A stretch of DNA of 64,000 bases from contig JAZDIV010000106.1 of assembly GCA_043804695.1 (NCBI GenBank), positions 344 through 64,343 on the forward strand, read 5' to 3'. A program made the translations under genes and the position numbers. This stretch comes from PVC group bacterium (GTDB taxonomy: Bacteria > Auribacterota > Erginobacteria > Erginobacterales > Erginobacteraceae). The stretch's first letter is position 1. The number at the start of each line of letters is the position of its first letter. The notes under the pieces were generated by a model. That model was not told the DNA's origin, searched no databases, and saw nothing but the letters and a program-made list of their open reading frames with translations. This document shows, piece after piece, positions 1 through 64,000 of the stretch.

Positions 1-123
1 CCCGGGAAGAATGTGGGCCGGGGGCGGGATGACACCCTCTTCGCCCTCATCGACGGCGTCGTCCGCTTCGAGAGCCACGGCCCGAAGAAGAGTGTCTCGA
101 TCGCACCGGCCGCCGTTTCCTGA
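1..123 (+). CDS. rpmA: 50S ribosomal protein L27, C-terminal fragment (gene runs off the left edge)
   Basis: Frame-1 translation [40 protein letters not shown] matches the conserved L27 C-terminus. It lies directly upstream of obg, the common rpmA-obg arrangement. Confidence 0.8.
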
Positions 124-161
124 GCAGGCTCTCCCTTTGCCCTTCAGGAGCCTGTCCCGGC

Positions 162-1241
162 ATGATCTCTGACCCGCCGCCTCCCGCCTGCCGGCGGGTC
201 GGGAGCCGGCGCTCACCGAAGGCTCCTCATTTGAAAAAATCCTTCATTGACAGAGCGAGGATCACCGCCAGAGGCGGGCGGGGGGGGGACGGCTGCCTCA
301 GCTTCCGGAGAGAGAAGTATGTTCCCCGGGGGGGGCCCGACGGCGGCGACGGCGGCGATGGGGGAAGCGTGCATCTGGAGGCCTCCGTTCACCCGGGATC
401 GCTGCTTCCTTTTTGCTACCGCCCCCTTCTCGCCGCCGGGGACGGGGGCCACGGTCAGGGCAAGGACAAGAAGGGGAAAAACGGGAAACCGCTTCTCCGG
501 CCGGTTCCCCTGGGAACCCTGGTCCGGGATGCCGAAACCGAAGAAATCATCGCGGACCTGATGGAAGCCGGGCAGCAGCTCCTGTTGGCCCGGGGCGGAA
601 AAGGGGGGCGGGGAAACGCCCGCTTCGCCACCTCCACCCGCCGCGCCCCCCGGATAACCGAAAAAGGAGAAGCCGGCGAGGAACGGGTCTTCACTCTTGA
701 ACTGAAGCTGCCGGCCGCGGTGGGGCTGGTGGGGTACCCCAACGCGGGCAAGTCCACGCTCCTCTCCGCCATTTCCCGCGCCCATCCCCGGATCGCCGCC
801 TATCCCTTCACCACCCTGATCCCCAGCCTGGGCATCGTGACCGATCCGGAAATGGGGTACCGGACGATCACGGCGGTCGACATCCCGGGCTTGATCGACG
901 GAGCGCACAAGAATATCGGCCTCGGCCATGCCTTCCTCCGGCACATCGAGCGGTGCCGGCTGCTGGTGTTTGTTCTCGATATGGCGGGAGCGGACGGCCG
1001 ACGTCCGGCCGATGACTATGCCGGTCTCCGCCGGGAACTGGAACTGCATAAACCGGAGCTGATCGCCCGTCCGTTCCTGATCGCGGCCAACAAGATGGAT
1101 CTTCCGGGCGCGGAAGAGGCTTACCGGGGTTTTGTGCGTTCTTCCCGGCTCTCCGCCTCCCGGGTGCTGCCGATATCGGCTCTGAAGAAAGAGGGGCTGG
1201 ACGAACTGAAGCGGGCTCTCTTCGCCGAAGCGGAGAACTAA
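162..1241 (+). CDS. obg: GTPase Obg/CgtA
   Basis: Obg fold N-terminus (FIDRARITARGGRGGDGCLSFRREKYVPRGGPDGGDGGDGGSV). G1 GYPNAGKST, G3 DIPGLI, G4 NKMD. The real start is probably the in-frame TTG at 231, because Obg proteins begin about at (M)KxFIDxA. Confidence 0.95.
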   Translation: MISDPPPPACRRVGSRRSPKAPHLKKSFIDRARITARGGRGGDGCLSFRREKYVPRGGPDGGDGGDGGSVHLEASVHPGSLLPFCYRPLLAAGDGGHGQGKDKKGKNGKPLLRPVPLGTLVRDAETEEIIADLMEAGQQLLLARGGKGGRGNARFATSTRRAPRITEKGEAGEERVFTLELKLPAAVGLVGYPNAGKSTLLSAISRAHPRIAAYPFTTLIPSLGIVTDPEMGYRTITAVDIPGLIDGAHKNIGLGHAFLRHIERCRLLVFVLDMAGADGRRPADDYAGLRRELELHKPELIARPFLIAANKMDLPGAEEAYRGFVRSSRLSASRVLPISALKKEGLDELKRALFAEAEN

Positions 1242-1339
1242 TCATCTTATTTTTCCAAAGGAAAAAAAAGAATGTGCAAGCATTGAATCAACATCGCAGG
1301 AATATTTTAAATCACATTCTTTCAGCGAGATGTGATTGT

Positions 1340-1372
1340 TATAAATTTGCGAGCGCAGCGAGCTAATTTATA
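1340..1372. repeat. AT-stem/GC-loop hairpin abutting the proB start (partial copy of the bipartite intergenic repeat)
   Basis: TATAAATT-TGCGAGCGCAGCGAGC-TAATTTATA. The same motif occurs at 10862-10892 and 19166-19196. Confidence 0.6.
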
Positions 1373-2510
1373 TGATGGCTGAAAACGGAACCGGCAGGGA
1401 ATCGCTGGCTAAGGCGCAGCGGATCGTGGTCAAGGTGGGGAGCCGGCTTTTGACCGGGGGGACGGGATCCATTAACGAGAGACTGGTCGGCCGGCTGGCC
1501 GGCCAGCTGGCCGACCTGAAGCGGGAGGAGAGGGAGGTCCTCCTGGTGACTTCCGGCGCGATCGCCGCCGGCCGCCAGGAGTTAAAGATGAAAAGCCTCC
1601 CCGGCACCCTCCCCGACCTGCAGGCGGCGGCGGCGGTGGGCCAGGCCATCCTGATGCATATCTATCACCGCCACTTCCGCCGGGAGGGTTTCAGCGTCGG
1701 ACAGATCCTGCTCACCCGGGACGGTCTGCATAATCGGGATCGCCACCTGAACGCGCGGCACACCCTGCAGGCTCTCCTGGAGAAAGGGATTATCCCGATC
1801 ATCAACGAGAACGACACCGTGGCGGTGGACGAGATTAAATTCGGGGACAACGATCACCTGGCCGCCCAGGTCGCGAATCTGATTCGGGCCGATCTGCTGA
1901 TCCTTCTCACCGATGTCGACGGACTGCTCCGCCCGGCTGCGCGTCCCGGGAGGAACCGGGAGATCATTCGCCGGGTGGAAAAAATCACCCCCGGGATACT
2001 GGCGATGATCGAGGACGCTCCCCGGGAGTACTCGCGGGGGGGATGGGGAGCAAGCTGGAGGCGGCCGGCATCGTCACCCGGGCCGGGGGGCAGGTTGTCA
2101 TCGCCAACGGCTCCCGGCCCGGCGTGATAACCGGCATCCTCCGGGGCGAGGAGATCGGCACTTTTTTCCCGACCCGGTTCGGGCAGCTGCGTTCCCGGAA
2201 GTCCTGGATCGCGTTCTCCTGTCTGTGCAAGGGACGGATCATTGTTGATGAAGGCGCCCGGCAGGCTCTGGTGAAGCGGGGCAAGAGCCTGCTCGCATCC
2301 GGCATCATCCGGGTGGAAGGAAAGTTCCGGGCGGGCGACATGGTGAGCATCAGCGGGGAGGACGGCCGGGAGTTCTGCCGGGGCCTGACAAACTATGACT
2401 CCGGCGAACTGGGAAAAATCCGCGGGGAGAAAACGGGGCGGATCAAGGCCATCCTCGGGTATAAATACTATGATGAGGTAGTTCACCGGGATAATATGTT
2501 GATACTATGA
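1372..2510 (+). CDS. proB: glutamate 5-kinase (AAK domain + PUA domain), reading frame broken at a G7 homopolymer (2036-2042)
   Basis: ORF 1372-2127 carries the kinase N-terminus (RIVVKVGSRLLT, VTSGAIAAG, INENDTVAVDEIKFGDND). ORF 2043-2510 in another frame continues with MGSKLEAAGIVTRAGGQVVIANG and the PUA domain. One extra G would give ...SRGGMGSKLEAA, matching the G-G-M-x-(S/T)-K-L motif. Confidence 0.85.
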
Positions 2511-2743
2511 AATGACGAAACCCGAATGACGAAACCCGAAGGAATGTTCAAGCCCGAATGCCCATAGGGCTCTTCGTCGCGTTTTGCTTGGCGGTAGACT
2601 TGATGTTAAACCCAACCAGAGGAGAATCCGACAACTTTCGTCATTTGCCTCCGCATGAACACCGAGGCCGCTTCGGCAGATGCGTTTCAACATTCGGATT
2701 TAGTCATTCATTAGTCATTCGTTATTCGAATTTCGTCATTTAG
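2509..2743. repeat. intergenic element bounded by imperfect inverted repeats (AAATGACGAAAnnCGAAT)
   Basis: Left end gaAATGACGAAACCCGAATGACGAAACCCGAAGG. The reverse complement of the right end is ctAAATGACGAAATTCGAATAACGAATGAC. An internal GAATGTTCAAGC motif recurs at about 1270 and about 53665. Confidence 0.5.
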
Positions 2744-2803
2744 AATGCTGTCCGGATCATCACTATCCCCCCACACGGGACGGAAGAGAGGAATATATGG
2801 CTT

Positions 2804-3427
2804 ATGAGCAATAGACGCCCACATGAGATCGGGCTTCTCGGCGGGGCCTTCGACCCCGTCCACAACGGCCACCTGGAGATGGCCCGGGCGGCGATGAAGG
2901 AATGCGGGCTGGACCGGGTCATCTTCATCCCGGCCTCGATTTCGCCGTTCAAGTCGTCGGCGCCCCGCACCGCCGCCCGGGACCGGCTCGCCATGCTGCG
3001 CCGGGCGCTTGCCGATCAGCCGGGATGCGCCGTCTCCGGGATTGAACTGGCTCGGGGCGGGGTGTCGTACACGGTAGAGACCGTCCGGCAGATCCAGGGC
3101 GAGCACGGCCCGGACGCTTCGCTTTCTCTGATCATCGGGATGGACAATCTTCTCCAGATCGCCGGCTGGAAGGAGATTGAATTGTTGATCGGACTCTGCC
3201 GCTTTATTATCATAGCCCGGCCCGGATGCGAGACCAGCCGGCTTTCCGGGAAGAATAAATACTGGGCGGAAAGGATAATCGCAAGGGACAGGGGGCGCAT
3301 CCTCCCGCTCTCGATCCCGATCTCTTCCAGCGCCGTCCGGGGAGCCGTCAGGGAGGGCCGGGATCTCACGGGCCTGGTGCCCCCCGCCGTGGCTGGCTAT
3401 ATCAAGGAAAAGGGCCTTTATTTATGA
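2804..3427 (+). CDS. nadD: nicotinate-nucleotide adenylyltransferase
   Basis: IGLLGGAFDPVHNGHLEMA (the (H/T)xGH nucleotidyltransferase motif) and a C-terminal ISSSAVR motif. ATGA overlap with rsfS. Confidence 0.9.
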   Translation: MSNRRPHEIGLLGGAFDPVHNGHLEMARAAMKECGLDRVIFIPASISPFKSSAPRTAARDRLAMLRRALADQPGCAVSGIELARGGVSYTVETVRQIQGEHGPDASLSLIIGMDNLLQIAGWKEIELLIGLCRFIIIARPGCETSRLSGKNKYWAERIIARDRGRILPLSIPISSSAVRGAVREGRDLTGLVPPAVAGYIKEKGLYL

Positions 3428-3780
3428 ATGCGGAAGAGATAATACAAACCGTGGTCGAAGTCTGCCGCGGTAAGAAGGCAAAAGACATGATCGCCCTTGA
3501 CTTGCGGGGCCTCTCCACGCTCGCTGATTTCTTTTTCCTGTGCAGCGCGGAAAACACCCGGCAGGTCAATGCCGTTGTCGAAGAGACAGCCGCGCGCCTG
3601 AAAAAGGCGGGGCGCCGGCTGCTGCGGACGGAAGGGCTCCCCGAGGCCCGCTGGGTGGTGATGGATTACGGGTCCGTGCTGGTCCATGTTTTCCTGGACG
3701 AGGTCCGCGAACACTACTCGCTGGAGACATTATGGGGGGATGCCCCGCGGAAGGAGTACGGCCATGCTGCCGGAGATTAA
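3424..3780 (+). CDS. rsfS: ribosomal silencing factor RsfS (iojap-like)
   Basis: KKAKDMIALDLRGLSTLADFFFLCSAENTRQVNAVVEE...WVVMDYGSVLVHVF...YSLE.LW, typical RsfS. nadD-rsfS synteny. Confidence 0.9.
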   Translation: MNAEEIIQTVVEVCRGKKAKDMIALDLRGLSTLADFFFLCSAENTRQVNAVVEETAARLKKAGRRLLRTEGLPEARWVVMDYGSVLVHVFLDEVREHYSLETLWGDAPRKEYGHAAGD

Positions 3781-5458
3781 CAGCGCGATTTCAGATATGA
3801 TCAAGGCGGCCTTTCGCCTCGCCGCCGACCGGGGTCTGCTGCCCCCCGTCTCCCTCCCCGTTCTCGAGTTCGAAGTTCCCCGGGAGAAGGGGCGGGGCGA
3901 CCTGTCCTCCAGCATCGCCATGCAGACGGCCTCCCGGGTAAGACGCCCCCCCGGGGAGACGGCCGGGATCATCGCTTCCCTGATCGAGCCGCTCCTCAGC
4001 GACGAGACGGTCATCGCCGGGGTTGAAGCGGACCCGCGCCGGGGGTTCCTCAACTTCACGGTCTCCGCCGGCGCGCTCCGGCAGGCGCTCCGCCGGCTTC
4101 TGGAAAACCCGGGACGGTGGGGTGAGAGCGAAGCCGGAAAAGGGAGAAAGGTCCTGCTCGAGTTTGTCAGCGCCAACCCGACCGGTCCCCTCACGGTGGC
4201 CCACGGCCGCCAGGCGGCGGTGGGCGACGTCCTCGCCAATCTGCTGGCCAAGGCGGGCTTCCGGGTCTGCCGGGAGTATTACCTGAACGACCGCGGCCGG
4301 CAGATGGATATCCTGGGGAGATCGGTCTATCTGCGCTGGCGGGAATTGCAGGGAGAGCGGATAGATTTTTCGGCTGAATACTACCAGGGGGAATATATCG
4401 TTACCCTGGCCCGGGCGCTTCCTCCGGAGATCCCGGCGGGGCCGGCGCCCGGGGAGGATCCTTCCGGAACGATCGAGCGCTGCGGCTCGTACGCCAGCAG
4501 CGCGCTGCTGGCGATGATCAGGGGTGAATTGGATGATTTCGGCGTCCGCATTGATTCCTGGGTGAGCGAAAAAGACGTGGTCGCCTCCGGGCAGGTCGAT
4601 GACGCCCTGCGGGATCTGGCCCGGCGGGGAAGCACCTATGAAAAAGACGGGGCCCTCTGGTTCCGGTCCGCGGCCCACGGCGACGAGAAAGACCGGGTTC
4701 TCCGGAAGCGGGGAGGGGAGCTGACCTACCTCAGTTCCGACATCGCCTATCATCGGTCCAAGTATGGCCGGGGGTATGACCTGATGATTGATTTCTGGGG
4801 GCCCGATCACCACGGCTATATCGCCCGCCTGAAAGGGGCCCTGGAGGCGCTCGGATTGGACCCCGGGCGGCTGGAGGTCGTCATTGTCCAGCTGAGCACG
4901 CTCTGGGAGGGGAAGAAGAAACTCTCGATGTCAACCCGGCTGGGGGAGTTCGTCTCTCTCCGGCAGGTCCTGGACAAGGTGGGGAAAGACGCCGCCCGGT
5001 ACTTTTTCGTCCGGCGGCGCAAGGAGAGCCACCTTGATTTCGATCTTGATCTCGCCCAGAGGAAGTCAAACGATAACCCGGTGTATTACGTCCAGTACGC
5101 TCATGCCCGCATCAACAGCATCTTCAAGCGGTTCCGGGAGAAGACCGGCCGAGTCCTGCCGGATTTCCCCAAGATCGATCTCCGTCCTCTGGAGACGCCG
5201 GAAGAAATGGAGATTATCAAGAAACTGATTTTCTTCCCCGACACGGTGGAATCCGCCGCCCTCACCCGGCAGTGTCACATTATACCCAGCTACCTGGAGG
5301 AACTGGCCTCCCTCTTCCACAGCTATTACAATGTCTCCCGGGTGATCACCGATGACGCCGGGACGACCGCCGCCCGCCTGGCCCTGGGCCGGGCGGTCCA
5401 GTCGGTCCTGGCGGAGGGATTGGCCGTCCTGGGCGTCGCGGCGCCGGAGTCGATGTAG
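3764..5458 (+). CDS. argS: arginine--tRNA ligase
   Basis: Class I motifs (SANPTGPLTVAHGR is the HIGH region, LSMSTR is the KMSKS-like region) and a DALR anticodon-binding C-terminus (NPVYYVQYAHARI). Start placed at ATG 3764 (MLPEINS); the ORF-track start 3686 overlaps rsfS extensively. Confidence 0.93.
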   Translation: MLPEINSAISDMIKAAFRLAADRGLLPPVSLPVLEFEVPREKGRGDLSSSIAMQTASRVRRPPGETAGIIASLIEPLLSDETVIAGVEADPRRGFLNFTVSAGALRQALRRLLENPGRWGESEAGKGRKVLLEFVSANPTGPLTVAHGRQAAVGDVLANLLAKAGFRVCREYYLNDRGRQMDILGRSVYLRWRELQGERIDFSAEYYQGEYIVTLARALPPEIPAGPAPGEDPSGTIERCGSYASSALLAMIRGELDDFGVRIDSWVSEKDVVASGQVDDALRDLARRGSTYEKDGALWFRSAAHGDEKDRVLRKRGGELTYLSSDIAYHRSKYGRGYDLMIDFWGPDHHGYIARLKGALEALGLDPGRLEVVIVQLSTLWEGKKKLSMSTRLGEFVSLRQVLDKVGKDAARYFFVRRRKESHLDFDLDLAQRKSNDNPVYYVQYAHARINSIFKRFREKTGRVLPDFPKIDLRPLETPEEMEIIKKLIFFPDTVESAALTRQCHIIPSYLEELASLFHSYYNVSRVITDDAGTTAARLALGRAVQSVLAEGLAVLGVAAPESM

Positions 5459-5472
5459 ACCCCGGGTGTAGA

Positions 5473-5943
5473 GGGGTCAAATCTTTCCTCTTGACAGAAA
5501 GCTTACGGATGTTATCTTTGGGGCATGGCCAGGTCTCTGAGAATCCAATATCCCGGAGCGTACTATCACGTTACCTGCCGGGGAAATGGGCGGAGAAAAA
5601 TATTTTTAGATCTCCGGGATCAAAAAATATTCCTGGAGAAGTTATCTCTCAACGAAGAACAAAACGGAGTTTATTGAATATCGAATAATTCTAAATTACA
5701 TGGGGGGAGATAATCGCCAGGGAAGGGATGCATATCGCAGGTTTGTTACCCGGAAAATCGGCAGGGAGGAGGAGATTACGCAGCCGGAGATCGGAAGATT
5801 GGTGGGAGGAATAGATTATAGCGCGGTTAGCCCGGCCCGGAAGAGATTCCAGAAGCGGATGAGGGAGAATCCGGAAGCGAGAAGAAAATTCGAAAAACTG
5901 AATGATCAGTTGATCCAATTGTCAAGAGGAAAGATTTGACCCC
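5473..5943 (+). mobile_element. 471-bp element with perfect 24-bp terminal inverted repeats enclosing a degraded Y1 (RAYT/IS200-like) transposase gene
   Basis: 5473-5496 GGGGTCAAATCTTTCCTCTTGACA is the exact reverse complement of 5920-5943 TGTCAAGAGGAAAGATTTGACCCC. Confidence 0.7.
5525..5939 (+). pseudogene. internally deleted Y1 transposase (RAYT-like N-terminus + DnaA-C-like HTH C-terminus)
   Basis: A 50-aa ORF at 5525-5677 (MARSLRIQYPGAYYHVTCRGNGRRKIFLDLRDQKIFLEKL...) matches the N-terminal motif of REP-associated/IS200-like Y1 transposases but stops before the HUH motif. ORF 5700-5939 (ITQPEIGRLVGGIDYSAVSPARKRF) resembles the C-terminal DnaA-type HTH of the same proteins. Confidence 0.65.
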
Positions 5944-6000
5944 AATTCTTCCCACCAATTCTTCCCAATTCTTCCAATTCTTTGACTGCGGCTAAAGTTT

Positions 6001-7929
6001 TTATCTGACCGTTACCCAGACCGGGCTCGACCAGGCCATCTGGCCGTCTTTCTGGACGATTTTCGCGTAGTACCAGGAGATCCCCGCCGGCGGAGCTTTG
6101 TCCTCGAGCAGGCATTGCGCGAAGACACCGTCTCCTTTCTCCGAAAAAACAACATCGCCGTTCCTGATTACCTCCACCCGGTCGATCTCGCCGCATCCCA
6201 CCGCCCGGACGGCGACCGGGATCGGTCCCTTCCGTGCCGGCCAGGCGACTTCGGATCCCATGGGAGAGTCGGCGGCCCGGAAGTTGAGGATGATCTTCGC
6301 CCCGGTGGTTCCGTAGACCTGCCGCTTTTGGAAAGCCTCCCAGACCGCTTCCCGGGTCAGTCCGGTGCTGTACACACCCAGAAGACCGGTGACCATCGCT
6401 CCGATGCTGCCGTTGCCGGTATGACCGTCATGATTGTCGCCGCCGCCGCAGATGCCCAACCGGTAGCCGCGGGCTAAAGCGTCCCGGACGAAGGTGCCCC
6501 GGACCGGGTGGTAGATGCAGGACTCGCAGCCATAATATTCGCAGACGCCGTGGATGGAGCTGACCTCGACCAGCCGTTCCCGCGGCCCCGGCGGTATGTT
6601 CCAGTCGGTCGCCACCGGTCCGCCGCCGACGTGATGGGCCACGGTCATGGCCGGATAGGGCTCGATCAGCTTCCAGAGTTCCTGCGGGGTGTCGCTTTCC
6701 GGGTCGATCGAGCGGAAGACCGGCCCCTCGCCGTCGCGGTAATAGACGTTCCGATGGCCGTAGCGCCAGTTGGTCCACTCGAAGCCGAGAAAGGTGACGA
6801 ACTCCCTCGGCCGGTAGGCTTCGTTGGCCGCCCGTTTGATCCGGTCCCAGGCCGCTCCCTTAATCCGGATCGTCCCGTAGTCGGAATGGTCGGTGAGAGC
6901 GGCGATGTCCAGGTTCGAAACATCGCGGGCATAGCGGTAAAAATCCTCCGGGGTGCCGGTCCCGTCCGAGAGGCGGGAGTGGCCGTGAATGTCCCCGAAG
7001 TAGAGGTGGAGTGACGGTTCCCCCTCCCGGCAGAGGAGAACGTTGCTCTTCCCGGTCAGTCCTTCCGGGCCATCTATAGTGAAGAAGTATATTCCTTCGT
7101 CTTTCGGCGTGTAGGAAAAAGAGATGGTTTTTTCTCCCCCGGCGGCGTTCACCGTTTCTCCCGGCAACGGTGCCGTTGCACCCTCACGGCTGACGGAGAG
7201 GGTGTAGATTCCGGGGGAAGAGCCCCCCCAGTTGCCCTGCTCATCGAGGGGCGCGGCGCTGATCAGCGCCTGCTCTCCCGGCTGGAGGAGGGAGGGGGCC
7301 GACACCCGGAGCCGGACCGGAGTGAGGGCAACGGTCCGAACCAGGGGTGGCCGGGCGATCGGCGCCGCATGGCCGTCGCCGTCGGCGTCGGTGAAGATCT
7401 GAAACATCTCCTCCGCCTCGGCGAAGCGGTCGACGGCGGCATTCCGGTAGGTGAAGGTGATCTTGGCTCCGGCCGGGATCGTTTCCCCGGGGGAGAAGAC
7501 GACGACCCGGTTCAGGGGGAGCACCTCCACCGAAAGAGGGGGATCGGCAACGGAAGGCCGGACCTCGACCGATCCCGGGCTGCCCGGAGAACCCCTGTGA
7601 GGCGGGGACCACCCCCACCAGGGCGAGATCTGGAGCATGATAAAGCCCCCCGGCTCGATGCCCGCTTCCCCGACGGTGAAGTCGATCGTAAAGTCCTGCC
7701 GTTCCCCGGCCGGAAAAGGCCCGAAAGATTCCGGAGTCGCCGAACCCTGTCCGTCGATCGCGGAAGGTTCGGCATCGAGAAAGGGCACGATCTCGGGCAC
7801 CCAGCCCTTCTCTTCCGGGCCATCCGGATTGAAGACCGGCTCTTCCGGATGGTTTTCTTTACATCCGGTTCCGGCAGAGATGATCAGGAATGATAATATC
7901 GCCGCGAGTTGTATGCTCTTGTGGGGCAT
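6001..7929 (-). CDS. secreted lipoprotein with PHP/CehA-like metal-dependent phosphoesterase domain
   Basis: Lipobox (LIISAGTGC). His/Asp-rich PHP-type motifs GDIHGHSRLSDGTG, ALTDHSDYG, AHHVGGG, GGGDNHDGH. Only minus-strand gene in this neighbourhood. Confidence 0.6.
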   Translation of the reverse strand: MPHKSIQLAAILSFLIISAGTGCKENHPEEPVFNPDGPEEKGWVPEIVPFLDAEPSAIDGQGSATPESFGPFPAGERQDFTIDFTVGEAGIEPGGFIMLQISPWWGWSPPHRGSPGSPGSVEVRPSVADPPLSVEVLPLNRVVVFSPGETIPAGAKITFTYRNAAVDRFAEAEEMFQIFTDADGDGHAAPIARPPLVRTVALTPVRLRVSAPSLLQPGEQALISAAPLDEQGNWGGSSPGIYTLSVSREGATAPLPGETVNAAGGEKTISFSYTPKDEGIYFFTIDGPEGLTGKSNVLLCREGEPSLHLYFGDIHGHSRLSDGTGTPEDFYRYARDVSNLDIAALTDHSDYGTIRIKGAAWDRIKRAANEAYRPREFVTFLGFEWTNWRYGHRNVYYRDGEGPVFRSIDPESDTPQELWKLIEPYPAMTVAHHVGGGPVATDWNIPPGPRERLVEVSSIHGVCEYYGCESCIYHPVRGTFVRDALARGYRLGICGGGDNHDGHTGNGSIGAMVTGLLGVYSTGLTREAVWEAFQKRQVYGTTGAKIILNFRAADSPMGSEVAWPARKGPIPVAVRAVGCGEIDRVEVIRNGDVVFSEKGDGVFAQCLLEDKAPPAGISWYYAKIVQKDGQMAWSSPVWVTVR

Positions 7930-8285
7930 TATATAGAACTTAGCCGTCGCTCCGCTCGGGCAACTTATTAGTTAATAACATCTATTTTTTCTCCGTGGTC
8001 TCCGTGATCTCCGTGGTAAAATTCAAGCCATCTTCGAGAATAAGCCGCTTAAAATACCTTTTCGAGTAAGGTATAGCTCAGTAACTGTGGGAAAGCTTGT
8101 TAAGCCCGATTCCCTGCTTCCCTGGATCGAGGTTGGAAACCTCTCCCACAATTGGCTGCTCTTTGATCGGGGCAAGATACCCTTTATACAAATGGTTATT
8201 GGAACTCCGATACAGAAACGAAGTTCACTAGTATTTTTCCCGCCTCGAATCTTTGATCGGGGCGGGAAAAATAATATAACATAGC

Positions 8286-8314
8286 TTCCACTTTATTTGA
8301 CACCCTGATATAAT
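8286..8314 (+). promoter_or_regulatory. sigma70-like promoter (TTCCAC-17-TATAAT) giving a leaderless or near-leaderless transcript of the 8321 gene
   Basis: TTCCAC at 8286-8291, TATAAT at 8309-8314, ATG at 8321 (6 nt after the -10), and no Shine-Dalgarno sequence. Confidence 0.45.
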
Positions 8315-8320
8315 AAGGAC

Positions 8321-8629
8321 ATGAAAAATGGACACCCTCCTGGGTTTTTAAAATCCTGCTTCTGGGATATTAAATTCGAGGAATTACATTATCAAGAGCG
8401 GCCCCGGTTTGTCATTGAACGGATCCTTGAATATGGCGGCCGGGAAGCGATTAAATGGATGATTGCCGTTTATTCCCGTGCTCAGATCATCGATACGCTT
8501 TTACGGAGCAGGAACGTATCCCCCAAAACAGCCAATTTCTGGTCATTATTTTTCCATATCGACAAGGAGCGGATCCGGTGTTTGAAAAAGTCCTTCCGGG
8601 AAACACGAAAGAAATTCTGGCCTTATTAG
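8321..8629 (+). CDS. small conserved partner protein of the AbiEii-type nucleotidyltransferase (putative antitoxin, DUF6922-like)
   Basis: FWDIKFEELHYQERPRFVIERILEYGGREAIKWMIAVYSRAQIIDTLLRSRNVSPKTANFW. I recall this pattern from about 100-aa proteins encoded upstream of AbiEii/AbiGii genes. Overlaps the next gene. Confidence 0.5.
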   Translation: MKNGHPPGFLKSCFWDIKFEELHYQERPRFVIERILEYGGREAIKWMIAVYSRAQIIDTLLRSRNVSPKTANFWSLFFHIDKERIRCLKKSFRETRKKFWPY

Positions 8630-9210
8630 GGAAGAGCGAGGTTATCCAGCGATCTTATCTTGGTGGTGGGACCGCCCTGGCTCTTCAACTGGGACATCGC
8701 GTCTCCTATGATCTGGATTTTTTCACCCCGGATGAATTTGACGAACAGCTGCTCGTGCCCCGCCTGGCGGAGATCTCCGATTTCCAGCTTGAAAAGATAG
8801 CCTGGCGGACGATCCTGGGTAAATATGGAGATGTGCTTTTTAGTATTTTTTATTATAATTATCCTCTGCTGTTCCCCCCCATGCTTTTTAATGGTATTAC
8901 TGTTATCGAAACCCGGGATATTGCGGCAATGAAGATAGCCGCCATCTCCGCCCGGGGGGTGAAAAGGGATTTTGTCGATCTTTATTTTATCTGCCGGGAC
9001 ATTATTTCACTTTATGATGCCATTAAATTATACGATGATAAATACGGTAACCTGAGCGCGAATGTTATCCATATTATCAAAAGCCTCGGCTATTTCGAGG
9101 ACGCGGATGCAGATGAGATGCCCCATCTCTTGAAAGACGTGAACTGGGATGAGGTAAAAAATTTCTTTCGGCACGAAGTCACACACATTTCGAAGCTGTT
9201 ACTGTTATGA
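8578..9210 (+). CDS. nucleotidyltransferase AbiEii/AbiGii-family toxin (type IV TA / abortive infection)
   Basis: LGGGTALALQLGHRVSYDLDFFTPDEF...IAAMKIAAISARGVKRDFVDLYF is the DUF1814/AbiEii signature. Start uncertain; GTG 8578 chosen, and the ORF is open from 8455. Confidence 0.75.
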   Translation: MFEKVLPGNTKEILALLGKSEVIQRSYLGGGTALALQLGHRVSYDLDFFTPDEFDEQLLVPRLAEISDFQLEKIAWRTILGKYGDVLFSIFYYNYPLLFPPMLFNGITVIETRDIAAMKIAAISARGVKRDFVDLYFICRDIISLYDAIKLYDDKYGNLSANVIHIIKSLGYFEDADADEMPHLLKDVNWDEVKNFFRHEVTHISKLLLL

Positions 9211-10580
9211 AAAAGGCTTTATTAATCTTTCTATCCACCATCTGGATGGTCCTGATCCCCTTATCGGTTCAATCCGATACGACGGCCTCGGTTTATATCA
9301 TCCCGGTACAAGGGGAAATCGAGAAGGGGCTGGTCTGGGTGATCCGACGCGGCATCGAGGAAGCGGAAGCGGCGGGCGCCTCCGCCATTGTCCTCGACAT
9401 GAACACCAACGGCGGCGCGGCGGATGCCACCGAGGAGATCATGGAACTTCTCACCCGGACCGATATCCCCACCTATACTTTTGTCGATATCAAGGCCTTC
9501 TCGGCCGGGTCCTACATCGCGGTCGCCACCGATCATATCTACATGGCGCCGGGATCAATGATCGGGGCGGCCACCCCGATCGCCGCTTCGCCCCTGACCG
9601 GCGCCGCCCAGCTCGACGACGCCCATGCCGAGAAGATCACCTCCGCCTTCCGGGCGATGATCGCCTCCACCGCGGAACAGAACGGCCATCCCGTCGAGGT
9701 GGTGGAAGCCATGGTGGACCGGGACGTGGAGATTCCGGATTTGATCGAGAAGGGGAAACTTCTCACCCTGACCAATAACAACGCGCTGGACGTGGGCCTC
9801 TCGGAAGGGACGGTCGATGACCTCGATGAACTTATCGGGGTGATCGGGTTCGAGGAGGCCCCGCGGGAAACGATTGTGATTACCCCGTCGGAAAAGCTGG
9901 CCCGGTTTCTCACCGGGTCCATGGTTACCGTCCTGCTTCTTCTGGGCGGCCTGGCCGGGCTCTATTTCGAAATCAAGACCCCGGGGTTCGGGCTGCCCGG
10001 AATCCTGGGGATCATCTGCCTGGCGCTCTTCTTCTTCGGCCATAACGTCGCCGGCCTGGCGGGTTATGAAGAGATCATTCTCTTCGCGGTCGGCCTGAGC
10101 CTGCTCTTTATCGAGCTTTTCATCACCCCCGGCTTCGGCCTTCTGGGTATCGCCGGGATTCTCTGCCTGATCGTCTCCTTCATCGCCGCCATGGGGAAGG
10201 GACCGATCTTTCATACCCCCACCATCCTCCATCCGAACTACTTTCCGGGCCTCTCCCAATTCGGGATCGCCCTGGCGGGGTTCCTGCTGATTAGCATGCT
10301 CACCTACCGGATTGTTTTCGGCCCGTCGTCGCCCCTCTACGGGAAGTTCGTCCTGACGGCGGAGGAGAGACGGGAGGAAGGATTTGAGAGCGCCGAGGCC
10401 GGTCTCAGCCGCCTGATCGGCTCCCGGGGCCCGGCGCTGACCACCCTGCGCCCGGCCGGAAAAGCGAAGTTCGAGGGGGAGTCCGTCAACGTGGTGTCGC
10501 GGGGCGAGTTCATCGACCGGGGAGACACCGTCGAGGTGATCGAGGTGGACAGCAACCGGGTGGTGGTGAAAAAAGTGTAA
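9207..10580 (+). CDS. nfeD: membrane-bound ClpP-class serine protease NfeD (long form)
   Basis: Signal/TM N-terminus, ClpP-like domain (IPVQGEIEKG, DMNTNGGAADA, AFSAGSYIA), central multi-TM block and C-terminal NfeD OB fold (GKAKFEGESVNVVSRGEFIDRGDTVEVIEVDSNRVVV). Confidence 0.85.
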   Translation: MKKALLIFLSTIWMVLIPLSVQSDTTASVYIIPVQGEIEKGLVWVIRRGIEEAEAAGASAIVLDMNTNGGAADATEEIMELLTRTDIPTYTFVDIKAFSAGSYIAVATDHIYMAPGSMIGAATPIAASPLTGAAQLDDAHAEKITSAFRAMIASTAEQNGHPVEVVEAMVDRDVEIPDLIEKGKLLTLTNNNALDVGLSEGTVDDLDELIGVIGFEEAPRETIVITPSEKLARFLTGSMVTVLLLLGGLAGLYFEIKTPGFGLPGILGIICLALFFFGHNVAGLAGYEEIILFAVGLSLLFIELFITPGFGLLGIAGILCLIVSFIAAMGKGPIFHTPTILHPNYFPGLSQFGIALAGFLLISMLTYRIVFGPSSPLYGKFVLTAEERREEGFESAEAGLSRLIGSRGPALTTLRPAGKAKFEGESVNVVSRGEFIDRGDTVEVIEVDSNRVVVKKV

Positions 10581-10821
10581 GACAGCAATCAGTAAACAGT
10601 GATCAGTAACCAACAGCCGGTATCGCAGAGCAGGGTAAAGGAACGACCCCTATTTTCGGGAGCTAATTGATTACTTCGGAATTTTAATAATCTTATTTTT
10701 TCTGTGAAAAAATAAGAATTGTATATCTAAAGCCGATAGATAAGTTATACTTCATGGTGTAAATGTTGGCTGAGATTATAAGGCTTTTTTTTCAGTGTTG
10801 CCTCGGTTAATTGATTTCAGT

Positions 10822-10892
10822 TTAACCAACAGACCCCCGACTGATTCAGTCGGGGGTCCAGTATAAATTTGCGAGCGCATCGAGCTAATTTA
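10822..10892 (+). repeat. bipartite intergenic repeat, copy 1 (GC hairpin + AT-stem hairpin)
   Basis: TTAACCAACAGACCCCCGACTGATTCAGTCGGGGGTCCAGTATAAATTTGCGAGCGCATCGAGCTAATTTAT ends at the ATG of the next gene. Homologous copies at 19125-19197 and 55981-56056. Confidence 0.75.
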
Positions 10893-11398
10893 TGATCTGG
10901 ATCATATTTTTGTTCGTCGTCGGGCTGTTGATGGTCTGTCTGGAAGTTTTTATCCCCGGAGGGATCGTCGGAACCCTGGGGGCGGTTGCCATGATCGGAT
11001 CCGTCATCCTGGGTTTTACCGATCGGGGAACCGCCTTCGGGTTCTACTGGATGGGAGGTGTTCTCATCCTGACCCTGTTCGGGCTGTATCTCTCAATCAG
11101 GTTTCTGCCGCGTTCCCCCGCCGGCCGTCGCCTCTTCCTCCACTCGTCCGAGGCCGGATATGCCGTTGCGGGTGAAGAGGGTGAAGGTTTAATCGGGAAA
11201 ACCGGCCTCGCCTTCACCGATCTTCGCCCGGCCGGACTAATCGACGTGGAGGAAAGAAGGATCGATGTCGTGACCGGCGGTGAATACATTGTCAAGGGGA
11301 GAACGGTAACGGTGATCGGGGTGGAAGGAAACCGGGTGATCGTTGCCGAACGAGACACGAAGGATGAAGGACGAGGGACGATGGACGAAAAAAGCTGA
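10892..11398 (+). CDS. NfeD-family membrane protein (short form: TM segments + OB fold)
   Basis: Three hydrophobic helices, then GLIDVEERRIDVVTGGEYIVKGRTVTVIGVEGNRVIV (NfeD C-terminal OB-fold pattern). Lies between nfeD and floA. Confidence 0.75.
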   Translation: MIWIIFLFVVGLLMVCLEVFIPGGIVGTLGAVAMIGSVILGFTDRGTAFGFYWMGGVLILTLFGLYLSIRFLPRSPAGRRLFLHSSEAGYAVAGEEGEGLIGKTGLAFTDLRPAGLIDVEERRIDVVTGGEYIVKGRTVTVIGVEGNRVIVAERDTKDEGRGTMDEKS

Positions 11399-11580
11399 AC
11401 GCTCAACATGCAACGTCCAACTTTGAACTCTGAACGTTCACCGGGATCCGGCCTGCTGTTTTAGCAGAACCGGTATATCCGGCCCTTAAAAATGTTGATC
11501 TCGTTCTGTTGTGCAGTATAATGAATTCGAAAATGCATTATCACGTTACTACCGGGACTATCGTTGTCATTGTTCAAAAT

Positions 11581-11607
11581 TATAATTTTTTCGTAGAAAA
11601 AATTATA
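11581..11607. repeat. perfect 11-bp AT hairpin immediately 5' of the floA Shine-Dalgarno sequence
   Basis: TATAATTTTTT-cgtag-AAAAAATTATA, followed by TAAGGAGG and ATG at 11623. Confidence 0.7.
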
Positions 11608-11622
11608 TAAGGAGGTAATGTC

Positions 11623-12633
11623 ATGGGACAGAGCATCGCGCCGTTGATCATCACGGTTATCATCATCATCGCCCTGATCTTTCTGGGGATCTTTTTCTAT
11701 TTCCTTAAAGTGTGGGTCCGGGCGCTGGCGTCGGGAGCGCGTGTCACCATCGCCAACCTGGTGGGGATGAAGTTGCGGGGGATCAAGCCGGTCATCATCG
11801 TTGACGCCAAGATCATGGCCACCAAGGCCGGCCTGGTCGTCGCCACCAACGATCTGGAGGCCCACTACCTGGCGGGGGGAAGCGTCGGAAAGGTGACGCG
11901 GGCCCTGATCGCGGCCGACAAGGCCACCATCCCGCTTACCTTCAAGAAGGCCTGCGCCATCGACCTGGCCGGCCGCGACATCGAGGACGCGGTCCGGACC
12001 AGCGTCAATCCCCGGGTGATCGATTGCCCCGATCCCACCAAGGGGAAAAACACCGTGGACGCGGTGGCGATGGACGGGATCCAGCTGAACGCGAAAGCCC
12101 GGGTTACCATCCGGGCCAACATCGACCGCCTGGTCGGGGGGGCGACCGACGAGACGATCATCGCCCGGGTGGGGGAGGGGATCGTCACTGCGATCGGCTC
12201 CGCCGAGACCTACAAGCGGGTGCTGGAAAACCCGGACAGCATTTCCAAGCGGGTGCTGGCCAAGGGCCTGGACGCCGGAACCGCCTTCGAGATCCTCTCG
12301 ATCGATATCGCCGATGTCGACGTGGGAAAGAATGTGGGTGCCGAGCTTCAGCAGCGGCAGGCCCAGGCCGACCTGGAGATTGCCAAGGCCAAGGCCGAAG
12401 AGCGGCGGGCGATGGCGGTCGCGTACGAGCAGGAGATGAAGGCGCGGGTCCAAGAGATGCGGGCCAAAGTGGTGGAGGCGGAAGCCGAGGTTCCCCGGGC
12501 GATGGCCCAGGCCTTCCGGGAAGGAAATCTGGGGATTCTGGATTACTACCGCTTCAACAACATCAAGGCCGACACCAGGATGAGGGACTCGATCTCCGGA
12601 ATGGGTTCGGGGGACAAAAAACCGACGGGGTAA
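11623..12633 (+). CDS. floA: flotillin-like protein FloA (UPF0365 family)
   Basis: N-terminal [42 protein letters not shown] is the FloA/YqfA signature. SPFH-like core and Ala/Glu-rich coiled-coil tail. Follows nfeD genes as in Bacillus yqeZ-floA. Confidence 0.9.
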
Positions 12634-12776
12634 AAAGAGAAGTGGGCTAAAGTGAACTAAAGTGCCTAAAGTGCCTAAAGCTGAAAATCTGGCTCACTGC
12701 TCATGAATTTTACGTCGGAGGAGCATACGCTTCCACTGGACGACAATCTATTATTTTTACGGAGTAAAAATAATAA

Positions 12777-13304
12777 ATGAAAGGCGGGGACTGGATATGG
12801 GTCATGCTCGCCCTCTTCGGGCTTTTTCGGCTGCTTCTTCTGGCCGGGAAAAAGAAGAGAGAGGGTGCGTCTCCACCCCCTCCGGGGCCCCGGCGCTCGC
12901 CCCCGGCTCCCCCCCGGTCCGATGGCGATGTCGATCGGCTTAAGCAGTTCATTGATAAGCTGACCGACCAGTTCGGAGTCCCGCCCCGGCCGGTTCCTCC
13001 CGCCTCGCAACGCCAGCGCCTGATGAGGACTCCTCCACCGCCGCCCCGCTATGGAGATGAAGGAGAGCGTCCGCCCCGCCACCCCCGATCCCGGAAAGAC
13101 CGGGGTCCGAAGTCCTCCCATCCGCCGCTACCGGGCGCCGACCGGCTCCCGCCGGTTGAAGCGATGCCGGACCGCCCGGCGCTGCCAGGACTGTTCTCTT
13201 ATTCATCCGATCCGGTCATCCAGGGTATCATCTTTTTCGAGATTCTCGGGCCGCCCCGCAGCCTGCGGGGAGAGAACCGGCTGCCCTCGGATCCCGGCAC
13301 CTGA
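12777..13304 (+). CDS. hypothetical membrane-anchored proline-rich protein
   Basis: One N-terminal TM (WIWVMLALFGLFRLLLLAG), then a Pro/Arg-rich low-complexity region. A 12-bp AT hairpin (12749-12775) abuts the ATG as at other real starts here. No recognisable family. Confidence 0.35.
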   Translation: MKGGDWIWVMLALFGLFRLLLLAGKKKREGASPPPPGPRRSPPAPPRSDGDVDRLKQFIDKLTDQFGVPPRPVPPASQRQRLMRTPPPPPRYGDEGERPPRHPRSRKDRGPKSSHPPLPGADRLPPVEAMPDRPALPGLFSYSSDPVIQGIIFFEILGPPRSLRGENRLPSDPGT

Positions 13305-13394
13305 TCGCCGGGCCGGGAAAGGAGTCTTCTCCCGCCGCCGGCTGCCCGGTGCGCAGCCTCCCTGTCACCTGGCGGTCCGGACCGTGCTCGAAAA

Positions 13395-13432
13395 GATATT
13401 ATGATACTGCGGCGGAGACCCGATATGATACT
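13395..13432 (+). promoter_or_regulatory. AT-rich island with direct repeat TATGATACT x2 upstream of the glycan locus
   Basis: TATGATACT at 13400-13408 and 13424-13432 (24-bp register), 20 nt before GTG 13453. Each copy contains a -10-like TATGAT. Confidence 0.3.
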
Positions 13433-13452
13433 ATTGGGCCCGCGCCGGAAGA

Positions 13453-14910
13453 GTGAAAACGGCGCGGAAATCAACGCCGGAGACATCGTTGAAGTCGAAA
13501 ATAGTCATTCTCTATCTGATCATCGACCTGATCCTGATCGCCCTCTGCCTCTACCCCCCCTATGTTTTTAAGTACAATCCGGACGCTCTGGCGCGGATCA
13601 GCGCCCGCGGCACCCTGAAGGTGCTCTGGCTGCCCAATCTGGGGCAGCACTCGCTGATCTTCCTTTTCTGGGCGGTGCTGATCGTCATCCTTTTCCGGAT
13701 GTACAACCTCTACGCCACCGATCGGACCATCTCCTACCTGGACGAAGCGCTTTTAATCGTCCGGGCGCTTTTTCTGGCATTGCTGCCGGCCGCCGCCGCC
13801 GTCTTTTTTCTCCAGATCAAGATCTTCTCCCGGATCGTCTTCGTCATCCAGTCCTCTGCTCTCCTGATCTCTCTGACCTTCTGGCGGATGCTCAAGCGGT
13901 ATCTGGTCCGCCGCCGCGTCGCCCGGGGGTTCAACAACCAGCACGTTTTAATCATCGGGGCCGGGAAGGTGGGGTGGGCGCTGGCCCGGGAGGTGGCCAA
14001 GCACCCGTACCTGGGCCTCAAAGTGGTCGGCTTCCTGGACGACCGCCTGTCCGGTACGATTGGCGGTTACCCGGTGCTGGGCGGTTCCGACGACTTTGAA
14101 AAAGTGGTTAGCAAGCATTTCGTCGACGAGGTCCTGGTCTCCATTCCGTCCGAGCGGCGGCTGGTCGCGCGTTTGATCCTTTCCGCCCGGGAGCTGGGGA
14201 AGAGCATCCGGGTGGTCCCGGATCTTCTGAGCATGGGGATGGAAGGGATCAAGGCCGGCCATCTGGGGCTGATCCCCCTGCTGGAGTACTACAACAAGGG
14301 CCTGCACGGCGCCGACCTCTTCCTGAAGAGGTTTTTCGATATCGTGGTCTCCTTCCTGGCCCTGATCGTTTTGCTGCCGGTTTTTGTCGTCATCGCCGTG
14401 GCCATCATGCTGGATTCGCCCGGCCCGGTCTTCTACGTTTCGAAACGGAACGGAAAGAAGGGGAAGCTCTTCAACTTCTACAAGTTCAGGACCATGGCCA
14501 AGGACGCCGACAAGATGCTGGAGTCGCTCCGTCACCTCGATAAGACCGCCGGCCCGACCTTCAAGATGAAGAACGACCCCCGGGTCAGCCGGGTGGGGCG
14601 GTTTCTCCGGCGGTACAGCCTCGACGAGCTGCCCCAGCTCTGGAATGTCCTGAAAGGTGACATGAGCCTGGTCGGGCCCCGTCCCCCCACCCCCAACGAG
14701 GTGGAGAAGTACGCCCACTGGCAGCTGAGAAGGCTGGAGATCCGCCCGGGGCTGACCTGCCTCTGGCAGGTCAGGGGACGGAGCAACCTCTCGTTTCGGG
14801 AATGGATGAAGCTCGATATCTTCTATATCGAGAACTGGTCCTTCTGGCTGGACATCAAGATCATCCTCCGGACGATCGTGGTCGTGATCCGGGGCGAGGG
14901 GGCGTACTGA
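13453..14910 (+). CDS. polyprenyl-phosphate sugar phosphotransferase (priming phosphoglycosyl transferase, WbaP/EpsB-like)
   Basis: N-terminal TM helices, Rossmann-like segment ([14 protein letters not shown]) and a C-terminal bacterial sugar-transferase domain (KRFFDIVVS..., [39 protein letters not shown]). Confidence 0.9.
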
Positions 14911-15108
14911 GAAGCCGGAGTGATGGAGTGGTGGAGTATTGGGGTAATGGATAGGGCCTGGAGCTGGGTTAGTGGCGTGCTTCTTCCCGCCGCTCCATTA
15001 TTCCAACACTCCATATTAAGTCAACCGACGCTTGCGACCGCGCCGGGTCATCTCGTTTCTCCCATCCTACCGGGGAGATAGCTCTTTCATTGTTACCTCT
15101 GAGACGCG

Positions 15109-16791
15109 GTGATAATGATGAGATATAGATACAAAAAAATCCTCCCGGCGGTGGTGGTTCTTCTTTTTCTCTCTGTCGCCGCCAGCCGGCTTTTTTATAC
15201 CCCCCCCCTCCTGGGGAGCCGCTGGTACAACCTCCCGGGCCGTGTCTATGATTTCTTTGCCCACGTGTATTATTCCACCCGCTCGGACTGGCTGAAGTCC
15301 GGCGGACAGGAGGTCGCCTCCCGCCGGGCGTCAGCCCGAGCGGCCTGGCACCGCCCCTCCTGGTCCCGGGAGCTTTTAGGGATCGGGCCCGAGGATTCTT
15401 TGGGATTGGCCCGAGAGTATGCCGCCCTCGGTTTGAATTATGAAGCGGCCCGGCTTTTTCAAAAGGCCCTCCCCGACGTGCTTTCAGATGAGGACAAATC
15501 GTTGGAGATAGTATCCTACCTGGCGTTTTTTGATCAATGGTCCGATGTTGCCCGGGTGGCGGAAAAGCTGCTGAACGTGACACCGCGGTTACCCGAAGCG
15601 AATTACTGGTATGGGAGAGCGCTTCTGGAAACGGGTCGGCCCGGGGAGGCTCTCGAGTACCTCGAGAAGGCGGTTGGACATGCTCCCTTCCGCATCGACG
15701 CGCGCTATCAGGCCGCCCGGTCGGCGGAAAAATTGAATCAAAAAAACAGCGCCCGTTCCCGTTATGAAGAAGTCGTGGCGGAGATGCCGGGGCATCGGGA
15801 AGCGTGGAAGGCCCTGGATCGCCTCTATGGCGCCGGGGGAGAGGCAACCCGGCAAAAGTTTGCCCGCCGCCGCTGGACCGGGCTCACCCCGGCCATACCC
15901 CTGGAAGTTCATTCCCGAAACCGGTTTATCCTCCGGGGATACAGTTTATCCCCCGGGGACGTTCCAACCGGCGGGAAAATTGCTCTGGCTTTATTCCTGG
16001 AAGGGTGGGATTCTGGTTCCGCGCCTGTGCGGCCGGAGGCGGTTCTGATCTCACGTGCCTGCCCGCAAAGGATTTCCCGGAAAGGAGATGCGGTTGCCGT
16101 CCCGGCGACCGGTGAAGTGGCCGTCTCTGTGTTTGAGTGGGCGCTTCCTTCTGTTTTATATCCGGGGAGGGTTGATCTGGAAATCTCCTTCACTGACCCG
16201 GAGTCAGGGGTACCGCTGCGTTTAAACGGGGCGGAATCCCTGCCGATCGGTTCTTTTCTCTTGACGCCGGCCTGGATGGCCGCCCCCGGCCAGCCTGACC
16301 GGATAAATCAGCAGTTCGGGCCGGACGCATGGGCTCTGGGAAAGACGACATTCCTGGGACCCGGATCGGAACTGGATTATGTGCTCGACCGGGAAGAGCG
16401 GGCGGCGGCGATAGGACTTATCTCTTACGCTCATACCAGCGGATCGCTTCCGCAGGACAGCGTGCTGGCGCAGATTGTTGTTCAGACTGCGGAAGAGGGG
16501 GAAATTGTTTTCCCGGTCCGGGTCGGCAGCGAAACTGCGGAAGTCTGGTGGGAGTATTACCCGGCCGGTTACCGCCGGCACCGGCAGGCTCCCATTTTCA
16601 ACAGCTGGCCGGTTCATTCCGGTGAGCAGTCATTTCAGGCGCATGAATACTGGGCCGTTTTTCCCTTTTCCGGGCCTGCCACCATCCGGTCGCTGCGGCT
16701 GAGGAACATGACCCGGCGGAGCGGAATACATGTTGGCGATATTATCTTGATACCGCCCCGAGCAAAGGATGTCACTGCGGTGGAGCAATGA
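15109..16791 (+). CDS. membrane-anchored TPR-repeat protein with uncharacterised beta-rich C-terminal half
   Basis: N-terminal TM (ILPAVVVLLFLSVAA). TPR-like helices (ANYWYGRALLETGRPGEALEYLEKAV...ARYQAARSAEKL). No catalytic motif seen. Confidence 0.55.
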   Translation: MIMMRYRYKKILPAVVVLLFLSVAASRLFYTPPLLGSRWYNLPGRVYDFFAHVYYSTRSDWLKSGGQEVASRRASARAAWHRPSWSRELLGIGPEDSLGLAREYAALGLNYEAARLFQKALPDVLSDEDKSLEIVSYLAFFDQWSDVARVAEKLLNVTPRLPEANYWYGRALLETGRPGEALEYLEKAVGHAPFRIDARYQAARSAEKLNQKNSARSRYEEVVAEMPGHREAWKALDRLYGAGGEATRQKFARRRWTGLTPAIPLEVHSRNRFILRGYSLSPGDVPTGGKIALALFLEGWDSGSAPVRPEAVLISRACPQRISRKGDAVAVPATGEVAVSVFEWALPSVLYPGRVDLEISFTDPESGVPLRLNGAESLPIGSFLLTPAWMAAPGQPDRINQQFGPDAWALGKTTFLGPGSELDYVLDREERAAAIGLISYAHTSGSLPQDSVLAQIVVQTAEEGEIVFPVRVGSETAEVWWEYYPAGYRRHRQAPIFNSWPVHSGEQSFQAHEYWAVFPFSGPATIRSLRLRNMTRRSGIHVGDIILIPPRAKDVTAVEQ

Positions 16792-16954
16792 TGCCGCCGC
16801 CGGTTTTACCGGCCGGCCGGGATAGAGGGCAGGTCGGGCCGGGGCCGGCTCAATCTCATCACGGCCAAACAATTTCTATCACTATTTCCGGATAATGCTA
16901 CAGTTAAGATATATAAACAGAAAATATTAGGAGTCACAAGCAGTTTGATCGCGG

Positions 16955-17947
16955 TTGCTGAAAAATATGATGGAAGCAGCTATAATCACAACTTACCGGT
17001 GTAATTGCCGTTGCGTGATGTGCAACATCTGGAAGCATCCGACCAGGGTTGAGGAGGAGTTCAAGCCGGAAATTCTAAAGAAACTGCCGCGGCTCGATTT
17101 TGCCAACCTCACCGGAGGCGAGCCATTTCTGAGAAATGACATCGGGGAGATCGTCTCTATCTTGAAGTCCCGTGCCCGGCGGATCGTTATCAGCACCAAC
17201 GGCTATTTCACGGACAAGATCATCAACCTGGTCCGGTCGGAGGGGGATATCGGGATCCGGATCAGCATCGAGGGCTTGCCCGCCGCCAACGATGAGCTCC
17301 GGGGGATCAAAGACGGCTTTGATCACGGTCTGAGAACCCTCCTGGAACTTCAACGGCTGGGGCTGAAAGATATCGGATTCGGGATTACCGTGTCAGACCG
17401 CAACGCCTGGGACATGCTGGAGCTCTACCAGCTGGCGAAGGCGATGAAGGTGGAATTCGCCACGGCGGCGGTGCATAATTCATACTATTTTCATAAAGGT
17501 GATAACGAGATACGCGAAAAAGGAACCGTCATAGGAAGTTTTGAGGAACTGGTCGAAGAACTGTTACGATCGCGAAGGCTGAAGAACTGGTTCCGGGCGT
17601 ATTTCAATCACGGCCTGATTAATTACATCAGAGGTAATCCGCGGCTGCTTCCCTGTGGAGCAGGGGAAGAGATGTTTTTCCTCGACCCCTTCGGAGAGAT
17701 CCGGCCCTGCAACGGGATGGACGAGGCTTCTTTTGAGACCAGCATGGGCAACCTGAATGAGCAGACATTCGAAGAGATATGGAACAGTGAACGTGGACGC
17801 TGGGTGAGGGAGAAGGCCGCCACCTGCACCAAGAACTGCTGGATGATCGGGACCGCCTCCCCGGCGATGAAGAAACACTTGGCAAAACCATTGACCTGGG
17901 TGTTCAAAAATAAATGTAGATTGATATTATCCGGCAGACGTATTTGA
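16955..17947 (+). CDS. radical SAM enzyme with Cys-rich (SPASM/twitch-like) C-terminus
   Basis: CNCRCVMC gives Cx3Cx2C at 17000-17023. GGEPFL. C-terminal Cys residues (LLPCGAG...IRPCNG...CTKNCW). Paralogue of the 26515 gene. Confidence 0.8.
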   Translation: MLKNMMEAAIITTYRCNCRCVMCNIWKHPTRVEEEFKPEILKKLPRLDFANLTGGEPFLRNDIGEIVSILKSRARRIVISTNGYFTDKIINLVRSEGDIGIRISIEGLPAANDELRGIKDGFDHGLRTLLELQRLGLKDIGFGITVSDRNAWDMLELYQLAKAMKVEFATAAVHNSYYFHKGDNEIREKGTVIGSFEELVEELLRSRRLKNWFRAYFNHGLINYIRGNPRLLPCGAGEEMFFLDPFGEIRPCNGMDEASFETSMGNLNEQTFEEIWNSERGRWVREKAATCTKNCWMIGTASPAMKKHLAKPLTWVFKNKCRLILSGRRI

Positions 17948-17957
17948 TTTTAAGGCA

Positions 17958-19118
17958 ATGACCCGTCATAAGATAAAAATTTTCGTTCTCGGCACCCGGG
18001 GCTTCCCTGATGTGCCGGGCGGGGTGGAGAAACACTGCGAACAACTCTATCCCCGCCTCATTGAACTGGGCTGTGATGTCACCGTCATCACCCGTTCTTC
18101 CTATATCCCCCCCGAACGACGGGTAAAGCAATGGAAGGGGGTCAAATTCATCTATCTCTGGTCGCTTAAAAATAAATACCTGGAAGCGATCGTTCACACA
18201 TTCCTGGGCATCTTTATCGCCCGTTTTCATTCCCCCGACATCCTGCACTTTCACGCGATCGGGCCGTCCATCCTCGCGCCCCTGGCAAAGGCATTGGGAT
18301 TGAAGGTGGTGGTTACAGACCACGGCCCCGATTATCTCCGTCAGAAATGGGGTAAACTCTCCCGGAGGATACTGATCCTGTCCGAGCGAATGGCGGTCGA
18401 ATTCGCTGATGAGATGATCGTGATCTCCTCGGGAATCAGGGAACTGATCGAGAGGAAGTATGGTCGGAAGGACATCCGGCTGATCCCGAACGGCGTCACT
18501 TTGCCCGAGCGCATCGCGCCCGGCGAAATGCTGGAAAGATTCGGGCTAAAACCGGGCCGGTATGCCATGGCCGCCTGCCGGTTTGTCCCCGAGAAAGGAC
18601 TGCTTGACCTGATCGCTGCCTATAAGAAGCTCCCGGACCCCGGCTTCCAGCTGGTGCTGGCCGGCGGGGCGGACCACGAGAATGACTGCAGCCGGGCCGT
18701 GAAAGCCGCCGCCCGCCGGGATGAAAGAATCGTACTTCCCGGCTTCATCTCCGGACACCCTTTGCAGGAACTCTTTTCCAACGCCGGTCTTTTTGTTCTT
18801 CCCTCCTATTACGAAGGGTTGCCGATAGCCCTCCTGGAGGCGATCAGCTATGGGTTGCCCGTTCTGGTCAGCGATATCCAGCCCAACCGGGAAGTGCCTC
18901 TGCCGGCCGGGAGGTATTTCCCGGTAGGCGATGTTGGGCGCCTGGCCGAGCAGATGGAGAGGCTTTTCAGACTGGGCATTACGGAAGATGAAAAGAAGAG
19001 CCAGAGAGAACTCCTGGAACGGCTTTACAACTGGGACCGGATCTCCGAAGAAACCGGGAACGTGTATAGAAATGTTCTGTTCGGCGAAGGTCCCGATACT
19101 CTACTTTTTCATGAATAA
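17958..19118 (+). CDS. glycosyltransferase family 4 (GT-B; DUF1972-type N-terminus)
   Basis: FVLGTRGFPDVPGGVEKH at the N-terminus. C-terminal EX7E region PSYYEGLPIALLEAISYGLPVLVSD. Confidence 0.85.
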   Translation: MTRHKIKIFVLGTRGFPDVPGGVEKHCEQLYPRLIELGCDVTVITRSSYIPPERRVKQWKGVKFIYLWSLKNKYLEAIVHTFLGIFIARFHSPDILHFHAIGPSILAPLAKALGLKVVVTDHGPDYLRQKWGKLSRRILILSERMAVEFADEMIVISSGIRELIERKYGRKDIRLIPNGVTLPERIAPGEMLERFGLKPGRYAMAACRFVPEKGLLDLIAAYKKLPDPGFQLVLAGGADHENDCSRAVKAAARRDERIVLPGFISGHPLQELFSNAGLFVLPSYYEGLPIALLEAISYGLPVLVSDIQPNREVPLPAGRYFPVGDVGRLAEQMERLFRLGITEDEKKSQRELLERLYNWDRISEETGNVYRNVLFGEGPDTLLFHE

Positions 19119-19124
19119 TCCGGG

Positions 19125-19197
19125 TTAATCAACAGCTCCCCGACTGAATCAGTCGGGGGGCACACATAAAGTAGCGAGCGAAGCAAGCTAATTTATA
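19125..19197 (+). repeat. bipartite intergenic repeat, copy 2
   Basis: TTAATCAACAGCTCCCCGACTGAATCAGTCGGGGGGCACACATAAAGTAGCGAGCGAAGCAAGCTAATTTAT. Confidence 0.75.
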
Positions 19198-19210
19198 AGG
19201 AGAGTATAAA

Positions 19211-20158
19211 ATGGCTCAAGAGATTGATTTGAGAGCGTTGATAAAGCTGATCATCAGGCGAAAGAAGATAATTGTCGGCGGTACGCTGGGTTGCGTCATT
19301 CTGGCCTTCGCGGTTAGTTTTATAATCCCCGAGGCCTATGAATCGTCATTGATCCTGGAAGTGGGAAGGATTTATCTGTCCTCGCAAGCCTGGAAGCAGG
19401 AGCTGCAATTCATCGAGGAGCCGGAAGCGACGGCTGAAGTGATGGAAAGCTTCGGAATTCTGGACGAGGTCCGTCGAAAGCTGCGATTGGATGTGACATT
19501 AAAATCGCTGGGAAAACAGCTGGAGGTCAACACTTTTGTCAAGGACAAGGAGTACCTGCCCGTCCTGGAGATCATCTCCGAAGGCGAATCGCCGCAGCAG
19601 GCGGTCGATATTCTCAACACGCTGGCCGCGATGGTCATAGCCAGGCACACCGATAAATACCAGGTGTACCGGAAAGGCCTGGAGGAGAGAATAAAGTACA
19701 ATCAAGAGAAGATAGCGGCGTTTAAGAAAATAATCTCCGCTCAGGAAAAATACCGCGATCTCTCCCAGCAATATATAGATCAAGGCCAGATCAGTGCCGA
19801 TGAATTCGTAAAAGAACTGGGTAAGCTGGATTCTTCCTCCCCGTCCGCCGTGGATATGCTCTATCTCCAGGGTTCCGTTTTAACGGAAAAGCAGCAAGTC
19901 AGGGACCTGACCCGGTTCAAGGCGGAGATGGATATGCGGATCGGCCAGAACCAGAAGGAGATGGCGGATGCCGAGATCGACATTGTCGAACTGCAGAGCC
20001 GGTTGGAACTCTCGTCGCCCACCCGGATAATCTCCCCGGCGGTGCCGATAGACAAACCAGTGAAACCAAACCGGCCTCTCATCGTCCTGCTCGCCGCCGT
20101 CATCGGATTCGCTTTGATGATCCTGATAGTTGCCGGCCGGCAATACCTGCAAGAGTGA
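19211..20158 (+). CDS. Wzz-like polysaccharide chain-length determinant (no kinase domain)
   Basis: N-terminal Wzz pattern (LRALIKLIIRRKKIIVGGTLGCVILAFAVSFIIPEAYES), long coiled-coil middle and a C-terminal TM (PLIVLLAAVIGFALMILIV). Confidence 0.7.
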   Translation: MAQEIDLRALIKLIIRRKKIIVGGTLGCVILAFAVSFIIPEAYESSLILEVGRIYLSSQAWKQELQFIEEPEATAEVMESFGILDEVRRKLRLDVTLKSLGKQLEVNTFVKDKEYLPVLEIISEGESPQQAVDILNTLAAMVIARHTDKYQVYRKGLEERIKYNQEKIAAFKKIISAQEKYRDLSQQYIDQGQISADEFVKELGKLDSSSPSAVDMLYLQGSVLTEKQQVRDLTRFKAEMDMRIGQNQKEMADAEIDIVELQSRLELSSPTRIISPAVPIDKPVKPNRPLIVLLAAVIGFALMILIVAGRQYLQE

Positions 20159-21492
20159 AATTCCCCGGCGGTAAATTATTGTCCGGAGTCCGCGGCCGCC
20201 CTCTGGTCTGGGATACGATTACCACCACCTGGTGGGGATTAATCGGCCGGGCGGCAGGCTTCATGATCCCGTTCTTTATCGCCGCCTGGTTCGGGATCAG
20301 CGATGATACCGACGCTTTCTTCTTCTCCTACGGGGTGATCCTGTTTCTGGCCAATATCTTTGCCCCGGTTGTGGAGTACGTCATCGTGCCGTATATCGCT
20401 GAGGCGCGCCGGGCGGGGCGGGATATCGGCAGTTTGATCGGTGGTGTCCTGGGCATCAGCGGATTGGGGATAGCGATTCTGGAAGGGGCGCTGCTTTCTG
20501 TCATCAAGCCCGTTCTGGGGCTGGTAACCAGGTTTGATCAGCCGACCCTGCAGCTGGCGTATCAGCTGCTCCTGGAAACGGCACCCCTGATTATCCTCCT
20601 GGTCTGGACCGGGATCCTGAGCGGCACTCTGAACGCGTACCGTAAATTTGCCTTTCCCGCTGTTTCACCGGCTTTCCGGGCGATAGTGAATTTAGGGATC
20701 ATTTTTGCCTTTCGGAATACGCTCGGAGTGCACGCGATTGCTCTGGGATACGTGGTGGGAGAGGCCGGCCGGATGATTATCCTGCTGGGGGTTATTAAAA
20801 AACTGAAGTTGATCCGGCTCCGGTTCAGCTTCATCCCGGGTCCCGTTCTCCGGGATTTTTTTCGGAAGGCTTCTTATCAGACGGTTGCGATGATCGCGAT
20901 CTGGCTCAAACCGATAATAGACCGGGCGATGGCTTCCTGGCTGGGGGAAGGGAATGTCTCGTTACTGTATTACGCCGACCGGCTTTATATTATACCGGTT
21001 ACCTTCATCTGCTCCGGACTGATGGCCACCACCCTTTCACACTGGAGCACCCGGTTCTATGAGTCACCCCGGAGAACCCTGAAGGAGGATGTAAACCGGG
21101 GGATCAGGATCGTGGGTGTCCTGACCGTTGTGATCACGGTTTTTTTACTACTTTTTTATCGTCCGATCGCCCGGATTGCCTTTGAAAGAGGCGCTTTTGA
21201 TCCCGCCCAGGTTCCCGAAGTTCAGCGGATCTGGTTTTTCTATCTGCTGGGCCTGATTCCGTACATAATCGCCCGGATCTACTTCCAGGCCCATCTGGTT
21301 TTAATGAACACCCGGTTTCTCATGATGTATTCGTTTTGTTTAAACGGGGCGGGCATAGGGTTGAATTATCTATTAATGAAGCGGTTCGGTGTCGCCGGAA
21401 TAGCCCTGGCGACGACGGTAAGTTACCTGTTCGCCGCCATCGGGCTGGGCTTTTATTTCTACCGAAAGCTGACATTTTCCCCTGATCAATAA
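20155..21492 (+). CDS. MOP-superfamily flippase (MurJ/MviN/Wzx-like)
   Basis: Polytopic protein. N-terminal pattern GRAAGFMIPFFIAAWFGISDDTDAFFFSYGVILFLANIFAPVVEYVIVPYIAE resembles MurJ. GTGA overlap with the Wzz-like gene. Confidence 0.75.
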   Translation: MKFPGGKLLSGVRGRPLVWDTITTTWWGLIGRAAGFMIPFFIAAWFGISDDTDAFFFSYGVILFLANIFAPVVEYVIVPYIAEARRAGRDIGSLIGGVLGISGLGIAILEGALLSVIKPVLGLVTRFDQPTLQLAYQLLLETAPLIILLVWTGILSGTLNAYRKFAFPAVSPAFRAIVNLGIIFAFRNTLGVHAIALGYVVGEAGRMIILLGVIKKLKLIRLRFSFIPGPVLRDFFRKASYQTVAMIAIWLKPIIDRAMASWLGEGNVSLLYYADRLYIIPVTFICSGLMATTLSHWSTRFYESPRRTLKEDVNRGIRIVGVLTVVITVFLLLFYRPIARIAFERGAFDPAQVPEVQRIWFFYLLGLIPYIIARIYFQAHLVLMNTRFLMMYSFCLNGAGIGLNYLLMKRFGVAGIALATTVSYLFAAIGLGFYFYRKLTFSPDQ

Positions 21493-21535
21493 ATGATTAC
21501 ACCACTATCCACGCCATCTCTGGCATTGTTTATAA

Positions 21536-21585
21536 TTAACCCGATTTATGACTGCCTGCCGACAGGCAGTCATAAATCGGGTTAA
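21536..21585. repeat. perfect 23-bp-stem hairpin (4-nt loop)
   Basis: TTAACCCGATTTATGACTGCCTG-ccga-CAGGCAGTCATAAATCGGGTTAA, between the flippase and the B12-radical SAM gene. Confidence 0.9.
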
Positions 21586-21601
21586 TGGAGAGCGAGAGTC
21601 T

Positions 21602-23095
21602 ATGGCCGACGTTGTTTTAGTGAAATTGGAGCCGGGCCGTGAAATGCAGGGGTTGCCCCCCCCGTTTGGAATCCTGTATGTAGCCGACTCCCTGGAGAAA
21701 GCGGGGGTCACGGTGAAACTAGTCCACTCCCCCGGGACCAGAACGGCTATTGCCAGGCTGATCGAGGAAGTAACGCGGGAAAAACCGCTCTGGGTGGGGT
21801 TTTCAAATTTCACCACCTCCCCGCTCGGCCTGACCAAGAAGGCTTCGATTGAGATTAAAAAGAAGTTGGATATTCCGATCGTTTGGGGAGGGATTCATTC
21901 CACCATTTTCCCCCGGCAGACCCTGCAGCACGATTTTGTGGACATAGTAAGCCTGGGAGAGGGCGAGGAGTCGGCAGTGGAATTAACCGAGCTTCTCGCC
22001 CGGTCCGGACCGTCTTCCCGGGACTTGGCCAAGATTCGGGGGATAGGTTTCAAGGATAAGGGTGAGGCGATCATCAACGACCTCCGGCCCTTTATTAAGG
22101 ACCTGGATAAATATTCGCCCGCCTGGCGCCTTCTGAACATTGAGAATTATATTTTCGGCCGGCAGCATTTTTATACTCAGATCGGTTCTAGAATTAAGGG
22201 CGATAAAATAGCCGCCCTGATTACCAGCCGCGGCTGTCCTTTCCGTTGCGGGTACTGTTACAACCTGGCGGTCAACCGGAGAACCTTCCGGGCCCAATCC
22301 GTGGATAAAGTGGTGAAGGAGGTGGAATATCTGAAGTCGTTCGGGGTTTCCGCGCTGATTTTTGAAGATGACAACTTCTTTGCCGACCGGAACCGGGGAT
22401 TGGCAATAATCCGGAAGATCGGCCTCCCTTGGTCATGTTCCATCCGGGCGGATTATATCGCCGATGGAGGGGATGATTTTTTAAGTGAACTGAGGGCGCA
22501 TCACTGTTTCGAACTACGGATCGGAGTCGAGTCCGGTTCCCAGAGAGTTCTGGATTTGATGACTAAGGATATCACCGTTGAACAGATCAAAAAGGCGGTC
22601 TCGCTTTGCTCGAAGTATAAAATAAGGGCGCTGTTGAATTTTATGGCGGGGATTCCGGGCGAGACCTGGTTGGATGTCTGCCAGACCCTGGACTTTATCG
22701 ATGAACTGGAAAGGGCCGGCGAATACGTGACGGTGTCTTCCGTAGGGATCTTTGCCCCCTGGCCGGGCACTTCTCTCAGCAAGATGGCCGTCCAGAAAGG
22801 ATTCCATCCCCCGAAGACCCTGGAAGGCTGGTCCCGTTACTGGGCCCAGCGGGCGAAGCTTCCACCCTATGCGGACCGGAGAATCAAGTTTATCGGATTC
22901 TACCGGTGTTTGATCAGGAAAGATTTTACGGGCTTGTCTTTCCCCTTCCTGGCCGGATTGCTTCGGCGGATAGCTCTTATACGATGGAAGCGGAGATACT
23001 TCCGCTGGCCGATCGATTATTATATTCCCGCTTTTTTTCTCAGATTCTTAAGAAAAATAGGGCTCTCGAAAATCTCCCGGGCGTTATATGAATAA
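21602..23095 (+). CDS. B12-binding-domain radical SAM enzyme (class B)
   Basis: N-terminal cobalamin-binding-type Rossmann segment (VVLVKLEP...GILYVADSLEKAGVTVKLV...GGIHSTIFP). ITSRGCPFRCGYCYN. Start set at ATG 21602, beyond the hairpin; the ORF is open from 21548. Confidence 0.85.
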   Translation: MADVVLVKLEPGREMQGLPPPFGILYVADSLEKAGVTVKLVHSPGTRTAIARLIEEVTREKPLWVGFSNFTTSPLGLTKKASIEIKKKLDIPIVWGGIHSTIFPRQTLQHDFVDIVSLGEGEESAVELTELLARSGPSSRDLAKIRGIGFKDKGEAIINDLRPFIKDLDKYSPAWRLLNIENYIFGRQHFYTQIGSRIKGDKIAALITSRGCPFRCGYCYNLAVNRRTFRAQSVDKVVKEVEYLKSFGVSALIFEDDNFFADRNRGLAIIRKIGLPWSCSIRADYIADGGDDFLSELRAHHCFELRIGVESGSQRVLDLMTKDITVEQIKKAVSLCSKYKIRALLNFMAGIPGETWLDVCQTLDFIDELERAGEYVTVSSVGIFAPWPGTSLSKMAVQKGFHPPKTLEGWSRYWAQRAKLPPYADRRIKFIGFYRCLIRKDFTGLSFPFLAGLLRRIALIRWKRRYFRWPIDYYIPAFFLRFLRKIGLSKISRALYE

Positions 23096-25028
23096 GACGA
23101 TATCTTGCAAAGGCTTATGTGCTCACCTGAAAGCAGGCACGTATTGCGGTATCGGCGTCGGTTTCATATTCGCCTTTCTGGAATCCGTTTATTTACTTTT
23201 TTCAGTCGGTAACTTTCTGGTGGATATGCTTTTTTTCGGCCAGGCCGTTTTAATTTACGGTATTGCGGGAGGGCTCGGGGGATTTATGGCTTCCGCGTTA
23301 TTATATGGCTTAATCTTCAGAAAAACCATCTTGACAGGAAATAGAATAGTCGCCGTTTACACCTCGTTTTTTATAGGGACGGGAATTTTTGCCGAACTGT
23401 TTTTTTATCTGATGGATATTTACCCCTTCGGGGGGCCGAACAAGTGGTCGTTGCGGACGCTGTCTCTGGTCGCCGCCGCCGGTCTCCTTTCTGCGGTCGT
23501 GGCCAGGGTTGTTTACCGGGCGCTGGGAAAGATTCTGCGCCGGACTGACTGGCGTATTTTCAGGAAGTGGCCGGGACTTTCCGGAGTCGTAACCCTGCTG
23601 GCGGTTTTCCTCCTCGGTTTCTCGATTTTCGGGGTCTTGAGAATGTTGGAGGATAAGGAAGAGAGGAAGATAATCGCTGCCAAAAAGGCCGTGCTAAGCG
23701 GTCCATTCCCCAATGTAATTATCATTTTGGTGGACGCTTTGCGGCCCGACCACCTATCCTGCAACGGTTATTTTCTCCCGACTTCTCCCAACATAGACGC
23801 CATGGCTGCCGGGGGAGTCTTGTTTAAATCGGCGCTGGCCGCCTCCTCCTGGTCGCTCCCCACCCATGCGTCGTTGTTTACCGGACTATATCCATCGAGC
23901 CACGGCGCCTATTCTTTCTTTTCAGTTCTGGGAGACGAAATACCCACTCTAGCCGGGATTCTATCGGAAAATGGCTACTATGCCTTGAGCCTTTATGACA
24001 ATCCTCTTTTGAAAATAGCGGGATTAAATAAGGGTTTTGATCTGGCAGCGGGAGTAGTGATTGATCGCAGGGTTTCTTTCACCTTGATGAGGATTTATCA
24101 GAAATTCGTAAAAAAGGATTCACCGGCGAACCAGATATTGGAATTAGCCGGGAAATGGGTTGAACACTCTGCCCGGCTTGAGGTGCCCTGTTTTATTTTT
24201 ATGAATTTGTTCGATGTCCACGCTCCCTATACTCCCAAGGAGCCGTATTTCTCGGAGTTCACTAAGTCGGTGAACATTGATCAGGTGAACATGCCTCTGA
24301 TCCGGAAGTTGAACAGTGTCTCAGTGAAAATCAAGGACAAGCTGGATGTGCTGTCTGAATTGACCGAAACGGATCGGTCTTATTTGCTGCGGTTGTATGA
24401 CAGCAATATCAGCTATGAAGATAAGCTGATGGGGAATTTATTGAGGTTGTTAAAAAACACAGGTCGATATGATAATACGCTTGTGATTGTGACCGCCGAT
24501 CATGGGGAATATCTGGGAGAGCATCATTGTCTGGGGCACTTCGTCAAGAAAATGTACAATCCCGGCCTAAAAATTCCCCTGATCATCAATTTCCCCGAAA
24601 AGGTGAAACCCGGAATCAGGGAGGGCTATGTCTCCCAGGTAGATATTTTCCCGACCGTACTGTCTCTCATCGGTCTTAAGAATCGTATTCCCCCCGAAGT
24701 TCAGGGGGTTGATCTTTTTTCTGAAAAGGAATCAAGAGATGTCATCGCGGAATTCTGGGACGATAACGGCAATGAATTTACCCGGGCTATTATATCCGAT
24801 AATATGAAGCTTATCGTTGACGAGCATGAACATAATCAGTTGTATGACTTAGAACGTGATCCGGGCGAAGAAAACAATCTTGTCTCCGTTTTCCCCGGAA
24901 AAGCGGAACAATTGCGTGAGAACCTGAAGGCCCGGCTCGGCTCTTTTATCAAGCATGAAAGCAAGATCAGTGAGAGGAACAGGACAGAACGCAACAAATT
25001 ACTGGAAAGCCTGAGTTATATAAATTGA
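23088..25028 (+). CDS. membrane-anchored sulfatase-fold (alkaline-phosphatase superfamily) protein, LtaS/EptA-like architecture
   Basis: About five N-terminal TM helices, then NVIIILVDALRPDHL...SPNIDAMAAGGVLF...SWSLPTHASLFTGLYPSSHG...VTADHGEYLGEHH. The Cys position of the CxPxR motif is Ser and the Arg is His (SLPTH, 23853-23867). Confidence 0.85.
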   Translation: MNKTISCKGLCAHLKAGTYCGIGVGFIFAFLESVYLLFSVGNFLVDMLFFGQAVLIYGIAGGLGGFMASALLYGLIFRKTILTGNRIVAVYTSFFIGTGIFAELFFYLMDIYPFGGPNKWSLRTLSLVAAAGLLSAVVARVVYRALGKILRRTDWRIFRKWPGLSGVVTLLAVFLLGFSIFGVLRMLEDKEERKIIAAKKAVLSGPFPNVIIILVDALRPDHLSCNGYFLPTSPNIDAMAAGGVLFKSALAASSWSLPTHASLFTGLYPSSHGAYSFFSVLGDEIPTLAGILSENGYYALSLYDNPLLKIAGLNKGFDLAAGVVIDRRVSFTLMRIYQKFVKKDSPANQILELAGKWVEHSARLEVPCFIFMNLFDVHAPYTPKEPYFSEFTKSVNIDQVNMPLIRKLNSVSVKIKDKLDVLSELTETDRSYLLRLYDSNISYEDKLMGNLLRLLKNTGRYDNTLVIVTADHGEYLGEHHCLGHFVKKMYNPGLKIPLIINFPEKVKPGIREGYVSQVDIFPTVLSLIGLKNRIPPEVQGVDLFSEKESRDVIAEFWDDNGNEFTRAIISDNMKLIVDEHEHNQLYDLERDPGEENNLVSVFPGKAEQLRENLKARLGSFIKHESKISERNRTERNKLLESLSYIN

Positions 25029-25075
25029 TTCTTATTATTAATCCGACCGTTGTAGTATTTACAACAAGGATTGCA

Positions 25076-25154
25076 GTCATTGCGAGCGCAGCGAAGCAAT
25101 CTCTTGCTGTGCATAGAGTTGAGATTGCTTCGTCGCTTCGCTCCTCGCAATGAC
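25076..25154. repeat. REP-like palindromic element, family GTCATTGCGAG...CGCAATGAC, copy 1
   Basis: GTCATTGCGAGCGCAGCGAAGCAATCTC...GAGATTGCTTCGTCGCTTCGCTCCTCGCAATGAC. Confidence 0.85.
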
Positions 25155-25205
25155 ATGTCCATACAATTATGGACTGACTAATAACTCGAAGGAAAAATAA
25201 GATTA

Positions 25206-26486
25206 TTGAAATTCCGAAACAATAAATTAATCGTTTTAATAATACTTCTGGCGCTCGTATTAAGGCTGATTTACTGCCTGGTGATTTTCCCTCCTTTGCT
25301 CCAAAAGAAAGGGGAAGAACTGGGATGGGTGATCGACGGGAAGCTGGCGGTAGACCCGTATCCGGCCATCGCCCTAAACCTCCTGGCGGGGAAGGGATAT
25401 ATTGACGATAGCTCCCGGGTTAATCTGGAAAGACTGCCGCTATATACTTATTTCCTGGTCTTGATTTACAAATTCTGGGGGTCTGAGCTCTGGAAGCTCC
25501 AGGTGGTTCAATCCACAATGGATACCATTTCCTGTCTCCTGCTCTATTTTATTTCGTTGAGAACTTTTCAGGATCGGGCCTCTGCCTTGTTGGCCGCTTT
25601 TTTGTATGCCGTCTATTTCAAGGTAATAGCTCTCGTGGCCCGGCCGTTCAGCGAGCCTTTATACATAGTGCTGTTGTTAATATTTCTATATTTATTCATC
25701 CGGTCATTTGACAGAACTGCCTTCGCCCTGGGAGCAGGTGTGATGCTGGGGATGATGACACTGACCAAACCGATAACCCTGATGTTTCCGCTGGTGACCG
25801 GAGCGCTCTATATTTTCCGATTGAAGAGACTGTTTGTTTCCCGATTGCTCCTGTTCACGGCTGGATTTGTTTTTCTGGTTATGCCTCTGGTCATCAGAAA
25901 CTATTGCTTGACGGGAAGGGTTTTTCTGGCCACCGGCGGGAAAAAAATGCTGTATATGGGGACCGTCTTGAATTGCCGCCAAAATTTCCGCGGCGAGGAA
26001 GGGAGGCTGGTAAAAGAGATAAACCGCGATTATGCGTTTCCCTATAATATCGGGGATGACGATTTATTGGGAAGACTGGCGGTAGAAAAGATCGTCTCCG
26101 ATCCCGGAGCGTATCTCCAGCGGATGGCCTGCCGGCTATATTTATTCTGGGCTTACCCTGATTACTCAACCAAGAGGATGGCCGCTAAGACGGTTCTGAT
26201 CCTGCTTTTCAACGTCGCCCTGATTTTATTAACCGCCGGCGGCCTCCGAATTGCCGGGAAACGGAGAATAGTGTACAGCCCCTTTCTGGCGATTATCATT
26301 TATTATTACGGCATGTATGTCCTCTCTTATGCCAACTCAAGATATTCCTTGCCGCTTTATCCCATCTTGTTCATGTTTTCTTCTTATGGGTTCTTGGCCG
26401 TGTTCAGAAAGAAAATGGCCGCTCATTATAAACGTAATAAGGAATTCCTTCACCGGCAGAAGCATCGAGGGCACTGGAATTATTAA
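25206..26486 (+). CDS. polytopic GT-C-fold glycosyltransferase (ArnT/PMT, GT39/83-like)
   Basis: About 10 TM helices. N-terminal pattern LIVLIILLALVLRLIYC...DPYPAIALNLLAGKGY is typical of PMT_2/ArnT-like enzymes. TTG start. Confidence 0.6.
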   Translation: MKFRNNKLIVLIILLALVLRLIYCLVIFPPLLQKKGEELGWVIDGKLAVDPYPAIALNLLAGKGYIDDSSRVNLERLPLYTYFLVLIYKFWGSELWKLQVVQSTMDTISCLLLYFISLRTFQDRASALLAAFLYAVYFKVIALVARPFSEPLYIVLLLIFLYLFIRSFDRTAFALGAGVMLGMMTLTKPITLMFPLVTGALYIFRLKRLFVSRLLLFTAGFVFLVMPLVIRNYCLTGRVFLATGGKKMLYMGTVLNCRQNFRGEEGRLVKEINRDYAFPYNIGDDDLLGRLAVEKIVSDPGAYLQRMACRLYLFWAYPDYSTKRMAAKTVLILLFNVALILLTAGGLRIAGKRRIVYSPFLAIIIYYYGMYVLSYANSRYSLPLYPILFMFSSYGFLAVFRKKMAAHYKRNKEFLHRQKHRGHWNY

Positions 26487-26514
26487 GGGCATCGGGTGGC
26501 GGCCGAAGCCCTGA

Positions 26515-27693
26515 GTGCAAAGATCGGCGAGATCATCAAACAGGCATCAGGAATATAAGTTTCCAATGACAATATCGGGCTATCGAAGGTTAAAAAAGAT
26601 CAGGGCTGGCAGGACTGTTTCCTCTCCTCACATGGTAGGGTGGAATTTTTTCAAGCATAATCTTGTTACAAGATTTGCCAAACCCTTTCTCCCGCGAGCG
26701 ATGTGTATCTATGTGACCTACCGGTGCAATATGCGCTGCCGGATGTGCGGAATCTGGAAACAGGATGCCCGAAAAGAATCAGAACTTTCCCTCGCGGAGT
26801 GGGATCGCGCGCTCTCTGATCCGCTCTTCTCCCACCTGGAGTTCATCAACATCAACGGGGGCGAGCCCAATCTACGGGACGATCTGCCTGATTTGGCACG
26901 TCTTTTTATCGGGAAATTCCCTCATCTCCGCGCTGTTTCCCTTAATTCTAACGGACTTCCCGCCGGCCGGGCGGCTGAGAACGCCCGGGTGATTTCAAAG
27001 ATGTGCCGGGGAAAGGGTCTCCGGTTTTCGATCAGCATCTCACTCCATAAAATCGGCCCGGGCTACGATGAGATTGCCGGGATAAAAGACGCATTTACAA
27101 AAGTGGGGGAGACTCTCGAAATTCTGAAAAAGATACAGGACGAGAACAATTTTTATTTAGGGATCAACTGCGTGATCACCAGTCTCAACGTGCCCGGAAT
27201 AGCAGAAGTGGGGAAATGGGGCGAGGACAAAGGTATCCCCGTTAATTTTACCTTGGGGGAGGTAAGGGATCGGTTTAATAACTCAGGGGTGCGAGATGTA
27301 GTCGAGGTGCAGGGCGAGAAAAAAGAAGCGGTCATTAATTTTTTTAAAGAATTAGCCCGGAACAAGTCACTTTGTAATCACCACGCTCTCCGATATCAGG
27401 AACTGGCGGAGATGCTGGAGCGGGGGAAAGAGCGCCGGCTCGCCTGTCACTACGCGATGGGCGGGGTGATCGCGGGATGGGACGGCTCGTTATTTTATTG
27501 CAAGGACAGCAAAACGATCGGGAACTGCCGGAAAAATTCGGCGTTTTCGATTTATTCTGACCGGCTGAATCAGGACTATCGGAACCAGCGGATCCTTCAG
27601 GAAAAATGCCGCCATTGCCCTCCCAATACCTTCAACCGACTCGAGCTGGAGAAAGACATCGCCCGTTACCTCTGGTTTTTGCTCCGGCCATGA
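26515..27693 (+). CDS. radical SAM enzyme with Cys-rich C-terminus (paralogue of 16955)
   Basis: CNMRCRMC gives Cx3Cx2C at 26725-26748. NINGGEPNL. C-terminal CHYAMGG...FYCKDS...CRHCPPN. Start uncertain (GTG 26515 or ATG 26566). Confidence 0.8.
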   Translation: MQRSARSSNRHQEYKFPMTISGYRRLKKIRAGRTVSSPHMVGWNFFKHNLVTRFAKPFLPRAMCIYVTYRCNMRCRMCGIWKQDARKESELSLAEWDRALSDPLFSHLEFININGGEPNLRDDLPDLARLFIGKFPHLRAVSLNSNGLPAGRAAENARVISKMCRGKGLRFSISISLHKIGPGYDEIAGIKDAFTKVGETLEILKKIQDENNFYLGINCVITSLNVPGIAEVGKWGEDKGIPVNFTLGEVRDRFNNSGVRDVVEVQGEKKEAVINFFKELARNKSLCNHHALRYQELAEMLERGKERRLACHYAMGGVIAGWDGSLFYCKDSKTIGNCRKNSAFSIYSDRLNQDYRNQRILQEKCRHCPPNTFNRLELEKDIARYLWFLLRP

Positions 27694-29030
27694 AAACAGG
27701 ATTGTTCAGGATAGGGAACCTGATCGAGGCGGGGCTGGCAGGGAGAAAATCGGCGGCGAAACTGAAAAAACTGCAGAGCGAGAAACTCCGGAAGCTTCTC
27801 AGCCACGCCTGCCGTTTCGTCCCTCTCTACCGCCGCCGATTCAATGAGCTGGGCCTGAGACCGGATGAGTTCCGGGACCCGGCCGATCTGGTCAAACTTC
27901 CCACCCTGTCCAAAGAGGAACTTCGGGATACTCCTCTGATTGAAACCATGGCGGAGAATGTGTCCCGGGCCGACTGCGTGGAGGTAACGACCAGCGGCTC
28001 AACCGGGCGGCCGCTTCGGATGTATTACACCCGGAAAGATTTTTCCCGACTCAACATGAACTGGCTCCGTCCTTTATTTGCCCACGGGGTTAAGCCCTGG
28101 TATAAGAAACTGGAGATTTCCGGGCCTCACAATCTTCCGCCCGGGAAGAAATGGTACCAACACCTGGGGCTGATGCGGAGCCGGGGGATTTCTATCTTCC
28201 GCCCGCCCGGGGAATGGGTGGATGCCTGGCGGTCGGGCCGGCCGGATTTTTTATACGGATATTCGGGAAGCCTGAAACTACTGGCCCGTTATGTGCTTGA
28301 AACCGGTGTCGACGATATCCGCCCCCGCTTTGTCTTCGGAGTATCGGACCTGGTGGATGAGGAGTGCCGGGAGCTGATCCCGGCCGCCTTCTCCCGGCCG
28401 ATGATTGATCTCTACGGCGCGGCCGAAACCGGGTGCATCGCCTGGGAATGCCCCGGATGCAGGGGTTACCACCTGAACATGGATACGGTGCTGGTGGAAT
28501 ATTTACGGGACGGCCGGCCCGCCCCTCCGGGGACCCCGGGAAGGCTGGTGGTGACCAACCTCCATTCTTTCGCCATGCCCATCATCCGGTACGAACTGGA
28601 GGATATCGGCACGGCAAGCGAACTGAATCCGGTTTGCGGGCGGGGGCTGCCTTTGATGAAAATTATCGAAGGAAGATCGGACGCGTTTATTGTCCTGCCT
28701 TCGGGGGAAGTGCTATCGCCGATGTTTTTTTTCGGGCTGATGAAGACAATCGCCGGAATAAGACACTGGAAAGTGATGCAAAGCGAGAGCGGCCGATTGG
28801 AGATAGCGATTGTTCCCGCCCGGGAGTTTTCTTCCGATACGGTGAAACAGATTAAACAAAGAGTGCAGGATAAGAGCGGAGAAAAAATGGAGATCCGGAT
28901 CAAAGTGGGACAATGTATCCCCCCCGATTCATCCGGGAAAGTGAGGGCGGTTGTCTCTCAGGTGAAAAAGAAGATGGGAAAGGATCGGCAAGGTGAAAGT
29001 ATTATTCCTCAATACTCATTCGACGCTTAA
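27690..29030 (+). CDS. adenylate-forming enzyme, phenylacetate-CoA ligase/CapK-like
   Basis: TTSGSTGRPLRMYYTRKDF (AMP-binding P-loop-like motif), YGAAETG, and size and order typical of PaaK/CapK/F390-synthetase relatives. ATGA overlap with the upstream radical SAM gene. Confidence 0.8.
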   Translation: MKTGLFRIGNLIEAGLAGRKSAAKLKKLQSEKLRKLLSHACRFVPLYRRRFNELGLRPDEFRDPADLVKLPTLSKEELRDTPLIETMAENVSRADCVEVTTSGSTGRPLRMYYTRKDFSRLNMNWLRPLFAHGVKPWYKKLEISGPHNLPPGKKWYQHLGLMRSRGISIFRPPGEWVDAWRSGRPDFLYGYSGSLKLLARYVLETGVDDIRPRFVFGVSDLVDEECRELIPAAFSRPMIDLYGAAETGCIAWECPGCRGYHLNMDTVLVEYLRDGRPAPPGTPGRLVVTNLHSFAMPIIRYELEDIGTASELNPVCGRGLPLMKIIEGRSDAFIVLPSGEVLSPMFFFGLMKTIAGIRHWKVMQSESGRLEIAIVPAREFSSDTVKQIKQRVQDKSGEKMEIRIKVGQCIPPDSSGKVRAVVSQVKKKMGKDRQGESIIPQYSFDA

Positions 29031-30246
29031 TTTGGGGGATACCGGGATTGTCCTGGCCCAGATTCAGCTTCTGAAAGAAATATTTCCAGAGATTAAAATT
29101 GCTCTTACTTCCCGGACACCGAAGAGAGATCGGGCATTTTATGCCCCGCTGGGGATAAAAGTATATCCTCCTTTTATCCCCGCCCCCGGCGTATTTGTCG
29201 GGGTTTGGGAAAAATGTTTAGGCTGCCTGAAAAATCTGGTGGATCTCCGGGGAAAGGCCCGGTTGCTCCGGGAGATAAAAAACAGTGATTTGATAATCAG
29301 CAATGGAGGCGGTTATTTTTACTCCTACCGGAAAATCATTCCCGGCCCCACTTTTATTCAGCACGCCTTTCACCTCAAACTTGCCTATTTGTGGAACAAG
29401 CCGGTGATAATGTTTCCCCAGTCCTTTGGACCCTTTTCCAATTCGATCGCATCCAGGTTGATGAAGGGAATTCTTGAGGATAGCAATGTGATAAAAATTT
29501 TTGTCCGGGAAGAGATTTCATTGCATTTGCTATCCGGCTTTCTGAAACAAACGGCGCGGAAAAAGATCGACCTTTGCCCGGATCTTACCCTTCTGCTTTG
29601 GAATAAAGGCCCCCGGGAAACAGACCGGATTATTTCTTCGCGCGCCCGGCCGCGGTTGGCTCTCACCTTGCGGGATTGGAACTTTCCCGGGGTAAAAGGA
29701 GAAAAACAAAAGGAGCAAAAGCGCGAGGAGTATTTGGCGGCTTTGTTAGAGACATCGGCATCTTTTCTTGATCAATTCGGAGGTACCGTTATTATTGTGC
29801 CCCAGGTAAAGGGCCCCGGGAACCTGGAAAATGACACACTGATTTCAAAAGAATTCTGGGAAAAAAGCAGGCAACTGGAAGGGAGGAAAAATATATTGCT
29901 CTTTCCCCCGGAGAGGTTAACCTCACCTTATGATATAATTGATCTTTTCTCCCGGTCGGATCTGGTGGTGGCCACCCGTTTTCACTCCGCTCTCTTTGCC
30001 TTGGTGGCTTCGACGCCCTTCATCTCAATCGGTTATCAACACAAGAGTTCGGGGATGCTGAGGGCGCTGGGCCTGGAGGATTTTCTGGTGGATATCGAGG
30101 CCGTTTCCTGTGAACAGATTATGTCGCTGATCAGGCCAATCCTTAACCGGCCGGATGACATTCGCTCGCAAATAAATAGCACAGTTAATTCCACCCGCCG
30201 CCGGATCACTGTCAAGTTGAGGGAAAGTTTGAAAAATTTTCAGTGA
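28993..30246 (+). CDS. polysaccharide pyruvyl transferase family protein (CsaB/WcaK-like)
   Basis: NLGDTGIVLAQIQLL at the N-terminus. ISNGGGYF. C-terminal VVATRFHSALFALVASTPFISIGYQHKSSGML. GTG start overlapping the CapK-like gene by 38 nt. Confidence 0.8.
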   Translation: MKVLFLNTHSTLNLGDTGIVLAQIQLLKEIFPEIKIALTSRTPKRDRAFYAPLGIKVYPPFIPAPGVFVGVWEKCLGCLKNLVDLRGKARLLREIKNSDLIISNGGGYFYSYRKIIPGPTFIQHAFHLKLAYLWNKPVIMFPQSFGPFSNSIASRLMKGILEDSNVIKIFVREEISLHLLSGFLKQTARKKIDLCPDLTLLLWNKGPRETDRIISSRARPRLALTLRDWNFPGVKGEKQKEQKREEYLAALLETSASFLDQFGGTVIIVPQVKGPGNLENDTLISKEFWEKSRQLEGRKNILLFPPERLTSPYDIIDLFSRSDLVVATRFHSALFALVASTPFISIGYQHKSSGMLRALGLEDFLVDIEAVSCEQIMSLIRPILNRPDDIRSQINSTVNSTRRRITVKLRESLKNFQ

Positions 30247-30256
30247 AGAAGCGCAA

Positions 30257-31492
30257 ATGAAAGTGTTATTGGCTAATAAATATTTTTATATCAAAGGCGG
30301 CAGCGAGAGGTTTTTTTTCAACGATGCGGAGCTGTTGAAAAGAAAAGGCCACCAGGTTATATATTTTTCAATGTTGCACGAGAAAAATCTGGATTGCCCC
30401 GAGAAGGCGGAATTTATTTCCCGGATCGATTATGAAAACCCTAAAGGAATAAAAGAGAAACTATCCCAGAGCTTGAAGTTGCTTTATTCATGCGAGGCGC
30501 GAAACAAAATCGATTCCTTGCTGAGGCGGGAGAAGCCCGATCTCGCTCACCTGCACAATATCCATCACCAGATCTCCCCCTCCATAATTCATTCCCTGAA
30601 GAAACACCAGGTGCCGGTGGTGATGACGCTTCACGACTATAAGATGGTTTGTCCGGCCTATATGATGGTCAGAAGAGGCCGGGTCTGCGAGGAGTGTGGC
30701 GGGGGGAGATATTATCGTTGTTTCTTCAACCGTTGCACCAAGGAGTCTTACGCCAAGAGTCTGTTGAATGTTTTCGAGATGTACCTGCACCACAGGCTAC
30801 TATCCGTGTATAACTCTGTCGACGTTTTCATAACTCCCAGCCAGTTTTTACTGAACAAGCTGGAAGAGATGGGGTTCAGGGGCTTTCTCGTGAAACTGAC
30901 ATATTCATTCGATTGCCGGGAATGCCGACAGGAGTATGGCTCAGACGGCAGGTCGATTTGTTATGTTGGGAGGCTTTCGGAGGAAAAGGGCATTTACACA
31001 TTGATCCAGGCGGTGAAAGGACTGGACGTTGATCTGAAAATAATCGGAGAGGGCCCGGAAGAAAGTGTTTTGCGGGCCTGGGCTCGAGAACAGGAAATGA
31101 CCAATGTTCGGTTTCTGGGCTATCTCTCGGACGCAGCTCTGAGGGATGAAGTAAGGAGCAGTTCCGTGGTGATAGTACCGTCGGAATGGTATGAAAATTG
31201 CCCGAATTCCGTCATGGAGGCGTTTGCTCTCGGCAAACCGGTCATTGGCGCGAGAATCGGCGGCATCCCGGAGATAGTTAAAGACGGCGAGACGGGTTTT
31301 ACCTTCATCCCGGGCGACGCCGCGGACCTGCGATCGAAAATTCGCTTATTGCTCGACCAACCAGGATTGATGGTCAAACTGGGGAAAAATGCCCGGAGGT
31401 ACGCTGAACAGGCACTTGATCCTGACAAACATTATTTTGAACTTATGAAAATATACAGGATGGCAAAGGAGATGTCCGGTCGGAAGTCCTAA
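30257..31492 (+). CDS. glycosyltransferase family 4 with Cys4 insertion
   Basis: GGSERFF at the N-terminus. EX7E region PSEWYENCPNSVMEAFALGKPVIGARIGGIPE. C132-x11-C144-x2-C147-x12-C160 (30650-30736). Paralogue of the 34459 gene. Confidence 0.85.
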   Translation: MKVLLANKYFYIKGGSERFFFNDAELLKRKGHQVIYFSMLHEKNLDCPEKAEFISRIDYENPKGIKEKLSQSLKLLYSCEARNKIDSLLRREKPDLAHLHNIHHQISPSIIHSLKKHQVPVVMTLHDYKMVCPAYMMVRRGRVCEECGGGRYYRCFFNRCTKESYAKSLLNVFEMYLHHRLLSVYNSVDVFITPSQFLLNKLEEMGFRGFLVKLTYSFDCRECRQEYGSDGRSICYVGRLSEEKGIYTLIQAVKGLDVDLKIIGEGPEESVLRAWAREQEMTNVRFLGYLSDAALRDEVRSSSVVIVPSEWYENCPNSVMEAFALGKPVIGARIGGIPEIVKDGETGFTFIPGDAADLRSKIRLLLDQPGLMVKLGKNARRYAEQALDPDKHYFELMKIYRMAKEMSGRKS

Positions 31493-31622
31493 AAAAATCG
31501 TAGCCGGCCGAGACTGTTTGTGGTGCGAAAGTGACGCCGCCTTCTGCAGGGGGGATACTTTCTCTTCAAGAAACTGAACCGGTCTGCGGGTCCTCCGGCT
31601 TGAAAGGGCCGCTGGTTGTGTT

Positions 31623-32972
31623 ATGAAGATAATCCTTATTGTTATCGACGCCTTACGGGCGGACAGTCTCTCTTGCTATGGCTATCCGCTGGAAACTTCG
31701 CCCGGTATCGACAGGATCGTTGGAGAGGGGGTGCTCTTCGAAAACGCATACACGCAGGCGAACTGGACCAACCCCTCGCTGTATTCGTTCTTGACCGGTC
31801 TTTACCCTTCAACCCACGGGGTCAGCGGTTTTAATCAGAACCTGGGAGAAAAAGTGACCACGCTCCCCGGCTTCCTGAGCGGGAACGGATACCGTACCTT
31901 CCTGTTTAGTAATTATTATGTCCTCCTCGACCGGAAGCGACTCGGGAAGCACTTCCAGGAAGCGCTGTATTTCGACATCGACAGCAACGAGAAAAAGCTA
32001 TGCCGGACGTTCACTGACAGTGAAGGGTCCGATCTTTTTGCAGTTGTCCACGTGGGGAATTATATTCATGAACCATATTGTGCGTCTTCCCGGGAGGTCA
32101 GCAGGTTTTGGAAAGGTGCTTTCCCGAAAAGAAAGATAATCCGTGTTCTGACCGAGGAAGCCGGTTTGGACGACGAGTCGATGCAAAACGTGCTCCGGAG
32201 CGTGAATCTCCGCAAGGAGCGATTGGATCGAAAGGAGATAACTTTCCTTAAAGCGTGTTATGACGCGGGGATCAGGCACGTGGACGCCTGGCTGACGGGT
32301 TTTTTTAATTTTCTCACCACCACCTGCAGGGATGACATTATCCTTGTAATAACCGCAGATCACGGACAGGGCTTCTTTGAACACGGCTTTTTCGGCCACG
32401 GCTTGAACCTCAACGAAGAGATAGCAAAGGTGCCGCTGATATTCTGGATGAGTCGGGAAAAGAGGGGACTCCGGATGAAAAGCACCGTTCAGCTGATAGA
32501 TGTTTTCCCCACCTTGATAGAGTTGCTGACCTGGCAGGATCCCCCGGCGATTGACGGGGTCTCCTTCGCCGGGTGCCTGCAGGGGGTTGAGGAAGCCTCG
32601 CGCTGGGCTGTCTGCGAAGGGTTCCCATTCGCGGCCTGCGTGCACGACTGCAAGAAACTGATTCTCTCTATCTACCGGCTGATAGAGGCGGCAGAGAGGA
32701 CCGACAGGTTGAAGAAACTTGTTTTGAAACGCCGGTTCCGCAAGCTTTTTCTTCACCTCTATTCAATCTTTCATGGAGGGCTTTACGATCTTACCAAGGA
32801 TCCGGGGGAAAAGAAGAACTTGAAGAGAAGCGATCCGGCAACCTTTACCCGGATGGAAGGATACCTGAGAGCCTGGTACAAGAAGGTTTCGGCCTGCACT
32901 CCGGAGGTCACCACGGAAAAGCTGGAGGAGGATAGAATAATAGAACAACTGAAGAGTCTCGGCTATCTTTAA
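31623..32972 (+). CDS. sulfatase-fold (alkaline-phosphatase superfamily) protein, no signal peptide
   Basis: IILIVIDALRADSLSCYGY...SPGIDRIVGEGVLFENAYT..NWTNPSLYSFLTGLYPSTHG...ITADHGQGFFEHG. The motif position reads TNPSL (31767-31781): Thr instead of Cys/Ser, and no Arg. Confidence 0.8.
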   Translation: MKIILIVIDALRADSLSCYGYPLETSPGIDRIVGEGVLFENAYTQANWTNPSLYSFLTGLYPSTHGVSGFNQNLGEKVTTLPGFLSGNGYRTFLFSNYYVLLDRKRLGKHFQEALYFDIDSNEKKLCRTFTDSEGSDLFAVVHVGNYIHEPYCASSREVSRFWKGAFPKRKIIRVLTEEAGLDDESMQNVLRSVNLRKERLDRKEITFLKACYDAGIRHVDAWLTGFFNFLTTTCRDDIILVITADHGQGFFEHGFFGHGLNLNEEIAKVPLIFWMSREKRGLRMKSTVQLIDVFPTLIELLTWQDPPAIDGVSFAGCLQGVEEASRWAVCEGFPFAACVHDCKKLILSIYRLIEAAERTDRLKKLVLKRRFRKLFLHLYSIFHGGLYDLTKDPGEKKNLKRSDPATFTRMEGYLRAWYKKVSACTPEVTTEKLEEDRIIEQLKSLGYL

Positions 32973-33092
32973 CCCGGATTATGCAGATGGCTGCATCCGA
33001 TTGCATAACCCGGGATCAAACCGAAAAATCATTCTCAGAATCATGAATAGTATGCTCCGACAAAGGCTAATCGATATTCCCAGCAAGGAATC

Positions 33093-34481
33093 ATGAATCT
33101 GGATCCCTTCAGTTTGATACTGGCAGGGCTCGCAATTCTCACCATCGGTCTGTATTTCCTGTCCCTTTTTCAATGCTTCCCCCGGCTGATCCTGTCTCTG
33201 TTCCTGCTCTTTATTTTATTTCAATGGATAATTGTTAACTGGGTGGGGGGAAAGACAACCACCGCCGGTTTGGTGATAACTTATCTTGATGAAGCGGTCA
33301 TCCTTTCGCTCTTTTCGTTGATCGCGCTGGATGTCCTTTCACGGAGTAAAACCGTCCGGCTTCCGCTGGTGATAATCGGCATCGGGGTGATGCTGGCCAG
33401 CGGGATCATCGGGAGTTTTGTCGGGCGGACGCCGTTTGTGATTGTTATCTCCGATATATTTATTTATCTGAAAGGATTCCTCCTGTTTATTATCTTCGCC
33501 TATTTTTGCTATCCGCCCGCCAATCTGAAAAACCAGGTCAGATTCTTTGCAGTCTGGGGGATAATAATTTTACTTCTGGGCATGGTTGAATTAGTCAACC
33601 CGGTCGGATTTCGATCCCTGACCGGCAACGTAATGAAACTGGATTGGCGGGTCGGCATACCCTCGGTCCAATCGCTATTCATCCACCCCGGGCTTTTTGG
33701 ATGGTTCTGCGGGTACAGCGCGCTGTTTGCCTTCGCGTTTTATCTCCATAAAAAAAATAGCGGATCACTGTTCTTATTCATATTTTTTGTTCTGGGGGTA
33801 TTGGTATCGATGCGGCTCAAGGTCATAGCCGCTTTAACGGCCGCTGTCATTTCCGGACTCTGGATCTATGCGTCCCGGACGAAGATAAAGATGGTCGGGC
33901 TGATCGGGATTGTCGCGGCCGTGATAGTGCTTCTCTTCCGGGGGCAGATTGCCGGGGTAATTCAAGAACAGATGGAGGAATATAAAAATCCTCTTAAACC
34001 GAGGACTGTGTTATACAGGACCAGTTTTTTATTAGCGGAGAATCACTTTCCGTTCGGGGTCGGCTTCGGCCGGTTCGGTGGAGAAGTGGCCGCCCGCTAT
34101 TACAGCCCGGTCTATGAACAGTATAAGTTCGGGGGGTTGTATGGGATGCGGCCGGGGGGGGAATTCCTGCGGGATACATTCTGGCCGATGGTATTGGGAG
34201 AACTCGGGGTTATCGGGTTGATCAGTTATGGTTGGGTTTTAGTGCTGTTATTCCGGCTCCTGCTCAAGTCATATAAAAAAGCCGATTCCATTTTCCTGAA
34301 GGCTTTCACGTTAGGTGTCTGTCTGGTATTTATCGAGGGGGTGGTCGAATCATTGGCCGAACCGGTATTTACCAAACCTCCCGCCTGCTACTTTCTATTC
34401 GCGGCGATGGGAATATCCTGTTCTCTCTATAACAGACGTATAAAACCGGGAATAACGAATGAGAGTACTGCTTGCTCATAA
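33093..34481 (+). CDS. O-antigen ligase/polymerase-like polytopic membrane protein (Wzy-type)
   Basis: About 11-12 TM helices with a larger loop (RTSFLLAENHFPFGVGFGRFGG), as in Wzy_C/O-antigen ligase family proteins. Located in the glycan locus. Confidence 0.65.
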   Translation: MNLDPFSLILAGLAILTIGLYFLSLFQCFPRLILSLFLLFILFQWIIVNWVGGKTTTAGLVITYLDEAVILSLFSLIALDVLSRSKTVRLPLVIIGIGVMLASGIIGSFVGRTPFVIVISDIFIYLKGFLLFIIFAYFCYPPANLKNQVRFFAVWGIIILLLGMVELVNPVGFRSLTGNVMKLDWRVGIPSVQSLFIHPGLFGWFCGYSALFAFAFYLHKKNSGSLFLFIFFVLGVLVSMRLKVIAALTAAVISGLWIYASRTKIKMVGLIGIVAAVIVLLFRGQIAGVIQEQMEEYKNPLKPRTVLYRTSFLLAENHFPFGVGFGRFGGEVAARYYSPVYEQYKFGGLYGMRPGGEFLRDTFWPMVLGELGVIGLISYGWVLVLLFRLLLKSYKKADSIFLKAFTLGVCLVFIEGVVESLAEPVFTKPPACYFLFAAMGISCSLYNRRIKPGITNESTACS

Positions 34482-35679
34482 GTTTTTTTACCGCCGCGGC
34501 GGAGCCGAGCTTTTCTTCCTGGAGACCGGCAACATCCTGGAACGACACGGGCATCAGGTCGCCTACTTCTCCACCCGGCATCCGGAGAATCTCCCCAGCC
34601 GGTTCTCATCGTACTTCGTGGAACCGCCTCGCTATCTTGATGGAAGCATCTTGAAGCGGGTATGCGGTATCGGGAGACTGATATATTCAATCGAGGCTAA
34701 ACGGCAGTTTGCCCGGTTATTGCGTGATTTCCAGCCTGACCTGGTCCACGCGTTTCATCTTTACGTGCATCTCACCCCGTCGCTTCTGGATGCCTGTGCC
34801 GCCGCCGGCGTTCCCGTGGTGATGTCATGCAACGACTACAAGCACATCTGCCCCAACTACAAGCTCTATCATCACGGGCGTATCTGCGAGGCTTGCCGGG
34901 GGGGGCGATTTTATCATGCCGTCTTGAACCGGTGCTGCAAGGATTCTCCGGCCTTCAGTTTCGCGAGTTCTCTGGAAGCCTATGTTCACAAATGGATGGG
35001 ATTATATTCCAGGAAAGTGCATACCTATCTTTTTGCCAGTGATTTCATGGCCCGGGAGACGGAAAAATTCTGGACCCCGGGATCGTTCCGATGGAAGATC
35101 CTCCACAACCCTCTGATCAGCCGCGAGCCGACCTCTTCCCGCCGGGAAGACGATTATATCCTCTATTTCGGCCGATTGGCCGAGGAGAAGGGGGTCGATG
35201 TCTTGATCAGGGCGATGCGGTACATACCTGAGGTGTCATTGAAAATTGTGGGTGAAGGTGATCAGGAGAAGATGTTAAAAGAACTGGCCCGGAGGCTGGG
35301 ATTGCGAAACATCGAATTTCTCCAGCCCGGGTGGGGAGAATATCTGGATGGAGTTTTAAAGCGGAGCCGTTTTGTGGTTCTGCCGGCGAAGTGGTACGAG
35401 AATATACCCTATACCATTCTTCAATCTTTTTTATCCGGCAAAGCGGTGATCGGCTCCAATCGCGGGGGCATCCCGGAACTGGTCAGGGATGGAGTTTTCG
35501 GGCTTTTAGTTCCGCCGGGGGAATCCCGAACTCTCGCCGGCAGGATCAAGGAGTTATGGGATGATCCCGCCCGCGCTGTCTCCATGGGGGCGGCGGCGAG
35601 ACAGTATGTACATGAGCAGTTTAACGAAGAGCGGTTTTATCGCACGCTGACGGGGATCTATCGTGATGTGCTGTCATGA
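34459..35679 (+). CDS. glycosyltransferase family 4 with Cys4 insertion
   Basis: Paralogue of the 30257 gene (MRVLLAHKFFYRRGGAELFF; PAKWYENIPYTILQSFLSGKAVIGSNRGGIPE). C131-x11-C143-x2-C146-x12-C159 (34849-34938). Confidence 0.85.
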   Translation: MRVLLAHKFFYRRGGAELFFLETGNILERHGHQVAYFSTRHPENLPSRFSSYFVEPPRYLDGSILKRVCGIGRLIYSIEAKRQFARLLRDFQPDLVHAFHLYVHLTPSLLDACAAAGVPVVMSCNDYKHICPNYKLYHHGRICEACRGGRFYHAVLNRCCKDSPAFSFASSLEAYVHKWMGLYSRKVHTYLFASDFMARETEKFWTPGSFRWKILHNPLISREPTSSRREDDYILYFGRLAEEKGVDVLIRAMRYIPEVSLKIVGEGDQEKMLKELARRLGLRNIEFLQPGWGEYLDGVLKRSRFVVLPAKWYENIPYTILQSFLSGKAVIGSNRGGIPELVRDGVFGLLVPPGESRTLAGRIKELWDDPARAVSMGAAARQYVHEQFNEERFYRTLTGIYRDVLS

Positions 35680-37726
35680 ATTTTTTCTCCGATGCAACTG
35701 GCGGTGTGTGACGTCCGCCTTCCTCCTGATGATTACCCCGGGGTTCGGGCTGCCGGCCCGGGCGGCGGAGGCCGTCTCCGCCTCTGATTCCGGGATCAAG
35801 AACGTGCTGGTCATTGTCCTGGACGCGCTGCGGGCGGACCATCTCGGCTGTTACGGCTACCGCCGAAACACGTCCCCCGCCATCGACCGCCTGGCCCGGC
35901 AGGGCATCGTCTTCGACCGGGCCATCGTGCAAGCCGGCTGGACGAAACCCTCCGTCACTTCCTATTTTACCTCGAGTTGTCCGGGGATTCACAAGGTGCT
36001 GCTGACCGAGGATATGTTCCCCGCGAATGCAACCACCATGGCGGACGTTTTCAGCCGGAACGGGTATTTCACGTATGGCTTTGTTAATAACTCCTATCTC
36101 GATCCGTCACTTGGTTTCGGGAAAGGTTTTCATGTTTACCGAAAAATGGAAGATAAGAAGATTTTAAGTAATCTATGGCTGGCCCTGACCGGCCGGGACG
36201 TGGAAGTATCGCTTTTTAACCATGATAAGCTCATTGAATTCAGTCGCTTTTTACAAACAAACGAGGATTGCAACAGGGTGATCAACGGCGGATGGGAGCG
36301 TTCCCGGGAAGGCTGGCCCGGGGAAACAGCTTGGCGTGAAAGCGGCGTTGCCCATTCCGGGCAGTACGCGATGCACGTTGATAAGCGGTCCTGGCCCGGG
36401 CCCAATTTCTACCATCTAAACCAGAAGACGACGCTGAAACACGGGGGGGATTACCTGTTCGGTGCTTTTGTAAAAACCAAAGACCTTCAAGAGGATGTCA
36501 GTATAGAGTTATATGAACCCGATGATCGGGGGGATCACTATGTATCGACGAATAAACTATCGGGGACAAACGATTGGACTCTGCTGTTAGGAAGTTATCG
36601 GCCCTGGTCGGGCAACGCGGATAACCAAACCGAGGTGCGGATCAGAGCGGGGAGGGTCACCGATTTTCAGGCAGGAGAGTTCTGGGTTGACGACGTTTTC
36701 ATTCTCCCGCTCGACGAGTTGCCCTCGTTTCGCCCGTCCGAGAAATTGTTCTTCTATGTTCATTTTCTGGCCCCCCACGCTCCTTATGACCCTCCGCCGG
36801 AATATCTGAATCTTTATCACGGAAAGGACGGCATATCGATGATCGATAAATACGACGGGGAGATCCGGGCAATGGACACCCAGCTGGGCATTCTCTTCGA
36901 GGGGCTGGAGTCTCTGGGCATTCTCGATCAAACTCTGGTCGTGATCACTTCCGATCACGGCGAGGCGTTCGGAGAGCACGGAGACTGGACCCACGGCGCC
37001 AAGCATTTCTATGAGGAGGTGGCCCGCGTTCCACTGATCTTTTACTGTCCGAAGTTGTTCCCGAACCCGTCGCGGCACGGCGAGCCGGTGGAATCTTCCG
37101 TTGATCTCCTCCCTTCTTTGATCGATCTCCTGGCGTTGAAAGTGCCAAAGGGGTCTGTCCTCCAGGAGCACTCGTATTTCGGTGAGAACAGATCCCGTCC
37201 GCGCTTCGCCTTCTTATATGAAACTCCTTACAAGGACGTTCCCTGGGATAACAATGCTTATGTGAAGACGGTCACCGACGGCGAGTGGAAATACATAACC
37301 AATGAATACCGCAATCAGGCGGGCGATACCGAACTCCGGGGGGTATACCGGGGAGATGAAGGGACCGAGGTGACGGTGGTTTCCCCCCGGGAGGTAGAGA
37401 CGGCGGTTTATCCCACCATTGAAGAGCTGCAAAATTCAGATTTTTTCAAATCATTGGCCGAGGATACGCGGACCAAAATTGCCAGCGTGTATCTGGCGGC
37501 CGATAAAAAGAAGGCGATGCTTTTTAATCTTAAAGAAGATCCGGGCGAAAAGAAAAATGTGATTGATCTTTATCCGGAGAAAGACCTTTATTTTCAGCGC
37601 CTCATCTTGGAGCGTTATGCCGCCGACCGGGAGTTTTCCGGGAAAACAAATGTGGTTTCAGGGGGGAAAGCTCAAATCACCGATTCGATGCGGGAACAGT
37701 TGCGTGCTCTGGGTTACATGAATTAA
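35663..37726 (+). CDS. secreted sulfatase-fold protein with an inserted CBM-like beta-sandwich module
   Basis: Signal-like N-terminus. VLVIVLDALRADHLGCYGY...GWTKPSVTSYFTS (TKPSV at 35942-35956). An insert of about 150 aa (36269-36730) is homologous to the C-terminus of the 37971 GT-C. The sulfatase fold then resumes (FYVHFLAPHAPY...ITSDHGEAFGEHG). Confidence 0.8.
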   Translation: MMCCHEFFLRCNWRCVTSAFLLMITPGFGLPARAAEAVSASDSGIKNVLVIVLDALRADHLGCYGYRRNTSPAIDRLARQGIVFDRAIVQAGWTKPSVTSYFTSSCPGIHKVLLTEDMFPANATTMADVFSRNGYFTYGFVNNSYLDPSLGFGKGFHVYRKMEDKKILSNLWLALTGRDVEVSLFNHDKLIEFSRFLQTNEDCNRVINGGWERSREGWPGETAWRESGVAHSGQYAMHVDKRSWPGPNFYHLNQKTTLKHGGDYLFGAFVKTKDLQEDVSIELYEPDDRGDHYVSTNKLSGTNDWTLLLGSYRPWSGNADNQTEVRIRAGRVTDFQAGEFWVDDVFILPLDELPSFRPSEKLFFYVHFLAPHAPYDPPPEYLNLYHGKDGISMIDKYDGEIRAMDTQLGILFEGLESLGILDQTLVVITSDHGEAFGEHGDWTHGAKHFYEEVARVPLIFYCPKLFPNPSRHGEPVESSVDLLPSLIDLLALKVPKGSVLQEHSYFGENRSRPRFAFLYETPYKDVPWDNNAYVKTVTDGEWKYITNEYRNQAGDTELRGVYRGDEGTEVTVVSPREVETAVYPTIEELQNSDFFKSLAEDTRTKIASVYLAADKKKAMLFNLKEDPGEKKNVIDLYPEKDLYFQRLILERYAADREFSGKTNVVSGGKAQITDSMREQLRALGYMN

Positions 37727-37970
37727 CGCGATTTTTCACAGATCGCGGGAGTTCAGACTGGAGTCCGTTTTCGAGCGTTGGTTAACAAAGCATCCGGGCA
37801 GAAGCAGGTCCCTAGAAACATGAAAGAAAAAAGGCTTTTCCTCTTCTGGTTGATCCCGGTGCTGGTGATCGCCGCCCTGGCCGTTTATTCCCGATTTGCC
37901 GGGGATATTTATTCCCGACCTCAATTTCTCCGGCGATCACCCGGAGCGGTCGGCGTCTGAGAAGAGAGCG

Positions 37971-40007
37971 ATGAAGAAGGCAGGCGGCAGAACGGCGGTC
38001 CTCCTGGCGGCGGTGCTCCTGATGAGCTTGATTCTGAGGGTTCACCAGCTGGGCCGCGAGAGCCTCTGGCTGGATGAAGGGGGGGCAATCCGGATGGCCG
38101 GGATCTCGATCCCGGGGATGGTGAGGGAGATCGCCGGCAATTATCATCCGCCGCTTTACTACCTGGTTCTTCATCTCTGGATCGATCTCTTCGGGGATAG
38201 TGAATTTTCCGGACGGTTCCTCTCCGTCCTCTTCGGCGTCCTCTCTGTTGCCGCCATCTATAAACTGGCCGCGCTTCTCTTCAGCAGGAGAGTTGGCTTG
38301 ATCTCCGCCCTTCTCCTCTCGCTCTCGAGATTTAACATATTTTACTCCCAGGAAACCAGGACCTATACCCTGCTGACCCTGCTTTCGCTGCTCTCCATGT
38401 ATTATTTCGTCCGATTAATCAGGGAAAAAGCCCGGTCCGCCGCCATCGGCTACCTGCTCTCTTCTGTCCTCTTGATCTATGCTCATAATGTCGGTTTGCT
38501 GGTGATCGCGGCCCAGAATATCTTCGTGATCCTGATGGCGGCAGATAAAAAAAACCGGGGCCGGTTCCCCTTCGGCCGGTGGATGATCCTGGAGGCGATT
38601 CTGGCCGTCCTCTACGCGCCATGGATCGGCATCTTGACCCGGCAAATCTCGGCGATGGGGAGCAGGAGCTACCCGGTGCCGCGCCCCTCGCTCGCGGGGC
38701 TCTATTATTCTTTCGTGCGGTTCTCGGGGTCACCGGCGCTGCTTTGGATCTTTTCAGCTCTGGCCATCTGGTCGCTGGGCCTTATCCGGCGCAACCGACT
38801 TCCCCCTTTGCGGCGGGGACTGCCGGCTTCGGTTCGGATTGCCGGGGAGCACACGGATCGGGTCCGGGCCGGGGAGCCGATTCTCCTGCTCTGCTGGTTA
38901 TTCGGGTCTGTCTTTCTCCCCTTTCTTATCTCGCTGTTTACGACCCCAATATACGTGCATCGGGCCACCATCGTAGCCACGCTCCCCTGGTATATCATGG
39001 CGGCAGCCGGGATCGACCGGATCGGGCTCTCTCCTCTTCGGAACGCGGTCATCGCCTCTATTGTGCTCCTTTCCCTGCCGGGTATCGGAACATACTATGC
39101 CGAAACCAAGAAAGATCAATGGCGGGAGGCGGTTGGTTGGATTGCGGAAGAGGGGAAAGAAGGGGACTTGATCGAGGTTTTTCCCTATCACAATATTTTC
39201 AGCTACTACTACGATAAGTATGGTCTATCGGCCCGGGGGATGGCTGCCGCCTTGATCGATGTTTCCGAGAGAAGCGATAACAAAATCGCGTCGTTGGTTG
39301 CAGATTTCCCGCGGGTCTGGGTTTTGCTCTCTCATTTCGGGATCGCGGATACCCGGGTCATCCGGGAGGAACTGGAAAAAGAATACTATCTGATCCGGAG
39401 TAAAAAATATTTCAACAAGTCCCAGGATCAGTTCTTCCGGGACCGGATCGGCCTGGTGGTTATGCTCTTCGAGAAGAAAAAGGCGGTGCTCGCGCGGTCG
39501 GCCCGCGCCGGCGGGGATTTGCCGATCTCTCACTCGTCCTCAAATCTGGTCGAAGACCCCGGCTTTGAAGAGACCGACGACGCCTGGCATCTGGGGACCG
39601 CCGTGTTATCGCGCGACCCCGCTCACACCGGCGGGCGGGCGGCCTTTTTCGATAAGAATATATGCCCGAGCACGAACTGCTGGCATCCGTGGCAACGGGT
39701 GTCGGTGGAGCCGGGACGGCAGTATCTTTTCGGGGCCTACCTGAAAACCCGGGGGTTGAAAGAAAAAGTTCGAGTGACGATTAAGGAACTTGGCCCCGAC
39801 CTCACCAATCCGTATCATTTGACCAACGAACTCGGCGGCGATAATGCCTGGACACTGCTGATGGGCGCTTTCGAACCGCGCGGTTACGGGGGGAATGAGC
39901 CGGTGGAGATCGAGATCAGGCCGCTCCGGATGACTGATTTTCGGGAAGGGGAATGCTGGGCGGATGACGTTTTCATCATCCCCGCCGCCGAGTTCCCCTC
40001 CTTCTAA
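37971..40007 (+). CDS. ArnT/PMT-like GT-C glycosyltransferase with C-terminal CBM-like module
   Basis: RVHQLGRESLWLDEGGAI...HPPLYYLVLHLW...FNIFYSQETRTYTL is typical of GT39/83 PMT_2 enzymes, with about 11 TM helices. The C-terminal 156 aa (39537-40004) form a beta-sandwich-like module. Start set at ATG 37971; the ORF is open from 37896. Confidence 0.75.
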   Translation: MKKAGGRTAVLLAAVLLMSLILRVHQLGRESLWLDEGGAIRMAGISIPGMVREIAGNYHPPLYYLVLHLWIDLFGDSEFSGRFLSVLFGVLSVAAIYKLAALLFSRRVGLISALLLSLSRFNIFYSQETRTYTLLTLLSLLSMYYFVRLIREKARSAAIGYLLSSVLLIYAHNVGLLVIAAQNIFVILMAADKKNRGRFPFGRWMILEAILAVLYAPWIGILTRQISAMGSRSYPVPRPSLAGLYYSFVRFSGSPALLWIFSALAIWSLGLIRRNRLPPLRRGLPASVRIAGEHTDRVRAGEPILLLCWLFGSVFLPFLISLFTTPIYVHRATIVATLPWYIMAAAGIDRIGLSPLRNAVIASIVLLSLPGIGTYYAETKKDQWREAVGWIAEEGKEGDLIEVFPYHNIFSYYYDKYGLSARGMAAALIDVSERSDNKIASLVADFPRVWVLLSHFGIADTRVIREELEKEYYLIRSKKYFNKSQDQFFRDRIGLVVMLFEKKKAVLARSARAGGDLPISHSSSNLVEDPGFEETDDAWHLGTAVLSRDPAHTGGRAAFFDKNICPSTNCWHPWQRVSVEPGRQYLFGAYLKTRGLKEKVRVTIKELGPDLTNPYHLTNELGGDNAWTLLMGAFEPRGYGGNEPVEIEIRPLRMTDFREGECWADDVFIIPAAEFPSF

Positions 40008-40340
40008 CAGAATGTAACTCCGCAACTTCTCCCTTTAACTGGTTTTGGGATCGGCATTACTGTCTTTGCCCGATTTGCAAAAACTCGACTGGTGAAGTTA
40101 TCGTGTTGCGAGGCTACTTGTATGTTCACTTTCGTTATCCTGGTTATCACCGGGACTCGCCCGCCTCTTGCGGACTTTGTCGGTAGACTCCGGACTATTG
40201 TCAAGGAAGTCACCCGATAGTAAATCACCCCCTTTCTGGGCGTGAATTAATTTGACGATATCCGCGCCCGGTCCGCCGTTCCGGCCGGGGAGGATTATTT
40301 ATTGACTGCGGCGCCCGGGTAGTGCTACCCTCCCGGTCTT

Positions 40341-41624
40341 ATGCTATCCGTTATCATTGCCGTTAAAAATGAAGGTAAAAACATAGATATTCTTTTGAGG
40401 GGAATCCGGGAAACCCTGGAAGGCGCGGGGATCCCTTCCGAGATAATCGTCGTTGATGGATGTTCCGGGGATGACACCGTGGAGCGGGCCAGGAGCGCCG
40501 CCGACCGCGTGTTCATCCAGCAAAATCCGGGATACGGAAACGCCTTCCAGGAAGGGCTGAAGGCGGCTCAAGGCGACTACGTCCTGACCCTGGATGGAGA
40601 TTTTTCACATCCTCCCCGTTTCATCTCCGAACTCTACCGGCAGCGGCAGGAAGCGGAACTGATCATCGCTTCCCGGTGGATTGAGGGGGGGACAGCCGAG
40701 ATGCCGTGGTGGAGGATGGTTTTAAGCAGAATCCTCAATACCATATTCTCCCGGGTGCTCTTTCTCCCCATCCGCGACATATCCAGCGGGTTCCGTCTCT
40801 ACCGGGCCGATATCCTGTCGGACCTGGACCTGAAAGCCCATGACTTCAGTATCCTGGAAGAGATCGCGATCAAGATATGGAACCGGGGATACCGGATCAA
40901 AGAAGTGCCCTTCTCCTACCGTCCCCGGCACGAGGGATGCTCCAAGGCCAAACTTTTCAACCTGGGGAAATCCTACCTGAAAACCGCCTTCGCGATGTGG
41001 AAACTGAGAAATTCCTGCGAGGTCGCCGACTACGACGACCGGGCTCACAACAGTATTATCCCCATCCAGCGGTACTGGCAGAGAACGCGATACCGGATCG
41101 TGAAGGATTTTATCTCCGGGACGGACAGGATCCTGGATATCGGGTGCGGCAGCAGCAACATCATCAAATCCCTGCCCCGGGCAGTCGGTCTCGACATATC
41201 GAAGGTTAAGCTCCGCTACCTGAGAAAATTCCATCCCCTCCTGGTGAACGCGTCCATCTTCTCTCTCCCGTTCGGAGACCGGACCTTCCGGGGAATCATC
41301 TGTTCGGAAGTGATCGAACATGTGCCCTTCCGGAGGGAGATGTTCCGGGAACTAAACCGGGTCCTCGGCGCCGGCGGGGTCCTGGTGCTGGGGACACCGG
41401 ACTACAGCCGCCGTTCCTGGAGGATGATAGAATTCGCTTACGGGATCCTGATGCCCAACGCCTATAAAGACGAGCACATAACGCACTACACCCACTCCCG
41501 GCTGAATGATCTGCTCCGGGAATACGGTTTTATCCCGGAGAATCACGCCTATATCGCCGGGTCGGAACTGATCATCAAGGCCCGGAAGACCGGCAGCCCT
41601 CGTGTCACCGATGAAGATAACTGA
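40341..41624 (+). CDS. bifunctional GT2 (polyprenyl-phosphate glycosyltransferase, DPM1/ArnC-like) fused to a SAM-dependent methyltransferase
   Basis: N-terminus: LSVIIAVKNEGKNIDILL...VVDGCSGDDT...TLDGDFSHPP (GT2, DxD-type). C-terminus: ILDIGCGSSNII...FRGIICSEVIEHV...GVLVLGTPD (class I methyltransferase motifs I-III). Confidence 0.85.
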   Translation: MLSVIIAVKNEGKNIDILLRGIRETLEGAGIPSEIIVVDGCSGDDTVERARSAADRVFIQQNPGYGNAFQEGLKAAQGDYVLTLDGDFSHPPRFISELYRQRQEAELIIASRWIEGGTAEMPWWRMVLSRILNTIFSRVLFLPIRDISSGFRLYRADILSDLDLKAHDFSILEEIAIKIWNRGYRIKEVPFSYRPRHEGCSKAKLFNLGKSYLKTAFAMWKLRNSCEVADYDDRAHNSIIPIQRYWQRTRYRIVKDFISGTDRILDIGCGSSNIIKSLPRAVGLDISKVKLRYLRKFHPLLVNASIFSLPFGDRTFRGIICSEVIEHVPFRREMFRELNRVLGAGGVLVLGTPDYSRRSWRMIEFAYGILMPNAYKDEHITHYTHSRLNDLLREYGFIPENHAYIAGSELIIKARKTGSPRVTDEDN

Positions 41625-43632
41625 GAGATCTGCTTCTCACGTGATTTTGCTCTTTCTGATCATTGCCGCTGCCTTCTTGAGGTTTTATGATCTGGGCGGG
41701 AAGAGCCTCTGGTACGACGAACTCTATGAACTGAAGGTGGCCGGAAAAAGCATCCCTTACATTCTCAAGACCACCCATCCTCTTCATTCCCCCCTCAACC
41801 AGATTATCACCGGCTGTTTCCTCTCCCTGGGGAAGAATGAGTTTGTCCTCCGGCTGCCCTCGGCGGTCTGGGGAATCGCCGCCGTCTGGGCCATCTACCG
41901 GGTCGGGCGCCTCTTCTTCGGACGCGAGGAAGGTCTGCTCAGCGCTTTTCTTTTGACCCTCTCCTCCTACCACATCCGTTATTCCCAGGAAGCACGGATG
42001 TACGCCTTTTTTGTTTTGACCACCCTGCTCTCCCTCTACTTTTTCTGGAGGGCGGGAAGAGAGAATAAAACACTATGCTGGATCGGCTATGTCGTCTCCA
42101 CCGCCCTGGCGCTCTACACGCATCTGTTCACGCTTTTTTTACTCCTTCCCCAGTGTGTTTTCACTATCCTGGGCGGATTCCGCGGGTGGAAACCGCGGGA
42201 GCGGGGTGGTGCCATTTCCCTGTTCAGATCGCCTTTTTTCATCGCCCTGCTGGCGATCGGTCTGCTTTTCCTCCCCCGGGCAATCACCATCCTCAGCCAT
42301 CCCGAGGTTCTGAAGACGTATCTCCGGGTGGCGGCGTCGGCGCCCCGGACCGGGGATGAGGTCTCACCTGTCCGCGTCACTCCCATCGGAACTATTCTCA
42401 GACTCTACGGTGCCGGCGGGGGGATTCCTCTTTACTGGTACCTTTTCTTCCTGGCCGCCGGGATTATCGCCGCCTTCAAGGAAAGCCGCCGGCTTCTGCT
42501 TTTTCTGCTCCTGCTCCCGGGAACCCCGGCCATCGTTTTTTTATTCATTAAACCGGGGCATATCTTCTGTTCCCGCTATCTCATCTTTCTGCTCCCGGTT
42601 TATTATCTCTTCATCGCCCGGGGGGTGAGCGGTCTGGCCGGGCTGTTGGGAAAAAGAAAGCCCCGGGTTCCGGACCAACAGCGCTCCGTCAGGGAACGCA
42701 GCCTGGTCTGTCTTTTCTGCGCGGGTTTTTTACTATGTAACATCAACCCCTTGATCCACTACTACGACAACCGGGACCCCGATGGTAATCTGATCAAGCC
42801 CGATTGGAAAGCCCTGATGCATTACTTACAGGATAACGCCCGGGCTGGCGATACACTGTTCTTTTCCGGGAAGTATCCCTACCATGTATTTCTGGCTCTT
42901 AATCACTACCTCCCGGCAACAGTGAAAGAGACCGTGTACCATATCGACCCGGAGACGCTGGAGCAGGCAGGCATCTGGTGGATAAGCGCTCGGGATCAGG
43001 CGCCGCCTTTTTCTCCCGGTCTGCCGGCACGGGAGATCGATGAAAAAATTGACGGGATAACCGCCTGGCACCTGGAAACGGCCGTTGCCTTTGCCGCCAG
43101 AGAGATCGTTAACCAGGATCTCGGCATCGATCGGGGGACGCCATACGGTGAAGGAGACAGTATTCCGGACAACGGCATCCCGGACGGCTGGACCGCCATC
43201 GATTACGGAGGGGGCCGTGAAAATAACTACACGGTTTCGATCGAAGAGAACGACACCGGGCCGGGGATTGCCTCTTTCCGCCTGGAAGACCGGGTACCGG
43301 AACCCAACTTCGTCCTCCAGAGCACCGGGGTCCCGGTCATGGCCGGGAGAAGGTTCTGGGTATCGGCCCTTATCCAGGGAGCGGAGATATTCTGGAACGG
43401 TTTCTCTCCCTGCCTGAGTGTCCGGTTCCTGAACGAAAACCGGCAGCAGATTTCGGCCCCGGAGCAGGGCCTCCGGATCCTGCTCGATCTGAGGGACGGG
43501 TGGGGTCTGTGCGTGATCAACGGGCTCACTCCGCCCGGCGCCCGCTTCCTGAAGCTGGCACTGGTCGAGCACAAGGGATACCGGGGTAAAGTGAGTAAAT
43601 TCCGCCAGGTTCGATTGTTCGGAGACTGGTAA
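41602..43632 (+). CDS. ArnT/PMT-like GT-C glycosyltransferase with C-terminal beta-sandwich (CBM-like) domain
   Basis: RFYDLGGKSLWYDE...HSPLNQII...YHIRYSQEARMYAF parallels the 37971 protein and is polytopic. The C-terminal about 150 aa (43174-43629) are soluble and beta-rich. Start GTG 41602 or ATG 41611; overlaps the upstream gene. Confidence 0.75.
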   Translation: MSPMKITERSASHVILLFLIIAAAFLRFYDLGGKSLWYDELYELKVAGKSIPYILKTTHPLHSPLNQIITGCFLSLGKNEFVLRLPSAVWGIAAVWAIYRVGRLFFGREEGLLSAFLLTLSSYHIRYSQEARMYAFFVLTTLLSLYFFWRAGRENKTLCWIGYVVSTALALYTHLFTLFLLLPQCVFTILGGFRGWKPRERGGAISLFRSPFFIALLAIGLLFLPRAITILSHPEVLKTYLRVAASAPRTGDEVSPVRVTPIGTILRLYGAGGGIPLYWYLFFLAAGIIAAFKESRRLLLFLLLLPGTPAIVFLFIKPGHIFCSRYLIFLLPVYYLFIARGVSGLAGLLGKRKPRVPDQQRSVRERSLVCLFCAGFLLCNINPLIHYYDNRDPDGNLIKPDWKALMHYLQDNARAGDTLFFSGKYPYHVFLALNHYLPATVKETVYHIDPETLEQAGIWWISARDQAPPFSPGLPAREIDEKIDGITAWHLETAVAFAAREIVNQDLGIDRGTPYGEGDSIPDNGIPDGWTAIDYGGGRENNYTVSIEENDTGPGIASFRLEDRVPEPNFVLQSTGVPVMAGRRFWVSALIQGAEIFWNGFSPCLSVRFLNENRQQISAPEQGLRILLDLRDGWGLCVINGLTPPGARFLKLALVEHKGYRGKVSKFRQVRLFGDW

Positions 43633-43748
43633 TCGTCCCCGAAAGATGAGGCTGAGATTGAGCAAAAGCTGTCTGGTTTGAGCTATTTTTAAGCCCCTCT
43701 TTCAAATCCGCAGGTTTTGTTATATTCCCTCACCCCCGGAATGAGAAC

Positions 43749-45200
43749 TTGGTTATAATCTCAGGTGCTGACCGTCGATCTCAAAAAAGCTTTTACGATG
43801 TGAAGATACTGCTCCTCAAGCCGATCAACGACAGATATTACGTGGTCCAGCCCTCGCTCGGGCTGGGGTATCTGGCCTCCGTCATCATCCGGGAAGGTCA
43901 TGAAGCTCATATCATCGACGCCGGCCGGGAACGGCTCACATGGGATGCGTTCAGAATCCTGGTTGAGGAGGGGGGATACGACTTGATCGGGATCCAGATG
44001 TTCAGCTATGAACTGCCGTCGGTCAAGAAACACCTGGAGATCGTTAAAAAATATTCACCCGAAAGCGTGACCCTGGTCGGCGGCCCGCACATCAGCGGCG
44101 ACCCGGAAGGAACGGCGGATTATCTCGACGGGATGAACTTTGGATTCGTGGGAGAGGCGGAGACCGGTCTCGGGCGCTTCCTCGGACTGCGCAGGGAAGA
44201 TTATTCCAACCCCGAACGCCTGGAAGGAATTCCCAACCTGGTATGGAGAAGAAACGGACGGACGGTGGTCAACCCCCGGGCTCCGGTTGCAGATCCCGAT
44301 GAGATCGAGTTGCCCGCCTGGCATCTCATGGATCCTCGAAGCTATCCGTCCGCCACCCATGGGATCTTCTACCGTTTTGCCCCGGTAGCCCCGATCATAA
44401 CCTCACGGGGTTGCCCGTTCCCCTGCACCTTCTGCGCGGCCCGTGCGCTTACCGGGCCCGTAATCAGGTACCGGTCGGTTGAGAACGTGGTCCGGGAGAT
44501 CATGCTTTTGAATGACCGGTACGGGGTGAGGGAGTTCCATATCGAAGATGACAACTTCACCTGGAGAGGGGAGTACGTGATCGCGTTCTGCCGGGAGATA
44601 CTAAAACGGAACCTGCATCTTGCCTTCACCCTGCCGAACGGGGTTCGCCTGGACTCACTGGATGAAGAAGTTTTAATCCTGATGGAGCGGTCCGGCTTCT
44701 ATTCCCTCGCGGTCGGGATTGAATCGGGGAGCGATCGTATCCTGAAATTAATGAAGAAAAACCTGACCCGGGAGGTGATCAGGGAAAAAATCGGCCTGAT
44801 CAAAGAATGCACAAAGATGAGGATATCGGGTTTTTTCCTGATCGGCTACCCCGGGGAGACGGAGGCGGAGATAGCTGAGACAATATCTTTCGCCCGGTCC
44901 TTGAATCTCGATCTGGCCTCCTTTCTGATCACCATGCCGCTGCCGGGATCTCCGCTCTGGGATGACTACGGGAAGCGGGATTATAATGAGATCAACTGGG
45001 AAGATTTCATCCCCTCCCGGGCGGTACCGGGGGTCTCGGATATCCCGGGGCCGCGGTTAAAAAACCTCCAGCGGAAGGCTATTCTGGGGTTCTACCTGAG
45101 ACCGAAGATTCTCGGCCGGACCCTGAAAGAGATCAAACGGCTCCGGCAATACCGGATCATCGGCCGCCGGTTGAAGGATATCCTCCGCCCGGTCCGGTAA
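43749..45200 (+). CDS. B12-binding-domain radical SAM enzyme
   Basis: ILLLKP...LGLGYLASVIIREGHEAHIID...GGPHISGDP (cobalamin-binding-type N-terminus). ITSRGCPFPCTFCAA. Start may be GTG 43800. Confidence 0.85.
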   Translation: MVIISGADRRSQKSFYDVKILLLKPINDRYYVVQPSLGLGYLASVIIREGHEAHIIDAGRERLTWDAFRILVEEGGYDLIGIQMFSYELPSVKKHLEIVKKYSPESVTLVGGPHISGDPEGTADYLDGMNFGFVGEAETGLGRFLGLRREDYSNPERLEGIPNLVWRRNGRTVVNPRAPVADPDEIELPAWHLMDPRSYPSATHGIFYRFAPVAPIITSRGCPFPCTFCAARALTGPVIRYRSVENVVREIMLLNDRYGVREFHIEDDNFTWRGEYVIAFCREILKRNLHLAFTLPNGVRLDSLDEEVLILMERSGFYSLAVGIESGSDRILKLMKKNLTREVIREKIGLIKECTKMRISGFFLIGYPGETEAEIAETISFARSLNLDLASFLITMPLPGSPLWDDYGKRDYNEINWEDFIPSRAVPGVSDIPGPRLKNLQRKAILGFYLRPKILGRTLKEIKRLRQYRIIGRRLKDILRPVR

Positions 45201-45213
45201 TCCGTCTTATTTA

Positions 45214-46638
45214 TTGGCCGCGGTTAAAATGAACTCTATTGTTTTCATTCAGAGGGAGATCGAAGAGAAGCTGGGCGTTATGGTTCTCACCTCCTACCTG
45301 AAGTCACTGGGCTTTGATGCCCGAATAGTCATCAACCCGCGTAAGAATATCCGACTGCTGAAGAGGCTCAAACCCGAAATAATCGGCATCAGTCTCTGTA
45401 CGCCCTCGCTGCGATGGGCGCTGACCACCGCTCGATTGATAAAAGAAGAGTTGCCCGATACTTTGATTATTTTAGGCGGCCCCCATCCCACTTTCTGCCC
45501 GGAAGTGGTCAGCGAGCCGGGGGTGGACGCGGTCTGCATCGGGGAGGGGGAAAGATCTCTTTCGATCCTGATGAAAAAATATGACGGGACCCTGACTTCG
45601 ATCAGGGAAGTGCCGAATATCTGGTTCAAGGACCGGGGCTCCATTATCAAGAACCCCGTCTCTCCCCTCCTTTCGGAGGATGAGCTTTCCGCCTTGCCGT
45701 CCGCGGATCGGACGTTCTACCGGGATTATCCCGCCCTCCGGAAGAGTCCCGTGAAATCCCTCTGGACCTCGCGAGGATGCCCTCACGCATGCAGCTACTG
45801 CTTCAACGCTTTCTATAATAAAATATACCAGGGGCACGGAAGGATCTTCCGGCAGCGTTCGGTGGAGAGCGTCATCGGGGAACTGCAAGAATTGAAACGC
45901 CACGGCTGGAAAGGACTGAACATCGTGGACGATCAATTTCTCTGCCGGAGGGGATGGGTGGAGGAATTCTGCGCCCGGTATGAAAGAGAAATCGCCCTGC
46001 CTTTTCAATGCCTGGCGACCGCTCCCCAGATTTCGCCATCCCTGGTGGCAGTCCTGAAAAAAGCGGGCTGCGAGGTCATCTACTTCGGGATCGAGAGCGG
46101 GGTGGAGCGGATCAGGATGAAAAAATACAACAAACCTGTCACCGATGATGATATCTATCAGGCTGCCGAGGCCCTCCATCTTCACGGGATGCCGTTTTTA
46201 ACCTACAATATGATCGGGCTGCCTGATGAGACGATTGATGACGTCTATCAGACGGTCCGCATCAATCAGGAGATCGAGACCACGTATCCCTGGTGTTCGA
46301 TCCTCCAGCCGTATCCGGGAACGGCGATAGCCGAAGAAATGGCTGGAGCGCGCCGCGATCGGGATGCCGAATCATTCCCCTATTCGTATTTCCAGGAAAG
46401 TGTGATTGACGATCCGGTTAAAAAGAGCCTATTCTTTAACGCTCAAAAATTGTTCGCCTATCTGGTGAACAGGAAGGTGCCGTACGAAAAATTCATCCGC
46501 CTGATGCGATGTCCGCCCTCGGCCGCCCGCTTTATTTATCCGCCGGTCTTCTACTGGTTCTTCGGGAGGGGATTGAGAAGGCGGTACGACTTGAGTTGGG
46601 TGTCCATGTTTCGCTATTGGCTCTATTCCAAATCATAA
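45214..46638 (+). CDS. B12-binding-domain radical SAM enzyme
   Basis: VLTSYLKSLGFDARIV...GGPHPTFCPE. WTSRGCPHACSYCFN. Adjacent to the 43749 gene but clearly divergent from it. Confidence 0.85.
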   Translation: MAAVKMNSIVFIQREIEEKLGVMVLTSYLKSLGFDARIVINPRKNIRLLKRLKPEIIGISLCTPSLRWALTTARLIKEELPDTLIILGGPHPTFCPEVVSEPGVDAVCIGEGERSLSILMKKYDGTLTSIREVPNIWFKDRGSIIKNPVSPLLSEDELSALPSADRTFYRDYPALRKSPVKSLWTSRGCPHACSYCFNAFYNKIYQGHGRIFRQRSVESVIGELQELKRHGWKGLNIVDDQFLCRRGWVEEFCARYEREIALPFQCLATAPQISPSLVAVLKKAGCEVIYFGIESGVERIRMKKYNKPVTDDDIYQAAEALHLHGMPFLTYNMIGLPDETIDDVYQTVRINQEIETTYPWCSILQPYPGTAIAEEMAGARRDRDAESFPYSYFQESVIDDPVKKSLFFNAQKLFAYLVNRKVPYEKFIRLMRCPPSAARFIYPPVFYWFFGRGLRRRYDLSWVSMFRYWLYSKS

Positions 46639-46801
46639 GGAGATAGCCAGATTTATTCGTAAAATATTTTTTCTCCGGAAAATAATTACGGGACGAATAG
46701 CGCCGACCCATAACAATTGCCGACGTGGGAAGATGCGGGCGGTGTTGAGGAATACTTTTTAAGGCGTAGCCTTCAGGCAGTAACTGAAGTTTAAGTAACA
46801 A

Positions 46802-46853
46802 TCCCGACGAAGTCGGGACCATTAAAATTTTGCGCCGAAGGCGCTAAATTTTA
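46802..46853 (+). repeat. bipartite hairpin element (variant copy) abutting the start of the SDR gene
   Basis: TCCCGACgaaGTCGGGA, then TAAAATTTTGCGCCgaaGGCGCTAAATTTTA, 2 nt before ATG 46856. Same two-hairpin layout as 10822/19125/55981. Confidence 0.6.
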
Positions 46854-46855
46854 TC

Positions 46856-47812
46856 ATGGAGTTAAAAGGAAAATTAGCGCTGGTCACCGGCGGCGCCGGA
46901 TTCATCGGCTCCCATCTGGCCGGCCGACTGGCTCAGGAAGGGGCCCGGGTCCGGGTTTTCGATAATCTCTCGACCGGCAACCCGGGCAATCTCGACCTGG
47001 ATCACGTTGATCTCCGAAAGGGGGATGTCCGGAATGAGGGGGAGGTGAAAGAGGCGCTGGAAGGGGTGGATATCGTCTTCCATCACGCCGCCCAGATCAA
47101 CCCGGCCCGGGCGGTGGAGAACCCGATCGAGGACTTCGAGATCAACGCCCGGGGCACGCTTAACCTCCTCTGGGCTTCTCTCAAAGCGGGGGTTAAAAAA
47201 GTCATCCTGGCATCGACCAATGTCTATGGGAATGCCGCCCTGGAAAGTCTGCCGGAGTCTTTCTCCACGCTTTTTGCCAGATCATCCCTTCTCTCGCCTT
47301 ATGCCGCCTCCAAGGTCAGCGCTGAGGCCTATTGCAAAGTCTTCAACGATGAGCTGGGACTTCCCACTGTCCGCCTCCGCTATTTTAATGTCTATGGCCC
47401 CCGGCAGACGGTTAAATCGGAGTCCGGGGCGGTGGCCATCTTCACCCTCCGGGCCCTGGCGGGTAAGCCGATTGTCATCTTCGGGGACGGTACCCGGACC
47501 CGGGATTTTGTTTATGTGGAAGATGTGGTAGACGCGAACATCCGGGCCGCCCGGAAGGACGAAGCCGCCGGCGGCGTTTTTAATGTCGGGACCGGCATCG
47601 AGACCTCGATCAACGAACTGGCCGAGTCCGTCATCGAGGCTACCTCCTTCCGGGTCCCGGTGGAGCACACCGAAGAACGCGCCGCGGATTTCAGGCGGGC
47701 CCGGGCGGACCTGGCCCTCTCGAAAAAGGTCCTGGGGTATAATCCAAAGGTCCGGCTGCGGGAAGGCCTGCGTTCCTGCATCGAATGGTACAGGCAACCC
47801 GGGGCGTTTTAA
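46856..47812 (+). CDS. NAD-dependent nucleotide-sugar epimerase/dehydratase (extended SDR)
   Basis: LVTGGAGFIGSHL. YAASKVSAE (YxxxK). Size and motifs of UDP-glucose 4-epimerase/UDP-glucuronate decarboxylase-like enzymes. Confidence 0.9.
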   Translation: MELKGKLALVTGGAGFIGSHLAGRLAQEGARVRVFDNLSTGNPGNLDLDHVDLRKGDVRNEGEVKEALEGVDIVFHHAAQINPARAVENPIEDFEINARGTLNLLWASLKAGVKKVILASTNVYGNAALESLPESFSTLFARSSLLSPYAASKVSAEAYCKVFNDELGLPTVRLRYFNVYGPRQTVKSESGAVAIFTLRALAGKPIVIFGDGTRTRDFVYVEDVVDANIRAARKDEAAGGVFNVGTGIETSINELAESVIEATSFRVPVEHTEERAADFRRARADLALSKKVLGYNPKVRLREGLRSCIEWYRQPGAF

Positions 47813-47816
47813 AAAC

Positions 47817-47845
47817 TTAAAATTTTGACTTTGTCAAAATTTTAA
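47817..47845. promoter_or_regulatory. perfect 13-bp-arm palindrome (operator-like)
   Basis: TTAAAATTTTGAC-ttt-GTCAAAATTTTAA, 19 nt upstream of a consensus -35 box. Confidence 0.5.
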
Positions 47846-47863
47846 CCTTGAACAAATCCTCCC

Positions 47864-47892
47864 TTGACATCAAATAGGGCCCTGCATATAGT
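47864..47892 (+). promoter_or_regulatory. near-consensus sigma70 promoter TTGACA-17-TATAGT
   Basis: TTGACA at 47864-47869, TATAGT at 47887-47892, ATG at 47903 (10 nt after the -10). The mRNA would be leaderless or have a very short leader, with no SD. Confidence 0.6.
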
Positions 47893-47902
47893 ACGGTTAT
47901 AT

Positions 47903-49159
47903 ATGCAGCCAATAGAACAAATGAGTTCCAAGTTCTATGACCGGTTTCTGCGATCTCGTCTGGAACCCGGCGGATCTGCCGCCTCCGGCCGGCGCGGCCG
48001 GAACAAAGTGGTGTTGCTTTTCGGGGCCAGACAGACCGGAAAATCAACCCTATTGAACCACTGCGTCGGAGCGGGAAGAACTACATTCGTTGTCAATCTG
48101 CAGGATCGGCGGCAGAGACGGCGTTACGAAGCGGAAGTCGGGTTGCTGGCGAAAGAGATTGAGGCCGACGATAGCATTGACACGGTATTAATCGATGAAA
48201 TTCAGAAAGTTCCCGAGATGCTTGAGGACATCCAGTATCTGTATGATAAAGATCCCCGGCGGCTTCGTATTTTTCTTAGCGGCAGTTCGGCCAGACAACT
48301 GAAGCGCCGGTCTTCCAATCTTCTGCCCGGCCGGGTTCAGAGTCTTCTCTTGACGCCGGTACTGCAGGCGGAGCAGAGGAAATGCGTTTTGCTGCCTCTT
48401 CCGATGGGCCGAAAAGAACGGTTCCCCGTTCGGCCTCTTAACGAGTATTTAATCTATGGCAACCTGCCGGGACTTTATCAGGAGGACAAGGTTTCCTGGG
48501 CAGAGACCCTGGCAGCGTACGTGGAACTGTATATTGAAAACGAAATTCGGCAGGAAAACATTGTCCATGATATGGGGGCTTTTTTAAGATTTATTCGTCT
48601 GGCCGCGCTGGAATCGGGGCAATATGTGAACTATACAAAACTGTCCGGCGTGATCGGGGTGGCCGTTAACACGATGCGGAACTTCTATCAAGTTCTGGAA
48701 GATACCTATCTGGGCATCAGGATCCAGCCCTTCGCGCAGAGCCGTAAAAGGATTATCTCCGCCCCCCGGTTTTTGATCTTCGATCTGGGGGTCCGCCACC
48801 TCCTGGCGGAACTGCCTTTAAGCGAGGCACTGGTGGCATTGGATCCGGGCCATCTCTTCGAACAGTGGGTGATGGCTGAATTATATTACCGGTGCCGCTG
48901 CGCGGGCAAAGGTTACCGGATCTCAACCTGGAAGACGGTAACCGGAGCTGAAGTAGATGTTGTTCTGGAAACCCCTGAGACGGTGATTCCCATCGAAATT
49001 AAGTGGACGGAAAGACCGTCCCGCCAGGACACCAGGCATGTCGAAACCTTTCTGGACGTGCACGGGAAGCGCGCTCAAAGAGGATACATTATCTGCCGCT
49101 GTTTGCGGAAGCAAAGACTGAGTGACCGGGTGACCGCTTTGCCGTGGAACGAATTTTGA
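47903..49159 (+). CDS. AAA-family ATPase with DUF4143-type C-terminal domain
   Basis: Walker A LLFGARQTGKSTLL. Walker B VLIDEIQK. C-terminal PRFLIFDLGVRHLL...FEQWVMAEL...VDVVLE resembles the AAA_14 + DUF4143 architecture. Confidence 0.8.
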   Translation: MQPIEQMSSKFYDRFLRSRLEPGGSAASGRRGRNKVVLLFGARQTGKSTLLNHCVGAGRTTFVVNLQDRRQRRRYEAEVGLLAKEIEADDSIDTVLIDEIQKVPEMLEDIQYLYDKDPRRLRIFLSGSSARQLKRRSSNLLPGRVQSLLLTPVLQAEQRKCVLLPLPMGRKERFPVRPLNEYLIYGNLPGLYQEDKVSWAETLAAYVELYIENEIRQENIVHDMGAFLRFIRLAALESGQYVNYTKLSGVIGVAVNTMRNFYQVLEDTYLGIRIQPFAQSRKRIISAPRFLIFDLGVRHLLAELPLSEALVALDPGHLFEQWVMAELYYRCRCAGKGYRISTWKTVTGAEVDVVLETPETVIPIEIKWTERPSRQDTRHVETFLDVHGKRAQRGYIICRCLRKQRLSDRVTALPWNEF

Positions 49160-49204
49160 ATTGCGACTACCCGTCCTTAACATTTTTCGGAGAAAAATTT
49201 TAAG

Positions 49205-49966
49205 ATGAACTTTTGTATCGTTATCCCCATGCACAATGAGGAAGGAAATGTCACCGGAATCGTCCGGGAGGTTAACAAGGCCCTTGATGATAATGGATAC
49301 CGGGCGGATATTATTCTGGTTGACGACGGGAGCGAGGACGATACGGCGTCCGAGATCGAACGGGCCGGGAAGGAGCATCCCAATATTGTCGTTCGCCGGC
49401 ACGAACGGAATGCCGGTTTCGGGGCCGCGATTAAAACAGCCATGAAGGTGGCATTTGAAGGCGGATATATTTTTGCCGTCTTCATGGATGCCGACTTCAC
49501 CATGCACCCGGGATACATCCGGCACTTCTATGAGAAGATGGCCGAGGGGTATGACTTTGTGATAGGTTCCCGATTTCTCGAAGGAGGTGGGATGAAGAAT
49601 GTCCCCGGCTGGCGGAAATTTTTCTCGCTGGCAGGAAGAGCGGTCTTCCGGATTTGTTTCCGCCTCCCCCTGACCGATTACACCCAGGGCTTCCGGGCAA
49701 TCCGGGTAAAGATCATTGAGCAGATGCGGCTTTCGGAGGGAGGATTCCCGATTCTGATCGAGGAGATCTACCAGGCCCGACGCTTCACGAATAAATTTTC
49801 CGAGATCCCCTTCGTTCTGACCGGACGGGAAACCGGCCGCTCCAAATTCAGCTACACCCCGAAGGTCCTCTGGGATTATCTGAAATACGCGGGGAAGGCG
49901 CTGGCGGGAAAACGCGTTTTTAATCGTCGGAGCGGGAATAATCAACACAGTGAAGAAGAGGAATGA
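49205..49966 (+). CDS. GT2 polyprenyl-phosphate glycosyltransferase (DPM1/ArnC/GtrB-like)
   Basis: CIVIPMHNEEGNV...ILVDDGSEDDT...FMDADFTMHP...GSRF. Confidence 0.85.
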   Translation: MNFCIVIPMHNEEGNVTGIVREVNKALDDNGYRADIILVDDGSEDDTASEIERAGKEHPNIVVRRHERNAGFGAAIKTAMKVAFEGGYIFAVFMDADFTMHPGYIRHFYEKMAEGYDFVIGSRFLEGGGMKNVPGWRKFFSLAGRAVFRICFRLPLTDYTQGFRAIRVKIIEQMRLSEGGFPILIEEIYQARRFTNKFSEIPFVLTGRETGRSKFSYTPKVLWDYLKYAGKALAGKRVFNRRSGNNQHSEEEE

Positions 49967-50760
49967 ATGCCGGTTGTCGGTGATCGTGCCGGCCTATACC
50001 GGGAATGAATCGCTCCTCCGGAATATTTTCTTTTTAACACATAATTGCCCACGGCGGCGGCCGTCCGGTAGCCCCTCTCCCGGAGCAGTTCGGCCAGAGT
50101 GGTGAATTCCCCGGGGAGGGGAACCCGGCTCTTCAGGAACAGGAGATAGCCGCCCTGTTCTCCCTCCATCGCCCACCCGCCTTCTATCGGATCAAGCAGT
50201 CCGGAAATGATCGGCAGACGCCTTTTTTCGAGCACGATGGCGTCGACCCCGTTCTCGATCGATTGCCGGAAAGCCATCAGGTCTCCCGGTTCCCGTTCCC
50301 CGGACTGGACCACTCTCTGCGCCGCCGCCCGCCGGTCGCCTTCCCGGGCCAACCCGGCGTTCCGGAAGATGTGCCGGGTGATGAGCGGACGGCTGACTTC
50401 CAGCCTGACGGTAGGATTCATCAGGCAGAGTACCCAGGCTACTTCCTCCGGGGCGAGAAGATGCCGGTTCCCGTCCAGGAGAAGGAACGCCAGGGCGGCG
50501 GGGCCGGCGGCCAGTGAGATCAGGCGTCCGAGACCGAGTTCCCGGTAGAGCAGGATGTAGACGATCGGGCCCAGGCCTGCCACGATGAAAGCGGCCATGG
50601 TAAGATGGTAGGCGATGGTCCAGGCTGAGAAGAAGAGGAGAGCGAGTTCGGCGATGATGAATGAACCCGGGTCGGGATCGAATGGCCTCCCCGGATCGAC
50701 TCTCAACGGATACGTATTGGGAAGAGCGGGGCTTTCCTCTTTTCTGTGATTTATTTTCAA
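49942..50760 (-). CDS. hypothetical membrane protein; C-terminus resembles a sulfatase-fold fragment (possible truncated paralogue)
   Basis: Two or three TM helices. FTTLAELLRERGYRTAAAVGN resembles the sulfatase TLAE.L...GY.T segment, but the catalytic motifs are missing. The ORF converges on and overlaps the GT2 gene. Confidence 0.3.
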   Translation of the reverse strand: MKINHRKEESPALPNTYPLRVDPGRPFDPDPGSFIIAELALLFFSAWTIAYHLTMAAFIVAGLGPIVYILLYRELGLGRLISLAAGPAALAFLLLDGNRHLLAPEEVAWVLCLMNPTVRLEVSRPLITRHIFRNAGLAREGDRRAAAQRVVQSGEREPGDLMAFRQSIENGVDAIVLEKRRLPIISGLLDPIEGGWAMEGEQGGYLLFLKSRVPLPGEFTTLAELLRERGYRTAAAVGNYVLKRKYSGGAIHSRYRPARSPTTGIHSSSSLC

Positions 50761-50784
50761 CGCTTTCTCTCCCGGTCCCGGTGA

Positions 50785-52170
50785 TCAGCGGGAAGCCGAT
50801 AGCTGGCGCCCCGGGCAGGGAGCCGGCTTGAAGCAGCTTTCATATAATCGCCGGCAGATATTTCTGTAATGATGGTGACGGTAAAACCAGTCCATCTCCC
50901 GCCTCTCCGTGTAGATTTCGCCACCGCTTCTTTTTTGCTCCAATAAATGAAGCAGCGCTTTCTGTATACTCTCCCGGCTATTAATGTCCGCCAGGTAGGC
51001 GGCGTTGGTTTTCTTTAAAAGCTTTTCGGCGCACCCGTTCTTATGCAAAGGAAGCAGGGCGAGAATCGGCTGTCCGCTCTCGATCAGCTCGAATATCTTC
51101 CCGGTCATCGTGATCTCGGATTTCGGCCAGTCGCCGATGATGAAGAGAATGACGTCATGAGTGAAATACTGCCTGAAAATTTCACCTCTCGGCACCCCGC
51201 CCCGGTAACTGACCGCCTTTTTCAAGGAATCGGGCCATTCTTTCCACTGTCTTTCATGTTGCCCGAAGATGTTGATCTCGATCTCGCCGGGGGCGATTTT
51301 ATCATTATCAATCAAGCTCCGTACCCCGTCCAAAAACGGCCTGATGTCCTGCGTCCCGAATAACGAACCGGCGTACATGATCCGGAGGACCTTTCCGGCG
51401 GGCGGTTGTTTCGCTCTCCGCCATTTTTCCAACCCGGCGATTTCATCATCGGAGATGCCGTTGGGGATATACCTGAATTTTTCGGAAGAGAGTCCCGGTA
51501 TCCGCCGGATAAAATGCCCGATCATCTCCCGGGAGATGACAACGATAGCATCGCAGACCGGCAAGACCTTCTGCTCGAGTTTGTTGGCAGTACGATCGTG
51601 CAGGTGACCGGCCATTCTTCTATAAATGCTTCTCCATCTGTTATACGGGTGGATGAGACGGTTCCGGGCGGCGTAAGAGACCGGCCCTTCCACCCATTCA
51701 TCCCGGTATTCAACAATTACCCGTTTCCCGGGATACTGCTTTTTCAGAGCGTACGCGGTCTTCAGGAGGGGGGAGAACGGCCCCAGGGAAAGATACAGTA
51801 TGTCGTAATTGTGAAGCCCGTTCAGCCGCCGGACCGCCCTCCCCAGCCTTTTTTCCTCTTTCCCGAGATAAACAGATCTGTTGAGAAAATGGAAAAAAGC
51901 GTTCTTCTCGGCGAATAGATGCTTTTCCAAAGTGTTCTTATAAAGCTTAATATACCTGACGTTTCCCAGGTCGACCGGGAAACGGTCCTGAACGGGGAGT
52001 TCCCGGTTGAAGGAGCCGGTCAGAACATCCAGCTGCAGGTCGCGGTATCGGCTCATTTCCTGGTAAATGTTCATGATTCTGCGTGCCGACACGATGGTAT
52101 TGGGGTAGAACCAGTAGGCAACCAGGGCGATTTTAACTTTTCCGGCAGGAGTCATGGATACTCCAATCAT
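50785..52170 (-). CDS. GT-B-fold glycosyltransferase (GT4-like)
   Basis: KIALVAYWFYPN at the N-terminus. C-terminal LRIMYAGSLF...TGKIFELIESGQPILAL resembles the GT-B donor-binding region. Confidence 0.55.
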   Translation of the reverse strand: MIGVSMTPAGKVKIALVAYWFYPNTIVSARRIMNIYQEMSRYRDLQLDVLTGSFNRELPVQDRFPVDLGNVRYIKLYKNTLEKHLFAEKNAFFHFLNRSVYLGKEEKRLGRAVRRLNGLHNYDILYLSLGPFSPLLKTAYALKKQYPGKRVIVEYRDEWVEGPVSYAARNRLIHPYNRWRSIYRRMAGHLHDRTANKLEQKVLPVCDAIVVISREMIGHFIRRIPGLSSEKFRYIPNGISDDEIAGLEKWRRAKQPPAGKVLRIMYAGSLFGTQDIRPFLDGVRSLIDNDKIAPGEIEINIFGQHERQWKEWPDSLKKAVSYRGGVPRGEIFRQYFTHDVILFIIGDWPKSEITMTGKIFELIESGQPILALLPLHKNGCAEKLLKKTNAAYLADINSRESIQKALLHLLEQKRSGGEIYTERREMDWFYRHHHYRNICRRLYESCFKPAPCPGRQLSASR

Positions 52171-52458
52171 GACTGATGTCTCCGGTTATGGTTATTATGG
52201 CAGATAAACCCAGCGTCCCCGCCGCTGTGGCGGCGGTCCTCATGAAGAGGATATTTCAAATTCCGGTTGTCGTGCCCGAGCGCTCTTCCCAATACCTGCG
52301 GAGCGCTCTCAGACCGGTGGATATATTAAAAGCGCGGCTGACATTGAACAAGGTAAATATGGTTCTGCCCTTCCGGCCGCCGGACCGATATTGCTGGATA
52401 GAACCGGTTCGTGGTGTATAATGTCTTTTTAAAAATCACCCAGTACCGGTGTTATGAG

Positions 52459-53478
52459 ATGGAACTTGCGTCGATAATTGTCCTGACCTGCAATGGACAA
52501 AAGCACTTGGAGGAATGCCTCGGTTCCCTGGAGGGGCAGTCATATTCTCGCCGGGAAATCATCCTGGTGGTGAACGGCTCCACGGACGGTACGGCGGATT
52601 TTGTCCGAAAGCGGTACGGCGAGACCGTCCGGGTGATCGAGCTGCCCGCGAACATCGGGTATACCGGGGGGAACAACGCCGGTCTGAAGACGGCCCGGGG
52701 AGAGTACATCGCCCTTCTCAACGACGACACCCGGACCGATCCGAAATGGCTGGAGGAGATGATCGGCGCTCTGCGCCGGCACCCGGGGTACGGGCTGGCC
52801 GCCGGCAAGATCCTGTCATATTACCAGCCGGAGATCATTGACAATGTCGGGCACCTGTTCTATCGCGACGGCACTTTCCGGGGCCGCGGCCGGCTGGAAA
52901 AAGACCGGGGCCAGTACGACCGGGAAGAGGAGATACTCTCCCCCAGCGGGTGCGCGTTCCTGATCCGGAAAGAAGCTCTGGTCGAGGTGGGGCTGTTTGA
53001 CGACGATTTTTTTATTTATGGCGACGATGCCGAGCTATCCCTGCGGATGCGCCTGGCGGGCTGGAAGGCTCTTTACGTGCCGTCGGCGGTGGTCTATCAT
53101 AAATACTCGGCGACGACCGGGGCCTATTCTCCCCTCAAGGCGTTCCTGGTCGAGCGGAACCGCATCTGGCTGACGATCAAGTGCTTCCCGCCCGGGGCGC
53201 TGCTGCTGGCGCCGATTTTCGCGGCTCTGCGTCTCCTGCTTCAGGCTTACGGGGTTTTATCCGGAAAAGGCGCCGCCGGCGCCTTCGCGCGCCGGTATTC
53301 GGCTTTCGCCCTCCCGGGCATTTTGCTGAAAGCTCACCTGGCCGCCCTGGCGGGATCGGCCCGGATGTGGCGAAAGCGCCTGGAGATCAAACGGCTGCAG
53401 AAAGTGAGCGACCGCGAGTTTTACGGCTGGTTGAAGAGGTTCCGCCTCTCTGCCCGGGAACTGGCGTTGAAAGAATAA
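52459..53478 (+). CDS. glycosyltransferase family 2
   Basis: ASIIVLTCNGQKHLEECLGSLEGQSY...IILVVNGSTDGT...LLNDDT...YGDDAELSLR. Start set at ATG 52459. Confidence 0.85.
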   Translation: MELASIIVLTCNGQKHLEECLGSLEGQSYSRREIILVVNGSTDGTADFVRKRYGETVRVIELPANIGYTGGNNAGLKTARGEYIALLNDDTRTDPKWLEEMIGALRRHPGYGLAAGKILSYYQPEIIDNVGHLFYRDGTFRGRGRLEKDRGQYDREEEILSPSGCAFLIRKEALVEVGLFDDDFFIYGDDAELSLRMRLAGWKALYVPSAVVYHKYSATTGAYSPLKAFLVERNRIWLTIKCFPPGALLLAPIFAALRLLLQAYGVLSGKGAAGAFARRYSAFALPGILLKAHLAALAGSARMWRKRLEIKRLQKVSDREFYGWLKRFRLSARELALKE

Positions 53479-53538
53479 AACAATATACTATTGCCAGTTA
53501 CTAAGGAGAGCAAAAAATAGATTGCACTATTCGAAATA

Positions 53539-53613
53539 GTCATTGCGAAGCGAAGCAATCTATTGTTCACCAAAGAATTGAGATTGCTTCGTCACTTCGT
53601 TCCTCGCAATGAC
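53539..53613. repeat. REP-like palindromic element, copy 2, nested inside an outer 15-bp inverted repeat (53498-53512 / 53629-53643)
   Basis: GTCATTGCGAAGCGAAGCAATC...GATTGCTTCGTCACTTCGTTCCTCGCAATGAC. The outer arms are TTACTAAGGAGAGCA / TGCTCTCCTTAGTAA. Confidence 0.8.
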
Positions 53614-53776
53614 ATGTAACCTATTGTATGCTCTCCTTAGTAATTTACCTGCGAAAAAATAAGAATGTTCAAGCACTGAACTTGTATCGCTGACTTATTT
53701 ATTTATAATAAATTCGTGTAATTCGCGTAATTCGTAGTTTTATTTAGTTACCCGAGTAAAGCGAAGGTTAAGTTCT

Positions 53777-54907
53777 ATGAGAATCGGCATCAACGCATTA
53801 TACCTTATCCCCGGGCGGGTGGGGGGGAGCGAGATCTATCTCCGCCGGCTGATCGGGGCCCTCTCCCGGATCGACCGGGAGAACGAGTACATCATCTTCA
53901 CCAACCGGGAGAACAGCGGCACCTTCGAGATGGGCGCCAATTTCCGGGAACATCACTGCCCGGTCCGGGCGCTGATCCGTCCGCACCGGATCGCCTGGGA
54001 ACAGCTGGTGCTCCCGTACCGCGCCCGCCGGCGTCGCCTGGATGTCCTTCACTCTCCCGGTTTTGTCGCCCCCCTTTTATCCACCTGCCCATCGGTGATC
54101 ACCATTCTCGACCTGATCTATCTCGACTTTCCGGAGACCTTCCCTTTTCTGGCCCGGCAGTGGATGCGCTTCCTGGTCAGTCATTCGGCCCGCCGGGCCC
54201 GGGCCATCATCGCTCTCTCCCGCTACTCCCGGGACGAGATCCTCTGGGGACTCGACGTTCCCTTCTGGAAGGTCCAGGCGATCTACCTGGGGGGCGGCGA
54301 GGATGAATCGGCCCCCGTCTCCCCGGAAGAGGGGGAGCGGGTTCTCAGCGCCCACGGGATCAGACCTCCTTTCATTCTCGCGGTCGCCGCGGCTCACCCC
54401 CACAAGAATCTCGGCCGGCTGGTGGAATCCTATTCTCACCTGGGGGAGGAGCAGGGCCGATATCAACTGGTGGTTGTGGGCGTGAAACACAACCGGTACT
54501 ATCAGCGGCTGGAGCACAGGATCGGCCGCCTGGAGCTGGGAGAGAAGGTCGTCTTCACCGGCTGGGTCTCCGAGCGGGACAAGGAAGTCATCTACACCCG
54601 GGCCGCGATGACGATCTTCCCCTCGCTTCTGGAAGGATTCGGTCTCCCGGTCCTGGAGAGCATGCGGTATGGGATTCCCGTTGCCTGCTCGGACCTCCCC
54701 TCCCTGGCCGAGGTGGCCGGCGGGGCCGCGTACTTATTCGACCCCTATTCGGTGGAAGCGATAACCAACTCCCTCCGGGAGTGTCTGGGGGATGACGCTC
54801 TTCGATCCCGCCTGATCGAGAAGGGCCGGGAGCACGCGGCTCATTTCACCTGGGAAGAGACCGCCCGGCAGACCCTGGAGGTCTACCGGCAGGCGGCCCG
54901 GCCCTGA
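53777..54907 (+). CDS. glycosyltransferase family 4
   Basis: GGSEIY at the N-terminus. EX7E region PSLLEGFGLPVLESMRYGIPVACSD. Confidence 0.85.
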   Translation: MRIGINALYLIPGRVGGSEIYLRRLIGALSRIDRENEYIIFTNRENSGTFEMGANFREHHCPVRALIRPHRIAWEQLVLPYRARRRRLDVLHSPGFVAPLLSTCPSVITILDLIYLDFPETFPFLARQWMRFLVSHSARRARAIIALSRYSRDEILWGLDVPFWKVQAIYLGGGEDESAPVSPEEGERVLSAHGIRPPFILAVAAAHPHKNLGRLVESYSHLGEEQGRYQLVVVGVKHNRYYQRLEHRIGRLELGEKVVFTGWVSERDKEVIYTRAAMTIFPSLLEGFGLPVLESMRYGIPVACSDLPSLAEVAGGAAYLFDPYSVEAITNSLRECLGDDALRSRLIEKGREHAAHFTWEETARQTLEVYRQAARP

Positions 54908-54933
54908 CGGCGGCCGGGCGGAGAGGGAACTGC

Positions 54934-56007
54934 TTGGCGATGACGGAAAACGGGCGAGGCAACCGGATGTTTAGCAGAGAGAACATGATCGCCGGCCGGC
55001 ACGTCTTCTGCGTGTCCCTGGCGCTGGTCTCGATCTTTTTCTCCGGCTGCAGCCCGTCTTCCCGCTTCGGGGATAAGATGAAGGTGGCCGGGGTCTTCAC
55101 CTCTCCCCGGGACGCTCCCCGGGTCGCAGTGATCCAGACCGCCCTCCGGCAGGCCGCGCGGGAGAAAGACGTGGTCTGTGATCTGACCGACAGCGTTCCC
55201 TCCGCCGAGCTGGGAAAAGTCCTGCGCGATTACGCGGAGAAAGGGTACGCGGTCATCTTCGGCGATGCCCCCGACGCCGAGGAGACGGTCAGGCAGGTGG
55301 CCCGGGACTACCCGGAAGTGGCATTCTGTTTCAGCTCCATCCTCGGCCCCGCCGATCCCAACCTCTCAGTCTTCAACAGCTGGATTTATGAACCGGCCTA
55401 TCTCTGCGGCCTGATCGCCGGCCGCCGCACGGAAACAAACAGCGTCGGCCTGATCGCGGAGAGCCCCCTTCCCCCGACCAACGCCCTCCTGAACGCCTTT
55501 GTCCTGGGGGTCCACGAGGTAAACCCGGAAGCCCGGGTGTCGATCGTTTTTCTCGGAGACCGCCCCGGGCCGTCCGAAGCCGTCCGGCAGGCGGAACTGC
55601 TGATCCGGGCCGGCGCGGATCACATCTTCGCGGGTTCTCCCGGGGCCATTAAAACCTGCCGGGAGAACCGGGTGCCGGTTTTCGGCTATCTCCAGGATCA
55701 GTATCCACTGGCCCCGGACACGGTCATCACCGGGCCGGTCTGGGACCTGTGGTCGACGGTGGAGAAAGTCATCACCGACGTCGAGGAAGACCGTTACCGG
55801 GCGCTGGATCTCCGGGAATGGTCCATGATGGCCAAGGGGGGGGCGCATCTGGCCCCTTATCACAGTTTTGAGAACAGGATCCCGTTCGAGATCAAGGACG
55901 CGATCGATCAGGTCCGGCGGGATATCATGGGGGGGACCTTTCGCGTCCCGGCGAATGAACTCCCGCCCGATGAAAATCTTTTAATTAACCAGCAGCCCCC
56001 CGACTGA
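54934..56007 (+). CDS. BMP-family (PnrA/Med-like) substrate-binding lipoprotein
   Basis: Lipobox VSIFFSGC, then a periplasmic-binding-protein fold pattern (KVAGVF..., GYAVIFG, AGADHIFAG). The start may be ATG 54985. The last codons (INQQPPD*) are contributed by repeat copy 3. Confidence 0.65.
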   Translation: MAMTENGRGNRMFSRENMIAGRHVFCVSLALVSIFFSGCSPSSRFGDKMKVAGVFTSPRDAPRVAVIQTALRQAAREKDVVCDLTDSVPSAELGKVLRDYAEKGYAVIFGDAPDAEETVRQVARDYPEVAFCFSSILGPADPNLSVFNSWIYEPAYLCGLIAGRRTETNSVGLIAESPLPPTNALLNAFVLGVHEVNPEARVSIVFLGDRPGPSEAVRQAELLIRAGADHIFAGSPGAIKTCRENRVPVFGYLQDQYPLAPDTVITGPVWDLWSTVEKVITDVEEDRYRALDLREWSMMAKGGAHLAPYHSFENRIPFEIKDAIDQVRRDIMGGTFRVPANELPPDENLLINQQPPD

Positions 56008-56056
56008 CTCAGTCGGGGGGCCACTATAAGTCAGCGATCGCAGGGGTCTAATTTAC
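55981..56056 (+). repeat. bipartite intergenic repeat, copy 3
   Basis: TTAATTAACCAGCAGCCCCCCGACTGACTCAGTCGGGGGGCCACTATAAGTCAGCGATCGCAGGGGTCTAATTTAC. Confidence 0.7.
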
Positions 56057-56290
56057 TGATTCGGGATTTGGCGTCTCAAGTCGCATCTGCGACAAAAAAT
56101 GGTAACGGCCAGGGTTACGAAGCCCAGCCTGCCCCGATTTATCGGGGAATCGGTCAGGGTAACGGTGACGGCGAGGCTTTGCCCACGTGGCCCCAACCGC
56201 CAGACGAAACGGGCTTCGTTACCATAACCGTAACCGGTTGCGAACCCCGATGAATCGGGGTAGACTGCGTGAACTGATTTATAAATCGGG

Positions 56291-56593
56291 ATGATAGCCG
56301 GAATGATCGCTAAACGCATGGAAGGCGGGTATCAGCTGGAAAGCCCTACCATCAACGGGGTTTTTGTCGTGAAGCTCACCCTCACCGATGATGGGAAAGA
56401 GTGCCTGGAGACCTGTTCCACCTCGGTCGGGGTCTGCTTCCCTCGCCAGGCTCTGGAGCCGGGGACGATCGAGAAAATAGTCGGCCCCCAGCGCTGGCAG
56501 CATTTCCAGGAGATGAAGGCAAAAGGGCTCGACCAGATGTTCGTCGATCCCCAGCGGCCGACGTGCCGGGCCCAGGCCCCCCGGACCTGGTAA
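56291..56593 (+). CDS. hypothetical protein (weak call)
   Basis: 100-aa ORF with no recognisable motif. It is not GcvT. Confidence 0.25.
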   Translation: MIAGMIAKRMEGGYQLESPTINGVFVVKLTLTDDGKECLETCSTSVGVCFPRQALEPGTIEKIVGPQRWQHFQEMKAKGLDQMFVDPQRPTCRAQAPRTW

Positions 56594-56596
56594 CTA

Positions 56597-56632
56597 TTTT
56601 TTATTGCCGCGGTAAACCGCGGCAATAAAAAA
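56597..56632. promoter_or_regulatory. perfect 16-bp-stem palindrome just 5' of the gcvH ribosome-binding site
   Basis: TTTTTTATTGCCGCGG-taaa-CCGCGGCAATAAAAAA, then AAAAGGAGG and ATG 56649. The T-run precedes and the A-run follows, so it is not a canonical intrinsic terminator on either strand. Confidence 0.5.
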
Positions 56633-56648
56633 TAAAAAGGAGGTTCGT

Positions 56649-57035
56649 ATGAACCCGCAGGAACTGATCTTCACGAAGGACCACGAATGGATCGAAGCCG
56701 GCAAACCGATCGCCCGGGTGGGCATCTCCGATTATGCCCAGAAAGAGCTGACCGATGTGGTTTATGTTGAGCTCCCGGAAGGAGGAACTGAAGTGAAGCC
56801 GGGGGACAGCATCGTCACTCTGGAATCCGTGAAAGCGACCTCCGATGTCTACGCGCCGGCCGCGGGAAAGATCGCCGCGGTCAATCTCGACCTGGAGGAC
56901 AACCCGCAGAAGATCAATGAAGATCCCTACGGCGCCGGCTGGCTGGTCGAGATCGAGATCTCCGACCCCGCTCCTCTCGGGAACCTGATGGATTACGATG
57001 CCTACACGAAGTACCTGGAGGCGGCCGGCGAGTAA
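56649..57035 (+). CDS. gcvH: glycine cleavage system protein H
   Basis: ISDYAQKELTDVVYVELPE...LESVKATSDVYAPAAGKI (lipoyl-lysine motif). Confidence 0.95.
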   Translation: MNPQELIFTKDHEWIEAGKPIARVGISDYAQKELTDVVYVELPEGGTEVKPGDSIVTLESVKATSDVYAPAAGKIAAVNLDLEDNPQKINEDPYGAGWLVEIEISDPAPLGNLMDYDAYTKYLEAAGE

Positions 57036-58375
57036 TGCGGTACATCGCGAACACGGAGAAACAGCGCCGGGAGATGCTGGAGGCGATCGGGGTCTCTTCC
57101 TTCGAAGACCTGATCGCCGCTATCCCCGAGCAGGTGCGGTTCCAGGGCGGCCTCGATATCCCCGGCCCCCTTTCGGAAGCGGCATTGCTGGAAAAATTCG
57201 CCGCTCTCTCCCGCCGCAATGCCGACTTTTCCACGATCAAGCCGTTAATCGGCGCGGGTGCCTACCGGCACCACGTTCCCCGGGTGATTCCGGCCCTTCT
57301 CTCCCGGGAGGAGTTTTATACCGCCTACACCCCGTATCAGCCGGAACTCAGCCAGGGCATCCTTCAGGCCATGTTCGAGTTCCAGTCGTATCTGGTCCGG
57401 CTGACCGGGATGGAGGTGATCATCCCGTCAATGTATGATGGCGCCTCGGCCGCCGCGGAGGCGGTACTGATGTCGCTCCGCCTGACGAAGAAAAACCGGA
57501 TCGCCGTTGCCTCCACCCTGCATCCCCACTACCGGTCGGTCATCGAGACCTACAGCGCTCCCCACGGGACGGAGATCGTCGAGATCCCGTGCCGGAACGG
57601 ACTGGTCGGGAGCGAGGATCTGGCGGAAACCCTGACCGACGAAACGGCCGCCGTGATCGTCCAGAGTCCGAATTTCTTCGGGGGAATAGAGAGCGTCGGT
57701 GAGCTGGCGGGACTGGCCCATAGCCGGGCCGCGTTATTGATCCAGGTGGTCGCGGAGAGCCTCTCGCTGGGCATCTTGAAGGCGCCGGGCAGGATGGATG
57801 TCGATATTGTCGCCGGGGAGGCCCAGTCGCTGGGCATGGACCTCGGTTTCGGCGGCCCCTATAACGGTTACCTGGCGGCGCGGAAAGAATTCCTCCGCCA
57901 GCTCCCCGGCAGGATCGTGGGAGAGACGTCCGACCGGGACGGCAAGCGGGCCTTCGTGATGACCTCCCGGGCCCGGGAACAGGACATCAGGAGGGAAAAG
58001 GCGACCTCCTGCATCTGCTCCAACCACGGCCTGCACATCGTCGCCTCCGACATCTATCTCTCCCTGCTGGGTACGGAAGGCCTTTACGAGGTCGCGGTTC
58101 TCAACACCCGGGCTGCCCATTACCTGGAGAGGAAATTGGTGGCGACGGGCCTCTTTGATCGGGTCTTTGGCTGCCCGTTCTTCAACGAATTTCTGCTCAA
58201 GAGCAAAAAACCGCTGGAGGAGGCGGGCGAAAAACTGATGGCAGGCGGGTTCATCCCGCCGCTCGCGGCCGGCGTCTTTCTTGGCGATGAATCGCTGGAA
58301 GACACGGCCCTCTTCGCGGTGACCGAGATCTTCACCCGCGACGACCTCGACCGCGTCGTCCGGCTGCTTTCTTAA
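57035..58375 (+). CDS. gcvPA: glycine dehydrogenase (decarboxylating), subunit 1
   Basis: MRYI.NTE.QR.EML, FYTAYTPYQPELSQG and ATSCICSN are typical GcvPA motifs. TAATG junction with gcvH. Confidence 0.95.
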   Translation: MRYIANTEKQRREMLEAIGVSSFEDLIAAIPEQVRFQGGLDIPGPLSEAALLEKFAALSRRNADFSTIKPLIGAGAYRHHVPRVIPALLSREEFYTAYTPYQPELSQGILQAMFEFQSYLVRLTGMEVIIPSMYDGASAAAEAVLMSLRLTKKNRIAVASTLHPHYRSVIETYSAPHGTEIVEIPCRNGLVGSEDLAETLTDETAAVIVQSPNFFGGIESVGELAGLAHSRAALLIQVVAESLSLGILKAPGRMDVDIVAGEAQSLGMDLGFGGPYNGYLAARKEFLRQLPGRIVGETSDRDGKRAFVMTSRAREQDIRREKATSCICSNHGLHIVASDIYLSLLGTEGLYEVAVLNTRAAHYLERKLVATGLFDRVFGCPFFNEFLLKSKKPLEEAGEKLMAGGFIPPLAAGVFLGDESLEDTALFAVTEIFTRDDLDRVVRLLS

Positions 58376-58545
58376 ATTTTCGCCACCAAGGCACAAAGAC
58401 ACGAAGATAATGTTGATAATCATATGGGAATCAGGATGTTCATGTCTCATTACTCCAGCACTCCAAGACTCCATTATTCCATTGTTCCCCTCCCGTCTTT
58501 CTTGGTGACTTGGTGTCTTAGTGGCTAAATCAAGGGAAAAGGGTC

Positions 58546-60042
58546 ATGAAGGTAATATTTGAAAAAAGCGTCCCGGGACGGGAAGGCTATTCGCTTCCCC
58601 GGGACCGGTTCGAAGACATCCCCCTGGACGACTGCATCCCCCCCGCCGCCCGGGGGGAGAAGAAGGCCCTGGTCGAGGTCTCGGAGGTTGACGTTGTCCG
58701 GCATTTTACCCGGCTCTCCAAGTTCAACTACGGCATCGAGGACGGCCTCTATCCCCTGGGTTCCTGCACGATGAAGTATAATCCCAAGGTCAACGAGCAC
58801 CTGGCCTCGCTGGACAGCTTTCGCCACGCCCACCCCTTCGCCCCCGAGGCCGCCGTCCAGGGCTGCCTGCAGATCATGTACGAGCTGAGCGGGCTTCTCT
58901 GCCGGATAACCGGGATGGACGCCTATACGCTGGCACCCGCGGCCGGCGCCCACGGCGAACTGACCGGCGTTTTGATCATCCGGAAGTATTTTGAGGACCG
59001 GGGAGAGAAAAGGGGGAAGATGCTGGTCCCGGATTCCGCTCACGGGACCAACCCCGCCTCCTCCGCGATGGCCGGGTTCAGGATCGTGGAGCTGAAGTCG
59101 AACGACGCGGGGACCGTTGACATCGGGGAACTGGAGCGGGCGATGGACAGCACCACCGCCGGGCTGATGCTGACCAACCCCAACACGGTGGGGCTGTTCG
59201 ATGACCGGATCGACGAGATCGCCCGGATCGTGCACCGGAAGGGAGGCCTTCTCTACTACGACGGCGCCAATCTCAACGCCACCCTGGGCCTCCTCCGCCC
59301 GGGCGACACCGGATTCGACGTGGTTCACCTGAACCTCCACAAGACGTTTGCCACCCCCCACGGCGGGGGTGGTCCGGGCGCCGGCCCGGTGGGGGTGAAA
59401 AAATTCCTCTGTCCCTATCTCCCCTCGCCGGTTGTTGTCTTTGACGGTGGGAAATACCGGCTCCGAGACCCGGGCGAGAAGAGCATCGGGATGATGCGGG
59501 CGTTTTTCTGCAACTTTTCGGTCCTGGTCAAAGCCTACGCCTGGATCCTCTCGATGGGACCCGGGGGTCTGCGGGAGGCCTCAGAGGCCGCCGTCATCAA
59601 CGCCAACTATGTGCTGGCGAAATTAAAAAACTATTTCCGCCCCTCCTACGGCGGCTTCTGCGCCCACGAGTGCGTGCTGACCGGCCGCGATTACAAGCAG
59701 TACGGGGTCAAGACCTTGGACATCGCCAAGCGGCTGATGGATTACGGCTACTATCCCCCAACCATTTATTTCCCCCACTTCGAGCCCCACGCCGAGGAGA
59801 CGATGATGGTGGAGCCCTGCGAGTCGGAAGGGAAAGAGACGCTGGACGACTTTATCGCGGCCCTGATCAGGATCTCGGAAGAAGCCCGGACCGACCCGGA
59901 GCTGGTGCGGAACGCCCCCCACACCACCCGGATCCGCCGGACCGACGATGTCCTGGCCGCCCGCCGCCCGATCCTTCACTACGACGACGAGCTTCGGATG
60001 AAAGACAAGCTAAACTACCGCCCGGAAGATATCACCTTCTAA
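58546..60042 (+). CDS. gcvPB: glycine dehydrogenase (decarboxylating), subunit 2
   Basis: LGSCTMKYNPK and HLNLHKTFATPHGGGGPG (PLP-lysine region) are typical of GcvPB. Confidence 0.95.
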   Translation: MKVIFEKSVPGREGYSLPRDRFEDIPLDDCIPPAARGEKKALVEVSEVDVVRHFTRLSKFNYGIEDGLYPLGSCTMKYNPKVNEHLASLDSFRHAHPFAPEAAVQGCLQIMYELSGLLCRITGMDAYTLAPAAGAHGELTGVLIIRKYFEDRGEKRGKMLVPDSAHGTNPASSAMAGFRIVELKSNDAGTVDIGELERAMDSTTAGLMLTNPNTVGLFDDRIDEIARIVHRKGGLLYYDGANLNATLGLLRPGDTGFDVVHLNLHKTFATPHGGGGPGAGPVGVKKFLCPYLPSPVVVFDGGKYRLRDPGEKSIGMMRAFFCNFSVLVKAYAWILSMGPGGLREASEAAVINANYVLAKLKNYFRPSYGGFCAHECVLTGRDYKQYGVKTLDIAKRLMDYGYYPPTIYFPHFEPHAEETMMVEPCESEGKETLDDFIAALIRISEEARTDPELVRNAPHTTRIRRTDDVLAARRPILHYDDELRMKDKLNYRPEDITF

Positions 60043-60080
60043 AAACAGCCCCTTCCTCGGTAGAGGAAGGGGCTGTTTTT
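60041..60080. terminator. bidirectional rho-independent terminator after gcvPB
   Basis: AAAAACAGCCCCTTCCtcggtagaGGAAGGGGCTGTTTTT (A-run, GC stem, T-run). Confidence 0.85.
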
Positions 60081-60157
60081 AGAACGTCGAGCATGACCCT
60101 CAAATCAACCCGCGCAAAGCGCGGGTTGATTTGAGGGTGTCCATGCTCTTGTTCTCC
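60081..60157 (-). other. attC-like site D (77 bp), distal end of the array
   Basis: Read on the minus strand: GGAGAAC-aagag-CATGGACACCCTCAAATCAACCCGCGC-ttt-GCGCGGGTTGATTTGAGGGTCATG-ctcgac-GTTCT. The arm next to the ORF carries extra unpaired bases. Confidence 0.45.
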
Positions 60158-60166
60158 GCTCCCTGT

Positions 60167-60412
60167 CTACATGGCAACAGGGGTAAGCGTGAAGACGCGG
60201 GCAAGGCCGCTTGCGTCCTTGAGGTCACCTCGACGAAGCGCTTCGCGCACATCGTCCAGCCTGTAGGCGTCGTCCAGGGAAAGATATGGGGACCAGCCGG
60301 TGTCTGAGTCAATCAACTCCACATCGACTTCTGCCACGTAGTCTCCCTCATGAACGAGCTTCGTGTGATGCCTGGTTGTCATGTCCTTCTGCTCCTGAAA
60401 CCATTTGTCCAT
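60167..60412 (-). CDS. small conserved hypothetical protein
   Basis: KLVHEGDYVAEVDVELIDSDTGWSPYLSLDDAYRLDDVREALRRGDLKDASGLARVFTLTPVA. I recall this pattern from widespread about 80-aa proteins of unknown function. Start set at ATG 60412, because the longer ORF runs into the REP element. Confidence 0.5.
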   Translation of the reverse strand: MDKWFQEQKDMTTRHHTKLVHEGDYVAEVDVELIDSDTGWSPYLSLDDAYRLDDVREALRRGDLKDASGLARVFTLTPVAM

Positions 60413-60485
60413 TTGGCTGCATCCAATGGTTAGACAAGTTACTGTTACTAATGAGAGCGGGTTATAGGTTGCATCCATCACGATA

Positions 60486-60583
60486 GTCATTGCGAGCGAA
60501 GCGAAGCAATCCCGTCATTTTGGATAAGAGGTGGTTATGAATGAAAAAATAGATTGCTTCGCCCCTTCGGGGCTCGCAATGAC
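60486..60583. repeat. REP-like palindromic element, copy 3
   Basis: GTCATTGCGAGCGAAGCGAAGCAATC...GATTGCTTCGCCCCTTCGGGGCTCGCAATGAC. Confidence 0.8.
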
Positions 60584-60657
60584 ATTTCAGGGTTTACCGG
60601 ACAGCCCCTCAAGGGCTGTCCCCGATCTTGATTCTCTAAAAATGCCCCGGCAAGCCG

Positions 60658-62325
60658 TTATTTTTTCTGCTGGGCATACCGAAAAGTGTTCCCGAGGCGC
60701 TCCAGGCCTGCAGAGCAGTCACGGTTTGGCAGGCAGGCCTCGATGAGCACGAGTTTGTCCTTCTCCTGAGCGGCGATTTTCATGGCCCGCTCCAGTTCTT
60801 CCTCCGTGGTGACCCGGAGACCGATAGCATGGGATCCATCATCAAACACCTCGGGCAGTCTTGAGTATTGCCACATCTGAATGTCGTTATACGGACCGTC
60901 TTCATGGAGGACCCGTTCGATCAGATAGCCGTCGTTGTTGATGACCAATATCAGGGCGGGACAACGTTCCCGGATCAGGGTGGAGACCTCCTGCGCTGTC
61001 ATCTGGAAGGCGCCGTCACCGGTGAGCACTACCGGCCGTTTTTTGGGACGCGCCAGCGCCACGCCTAATGCTGCCGGGGTACAGTAACCGATGGAGCAAT
61101 AGAAGGCTTGGACAATGAAGTTCTCAGCCTCTTCAATATGAAATTCAGGGGCTGCGCAGAAGGCGTCACCGGGTTCTGCGAGAAGAATCATCTGGTCGTC
61201 GAGAAAATGGTTCAGACATTCGTATAGGCGGGGCGCTGTCAGAACACACGATGCCTCAGGCACGAACAGTTTCTTGGGATGATAGGATTCAGCCGGATGG
61301 GAGGCCAAGTAAGAACGAGGTTGAACCGCCAAAGTCAGCCTTCGGATGAAATCTCCCAATTGTATTTGATGGTAATAATGGTTGCCGACACGGACCTGGC
61401 CTCCTCCGGCGGCAATCATCCGCCGGTTGTCGAGATTTACGCTGAACAGGCCCGTGTCCAGTTCGGTCATCCAAACCCCGAGAGACAAGAGGCAGTCGGA
61501 ATTCTCTACCTGTCGGCGGACCGCTTCCCGGCTCCAGCCACCTTGGTAGATGCCTTCAAACTGTGGATGAAGCTCCGGCAATACAGACTTACTGCTGAGC
61601 ATTGTGGCAAAAGGAATCTCCGCAGTTTCAACCAGATGAAGTGCTTCGCTCCCAAGGCCGAGCCGGAGCAATTCCACGCCGGCCAGCAGCAGGGGATGAT
61701 CGGAGCTATTGAGCATCTCCGCGGCCTCTGATACGCACTCTGCCAGGCTATCCTCGTCGGAGGACAATGGTGTGTGATCAGGTAGTTCCTCCGGCGGGCG
61801 ACATGGGGCGTAAGCTATATCGGCAGGGATCTCCAGATATACGGGCAACTTCCGAGCGACACAATTCCGGATAACGCGGTCAATCTCCTCAGGAGCGGTA
61901 TTGGGGTCCGTCAGTAGGGCCGCATCGGTCGTCACTTTCCTGAAGATCTCCAACTGCAGGTAGTAGTTGGAAACGAGGTGATGAACCAGGGCGCCCGATT
62001 CTCTGCGTCGGGCCGGCGGGGCTCCGCTGATGACGATCAGGGGCACATGCTCGGCAAATGCCCCTGCTGCGGCGTTCAAAATGCTCAGTCCCCCGACACC
62101 ATAAGTCACAACTGCGGCACCTACGCCGTTTATACGGGCATAGCCGTCTGCTGCATATCCGGCGTTCAGCTCGTTGCAGTTTCCTACCCATTGGATGGGA
62201 CTGGCAACAACCGCGTCCAGGAAATCCAGTACATAATCCCCGGGAACGCCGAAGAGGTGTCTAATACCGATTTCCCGCAGGCGACTGAGAAGGTAACTGG
62301 AAACCGTGTAGCTCGCGTTCATCAA
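60658..62325 (-). CDS. thiamine-diphosphate-dependent alpha-keto-acid decarboxylase (indolepyruvate/phenylpyruvate/pyruvate decarboxylase family)
   Basis: YLLSRLREIGIRHLFGVPGDYVLDFLD, NELNAGYAADGYAR and the TPP-binding GDGAFQMTAQEVST...NNDGY. AAGGAGAG SD 5 nt upstream of the ATG. Confidence 0.85.
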   Translation of the reverse strand: MMNASYTVSSYLLSRLREIGIRHLFGVPGDYVLDFLDAVVASPIQWVGNCNELNAGYAADGYARINGVGAAVVTYGVGGLSILNAAAGAFAEHVPLIVISGAPPARRRESGALVHHLVSNYYLQLEIFRKVTTDAALLTDPNTAPEEIDRVIRNCVARKLPVYLEIPADIAYAPCRPPEELPDHTPLSSDEDSLAECVSEAAEMLNSSDHPLLLAGVELLRLGLGSEALHLVETAEIPFATMLSSKSVLPELHPQFEGIYQGGWSREAVRRQVENSDCLLSLGVWMTELDTGLFSVNLDNRRMIAAGGGQVRVGNHYYHQIQLGDFIRRLTLAVQPRSYLASHPAESYHPKKLFVPEASCVLTAPRLYECLNHFLDDQMILLAEPGDAFCAAPEFHIEEAENFIVQAFYCSIGYCTPAALGVALARPKKRPVVLTGDGAFQMTAQEVSTLIRERCPALILVINNDGYLIERVLHEDGPYNDIQMWQYSRLPEVFDDGSHAIGLRVTTEEELERAMKIAAQEKDKLVLIEACLPNRDCSAGLERLGNTFRYAQQKK

Positions 62326-62350
62326 GCTCTCCTTTACTCAAGAATTGTGG

Positions 62351-62477
62351 TCATAACGAGAAGCTAAGCAGCCGGAAGGGGACATAAAAAATCATACTAC
62401 CCGAAAAACCGACGGCAAAAACAAAACGTCTGACAGCCACACCAGCCCTTCCGGTCAGCTTGAGCGGGTAGTTATGC
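62351..62477 (-). other. attC-like site A (127 bp)
   Basis: Read on the minus strand: GCATAAC-taccc-GCTCAAGC...CCGGAAGGG stem...GCTTAGC-ttctc-GTTATGA. It starts 5 nt after the brnA stop. Full-length homologue of site B. Confidence 0.55.
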
Positions 62478-62482
62478 CTTGT

Positions 62483-62764
62483 TTAGGAAACTTTATCTGC
62501 AAACCTGCCATTGATATACTTATGAAGTATGCTGGAAATGAGGGTCTGATAGGGGAGACCCTCCTCCACAGCTTTTTTTTGGAAGTGAATGAGGTCCTTT
62601 TCGGTCATGCGAATGTTGACACGTTTGTCTTTTCGCAAGGTTGCCCTTGCGTAGTCCTGATAGCGTTTTACTTCCTTCTTGAAGTTCGGAATTCTCCGCC
62701 ATTCACCCCGCTCGACAGACTCTAGGATTTCCTTTTCTTCATTACTCAGTTTCATTGGAGTCAC
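62483..62764 (-). CDS. brnA: BrnA-like antitoxin (ribbon-helix-helix C-terminus)
   Basis: KDKRVNIRMTEKDLIHFQKKAVEEGLPYQTLISSILHKYINGRF matches the BrnA/COG5304-type pattern. Overlaps the upstream toxin gene by 23 nt. Confidence 0.7.
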   Translation of the reverse strand: MTPMKLSNEEKEILESVERGEWRRIPNFKKEVKRYQDYARATLRKDKRVNIRMTEKDLIHFQKKAVEEGLPYQTLISSILHKYINGRFADKVS

Positions 62765-63032
62765 CTCTTAGATAGTGTTTTGTCATTTTACTACTAGGTA
62801 TGATGGTCTTTAAAAAGACGCCGCAATTAGTCTCAACAAAAGGAACGATATAGGCATAGTCTTCAACTTCGATAATGAATATACGCTGGCCGGGGTATTT
62901 CTTCTGGTTCGGATGTACCATCGCATCGAGAAGTCCTTCATGGAGGAGATGAAAAATAATCTCCTCAAAAGTGATACCTCTCTCTTGGCGTAACCATTCA
63001 TTCTTATCTGGATTCCAGTCAAAATATTTCAT
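62742..63032 (-). CDS. brnT: BrnT-like toxin (DUF497 ribonuclease family)
   Basis: FDWNPDKNEWLRQERGITFEEI...RIFIIEVEDYAYIVPFVETNCGVFLKTIIPSSKMTKHY follows the BrnT pattern (F.WD..KN..L...RGI.FEE ... RIISAR-like C-terminus). Start at ATG 63032. Confidence 0.7.
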   Translation of the reverse strand: MKYFDWNPDKNEWLRQERGITFEEIIFHLLHEGLLDAMVHPNQKKYPGQRIFIIEVEDYAYIVPFVETNCGVFLKTIIPSSKMTKHYLRGDSNETE

Positions 63033-63038
63033 GATGTA

Positions 63039-63067
63039 AACATAGCACAACGTGTGCACGTTGGCAA
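63039..63067 (-). promoter_or_regulatory. cassette-internal promoter TTGCCA-17-TATGTT with embedded palindromic operator AACGTG-tg-CACGTT (63049-63062)
   Basis: Minus strand: TTGCCA (63067-63062), TATGTT (63044-63039), then 6 nt to ATG 63032, so the mRNA would be leaderless. The palindrome sits between -35 and -10. Confidence 0.5.
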
Positions 63068-63089
63068 CATATCTTTTGCTTCTTTTAAG

Positions 63090-63218
63090 GTATAACGGAG
63101 AGCTAAACTGCCGGAAGGGGCCGACGAAAAAAGTATGCTACCCGGAAAATACCGGCAAAAAATGAAACGTCCGATAGCTGCACCAGCCCTTCCGATCAGC
63201 TTGAGCGACTGGTTATGT
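63090..63218 (-). other. attC-like site B (129 bp)
   Basis: Read on the minus strand: ACATAAC-cagtc-GCTCAAGC...CGGAAGGG stem...GTTTAGC-tctcc-GTTATAC. Confidence 0.55.
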
Positions 63219-63261
63219 CCTGATACCTTGTCAAAATTTTTCTTTCTATATTTTCAGGGGA

Positions 63262-63477
63262 AGTCAGCAAGACCCCTGCCGCCTTGGCGGCAGGTGAATC
63301 AGTTCATCAGCTAACACCAGCGCCACCAAAATCCAAAGACCCCCGTCACTTTATGTGACGGGTGAATGAGTTCATCTGCTACAACGAGTTCCCGAACCCC
63401 CCGAGAGGGAGACCCCGTTGGTTAGCCTTTAAACTTTCTCCCCTGCCACCCGAGGTGGCAGGGGCCGTTTTGGTTTT
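63262..63477 (+). ncRNA. candidate structured small RNA (three about 70-nt AGACCCC-hairpin units ending in an intrinsic terminator)
   Basis: Possible promoter TTGTCA (63228)-16-TATTTT (63250). Units start at about 63269, 63337 and 63409. Terminator at 63440-63477. No convincing ORF on either strand. Confidence 0.3.
63440..63477 (+). terminator. rho-independent terminator (plus strand)
   Basis: CCCCTGCCACC-cga-GGTGGCAGGGG followed by CCGTTTTGGTTTT. Confidence 0.65.
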
Positions 63478-63548
63478 GCTGCCGGATGTAGCTGTTGAAC
63501 TAATACTCCGGCGAGACAAGCTCGCCGGGGGTAATTTAATATTCTATG

Positions 63549-63783
63549 ACATAACGGAGAGCTGAGCAGAGTCGGCCTAATGACGGGCTTGCCCGGCGAT
63601 TAGGCCGAGTTCTGCTCCAGCGGCTGGATAGGCGGAGCGCAAGCGAAGCCTGTCAATCCGAGGGAGCAGCTTGCTGCTCAGCTCTCCGATAAGCGGGACC
63701 GCTTGCGGTCCCGCTTATCGACCAAGCTCAGCTGCCAGAGCCCGCATCGCGGGCTCTGGTCTGCTGGAGGGAATGCGTTAGGC
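63549..63783 (-). other. attC-like site C (long/composite, 235 bp)
   Basis: On the minus strand a perfect inverse core GCCTAAC (63783-63777) overlaps the TAA stop of the 63778-63987 ORF. The far end, GCTCAGC-tctcc-GTTATGT, is homologous to the same end of sites A and B. The interior holds several extra hairpins. Confidence 0.4.
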
Positions 63784-63987
63784 GTATTCGAAGACTGGCG
63801 TCTCGACAGTTCGAATGGGATTCTTGTTGCTCCGGATGGTTTGTTGGATATGCTCGACTGTCTCAGGAGCAAAGAACTGTTCTCCCGTTTCTCTACACAC
63901 TCGAGCAGGAACATGTTCAATGAGATAGAACTTTCCATCATGTTCGAGACTGTAAGTTACGGTTGTTTCAATCATTGTTTCTTTCAT
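63778..63987 (-). CDS. small YgiT/MqsA-N-terminal-like protein (antitoxin-like; Cys ligands degenerate)
   Basis: YLIEHVPARVCRETGEQFFAPETVEHIQQ resembles the VP..VC..CGE.YF..ET motif of YgiT-type zinc-finger antitoxin domains. A partner gene may lie beyond the window. Confidence 0.45.
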   Translation of the reverse strand: MKETMIETTVTYSLEHDGKFYLIEHVPARVCRETGEQFFAPETVEHIQQTIRSNKNPIRTVETPVFEYA

Positions 63988-64000
63988 GAGGAATAACCCC

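Follow-up and report, generated by a model that had tools for sequence, protein, structure and literature searches.

A probable strain-variable surface-polysaccharide island assembled from recurring glycosyltransferase and radical SAM cassettes in an uncultured Auribacterota-like bacterium

Gene content of the locus

The window, the whole 64,000-nucleotide stretch analysed here, carries a long run of glycan genes between floA on one side and a conserved GT2-GT4-bmp block on the other. When 30 ORFs were scanned against Pfam and NCBIfam, the results agreed for the most part with an earlier, sequence-only reading of the same DNA; small corrections follow. The three GT2 enzymes (40341, a methyltransferase fusion, 49205 and 52411), three PMT_2-type GT-C enzymes (25206, 37896 and 41602) and three sulfatase-fold proteins (23088, 31623 and 35663) are confirmed, as are the CapK-like adenylating enzyme 27606, the pyruvyl transferase 28993 and the SDR 46856. 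All five radical SAM proteins retain an intact CX3CX2C motif: 16955 has a SPASM domain, 21548, 43749 and 45214 are B12-binding (B12-rSAM), and the fifth is 26515. Instead of six GT-B enzymes we find four clear GT4 enzymes (17958, 30257, 34459 and 53777) and a weak one (50785). Three genes were missing from the earlier list: a TPR protein (15109), an AAA_14/DUF4143 ATPase (47864) and a membrane protein (49942). Just two genes, 49942 and 50785, lie on the minus strand; the rest of the inventory is on the plus strand. These results support the view of one glycan locus whose genes lie together and in which enzymes other than glycosyltransferases are unusually numerous.

The polymer assembly genes named in that reading are present. 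A priming polyprenyl-phosphate glycosylphosphotransferase of the WbaP/WcaJ type (13453–14910; Bac_transf and CoA_binding_3) scores 449 bits against TIGR03025, over the cutoff. No other island enzyme exceeds the cutoff of an NCBIfam equivalog, so the sugars and radical SAM reactions proposed below are tentative. Its orthologues are 86% identical in two related loci (L087 and L088), a third (L090) lacks it, and it is the island's conserved 5′ anchor. Next lies a TPR protein anchored in the membrane at its N-terminus (15109–16791; TPR Pfam matches, one TM helix). L087 and L088 have orthologues of 41–43% identity in the corresponding place, and the protein possibly serves in export or as an assembly scaffold. 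The Wzz-type chain-length determinant (19211–20158; Wzz and GNVR, two TM helices) is a polysaccharide co-polymerase without a kinase domain. A MurJ/MOP-family flippase with a Wzx-like role (20155–21492; PF03023, 168 bits) scores under the TIGR01695 MurJ cutoff, and L090 has no such gene at the corresponding site. The putative polymerase, a Wzy/O-antigen-ligase-like protein (33093–34481; ∼10 TM helices), matches Wzy_C at 26.5 bits (E 6e-6), under the Pfam gathering score; its orthologue in L002 is 54% identical. It is followed by a GT4 glycosyltransferase identified by Pfam (34459–35679), a paralogue of 30257 (37% identity) with a 79% identical orthologue in L002. Pfam scans of the window's ORFs found no Wza/OPX exporter, O-antigen ligase or GtrA-type flippase.

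Boundaries and variants of the island

Comparison with L090, whose backbone is 56–92% identical to that of the window, delimits the variable block. This relative has no island: its gene order runs straight from floA into orthologues of 52411, 53777, bmp and gcvH/PA/PB, and the DNA between its floA and GT2 genes aligns to positions 12785–13265 of the window and then again from 52480 onward. This makes the 13.45–52.2 kb block an island of the insertion type, occupying a conserved site. The same kind of comparison places its right end at ∼52.2–52.4 kb rather than at 54.9 kb as first proposed, with 52411 and 53777 belonging to the conserved backbone outside it. The GT2 gene identified by Pfam (52411–53478) is 74% identical to the L090 gene directly after floA and 86% identical to its L007 orthologue. 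The corresponding values for the Pfam-identified GT4 gene (53777–54907) are 75% and 85%, and its GC3 of 0.81 is backbone-like. At the right edge of the island lie a weak GT4-like protein (50785–52170, minus strand; Glyco_transf_4 at 27 bits, under cutoff) and a protein with three TM helices (49942–50760, minus strand), which lies within the island in this genome only and has no match in Pfam, NCBIfam or PADLOC. L007 lacks both.

Where the island is not missing, as it is from L090, its content differs. Contig_94974 (L087 and L089), whose floA is 95% identical to the window's, retains the phosphoglycosyl transferase, TPR, Wzz and flippase genes and cassette 2 (see next section) without 21548, 23088, 25206, 26515, 27606, 28993, 34459, 35663, 40341 or 47864. 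L088 and L096 hold further variants. Closer relatives thus hold different versions of the island, and we consider it reasonably likely that positions 13,453 to ∼52,200 form a strain-variable surface-polysaccharide island of ∼39 kb in an Auribacterota (Erginobacter-like) genome. The assignment to this taxon comes from named matches to a few of the proteins.

Base composition is uneven across this block. GC content is 0.45–0.53 at 23–34 kb versus 0.60–0.67 in the flanks, and GC3 is 0.55–0.60 for genes 23088–33093 versus 0.77–0.85 for 13453, 52411, 53777 and bmp. These figures bear out the AT-richer part noted earlier at ∼23–35 kb, and the low-GC segment (21.5–34.5 kb) coincides with cassette 1 and its neighbours. 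The low-GC core and synteny both bear out the earlier suggestion of mosaic assembly.

Two recurring cassettes

Cassette 1 consists of a B12-rSAM, a second radical SAM enzyme (rSAM), a CapK-like ligase, a pyruvyl transferase and a GT4 enzyme, usually with an rSAM-SPASM and GT4 pair. Each of the four long contigs inspected in other genomes carries it, three of them under the names Auribacterota, Aminicenantia and Thermoanaerobaculaceae: it occurs in Ca. Erginobacter occultus (L096; 72/67/61/53% identity), in an Aminicenantia-type contig of 31.5% GC (L097; 73/59/57/47/52%, plus 69% for the rSAM-SPASM), in L098 and in a Thermoanaerobaculaceae MAG (L099). The first gene, a B12-rSAM (21548–23095; B12-binding and Radical_SAM), is 72–73% identical to its L096 and L097 orthologues and 44% identical to that of L098, and in all three it directly adjoins the 26515-type rSAM. 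In the window two genes are inserted within the cassette, 23088 and a small GT-C, a PMT_2/DUF2079-like membrane glycosyltransferase (25206–26486; PMT_2 at 32 bits, seven TM segments). The 26515-type enzyme (26515–27693; Radical_SAM), which probably starts ∼17 codons downstream of the called start, carries a twitch/SPASM-like auxiliary-cluster Cys set, with five further Cys invariant across 62 homologues. The top folds for its AF2 model (pLDDT 91) are SkfB, anSME, BlsE and MoaA, at TM ∼0.55. The PaaK/CapK-like adenylate-forming enzyme (27606–29030, probably starting near 27741) matches NCBIfam DVU_1553/PaaK under cutoff and PDB PaaK at 5.6e-25. Its relatives contain Pfam CapK_C and adjoin the cassette's rSAM in L092 and L096–L099. 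The polysaccharide pyruvyl transferase (28993–30246; PF04230, 127 bits) keeps its position after the CapK-like gene in L096–L099. The Pfam-identified GT4 enzyme (30257–31492; orthologues 52% in L097, 46% in L098) follows it directly in L097 and after one methyltransferase gene in L098. The rSAM-SPASM and GT4 pair is displaced in the window to 16.9–19.1 kb. The radical SAM/SPASM enzyme (16955–17947; Radical_SAM and SPASM), whose top PDB sequence matches are SkfB and the sugar decarboxylase BlsE, has 69–82% identical orthologues in L001, L089 and L097, each time with a GT4 gene (33–74%) directly after it; in L099 the pair was seen by Pfam gene calls only. Its GT4 partner (17958–19118; Glyco_transf_4 and Glycos_transf_1) is 72–74% identical to orthologues in L001 and L089.

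Cassette 2 consists of a GT-C, two B12-rSAMs, an SDR and a dolichol-phosphate-mannose-synthase-like GT2. Its GT-C, B12-rSAM, SDR and GT2 genes are conserved in L001–L003, L007 and L089; the second B12-rSAM precedes the SDR gene in L001, L007 and L089 and is absent there in L002/L003. Upstream lies a fusion, recognised by Pfam, of a polyprenyl-phosphate glycosyltransferase-type GT2 and a class I SAM methyltransferase (40341–41624). Its top PDB match is dolichol-phosphate mannose synthase (5mlz, 7e-22), then ArnC and GtrB, and it matches NCBIfam AglJ and dolichyl-P hexose transferase under cutoff. The first cassette gene is a PMT_2 GT-C (41602–43632; Pfam), whose N-terminal part shares 38% identity with 37896; a GT-C likewise lies directly upstream of the B12-rSAM in L001–L003, L006 and L089. 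This B12-rSAM (ORF 43749, P0001, 466 aa; 43800–45200; Pfam/NCBIfam) gave an AF2 model of pLDDT 92 with MgmA/QCMT (9ccb), TsrM and AprD4 as top folds. MgmA/QCMT is a glutamine C-methyltransferase and AprD4 a sugar diol-dehydratase that works without cobalamin; because so close a structural match uses no cobalamin, methylation by 43749 is not assured. The second B12-rSAM (45214–46638; Pfam; 25% identical to 43749) is the best-conserved island gene, with 79–91% identity in L001, L007 and L089. The SDR sugar epimerase/dehydratase (46856–47812; PF01370, 201 bits) matches NCBIfam LegB, GalE and RmlB-type families, all under cutoff, and has 74–81% identical orthologues in relatives. The AAA_14/DUF4143 ATPase (47864–49159; Pfam), inserted within the cassette, matches PADLOC PDC-S01, a candidate phage-defence gene (1.5e-64). 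L001, L002, L007 and L089 have no copy of it between their SDR and GT2 genes; it is a lineage-specific insertion and probably not a glycan gene. The last gene encodes a small polyprenyl-phosphate glycosyltransferase-type GT2 (49205–49966; top PDB match DPM synthase 5mlz, 4e-26, then ArnC and GtrB; orthologues 73–80% identical in relatives). This GT2 gene directly follows the SDR gene in L002, L007 and L089, and a GT-C gene lies between them in L001.

Distribution across other genomes

A genome scan with the 43749 family returned 368 confirmed matches, and the 80 best loci were inspected. In these best 80 of 368 loci the immediate neighbours of the anchor gene include GT2 enzymes (27 of 140 ORFs), PMT_2 GT-C enzymes (15/140) and further B12-rSAMs (12/140). 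From Bacteria to DPANN Archaea, members of the family adjoin GT2 and GT-C genes. Among 59 other-genome loci of at least 12 kb, 41 hold at least one glycosyltransferase match and 19 hold at least three B12-rSAM paralogues; the combination, once called rare, is not so in uncultured lineages. All five radical SAM genes sit in glycan cassettes that recur elsewhere. They are not a stray cofactor pathway: their families recur beside glycosyltransferases in many other genomes. The sequence-only reading had also raised the case of separately conserved loci merely juxtaposed here. That applies in part: the modules are indeed conserved apart elsewhere, although always in glycan contexts.

This wider distribution bears on what cassette 2 modifies. 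In distant genomes (L004/L005 and loci labelled as CPR and DPANN) B12-rSAMs occur with GT2 and sometimes GT-C genes, and a screen of these loci for Wzy and phosphoglycosyl transferases found no Wzy and one phosphoglycosyl transferase match only. The B12-rSAM module is thus able to work on other acceptors, and in the window, too, it might act on one of these in place of the Wzx/Wzy polymer that we favour.

Sulfatase-fold proteins

The three sulfatase-fold proteins differ in location. The first (23088–25028; Pfam/NCBIfam and TM prediction) combines five TM helices with a sulfatase-fold domain outside the cytoplasm; no counterpart was found in cassette 1 of L096–L099. The second (31623–32972), without a signal peptide, is a cytoplasmic member of the alkaline-phosphatase superfamily (orthologues 67% in L002, 50% in L087). 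The third (35663–37726; orthologues 57–61% in L001, L002 and L096) is secreted and contains an inserted CBM_4_9-like domain, which is 39% identical to the C-terminus of a PMT_2 GT-C identified by Pfam (37896–40007). The L001 orthologue of this GT-C likewise combines PMT_2 and CBM_4_9.

All three keep the metal ligands and lack the formylglycine motif. Where sulfatases have C/S-x-P-x-R, 23088 reads S-L-P-T-H, 31623 T-N-P-S-L and 35663 T-K-P-S-V. W-T-x-P-[SA]-x replaces the motif in every island-associated homologue aligned (L001, L002, L021, L087, L096 and L097), and two further minus-strand sulfatase-fold genes beside the L089 island have the Thr and lack the Trp. Thr or Ser at the nucleophile position and no Arg argue that the trio are probably phosphotransferases or hydrolases. 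That they are true sulfatases after all is disfavoured by the missing motif, even with true S1 sulfatases, not LtaS or EptA, as their nearest sequences and a Ser in 23088 convertible in principle to formylglycine.

A proposed assembly pathway

The product is most likely one Wzx/Wzy-type heteropolysaccharide, and from the gene families we infer every chemical step below. The phosphoglycosyl transferase would start the repeat unit, GT4 enzymes would extend it on the cytoplasmic face, the MurJ-family protein would flip it, and the Wzy-like and Wzz proteins would polymerise it. To this core the island adds three recurrent decoration modules, namely cassette 1, cassette 2 and the sulfatase-fold proteins. 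Cassette 1 may add one sugar, place a pyruvate-derived carboxylate on it and then activate or remodel the substituent, with the adenylating enzyme forming an amide or ester, and with C-methylation, oxidation or decarboxylation falling to the radical SAM enzymes. In cassette 2 and its neighbour, polyprenyl-phosphate monosaccharides would come from the two DPM-synthase-like GT2 enzymes (40341 and 49205). The SDR and the two B12-rSAMs would then alter the sugar, with C-methylation or deoxygenation as the likeliest changes, and the GT-C enzymes, one with a carbohydrate-binding domain, would attach the modified sugar to the polymer on the extracytoplasmic side. The pairing of glycosyltransferases and radical SAM enzymes in such cassettes points to uncharacterised sugar modifications that look widespread among uncultured microbes.

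The sulfatase-fold proteins would act on the glycan as phospho-group transferases or hydrolases. Among the decorations proposed earlier, the missing formylglycine motif favours phospho-substitution over sulfate chemistry. The candidate phosphotransferase of the trio is 23088, whose five-helix architecture resembles that of LtaS, EptA and GacH.

Genomic setting and borders of the island

The glycan block sits between two runs of housekeeping genes, with obg, proB, nadD, rsfS and argS followed by nfeD and floA upstream, and bmp and gcvH/PA/PB downstream. The FloA protein of the window is 93% identical to a protein of Candidatus Erginobacter occultus (phylum Ca. Auribacterota, PVC group), and the closest named homologue (69%) of 26515, a radical SAM (rSAM) protein of the block, comes from the same organism (genes are designated by the start coordinate of their ORF in the window). 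All homologues that we retrieved derive from metagenomes or metagenome-assembled genomes (MAGs), in which binning errors are possible.

Comparison with a related genome (L090; GCA_964587835.1), whose backbone proteins are 56–92% identical to those of the window, identifies an empty site. In L090, orthologues of the GT2 gene 52411 (74%) and the GT4 gene 53777 (75%) come immediately after floA, with bmp and gcvH/PA/PB behind them. The spacer between floA and the GT2 gene aligns to window positions 12785–12853 and 13210–13265 and then from 52480 onward, so that ∼39 kb (13.45 to ∼52.2 kb) is present in the window and absent from L090. The sequence-only reading had carried the locus to position 54,907; this comparison ends it earlier, at ∼52.2 kb, and by the same alignment 52411 and 53777 are backbone genes outside the island. 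We found no direct repeats of at least 11 nt, no tRNA and no integrase at the island borders, and a scan of the window returned no tRNA and no Rfam family, hence no cobalamin riboswitch.

Another version of the island occupies the same site in Contig_94974 (L087 and L089), whose floA is 95% identical to that of the window. The first part of this version encodes a phosphoglycosyl transferase (PGT; 86%), a TPR protein, Wzz, a flippase, a cytoplasmic sulfatase-fold protein, a GT4 and a methyltransferase; the rest encodes an rSAM-SPASM protein (82%), a GT4 (74%), two GT-C enzymes, two B12-binding rSAMs (B12-rSAMs; 78% and 91%), an SDR (81%) and a GT2 (80%). It lacks 21548, 23088, 25206, 26515, 27606, 28993, 34459, 35663, 40341 and 47864. 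A locus from the same sample (L088) encodes an additional Polysacc_synt flippase and an orthologue of 21548, and the island content is further rearranged in L001, L002 and L007. GC3 is 0.55–0.60 in genes 23088–33093 vs 0.77–0.85 in 13453, 52411, 53777 and bmp, a pattern that matches swappable island content. O-antigen and capsule loci show the same behaviour, in that their site is fixed, their ends are conserved and the centre, of lower GC, can be exchanged.

The upstream flank encodes several further features. At 8321–9210 (plus strand), upstream of nfeD-floA, the gene for a small DUF6922 protein overlaps that for an AbiEii nucleotidyltransferase; this type IV toxin-antitoxin/abortive-infection-like pair is kept in L087, L088, L090 and L091 and was not seen in L086. 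A 642-aa DUF3604 protein adjoining nfeD-floA (6001–7929, minus strand) occurs at 67–78% identity in all relatives. The glutamate 5-kinase gene (1372–2510, plus strand) is seemingly split, with the AA_kinase (1372–2127) and PUA (2043–2510) parts overlapping in different frames; a frameshift, misassembly or a genuinely divided gene could each account for this.

Gene content and assembly core

Pfam and NCBIfam profile scans of 30 ORFs between 13.4 and 56 kb bear out the inventory first proposed from the sequence by eye, including the PGT, Wzz, flippase, Wzy-like protein, glycosyltransferases and five rSAM enzymes. The sole protein among the scanned ORFs to exceed a curated NCBIfam cutoff is the PGT 13453, of the WbaP/WcaJ type (TIGR03025, 449 bits vs a cutoff of 296; Bac_transf, 246 bits). 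The assembly genes further include a membrane-anchored TPR protein (15109), a Wzz co-polymerase with two TM helices (19211; PF02706, 40 bits, plus GNVR), a MurJ-family (MOP) flippase (20155; PF03023, 168 bits, under the housekeeping MurJ equivalog cutoff) and a Wzy_C-like protein with ∼10 TM helices (33093; 26.5 bits vs a gathering score of 31.7). The last may act as a polymerase or as a ligase. Neither a Poly_export (Wza/OPX) protein nor a kinase (Wzc) was matched by Pfam among the 30 ORFs of the locus or the principal flanking ORFs, and no exporter, separate ligase or GtrA-type flippase was found within the window.

Four clear GT4 enzymes (17958, 30257, 34459 and 53777) and a weak one on the minus strand (50785) take the place of the six GT-B enzymes counted earlier, the only count in the inventory that changes. 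An exact-sequence database look-up of 30257 gave no match, probably owing to a differing start call. There are three GT2 enzymes (40341, which is fused to a methyltransferase domain, 49205 and 52411) and three PMT_2 GT-C enzymes (25206, 32 bits; 37896, 60 bits; 41602, 59 bits), each of the latter with seven predicted TM segments. All five rSAM enzymes (16955, with a SPASM domain; 26515; and the B12-binding 21548, 43749 and 45214) contain CX3CX2C. Three sulfatase-fold proteins (23088, 31623 and 35663), a PaaK/CapK-like adenylating enzyme (27606), a pyruvyl transferase (28993) and one SDR (46856) complete the earlier inventory, which had passed over the TPR protein 15109, an AAA_14/DUF4143 ATPase (47864–49159, plus strand) and an unknown membrane protein (49942, minus strand).

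A GT-C cassette with B12-binding radical SAM enzymes

One gene set within the island, cassette 2, runs from the GT-C gene 41602 through a 43749-type B12-rSAM, a variable gene or second B12-rSAM (45214) and the SDR gene 46856 to the small GT2 gene 49205. It is kept at 72–91% identity in L001–L003, L007 and L089. The SDR gene is directly followed by the GT2 gene in L002, L007 and L089, and a GT-C gene intervenes in L001, an arrangement that marks the ATPase gene 47864 of the window as an insertion. This ATPase (47864–49159) has a PADLOC match to PDC-S01, a candidate phage-defence family (E 1.5e-64), and, missing at the same SDR-GT2 position in four of four relatives examined, looks like a recent arrival.

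The three B12-rSAMs (21548, 43749 and 45214) match PF02310 and PF04055 and have an intact CX3CX2C. The predicted model of 43749 (pLDDT 92) superposes on MgmA, TsrM, OxsB and TokK and is closest to MgmA/QCMT (a glutamine C-methyltransferase), TsrM and AprD4 (an aminoglycoside diol-dehydratase). AprD4, an equally good structural match, shares the fold of the 43749 model and does not use cobalamin. The top structural matches are 9ccb (MgmA/QCMT; PMC12931638), 6wte and 6fd2, with TM scores of 0.66–0.76. Given these likenesses, sugar C-methylation and deoxygenation are the leading candidate reactions for 43749.

We scanned GTDB species representatives with 43749, which yielded 368 confirmed matches, and read the best 80 loci with a simple ORF caller. 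Record titles among these 80 include Omnitrophota, Elusimicrobiota, Patescibacteria/CPR groups, the DPANN archaea Nanoarchaeota, Woesearchaeota and Pacearchaeota, and Smithella, Nitrospirota, FCPU426 and Planctomycetes. Since tblastn undercounts GT-C neighbours (8/85 loci), the immediate neighbours were scanned against Pfam instead. Of 140 ORFs immediately flanking the 43749-type anchor in the best 80 loci, 27 matched GT2, 15 PMT_2 GT-C and 12 B12-rSAM, and more matched PMT and TMEM260-like models. Of the 59 loci spanning 12 kb or more, 41 contain at least one glycosyltransferase by tblastn, 34 at least two B12-rSAM paralogues and 19 at least three. The sequence-only reading had called the combination seen in the window rare among ordinary O-antigen or EPS loci; these 59 loci indicate that multi-rSAM glycan clusters are common in uncultured lineages, and the window is thus a fair representative and not an exception. 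Four Elusimicrobiota and Omnitrophota MAG contigs (L082, L031, L046 and L062) carry five to seven B12-rSAM paralogues within ∼21 kb; GT2 matches are scattered among the arrays in L082, L031 and L046 (with a GT4 match too in L082), and none was detected in L062.

Lipid-linked sugars and the acceptor of the GT-C enzymes

The GT2 domain of 40341 and the whole of 49205 have the DPM synthase 5mlz (Pyrococcus) as their top PDB match (7e-22 and 4e-26, respectively), followed by ArnC and GtrB, and both show sub-threshold NCBIfam matches to AglJ, PpgS, PgfS and ArnC. GT2 enzymes of the DPM synthase/ArnC/GtrB type charge polyprenyl phosphate with one sugar, which GT-C enzymes then transfer outside the cytoplasm, as in the Gtr, Arn and GacI/GacL systems. 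We propose that 40341 and 49205 may supply lipid-linked sugar donors to the GT-C enzymes of the island. The GtrA_DPMS_TM model had no match in the window, where the intergenic gaps are too small for such a gene. In L002 (GCA_036681025.1), a GtrA-family gene lies between the glycan locus and bacterial microcompartment (BMC) genes; the latter, at 18.9–21.4 kb and directly downstream, comprise shell genes (CsoS1D_N/BMC, BMC and EutN) and an aldehyde dehydrogenase gene.

The GT-C enzyme 37896 has no PDB sequence match. Its C-terminal domain and the CBM_4_9-like insert in 35663, the secreted sulfatase-fold protein, share 39% identity. This common carbohydrate-binding domain argues that the two proteins probably act on the same glycan. 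The domain also bears on whether the island makes one product or two. A Wzx/Wzy polysaccharide pathway could lie beside an independent polyprenyl-phosphate-sugar/GT-C system, formed by cassette 2 and 25206, whose acceptors would be proteins or lipids instead of the polymer; protein O-mannosyltransferases and the lipid A modifier ArnT both belong to the PMT_2 enzymes. In L004 and L005, the 43749-type B12-rSAM gene adjoins a GT2 gene, with a further rSAM gene and a GT-C gene within 5 kb and no PGT or Wzy-like gene; no Wzy match was obtained in loci titled CPR or DPANN, and sub-modules move independently among relatives. However, cassette 2 lies within the Wzx/Wzy island, co-directional with its genes and closely spaced, in five Auribacterota-type contigs, the block was gained or lost whole when compared with L090, and the carbohydrate-binding domain of 37896 points to a glycan acceptor. 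We therefore consider two separate systems unlikely, though deserving of some weight, and favour a single decorated glycan.

A cassette linking radical SAM, adenylating and pyruvyl transferase genes

Cassette 1 comprises the B12-rSAM 21548, the rSAM 26515, the CapK-like 27606, the pyruvyl transferase 28993 and the GT4 30257. In the window, 23088 and 25206 sit between its B12-rSAM and rSAM genes, and the rSAM-SPASM/GT4 pair that usually goes with it (16955/17958) is found at 16.9–19.1 kb. We examined four long contigs with 26515 homologues, picked by identity band, length or source name and not by gene context. In all four, the 26515-type gene adjoins a B12-rSAM gene and a CapK-like gene, followed by PS_pyruv_trans; the order is identical in L096–L098 and permuted in L099. 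A GT4 gene comes after these in three of them (L097–L099), the B12-rSAM is of the 21548 type in L096–L098 (tblastn), and the rSAM-SPASM and GT4 pair also occurs downstream in two. L096 belongs to Ca. Erginobacter occultus (cassette identities 72/67/61/53%), and L097 (GC 31.5%; NCBI copy named Aminicenantia) has identities of 73/59/57/47/52%, with 69% for its 16955-type protein; L098 is the third cassette 1 contig, and in L099 (Thermoanaerobaculaceae) the cassette lies beside a PGT gene and a Wzy_C gene. A CapK-like gene also adjoins an rSAM gene in a short JGI contig (L092); a metagenome scan with the CapK-like protein gave four loci, one of them informative.

The 73% identity of the B12-rSAM between a contig of 31.5% GC and a genome of ∼60% GC, together with the local dip in GC, suggests that cassette 1 was acquired horizontally and across phyla. 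L097 is a 38-kb Logan contig (SRR29324583), and the backbone of the window is ∼60–65% GC.

The 26515 family has five additional invariant cysteines. Its predicted model (pLDDT 91) resembles SPASM/twitch enzymes in general only (TM ∼0.55), and no reaction can thus be assigned to it. Very tentatively, the GT4 of cassette 1 might attach a sugar, the pyruvyl transferase might place a pyruvate-derived carboxylate on it, and the adenylating enzyme and rSAMs might elaborate this carboxylate substituent. The CapK-like gene (27606–29030) and the methyltransferase domain of 40341–41624 show sub-threshold matches to DVU_1553 (AMP-dependent ligase) and DVU_1556 (methyltransferase), respectively; these NCBIfam families are named for neighbouring Desulfovibrio genes, a hint at a related cassette in Desulfovibrio.

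The sequence-only reading held that the block is one locus to which the rSAM genes belong. These genes do not form an unrelated pathway, as both cassettes recur with glycan genes; the block itself, however, consists of modules that are conserved separately elsewhere.

Sulfatase-fold proteins with an altered nucleophile motif

In place of the C/S-x-P/A-x-R motif of S1 sulfatases, the nucleophile site reads S-L-P-T-H in 23088, T-N-P-S-L in 31623 and T-K-P-S-V in 35663; the Asp ligand and (T/S)-(A/S)-D-H-G-E metal motifs are retained in the sulfatase-fold proteins of the window. Threonine is kept in all homologues aligned from seven related loci. W-T-x-P-[SA]-x is present in every aligned island-associated homologue from L001, L002, L021, L087, L096 and L097, and two sulfatase-fold genes beside the L089 island encode the threonine without the tryptophan. 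The two threonine-type proteins of the window, 31623 and 35663, have no TM domain. The serine-type 23088 contains five N-terminal TM helices and an extracytoplasmic domain and gives weak, partial matches to LtaS and EptA models (39 and 35 bits). In the phospho-transfer branch of the alkaline-phosphatase superfamily (LtaS, EptA/MCR and NPP), a threonine nucleophile is the typical arrangement. Because of the Thr-type motif and the five TM helices of 23088, as in LtaS, EptA and GacH, we tentatively favour a role for the sulfatase-fold proteins in adding or trimming phospho substituents.

That the top sequence similarity of these proteins is to true S1 sulfatases raises another reading, in which they are genuine sulfatases matured by SPASM/twitch rSAMs acting like anSME, and part of the block degrades or remodels sulfated glycans. 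Auribacterota MAGs have been described as sulfatase-encoding (PMC9324843), 23088 keeps a serine at the formylglycine position, and among the fold matches of the 26515 model anSME ranks second. Yet that likeness is of generic fold only (TM 0.53), and anSME is not among the 25 NCBIfam matches listed for 16955 or 26515 (53 and 37 families matched, respectively). The threonine of 31623, 35663 and all related-island homologues is not convertible to formylglycine, these proteins have no +4 Arg, and in 23088 a His replaces this residue. Genes of the 26515 family keep company with CapK-like and pyruvyl transferase genes; in three of the four long contigs a sulfatase-fold gene occurs a few genes off, never as a direct partner, and none is present in the stretch of L099 that was read. 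Finally, Pfam scans detected no glycoside hydrolases in the block. We rejected anSME-type maturation on the ground that the putative substrates lack the formylglycine motif, and regard sulfated-glycan degradation as improbable.

Still less probable is that the rSAM genes form a RiPP or cofactor pathway embedded in the locus by chance: their top NCBIfam and PDB likenesses include the RiPP maturases SkfB, ApyD and PqqE and the tetrapyrrole enzymes BchE, NirJ and AhbC/D, but these matches fall far under family cutoffs, the island gaps are too short for another gene (ORF inspection of the one larger gap examined found only ORFs of 42–75 aa), and in all related loci that we read the closest partners of these genes are glycosyltransferases, a pyruvyl transferase, an SDR and flippases. 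A PEP-CTERM/exosortase-type EPS locus was also dropped as a candidate, XrtA-associated models having matched weakly and below threshold.

Significance

Taken together, the island may combine undescribed rSAM tailoring of sugars destined for GT-C transfer, a new carboxylate-derived substituent built by the pyruvyl transferase, the adenylating enzyme and two rSAMs, and Thr-nucleophile phospho enzymes; we consider this joint reading plausible, at somewhat less than an even chance. We infer the reaction chemistry of the island enzymes throughout. If the reading is right, rSAM tailoring of sugars (by C-methylation, deoxygenation or rearrangement) would extend widely across uncultured lineages, CPR and DPANN among them by record title, and a Thr-nucleophile ‘sulfatase-like’ clade would add or trim phospho groups on glycans and may be miscounted as sulfatases in metagenomic surveys. 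Thr-type sulfatase-fold proteins should not count as sulfatases when the degradation of sulfated polysaccharides is deduced from MAGs.

Surface glycans govern phage susceptibility, adhesion and antigenicity, and to our knowledge the glycan chemistry of uncultured lineages is essentially uncharted. The cross-phylum rSAM/GT cassettes are portable sets of five to seven genes and candidates for new sugar modifications. Comparison of empty and occupied sites shows that the phylum varies its surface glycan by swapping islands at one locus, and a candidate defence gene within the island fits phage-driven diversification. In the searchable literature we found no description of B12-rSAMs in polysaccharide, GT-C, CPR or DPANN contexts, and nothing relevant on CapK with radical SAM and pyruvyl transferase genes or on the Thr-type sulfatase-fold clade; the Auribacterota paper (PMC9324843) makes no mention of such loci.

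Comparison with known systems

The architecture is familiar, that of a Wzx/Wzy island with decoration outside the cytoplasm; the rSAM cassettes and the Thr-type sulfatase-fold clade set it apart. With Wzx/Wzy O-antigen, capsule and EPS loci it shares a PGT, GT4 and GT2 enzymes, a MOP flippase, a Wzy-like protein, Wzz and a pyruvyl transferase, and, as in enterobacterial O-antigen clusters, a fixed chromosomal site, content that varies among close relatives and a GC content under that of the backbone. Unlike these loci, it shows no Wza/OPX exporter or separate ligase, encodes five rSAMs, three GT-C enzymes and three Thr/Ser-type sulfatase-fold proteins, and occupies a site that can be empty (L090).

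The pairing of a DPM-synthase/ArnC/GtrB-like GT2 with a GT-C enzyme recalls the GtrA/B/C, ArnC/ArnT and GacI/J/K/L systems, whereas the window has no GtrA-type flippase and places B12-rSAMs and an SDR between the GT2 and the GT-C. GacH, the glycerol-phosphate transferase of the group A carbohydrate, belongs with GacI/J/K/L; two preprints concern this system (bioRxiv 10.1101/180810 and 10.1101/337519). Like GacH and LtaS, 23088 belongs to the alkaline-phosphatase superfamily and is anchored in the membrane, with five TM helices and its catalytic domain outside, but the sulfatase-fold domains of the island are nearer in sequence to S1 sulfatases than to LtaS/GacH.

The island B12-rSAMs have the N-terminal B12-binding Rossmann domain and CX3CX2C core of MgmA/QCMT, TsrM, TokK, CysS, GenK-type enzymes and AprD4 (cobalamin-dependent radical SAM enzymes and their relatives are reviewed in PMC12931638). 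They are only 17–23% identical to the known enzymes, pass no NCBIfam equivalog cutoff and occur in surface-glycan clusters, whereas the known ones serve in antibiotic, cofactor or methanogenesis contexts. The sulfatase-fold proteins resemble S1 sulfatases in fold, in their N-terminal Asp ligand and in the metal motif (S/T)-(A/S)-D-H-G, but in place of C/S-x-P-x-R all island members have T-x-P-x-(L/V/H/Y) or, in 23088, S-x-P-x-H.

What the first reader, a model, noticed from the sequence alone, without database searches (positions are those of the whole stretch)
60081..64000. Probable integron gene-cassette array abutting the gcv operon (integrase expected off-window)
Four elements (60081-60157, 62351-62477, 63090-63218, 63549-63783) share one layout when read on the minus strand: an RYYYAAC-like box, an unpaired spacer of about 5 nt, an L box, a long imperfect stem, an L box, another spacer of about 5 nt, and a GTT box.
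- **Worked example:** site A reads GCATAAC-TACCC-GCTCAAGC ... GCTTAGC-TTCTC-GTTATGA.
- **Stop-codon overlap:** at 63783-63777 the box is a perfect GCCTAAC overlapping the TAA stop of the preceding ORF, as in classical cassettes.
- **Polarity:** in the three well-resolved sites the L box next to the ORF carries the extra unpaired base(s) (GCTCAAGC vs GCTAAGC; CATG-GACA-CCCTC vs CATG-A-CCCTC). This is the known polarity mark of attC.
- **Gene orientation:** every ORF in the region is on the minus strand, with a site just 3' of its stop.
- **Site similarity:** sites A and B align over their whole length, roughly three quarters identical by eye, as in sedentary chromosomal integrons.
- **Cargo:** typical of cassettes (BrnT/BrnA, a YgiT-like antitoxin, small unknowns).

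The array begins immediately after the gcvPB terminator. Given cassette orientation, intI/attI/Pc should lie to the right of position 64000.
Basis: partly seen in the sequence, partly recalled or inferred. Interest (0 to 1): 0.8.

Follow-up and report, generated by a model that had tools for sequence, protein, structure and literature searches.

The report
Integron gene-cassette array beside gcv operon
The last 4 kb of the window is a genuine array of integron gene cassettes bounded by attC recombination sites in an uncultured PVC-group bacterium, a new example of a well-known gene-capture system whose integrase cannot be seen because the contig ends inside the array.

Summary
Sites 62351-62477 and 63090-63218 are textbook attC sites. 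They have AAC/GTT boxes, 5-nt unpaired spacers, paired L boxes, and bulged G and T on the window + strand, placed as in attC-aadA1.

They belong to a 127-137-nt attC family found in same-strand tandem arrays in Ca. Auribacterota/PVC MAGs.

Two covariance models built here recover the experimentally known aadA1 and dfrA1 attC sites. They give no hit in 1 Mb of control DNA.

Site 63549-63783 is composite, with two sub-sites plus a palindromic insert. Site 60081-60157 scores poorly, but comparison supports it:
- A homologous cassette in another array ends in an analogous site.
- Homology with an array-free relative stops exactly at its AA|C crossover point.

Two cassettes are shared with another MAG, with breakpoints at the R' box.

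The integrase cannot be checked. The source contig (65,061 bp) extends at most 1,061 bp beyond the window. Complete integron or integrase-less cluster (CALIN) therefore stays open.

The TPP decarboxylase gene lies inside the array but has no attC of its own.

This is a new member of a known kind, of moderate-to-low interest.

The parts
60034..60087 (.). Terminator hairpin of gcvPB, which forms the chromosomal boundary of the array. Its last bases, TTAGAA, supply the outer part of the R' box of the last attC.
   Evidence: Inverted repeat I2. Terminator-like scan hit. Conserved with compensatory changes in relative L104 up to window 60084.
60079..60157 (-). Site A, the last attC of the array and a divergent type. 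On the + strand (the bottom strand) it reads TTAGAAC-GTCGAG-CATG...stem...(GTC bulge)CATG-CTCTT-GTTCTCC.
   Evidence: Fold at -35.8 kcal/mol, z -11.6, with the bulge on the same arm as in the other sites. Models score it weakly: 8.6 and 7.7 bits. Its outer boxes are homologous to the site that follows the homologous gene in L013. Homology with array-free L104 ends at AGAA|C.
60167..60382 (-). 71-aa protein gene, the presumed antitoxin partner of a DUF4258 toxin. About 35 nt of the lost toxin gene's 3' end survive at 60383-60420.
   Evidence: 75% aa and 74% nt identity to L013:699-914, which follows a DUF4258 gene (L013:911-1234) between two attC sites.
60489..60585 (.). 97-nt imperfect palindrome (GTCATTGCGAGCGAAGCGAAGCAATC ... 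GATTGCTTCG..GCTCGCAATGAC). It lies in the junk interval between the TPP gene and the toxin remnant and is not an attC.
   Evidence: Sequence. 34 nt are 94% identical to an unrelated locus, L076. No model hit.
60658..62322 (-). TPP-dependent 2-oxoacid (indolepyruvate-type) decarboxylase gene. It is embedded in the array but lacks its own attC. Its leader begins at the G|TT of attC B.
   Evidence: Pfam TPP_enzyme_N, M and C domains. NCBIfam indolepyruvate decarboxylase hit below cut-off. 84-90% nt homology to L098, L100 and L102 is confined to window 62357/9-60613/48, with different neighbours each time and no attC hits.
62351..62477 (-). attC B (127 nt), belonging to the toxin-antitoxin cassette. 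On the top strand it reads GCATAAC-TACCC-GCTCAAGC ... GCTTAGC-TTCTC-GTTATGA.
   Evidence: R1 132.9 bits. R2 34.1 bits, E 2e-8.
62483..62755 (-). CopG/BrnA-like antitoxin gene. It overlaps the toxin gene by 14 nt.
   Evidence: Weak Pfam hits to CopG_antitoxin (21.8 bits) and BrnA (16.9 bits), both below cut-off. ORF layout.
62742..63032 (-). BrnT-like toxin gene with its own promoter-like site at 63067-63039.
   Evidence: Weak Pfam BrnT hit at 17.1 bits, cut-off 34.5. Promoter scan.
63090..63218 (-). attC C (129 nt), belonging to the ORF-less cassette.
   Evidence: R1 136.8 bits. R2 29.5 bits, E 4e-7. 75% identical, together with its cassette, to L013:170-614.
63219..63548 (+). ORF-less cassette holding a conserved, highly structured element. 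It has two GACCCC-hairpin-GGTGAATSAGTTCAT modules, a long-range helix and a terminator-like hairpin on the + strand.
   Evidence: 75% identical to L013:300-627, which is also bounded by attC sites. Compensatory changes in the hairpins. Terminator-like site at 63440-63464. No Rfam hit.
63549..63783 (-). Composite site D, bounded by R' ACATAAC (63549-63555, + strand) and R'' GTTAGGC (63777-63783, + strand), which overlaps the stop of the 69-aa ORF. Sub-site D1 is 63547-63638 and extends as a three-way-junction element to 63697. A perfect palindrome occupies 63687-63720. Sub-site D2 is 63711-63787, a short attC whose R' reads ATC instead of AAC.
   Evidence: R1 gives 20.8 and 31.6 bits. R2 gives 25.7 and 45.5 bits. 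D1 relatives are L002:503-664 and L010:194-347; D2 relatives are L010:921-996 and L013:1439-1514.
63778..63987 (-). YgiT-type zinc-finger (MqsA-family antitoxin-like) gene. It is the first visible cassette, and the cassette continues beyond the window.
   Evidence: TIGR03831 at 30.8 bits, cut-off 20.2. Stop codon inside GCCTAAC.

Best explanation
Window 60085-64000 is the distal end of an array of integron gene cassettes. It sits in the chromosome of an uncultured PVC-group bacterium related to Ca. Euphemobacter (Ca. Auribacterota).

**How it works.** Each unit is a gene or a non-coding insert on the - strand followed by an attC site. The window + strand is the attC bottom strand. As single-stranded DNA it folds into the R-box / open spacer / L-box hairpin with extrahelical G and T. 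An integron integrase (IntI) binds this hairpin and cuts between A and C of the R' AAC. Cassettes are excised as circles and re-inserted by IntI of the clade seen in L001, L007 and L107.

**The array, from right to left:**
1. A YgiT-type antitoxin cassette, which is cut by the window end, with composite site D.
2. An ORF-less structured cassette with attC C.
3. A BrnT/BrnA-like toxin-antitoxin cassette with attC B.
4. A rearranged 2.27-kb unit closed by divergent attC A. It holds a horizontally acquired TPP decarboxylase gene without its own attC, a palindromic repeat, and an orphan antitoxin gene left by deletion of its DUF4258 toxin.

**Shown:** attC architecture, family membership, array organisation, linkage of the attC family to IntI in relatives, cassette sharing with breakpoints at AAC, and absence of the array in relatives.

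**Inferred:** that recombination is or was catalysed by an IntI in this genome. Whether intI lies just beyond the contig end (complete sedentary integron) or is absent (CALIN) is also unresolved, and I put this at about even odds.
For: **attC anatomy**
- Searches show it directly.
- The 13-sequence family alignment forms 90.6% standard pairs in the hand-drawn attC structure, against 25-49% when the partners are slid.
- 4 of the 6 R-box pairs carry compensatory changes.

**Strand asymmetry**
- About 133-137 bits on the + strand against 17-25 on the - strand.

**Models are specific and general**
- R1 gives 0 hits in 1,015,758 bases of control loci.
- In a class 1 integron, R1's two best hits are attC-aadA1 (32.1 bits) and attC-dfrA1 (12.4 bits), both on the bottom strand.
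- R2 was built without any window or long-family sequence. It finds B, C, D1 and D2 at E 2e-8 to 6e-12.
- R2 also finds the held-out attC-aadA1 at 42.2 bits.

**Arrays and integrases in relatives**
- 16 loci in Auribacterota/PVC MAGs carry the family, nearly all as same-strand tandem arrays.
- L001 has a full integron integrase: TIGR02249 at 463.7 bits against a cut-off of 265, and 51% identity to IntI1 including the ALERK..W.W..VF patch. It lies 565 bp to the right of an attC.
- L107 has five family attC sites followed by an NCBI-annotated integron integrase.
- L007, L005 and L016 carry intI, damaged or cut off by the end of the stored stretch, in the same geometry.

**Cassette mobility**
- Two window cassettes recur in L013 between attC sites.
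- The shared sequence ends at ...GACATAAC.

**Accessory nature**
- Relatives with GcvPB at 89% and 84% identity keep the upstream synteny but have other genes downstream and no attC.
- Homology with L104 ends at window 60084, the AA|C of site A.
- GC falls from about 0.62 to 0.44-0.56 across the array.
Against: - No intI was found in the 64-kb window.
- The contig has at most 1,061 bp outside the window, so the integrase is unverified.
- No IntI with an accession from this MAG's series turned up.
- Site A is not significant with either model. Its L013 counterpart is missed too.
- Site D departs from the canon. D2 has ATC for AAC. D1 has GAT for GTT at both candidate R'' boxes. In the 63549-63697 reading its outer stem is fully paired, with no open spacer or bulge.
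- The TPP gene has no attC of its own.
- The folding energy of B and C is not better than that of shuffled sequence, z about -1.1 to -1.4.
- IntegronFinder's own attC model could not be run.
Confidence: 0.9

Rival explanations
1. The array is a CALIN: a cluster of attC sites with no neighbouring integrase. It would have been built by insertion of cassettes at a secondary site in the tail of the gcvPB terminator, catalysed by an IntI encoded elsewhere or since lost. This is a variant of the best explanation rather than a contradiction of it.
For: Homology with the array-free relative L104 stops exactly at AGAA|C of site A. That is what attC x secondary-site recombination produces. The R' of site A (GTTCTAA) is non-consensus, as expected of a hybrid junction. 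No intI was found in the window or among annotated proteins of this MAG's accession series. CALINs are about as common as complete integrons, and insertion at secondary sites is a recognised origin (PMC4889954). intI is decaying in relatives: an in-frame stop in L007 and a frameshift in L005.
Against: The breakpoint also coincides, within about 4 nt, with the end of the conserved terminator, so it could be partly chance. The distal junction of a complete integron can look the same. In L001 and L107 the same attC family sits beside intact intI, and those contigs also start inside the array. An assembly break inside the repeats is therefore the simpler reason for not seeing intI.
Confidence: 0.4
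2. The 127-129-nt elements are MITE- or REP-type palindromic repeats unrelated to integrons.
For: They are imperfect palindromes repeated in several genomes. Their folding energy is not better than that of shuffled sequence.
Against: There are no copies in the other 60 kb of the window or in 1 Mb of control loci. Copies elsewhere form same-strand arrays next to integron integrases. Strand asymmetry is strong and the bulged G and T align with those of attC-aadA1. Flanking homology breaks at AAC rather than at target-site duplications.
Confidence: 0.03
3. The hairpins are transcription terminators or regulatory operators of the small toxin-antitoxin genes.
For: Each lies just 3' of an ORF. Site A is a very stable hairpin.
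Against: No T-run follows sites A, B or C on the coding strand. The conserved features are the AAC/GTT boxes, the open spacers and the bulges, not stem strength. The same elements follow unrelated genes and an ORF-less insert.
Confidence: 0.02

Closest known systems
Sedentary chromosomal integrons with homogeneous attC repeats, such as the Vibrio cholerae superintegron and its VCR sites
   Same: It is a chromosomal array of promoterless cassettes in one orientation. It has a dominant, highly similar attC family of about 127-137 nt at 75-87% identity. Toxin-antitoxin cassettes and ORF-less cassettes are present. In relatives the integrase is divergent at the proximal end.
   Different: The host is an uncultured PVC/Auribacterota lineage. 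The arrays mix the long family with short heterogeneous attC sites of 57-90 nt. The integrase was not seen for this array. The attC family is shared across several genera at high identity.
attC-aadA1/aadA7 of class 1 mobile integrons
   Same: The box order and near-identical box sequences match: GCTTGAGC-5 nt-GTTATGC here against GCTTGAAC-GAATT-GTTAGAC there. Two extrahelical bases, G and T, fall in the same model columns. The models built here find it at 32.1 and 42.2 bits. The structural terms are taken from PMC5027507.
   Different: The variable terminal structure is about 65 nt long and A-rich, against a few nt in aadA1. The cargo is unrelated to antibiotic resistance. There is no similarity to any plasmid record.
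CALIN (cluster of attC sites lacking integron-integrase; Cury et al. 2016, PMC4889954)
   Same: At least 4 attC sites lie on one strand less than 4 kb apart, with no intI in the available sequence.
   Different: Absence of intI cannot be established, because the contig ends inside the array.
Cassette insertion at secondary (non-attC) sites by IntI (Recchia and Hall 1994/1995, as cited in PMC4889954)
   Same: Two junctions join an attC R' box to ordinary DNA at G|TT. One is the gcvPB terminator tail and the other is the TPP gene leader.
   Different: This is inferred from breakpoints only. No recombination was observed, and chance coincidence is not excluded.

Membership tests
integron attC site | R' (RYYYAAC) and R'' (GTTRRRY) boxes on the bottom strand, with complementary AAC/GTT triplets | tested here: met
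   B has CATAAC/GTTATG, C has TATAAC/GTTATG, A has AGAAC/GTTCT, and the outer boxes of D are CATAAC/GTTAGG. Across the family, 4 of 6 R-box pairs show compensatory changes. Not met by the D sub-sites taken alone: D2 R' reads ATC and D1 R'' reads GAT.
integron attC site | An unpaired central spacer of about 5 nt on each arm between the R and L boxes | tested here: met
   The spacers are 5 nt, not complementary and not conserved in B, C and across the family. A has only 2-3 open bases. In the 63549-63697 reading of D1 the spacer is fully paired, so that sub-site does not meet this feature.
integron attC site | Extrahelical bases on the L'' side of the bottom strand only, giving strand selectivity | tested here: met
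   Bulged G in GCTT-G-AGC and bulged T six bases further in, on the + strand 3' arm. Both are invariant in 13 of 13 family members and align with those of attC-aadA1. The + strand scores about 5 times the - strand. A carries a 3-nt bulge on the same arm.
integron attC site | Match to the curated attC covariance model used by IntegronFinder | not testable with these tools
   That model is not in Rfam and there were no relevant Rfam hits. As a surrogate, two models built here recover attC-aadA1 and attC-dfrA1 and give no hit in 1 Mb of control loci.
integron attC site | Recombined by an integron integrase as folded single-stranded DNA | not testable with these tools
   Indirect only. Cassette homology breakpoints fall at the AA|C crossover.
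integron cassette array | Two or more attC sites on one strand less than 4 kb apart, each 3' of a cassette read in the same direction | tested here: met
   Sites at 60079, 62351, 63090, 63549 and 63711 are all in one orientation. The ORFs are on the - strand. The rule is from PMC4889954.
integron cassette array | Individual cassettes present or absent between genomes, and the same cassette found in different arrays | tested here: met
   The 71-aa gene with its attC, and the ORF-less cassette with attC C, recur in L013 beside different neighbours. Relatives L104, L105 and L106 lack the array.
complete integron | An intI gene (tyrosine recombinase with the IntI-specific extra domain) next to the array | not testable with these tools
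   There is none in the window. The contig ends at most 1,061 bp beyond the window and the source record is withheld from look-up. The feature is met in relatives carrying the same attC family: L001, and L107 with its integron-integrase annotation.
complete integron | An attI site and a Pc promoter at the proximal end | not testable with these tools
   These would lie off-contig.
CALIN | No integron integrase within 4 kb of the cluster | tested here: inconclusive
   There is none on the left side. The right side is unavailable.
MITE / REP repeats | Dispersed solitary copies with terminal inverted repeats and target-site duplications | tested here: not met
   Copies occur only in the array. No target-site duplication was seen in the junction sequences inspected by eye.

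The most novel reading that the evidence does not exclude
The array may preserve two natural junctions between an attC R' box and ordinary, non-cassette DNA.

- **gcvPB terminator junction.** The break lies at AGAA|C when compared with an array-free relative.
- **TPP decarboxylase junction.** The leader of this widely transferred gene reads GTTATGACCACAATT, and the same sequence occurs in a non-integron homologue. The gene has no attC of its own, yet cassettes lie on both sides of it.

If IntI made both junctions by attC x secondary-site recombination, this locus would be a snapshot of an ordinary gene being drawn into a cassette array. That bears on the unsolved question of how gene cassettes originate.
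Probability: 0.2. Interest if true: 0.6.

Novelty: new member of a known kind. Interest (0 to 1): 0.3.

Why it matters
It documents an integron cassette array and a conserved, VCR-like attC family in Ca. Auribacterota, an uncultured PVC phylum. NCBI's automatic annotation already names integron integrases in this phylum. The one genome paper on the phylum that I checked does not mention integrons.

It also gives usable material:
- a family-specific attC model;
- cassettes shared between MAGs;
- an ORF-less cassette with a conserved structured element;
- two junctions between an attC and non-cassette DNA.

Practically, it shows that arrays of near-identical attC sites break MAG assemblies. Three contigs start or end inside arrays, so counts of complete integrons against CALINs in MAGs will be biased.

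Tried and rejected
**Searches that found nothing**
- The Rfam scan of the region and of the whole window gave nothing relevant.
- Exact look-ups of five window proteins, and of P0121, to extend the contig all came back 'not on record'. The source appears to be withheld.
- Plasmid searches with attC B, the toxin-antitoxin cassette, attC C and the ORF-less cassette gave no match.
- There are no tRNA or tmRNA genes in the region.

**Searches that did not settle the question**
Its best relatives were only 70-71% identical and had no array.
- I tried to link the window to an integrase of the same MAG through NCBI accession series (MFH10388xx). No IntI with such an accession appeared.
- A search for a hidden attC between the TPP stop codon and the 71-aa gene (60383-60657) found no model hit. 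By eye there are only an R''-like AAATAAC overlapping the stop and a degenerate GTTTACC.

**Readings considered and dropped**
- Site D as one 235-nt attC. This is rejected as a simple hairpin because the terminal L boxes do not pair. Related long sites in L002 and L010 do have the same outer limits.
- L001 as the missing proximal end of this very integron. This is rejected because the assemblies differ: PWXJ01 against an MFH-annotated MAG.

Full report
**1. What is in the sequence**

I read 59400-64000 and listed the ORFs. After gcvH-gcvPA-gcvPB on the + strand and a bidirectional terminator (60034-60087), every plausible gene lies on the - strand:
- a 71-aa gene, 60167-60382. The mechanical ORF is 107 aa, but homology starts at MTTRHH.
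- a 554-aa TPP enzyme gene, 60658-62322.
- an overlapping pair of small genes, 62483-62755 and 62742-63032.
- a 69-aa gene, 63778-63987.

GC falls from about 0.62 in the gcv operon to 0.44-0.56.

**2. The two 127-129-nt elements are canonical attC sites**

They are 76-83% identical. On the coding strand, 62351-62477 reads GCATAAC-TACCC-GCTCAAGC...GCTTAGC-TTCTC-GTTATGA.

Folded as DNA:
- the R boxes pair;
- the 5-nt spacers stay open;
- the L boxes pair with one bulged base.

The overall folding energy is no better than that of shuffled sequence (z about -1.1 to -1.4), because the roughly 65-nt interior is A-rich and open.

On the window + strand, which is the bottom strand, the 3' arm reads CCGG-T-CA-GCTT-G-AGC-5 nt-GTTATG. 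It therefore carries a bulged T and a bulged G with six bases between them. From memory I recalled attC-aadA1 as ...GCGGCG-T-CG-GCTT-G-AAC-GAATT-GTTAGAC, and that 60-mer is 100% identical to sequence in R100 and about 2,000 other plasmids. The structural vocabulary (R', R'', EHB, UCS, VTS, and bottom-strand consensus RYYYAAC/GTTRRRY) comes from PMC5027507.

**3. They belong to a family that forms arrays next to integron integrases**

A 22-nt pattern from the conserved arm found 16 loci in GTDB genomes. These include:
- Ca. Euphemobacter frigidus and Ca. Erginobacter occultus, both Ca. Auribacterota in the PVC group;
- a 'PVC group bacterium';
- several unnamed MAGs;
- one MAG labelled Latescibacterota.

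Homology between copies stops at the ATAAC and GTTAKG boxes.

On 13 copies, the attC structure I drew by hand forms 90.6% standard pairs, against 25-49% when the partners are slid. Four of the six R-box pairs show changes on both sides. The deep stem is almost invariant and therefore says nothing either way.

The covariance model R1 found same-strand tandem arrays with 400-2,500 bp spacing in nearly all loci. Examples are L009 with four sites, L010 with five plus a D1-type site, and L011 with three or four.

Integrases in these loci:

| Locus | Integrase evidence |
|---|---|
| L001 | ORF 565 bp to the right of a + strand attC matches the integron-integrase model TIGR02249 end to end (463.7 bits, cut-off 265). 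It is 51% identical to IntI1, including the ALERK..W.W..VF patch. |
| L107 (Ca. Euphemobacter frigidus) | Five family attC sites on the + strand, one more cassette, then an integrase that NCBI annotates as integron integrase (MDP8214266.1). |
| L007 | intI with one in-frame stop, in the same geometry. |
| L005 | Frameshifted intI. |
| L016 | intI cut off by the end of the stored stretch. |

**4. Specificity and generality of the models**

R1:
- no hit in 1,015,758 bases of 80 unrelated or distantly related gcvPB loci;
- none in 56 kb around the TPP homologues;
- only B and C in the whole window with default filters;
- on a class 1 integron (pSE08-00436-1, intI1-dfrA1-aadA1), its two best hits are attC-aadA1 (32.1 bits, E 6e-8) and attC-dfrA1 (12.4 bits, E 0.04). 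Both lie on the bottom strand with the correct limits.

R2 is a second model built from eight short heterogeneous sites of the MAG arrays plus attC-dfrA1. It contains no window sequence and no long-family member.

| Target | R2 score |
|---|---|
| Window D2 | 45.5 bits |
| Window B | 34.1 bits |
| Window C | 29.5 bits |
| Window D1 | 25.7 bits |
| Held-out attC-aadA1 | 42.2 bits |
| Held-out short site, L014:2377-2443 | 23.5 bits |

IntegronFinder's own model was not available.

**5. Site D is composite**

The interior consists of three parts:
- **D1.** This three-way-junction element has an outer stem TAACGGAGAGCTGAGCAG/CTGCTCAGCTCTCCGATA. The stem is fully paired, with no open spacer and no bulge.
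- **A perfect palindrome.** It reads CGATAAGCGGGACCGC..GCGGTCCCGCTTATCG and occupies 63687-63720.
- **D2.** This complete short attC, 63711-63787, has an R' that reads CTTATC instead of CTTAAC.

D1 relatives sit in the arrays of L002 and L010 (83-84% identity). D2 relatives with a normal AAC sit alone in L010 and L013. The palindrome junction recurs in L011. The long sites of L002 and L010 span 215-240 nt and also end in GTTAGGC or GTTATTA. In L002 this again overlaps a stop codon.

I cannot tell whether D works as one long site, as two crippled ones, or holds an ORF-less mini-cassette.

**6. Site A**

The models do not support it: 8.6 bits with E 0.22, and 7.7 bits with E 1.8.

Three comparisons do support it.
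- **A homologous cassette.** The 71-aa gene is 75% identical to L013:699-914, which lies between two attC hits. It is followed there by a 65-nt site with the same outer sequence, AAC-GTC(G)AG-CA...TG-CT(C)TT-GTTCTCC, and a bulge on the same arm.
- **A shared breakpoint.** In L013 the ORF-less cassette abuts that site, whereas in the window it abuts D. The shared sequence ends at ...GACATAAC in both, which is where IntI cuts.
- **An array-free relative.** The closest available relative, L104 (GcvPB 89%), aligns through gcvPB and the terminator with compensatory changes in the stem. It diverges after TTTTTAGAA, at window 60084|60085, the AA|C of site A. This is within about 4 nt of the end of the conserved terminator, so chance is not negligible.

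**7. Cargo**

- The 69-aa protein is a YgiT-type zinc finger: TIGR03831 at 30.8 bits, cut-off 20.2.
- The overlapping pair gives only sub-threshold hits to BrnT, BrnA and CopG. It has a promoter-like site of its own.
- In L013 the 71-aa gene follows a DUF4258 toxin gene. The window keeps only about 35 nt of that gene's 3' end. The toxin has therefore been deleted.
- The TPP enzyme is an indolepyruvate-type decarboxylase.

The TPP enzyme has homologues at 75-92% amino-acid identity in MAGs named as Syntrophales, Bacteroidota, Kiritimatiellia and others. Nucleotide homology of 84-90% to three of them is confined to window 62357/9-60613/48. Each has different neighbours and none has attC sites.

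In L100 the gene follows a CoA ligase and an ACT-domain gene, and its leader also reads GTTATGACCACAATT. The left edge of the transferred unit in the window is therefore the G|TT of attC B. No attC lies between the TPP stop codon and the toxin remnant.

I read this 2.27-kb unit as a rearranged fusion. Whether IntI captured the gene at a secondary site or its attC was lost in the deletion is open.

**8. The integrase**

GcvPB of the window is 100% identical to NCBI MFH1038832.1, 'MAG... [PVC group bacterium]', on a contig of 65,061 bp. At most 1,061 bp lie outside the window, which is too little for the rest of the first cassette plus attI and intI.

The record is withheld from the context look-up. 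No IntI carrying an accession of that series was seen.

The contigs L001 and L107 begin inside arrays and run into intI. Assemblies evidently break in these repeats.

Complete integron or CALIN therefore cannot be decided, and I put it near even. PMC4889954 gives the definitions and notes that CALINs can arise by insertion at secondary sites, by loss of intI or by rearrangement.

**9. Comparison and novelty**

The locus works like a sedentary chromosomal integron of the Vibrio type: a homogeneous long attC family, toxin-antitoxin and ORF-less cassettes. The individual sites match class 1 attC sites box for box.

Membership as attC sites and as a cassette array is met on every feature I could test for B and C. 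D2 meets all but the AAC triplet of its R' box. Membership as a complete integron is untestable here.

Integron integrases of this clade are already named by NCBI's automatic annotation in three Auribacterota MAGs. The Auribacterota genome paper I checked does not mention integrons. A literature search that paired integron or attC with Omnitrophota or Omnitrophica turned up nothing relevant, and its one candidate paper was off-target. I did not run a search pairing integron with Auribacterota.

This is a new member of a known kind.

Noticed in passing
window 63219-63548; L013:300-627: ORF-less cassette with a conserved structured element. It has two GACCCC-hairpin-GGTGAATSAGTTCAT modules whose hairpin sequences differ between the two genomes but stay paired. 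It also has a long-range helix (AGTTCATCAGCTA with TAGCTGTTGAACT) and a terminator-like hairpin with a T-run on the + strand, which is antisense to the cassette direction. There is no Rfam hit, and the motif occurs only in these two loci among those fetched. It is a candidate cassette-borne ncRNA.
   Followed up: partly
window 60658-62322: The TPP decarboxylase gene has homologues at 75-92% amino-acid identity in MAGs named for very different phyla. Nucleotide identity reaches 84-90% in three different gene neighbourhoods. This points to recent, wide horizontal transfer of a 1.7-kb unit that carries its own leader and about 20-45 nt of 3' sequence.
   Followed up: partly
window 60489-60585; L076:6454-6486: 97-nt imperfect palindrome (GTCATTGCGAGCGAAGCGAAGCAATC...). 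A 34-nt stretch is 94% identical to sequence in an unrelated metagenome contig. It looks like a widespread small palindromic repeat, sitting where a toxin gene was deleted.
   Followed up: no
window 63549-63720; L002:503-664; L010:194-347; L011:1830-1897: A conserved element of about 150 nt forms a three-way junction. Its outer stem is a perfect inverted copy of the attC R'-spacer-L' arm, with GAT/ATC in place of GTT/AAC. It is followed by a perfect 34-nt palindrome shared with L011. It always sits at a cassette boundary, and its nature is unexplained.
   Followed up: partly
L007:2934-3914; L005:2036-2915: In related arrays, intI carries an in-frame stop (L007, Y to stop in the ..LMYGSG.. motif) or a frameshift (L005). 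This is either integrase decay or assembly error.
   Followed up: partly
L001 (contig start), L107 (contig start), window right end: Contigs of three MAGs start or end inside arrays of the near-identical attC family. Assemblies therefore break there, and arrays get separated from their integrases.
   Followed up: no
L004:4660-4796: A full-scoring copy of the attC family (142 bits) lies on a 4.8-kb contig binned as Ca. Latescibacterota. This is either cassette exchange across phyla or a binning error.
   Followed up: no
L104:9520-9912 against window 58376-58545: The closest relative has a 130-aa PDDEXK_3 gene between gcvPA and gcvPB. The window has only a 170-nt gap at that position.
   Followed up: no
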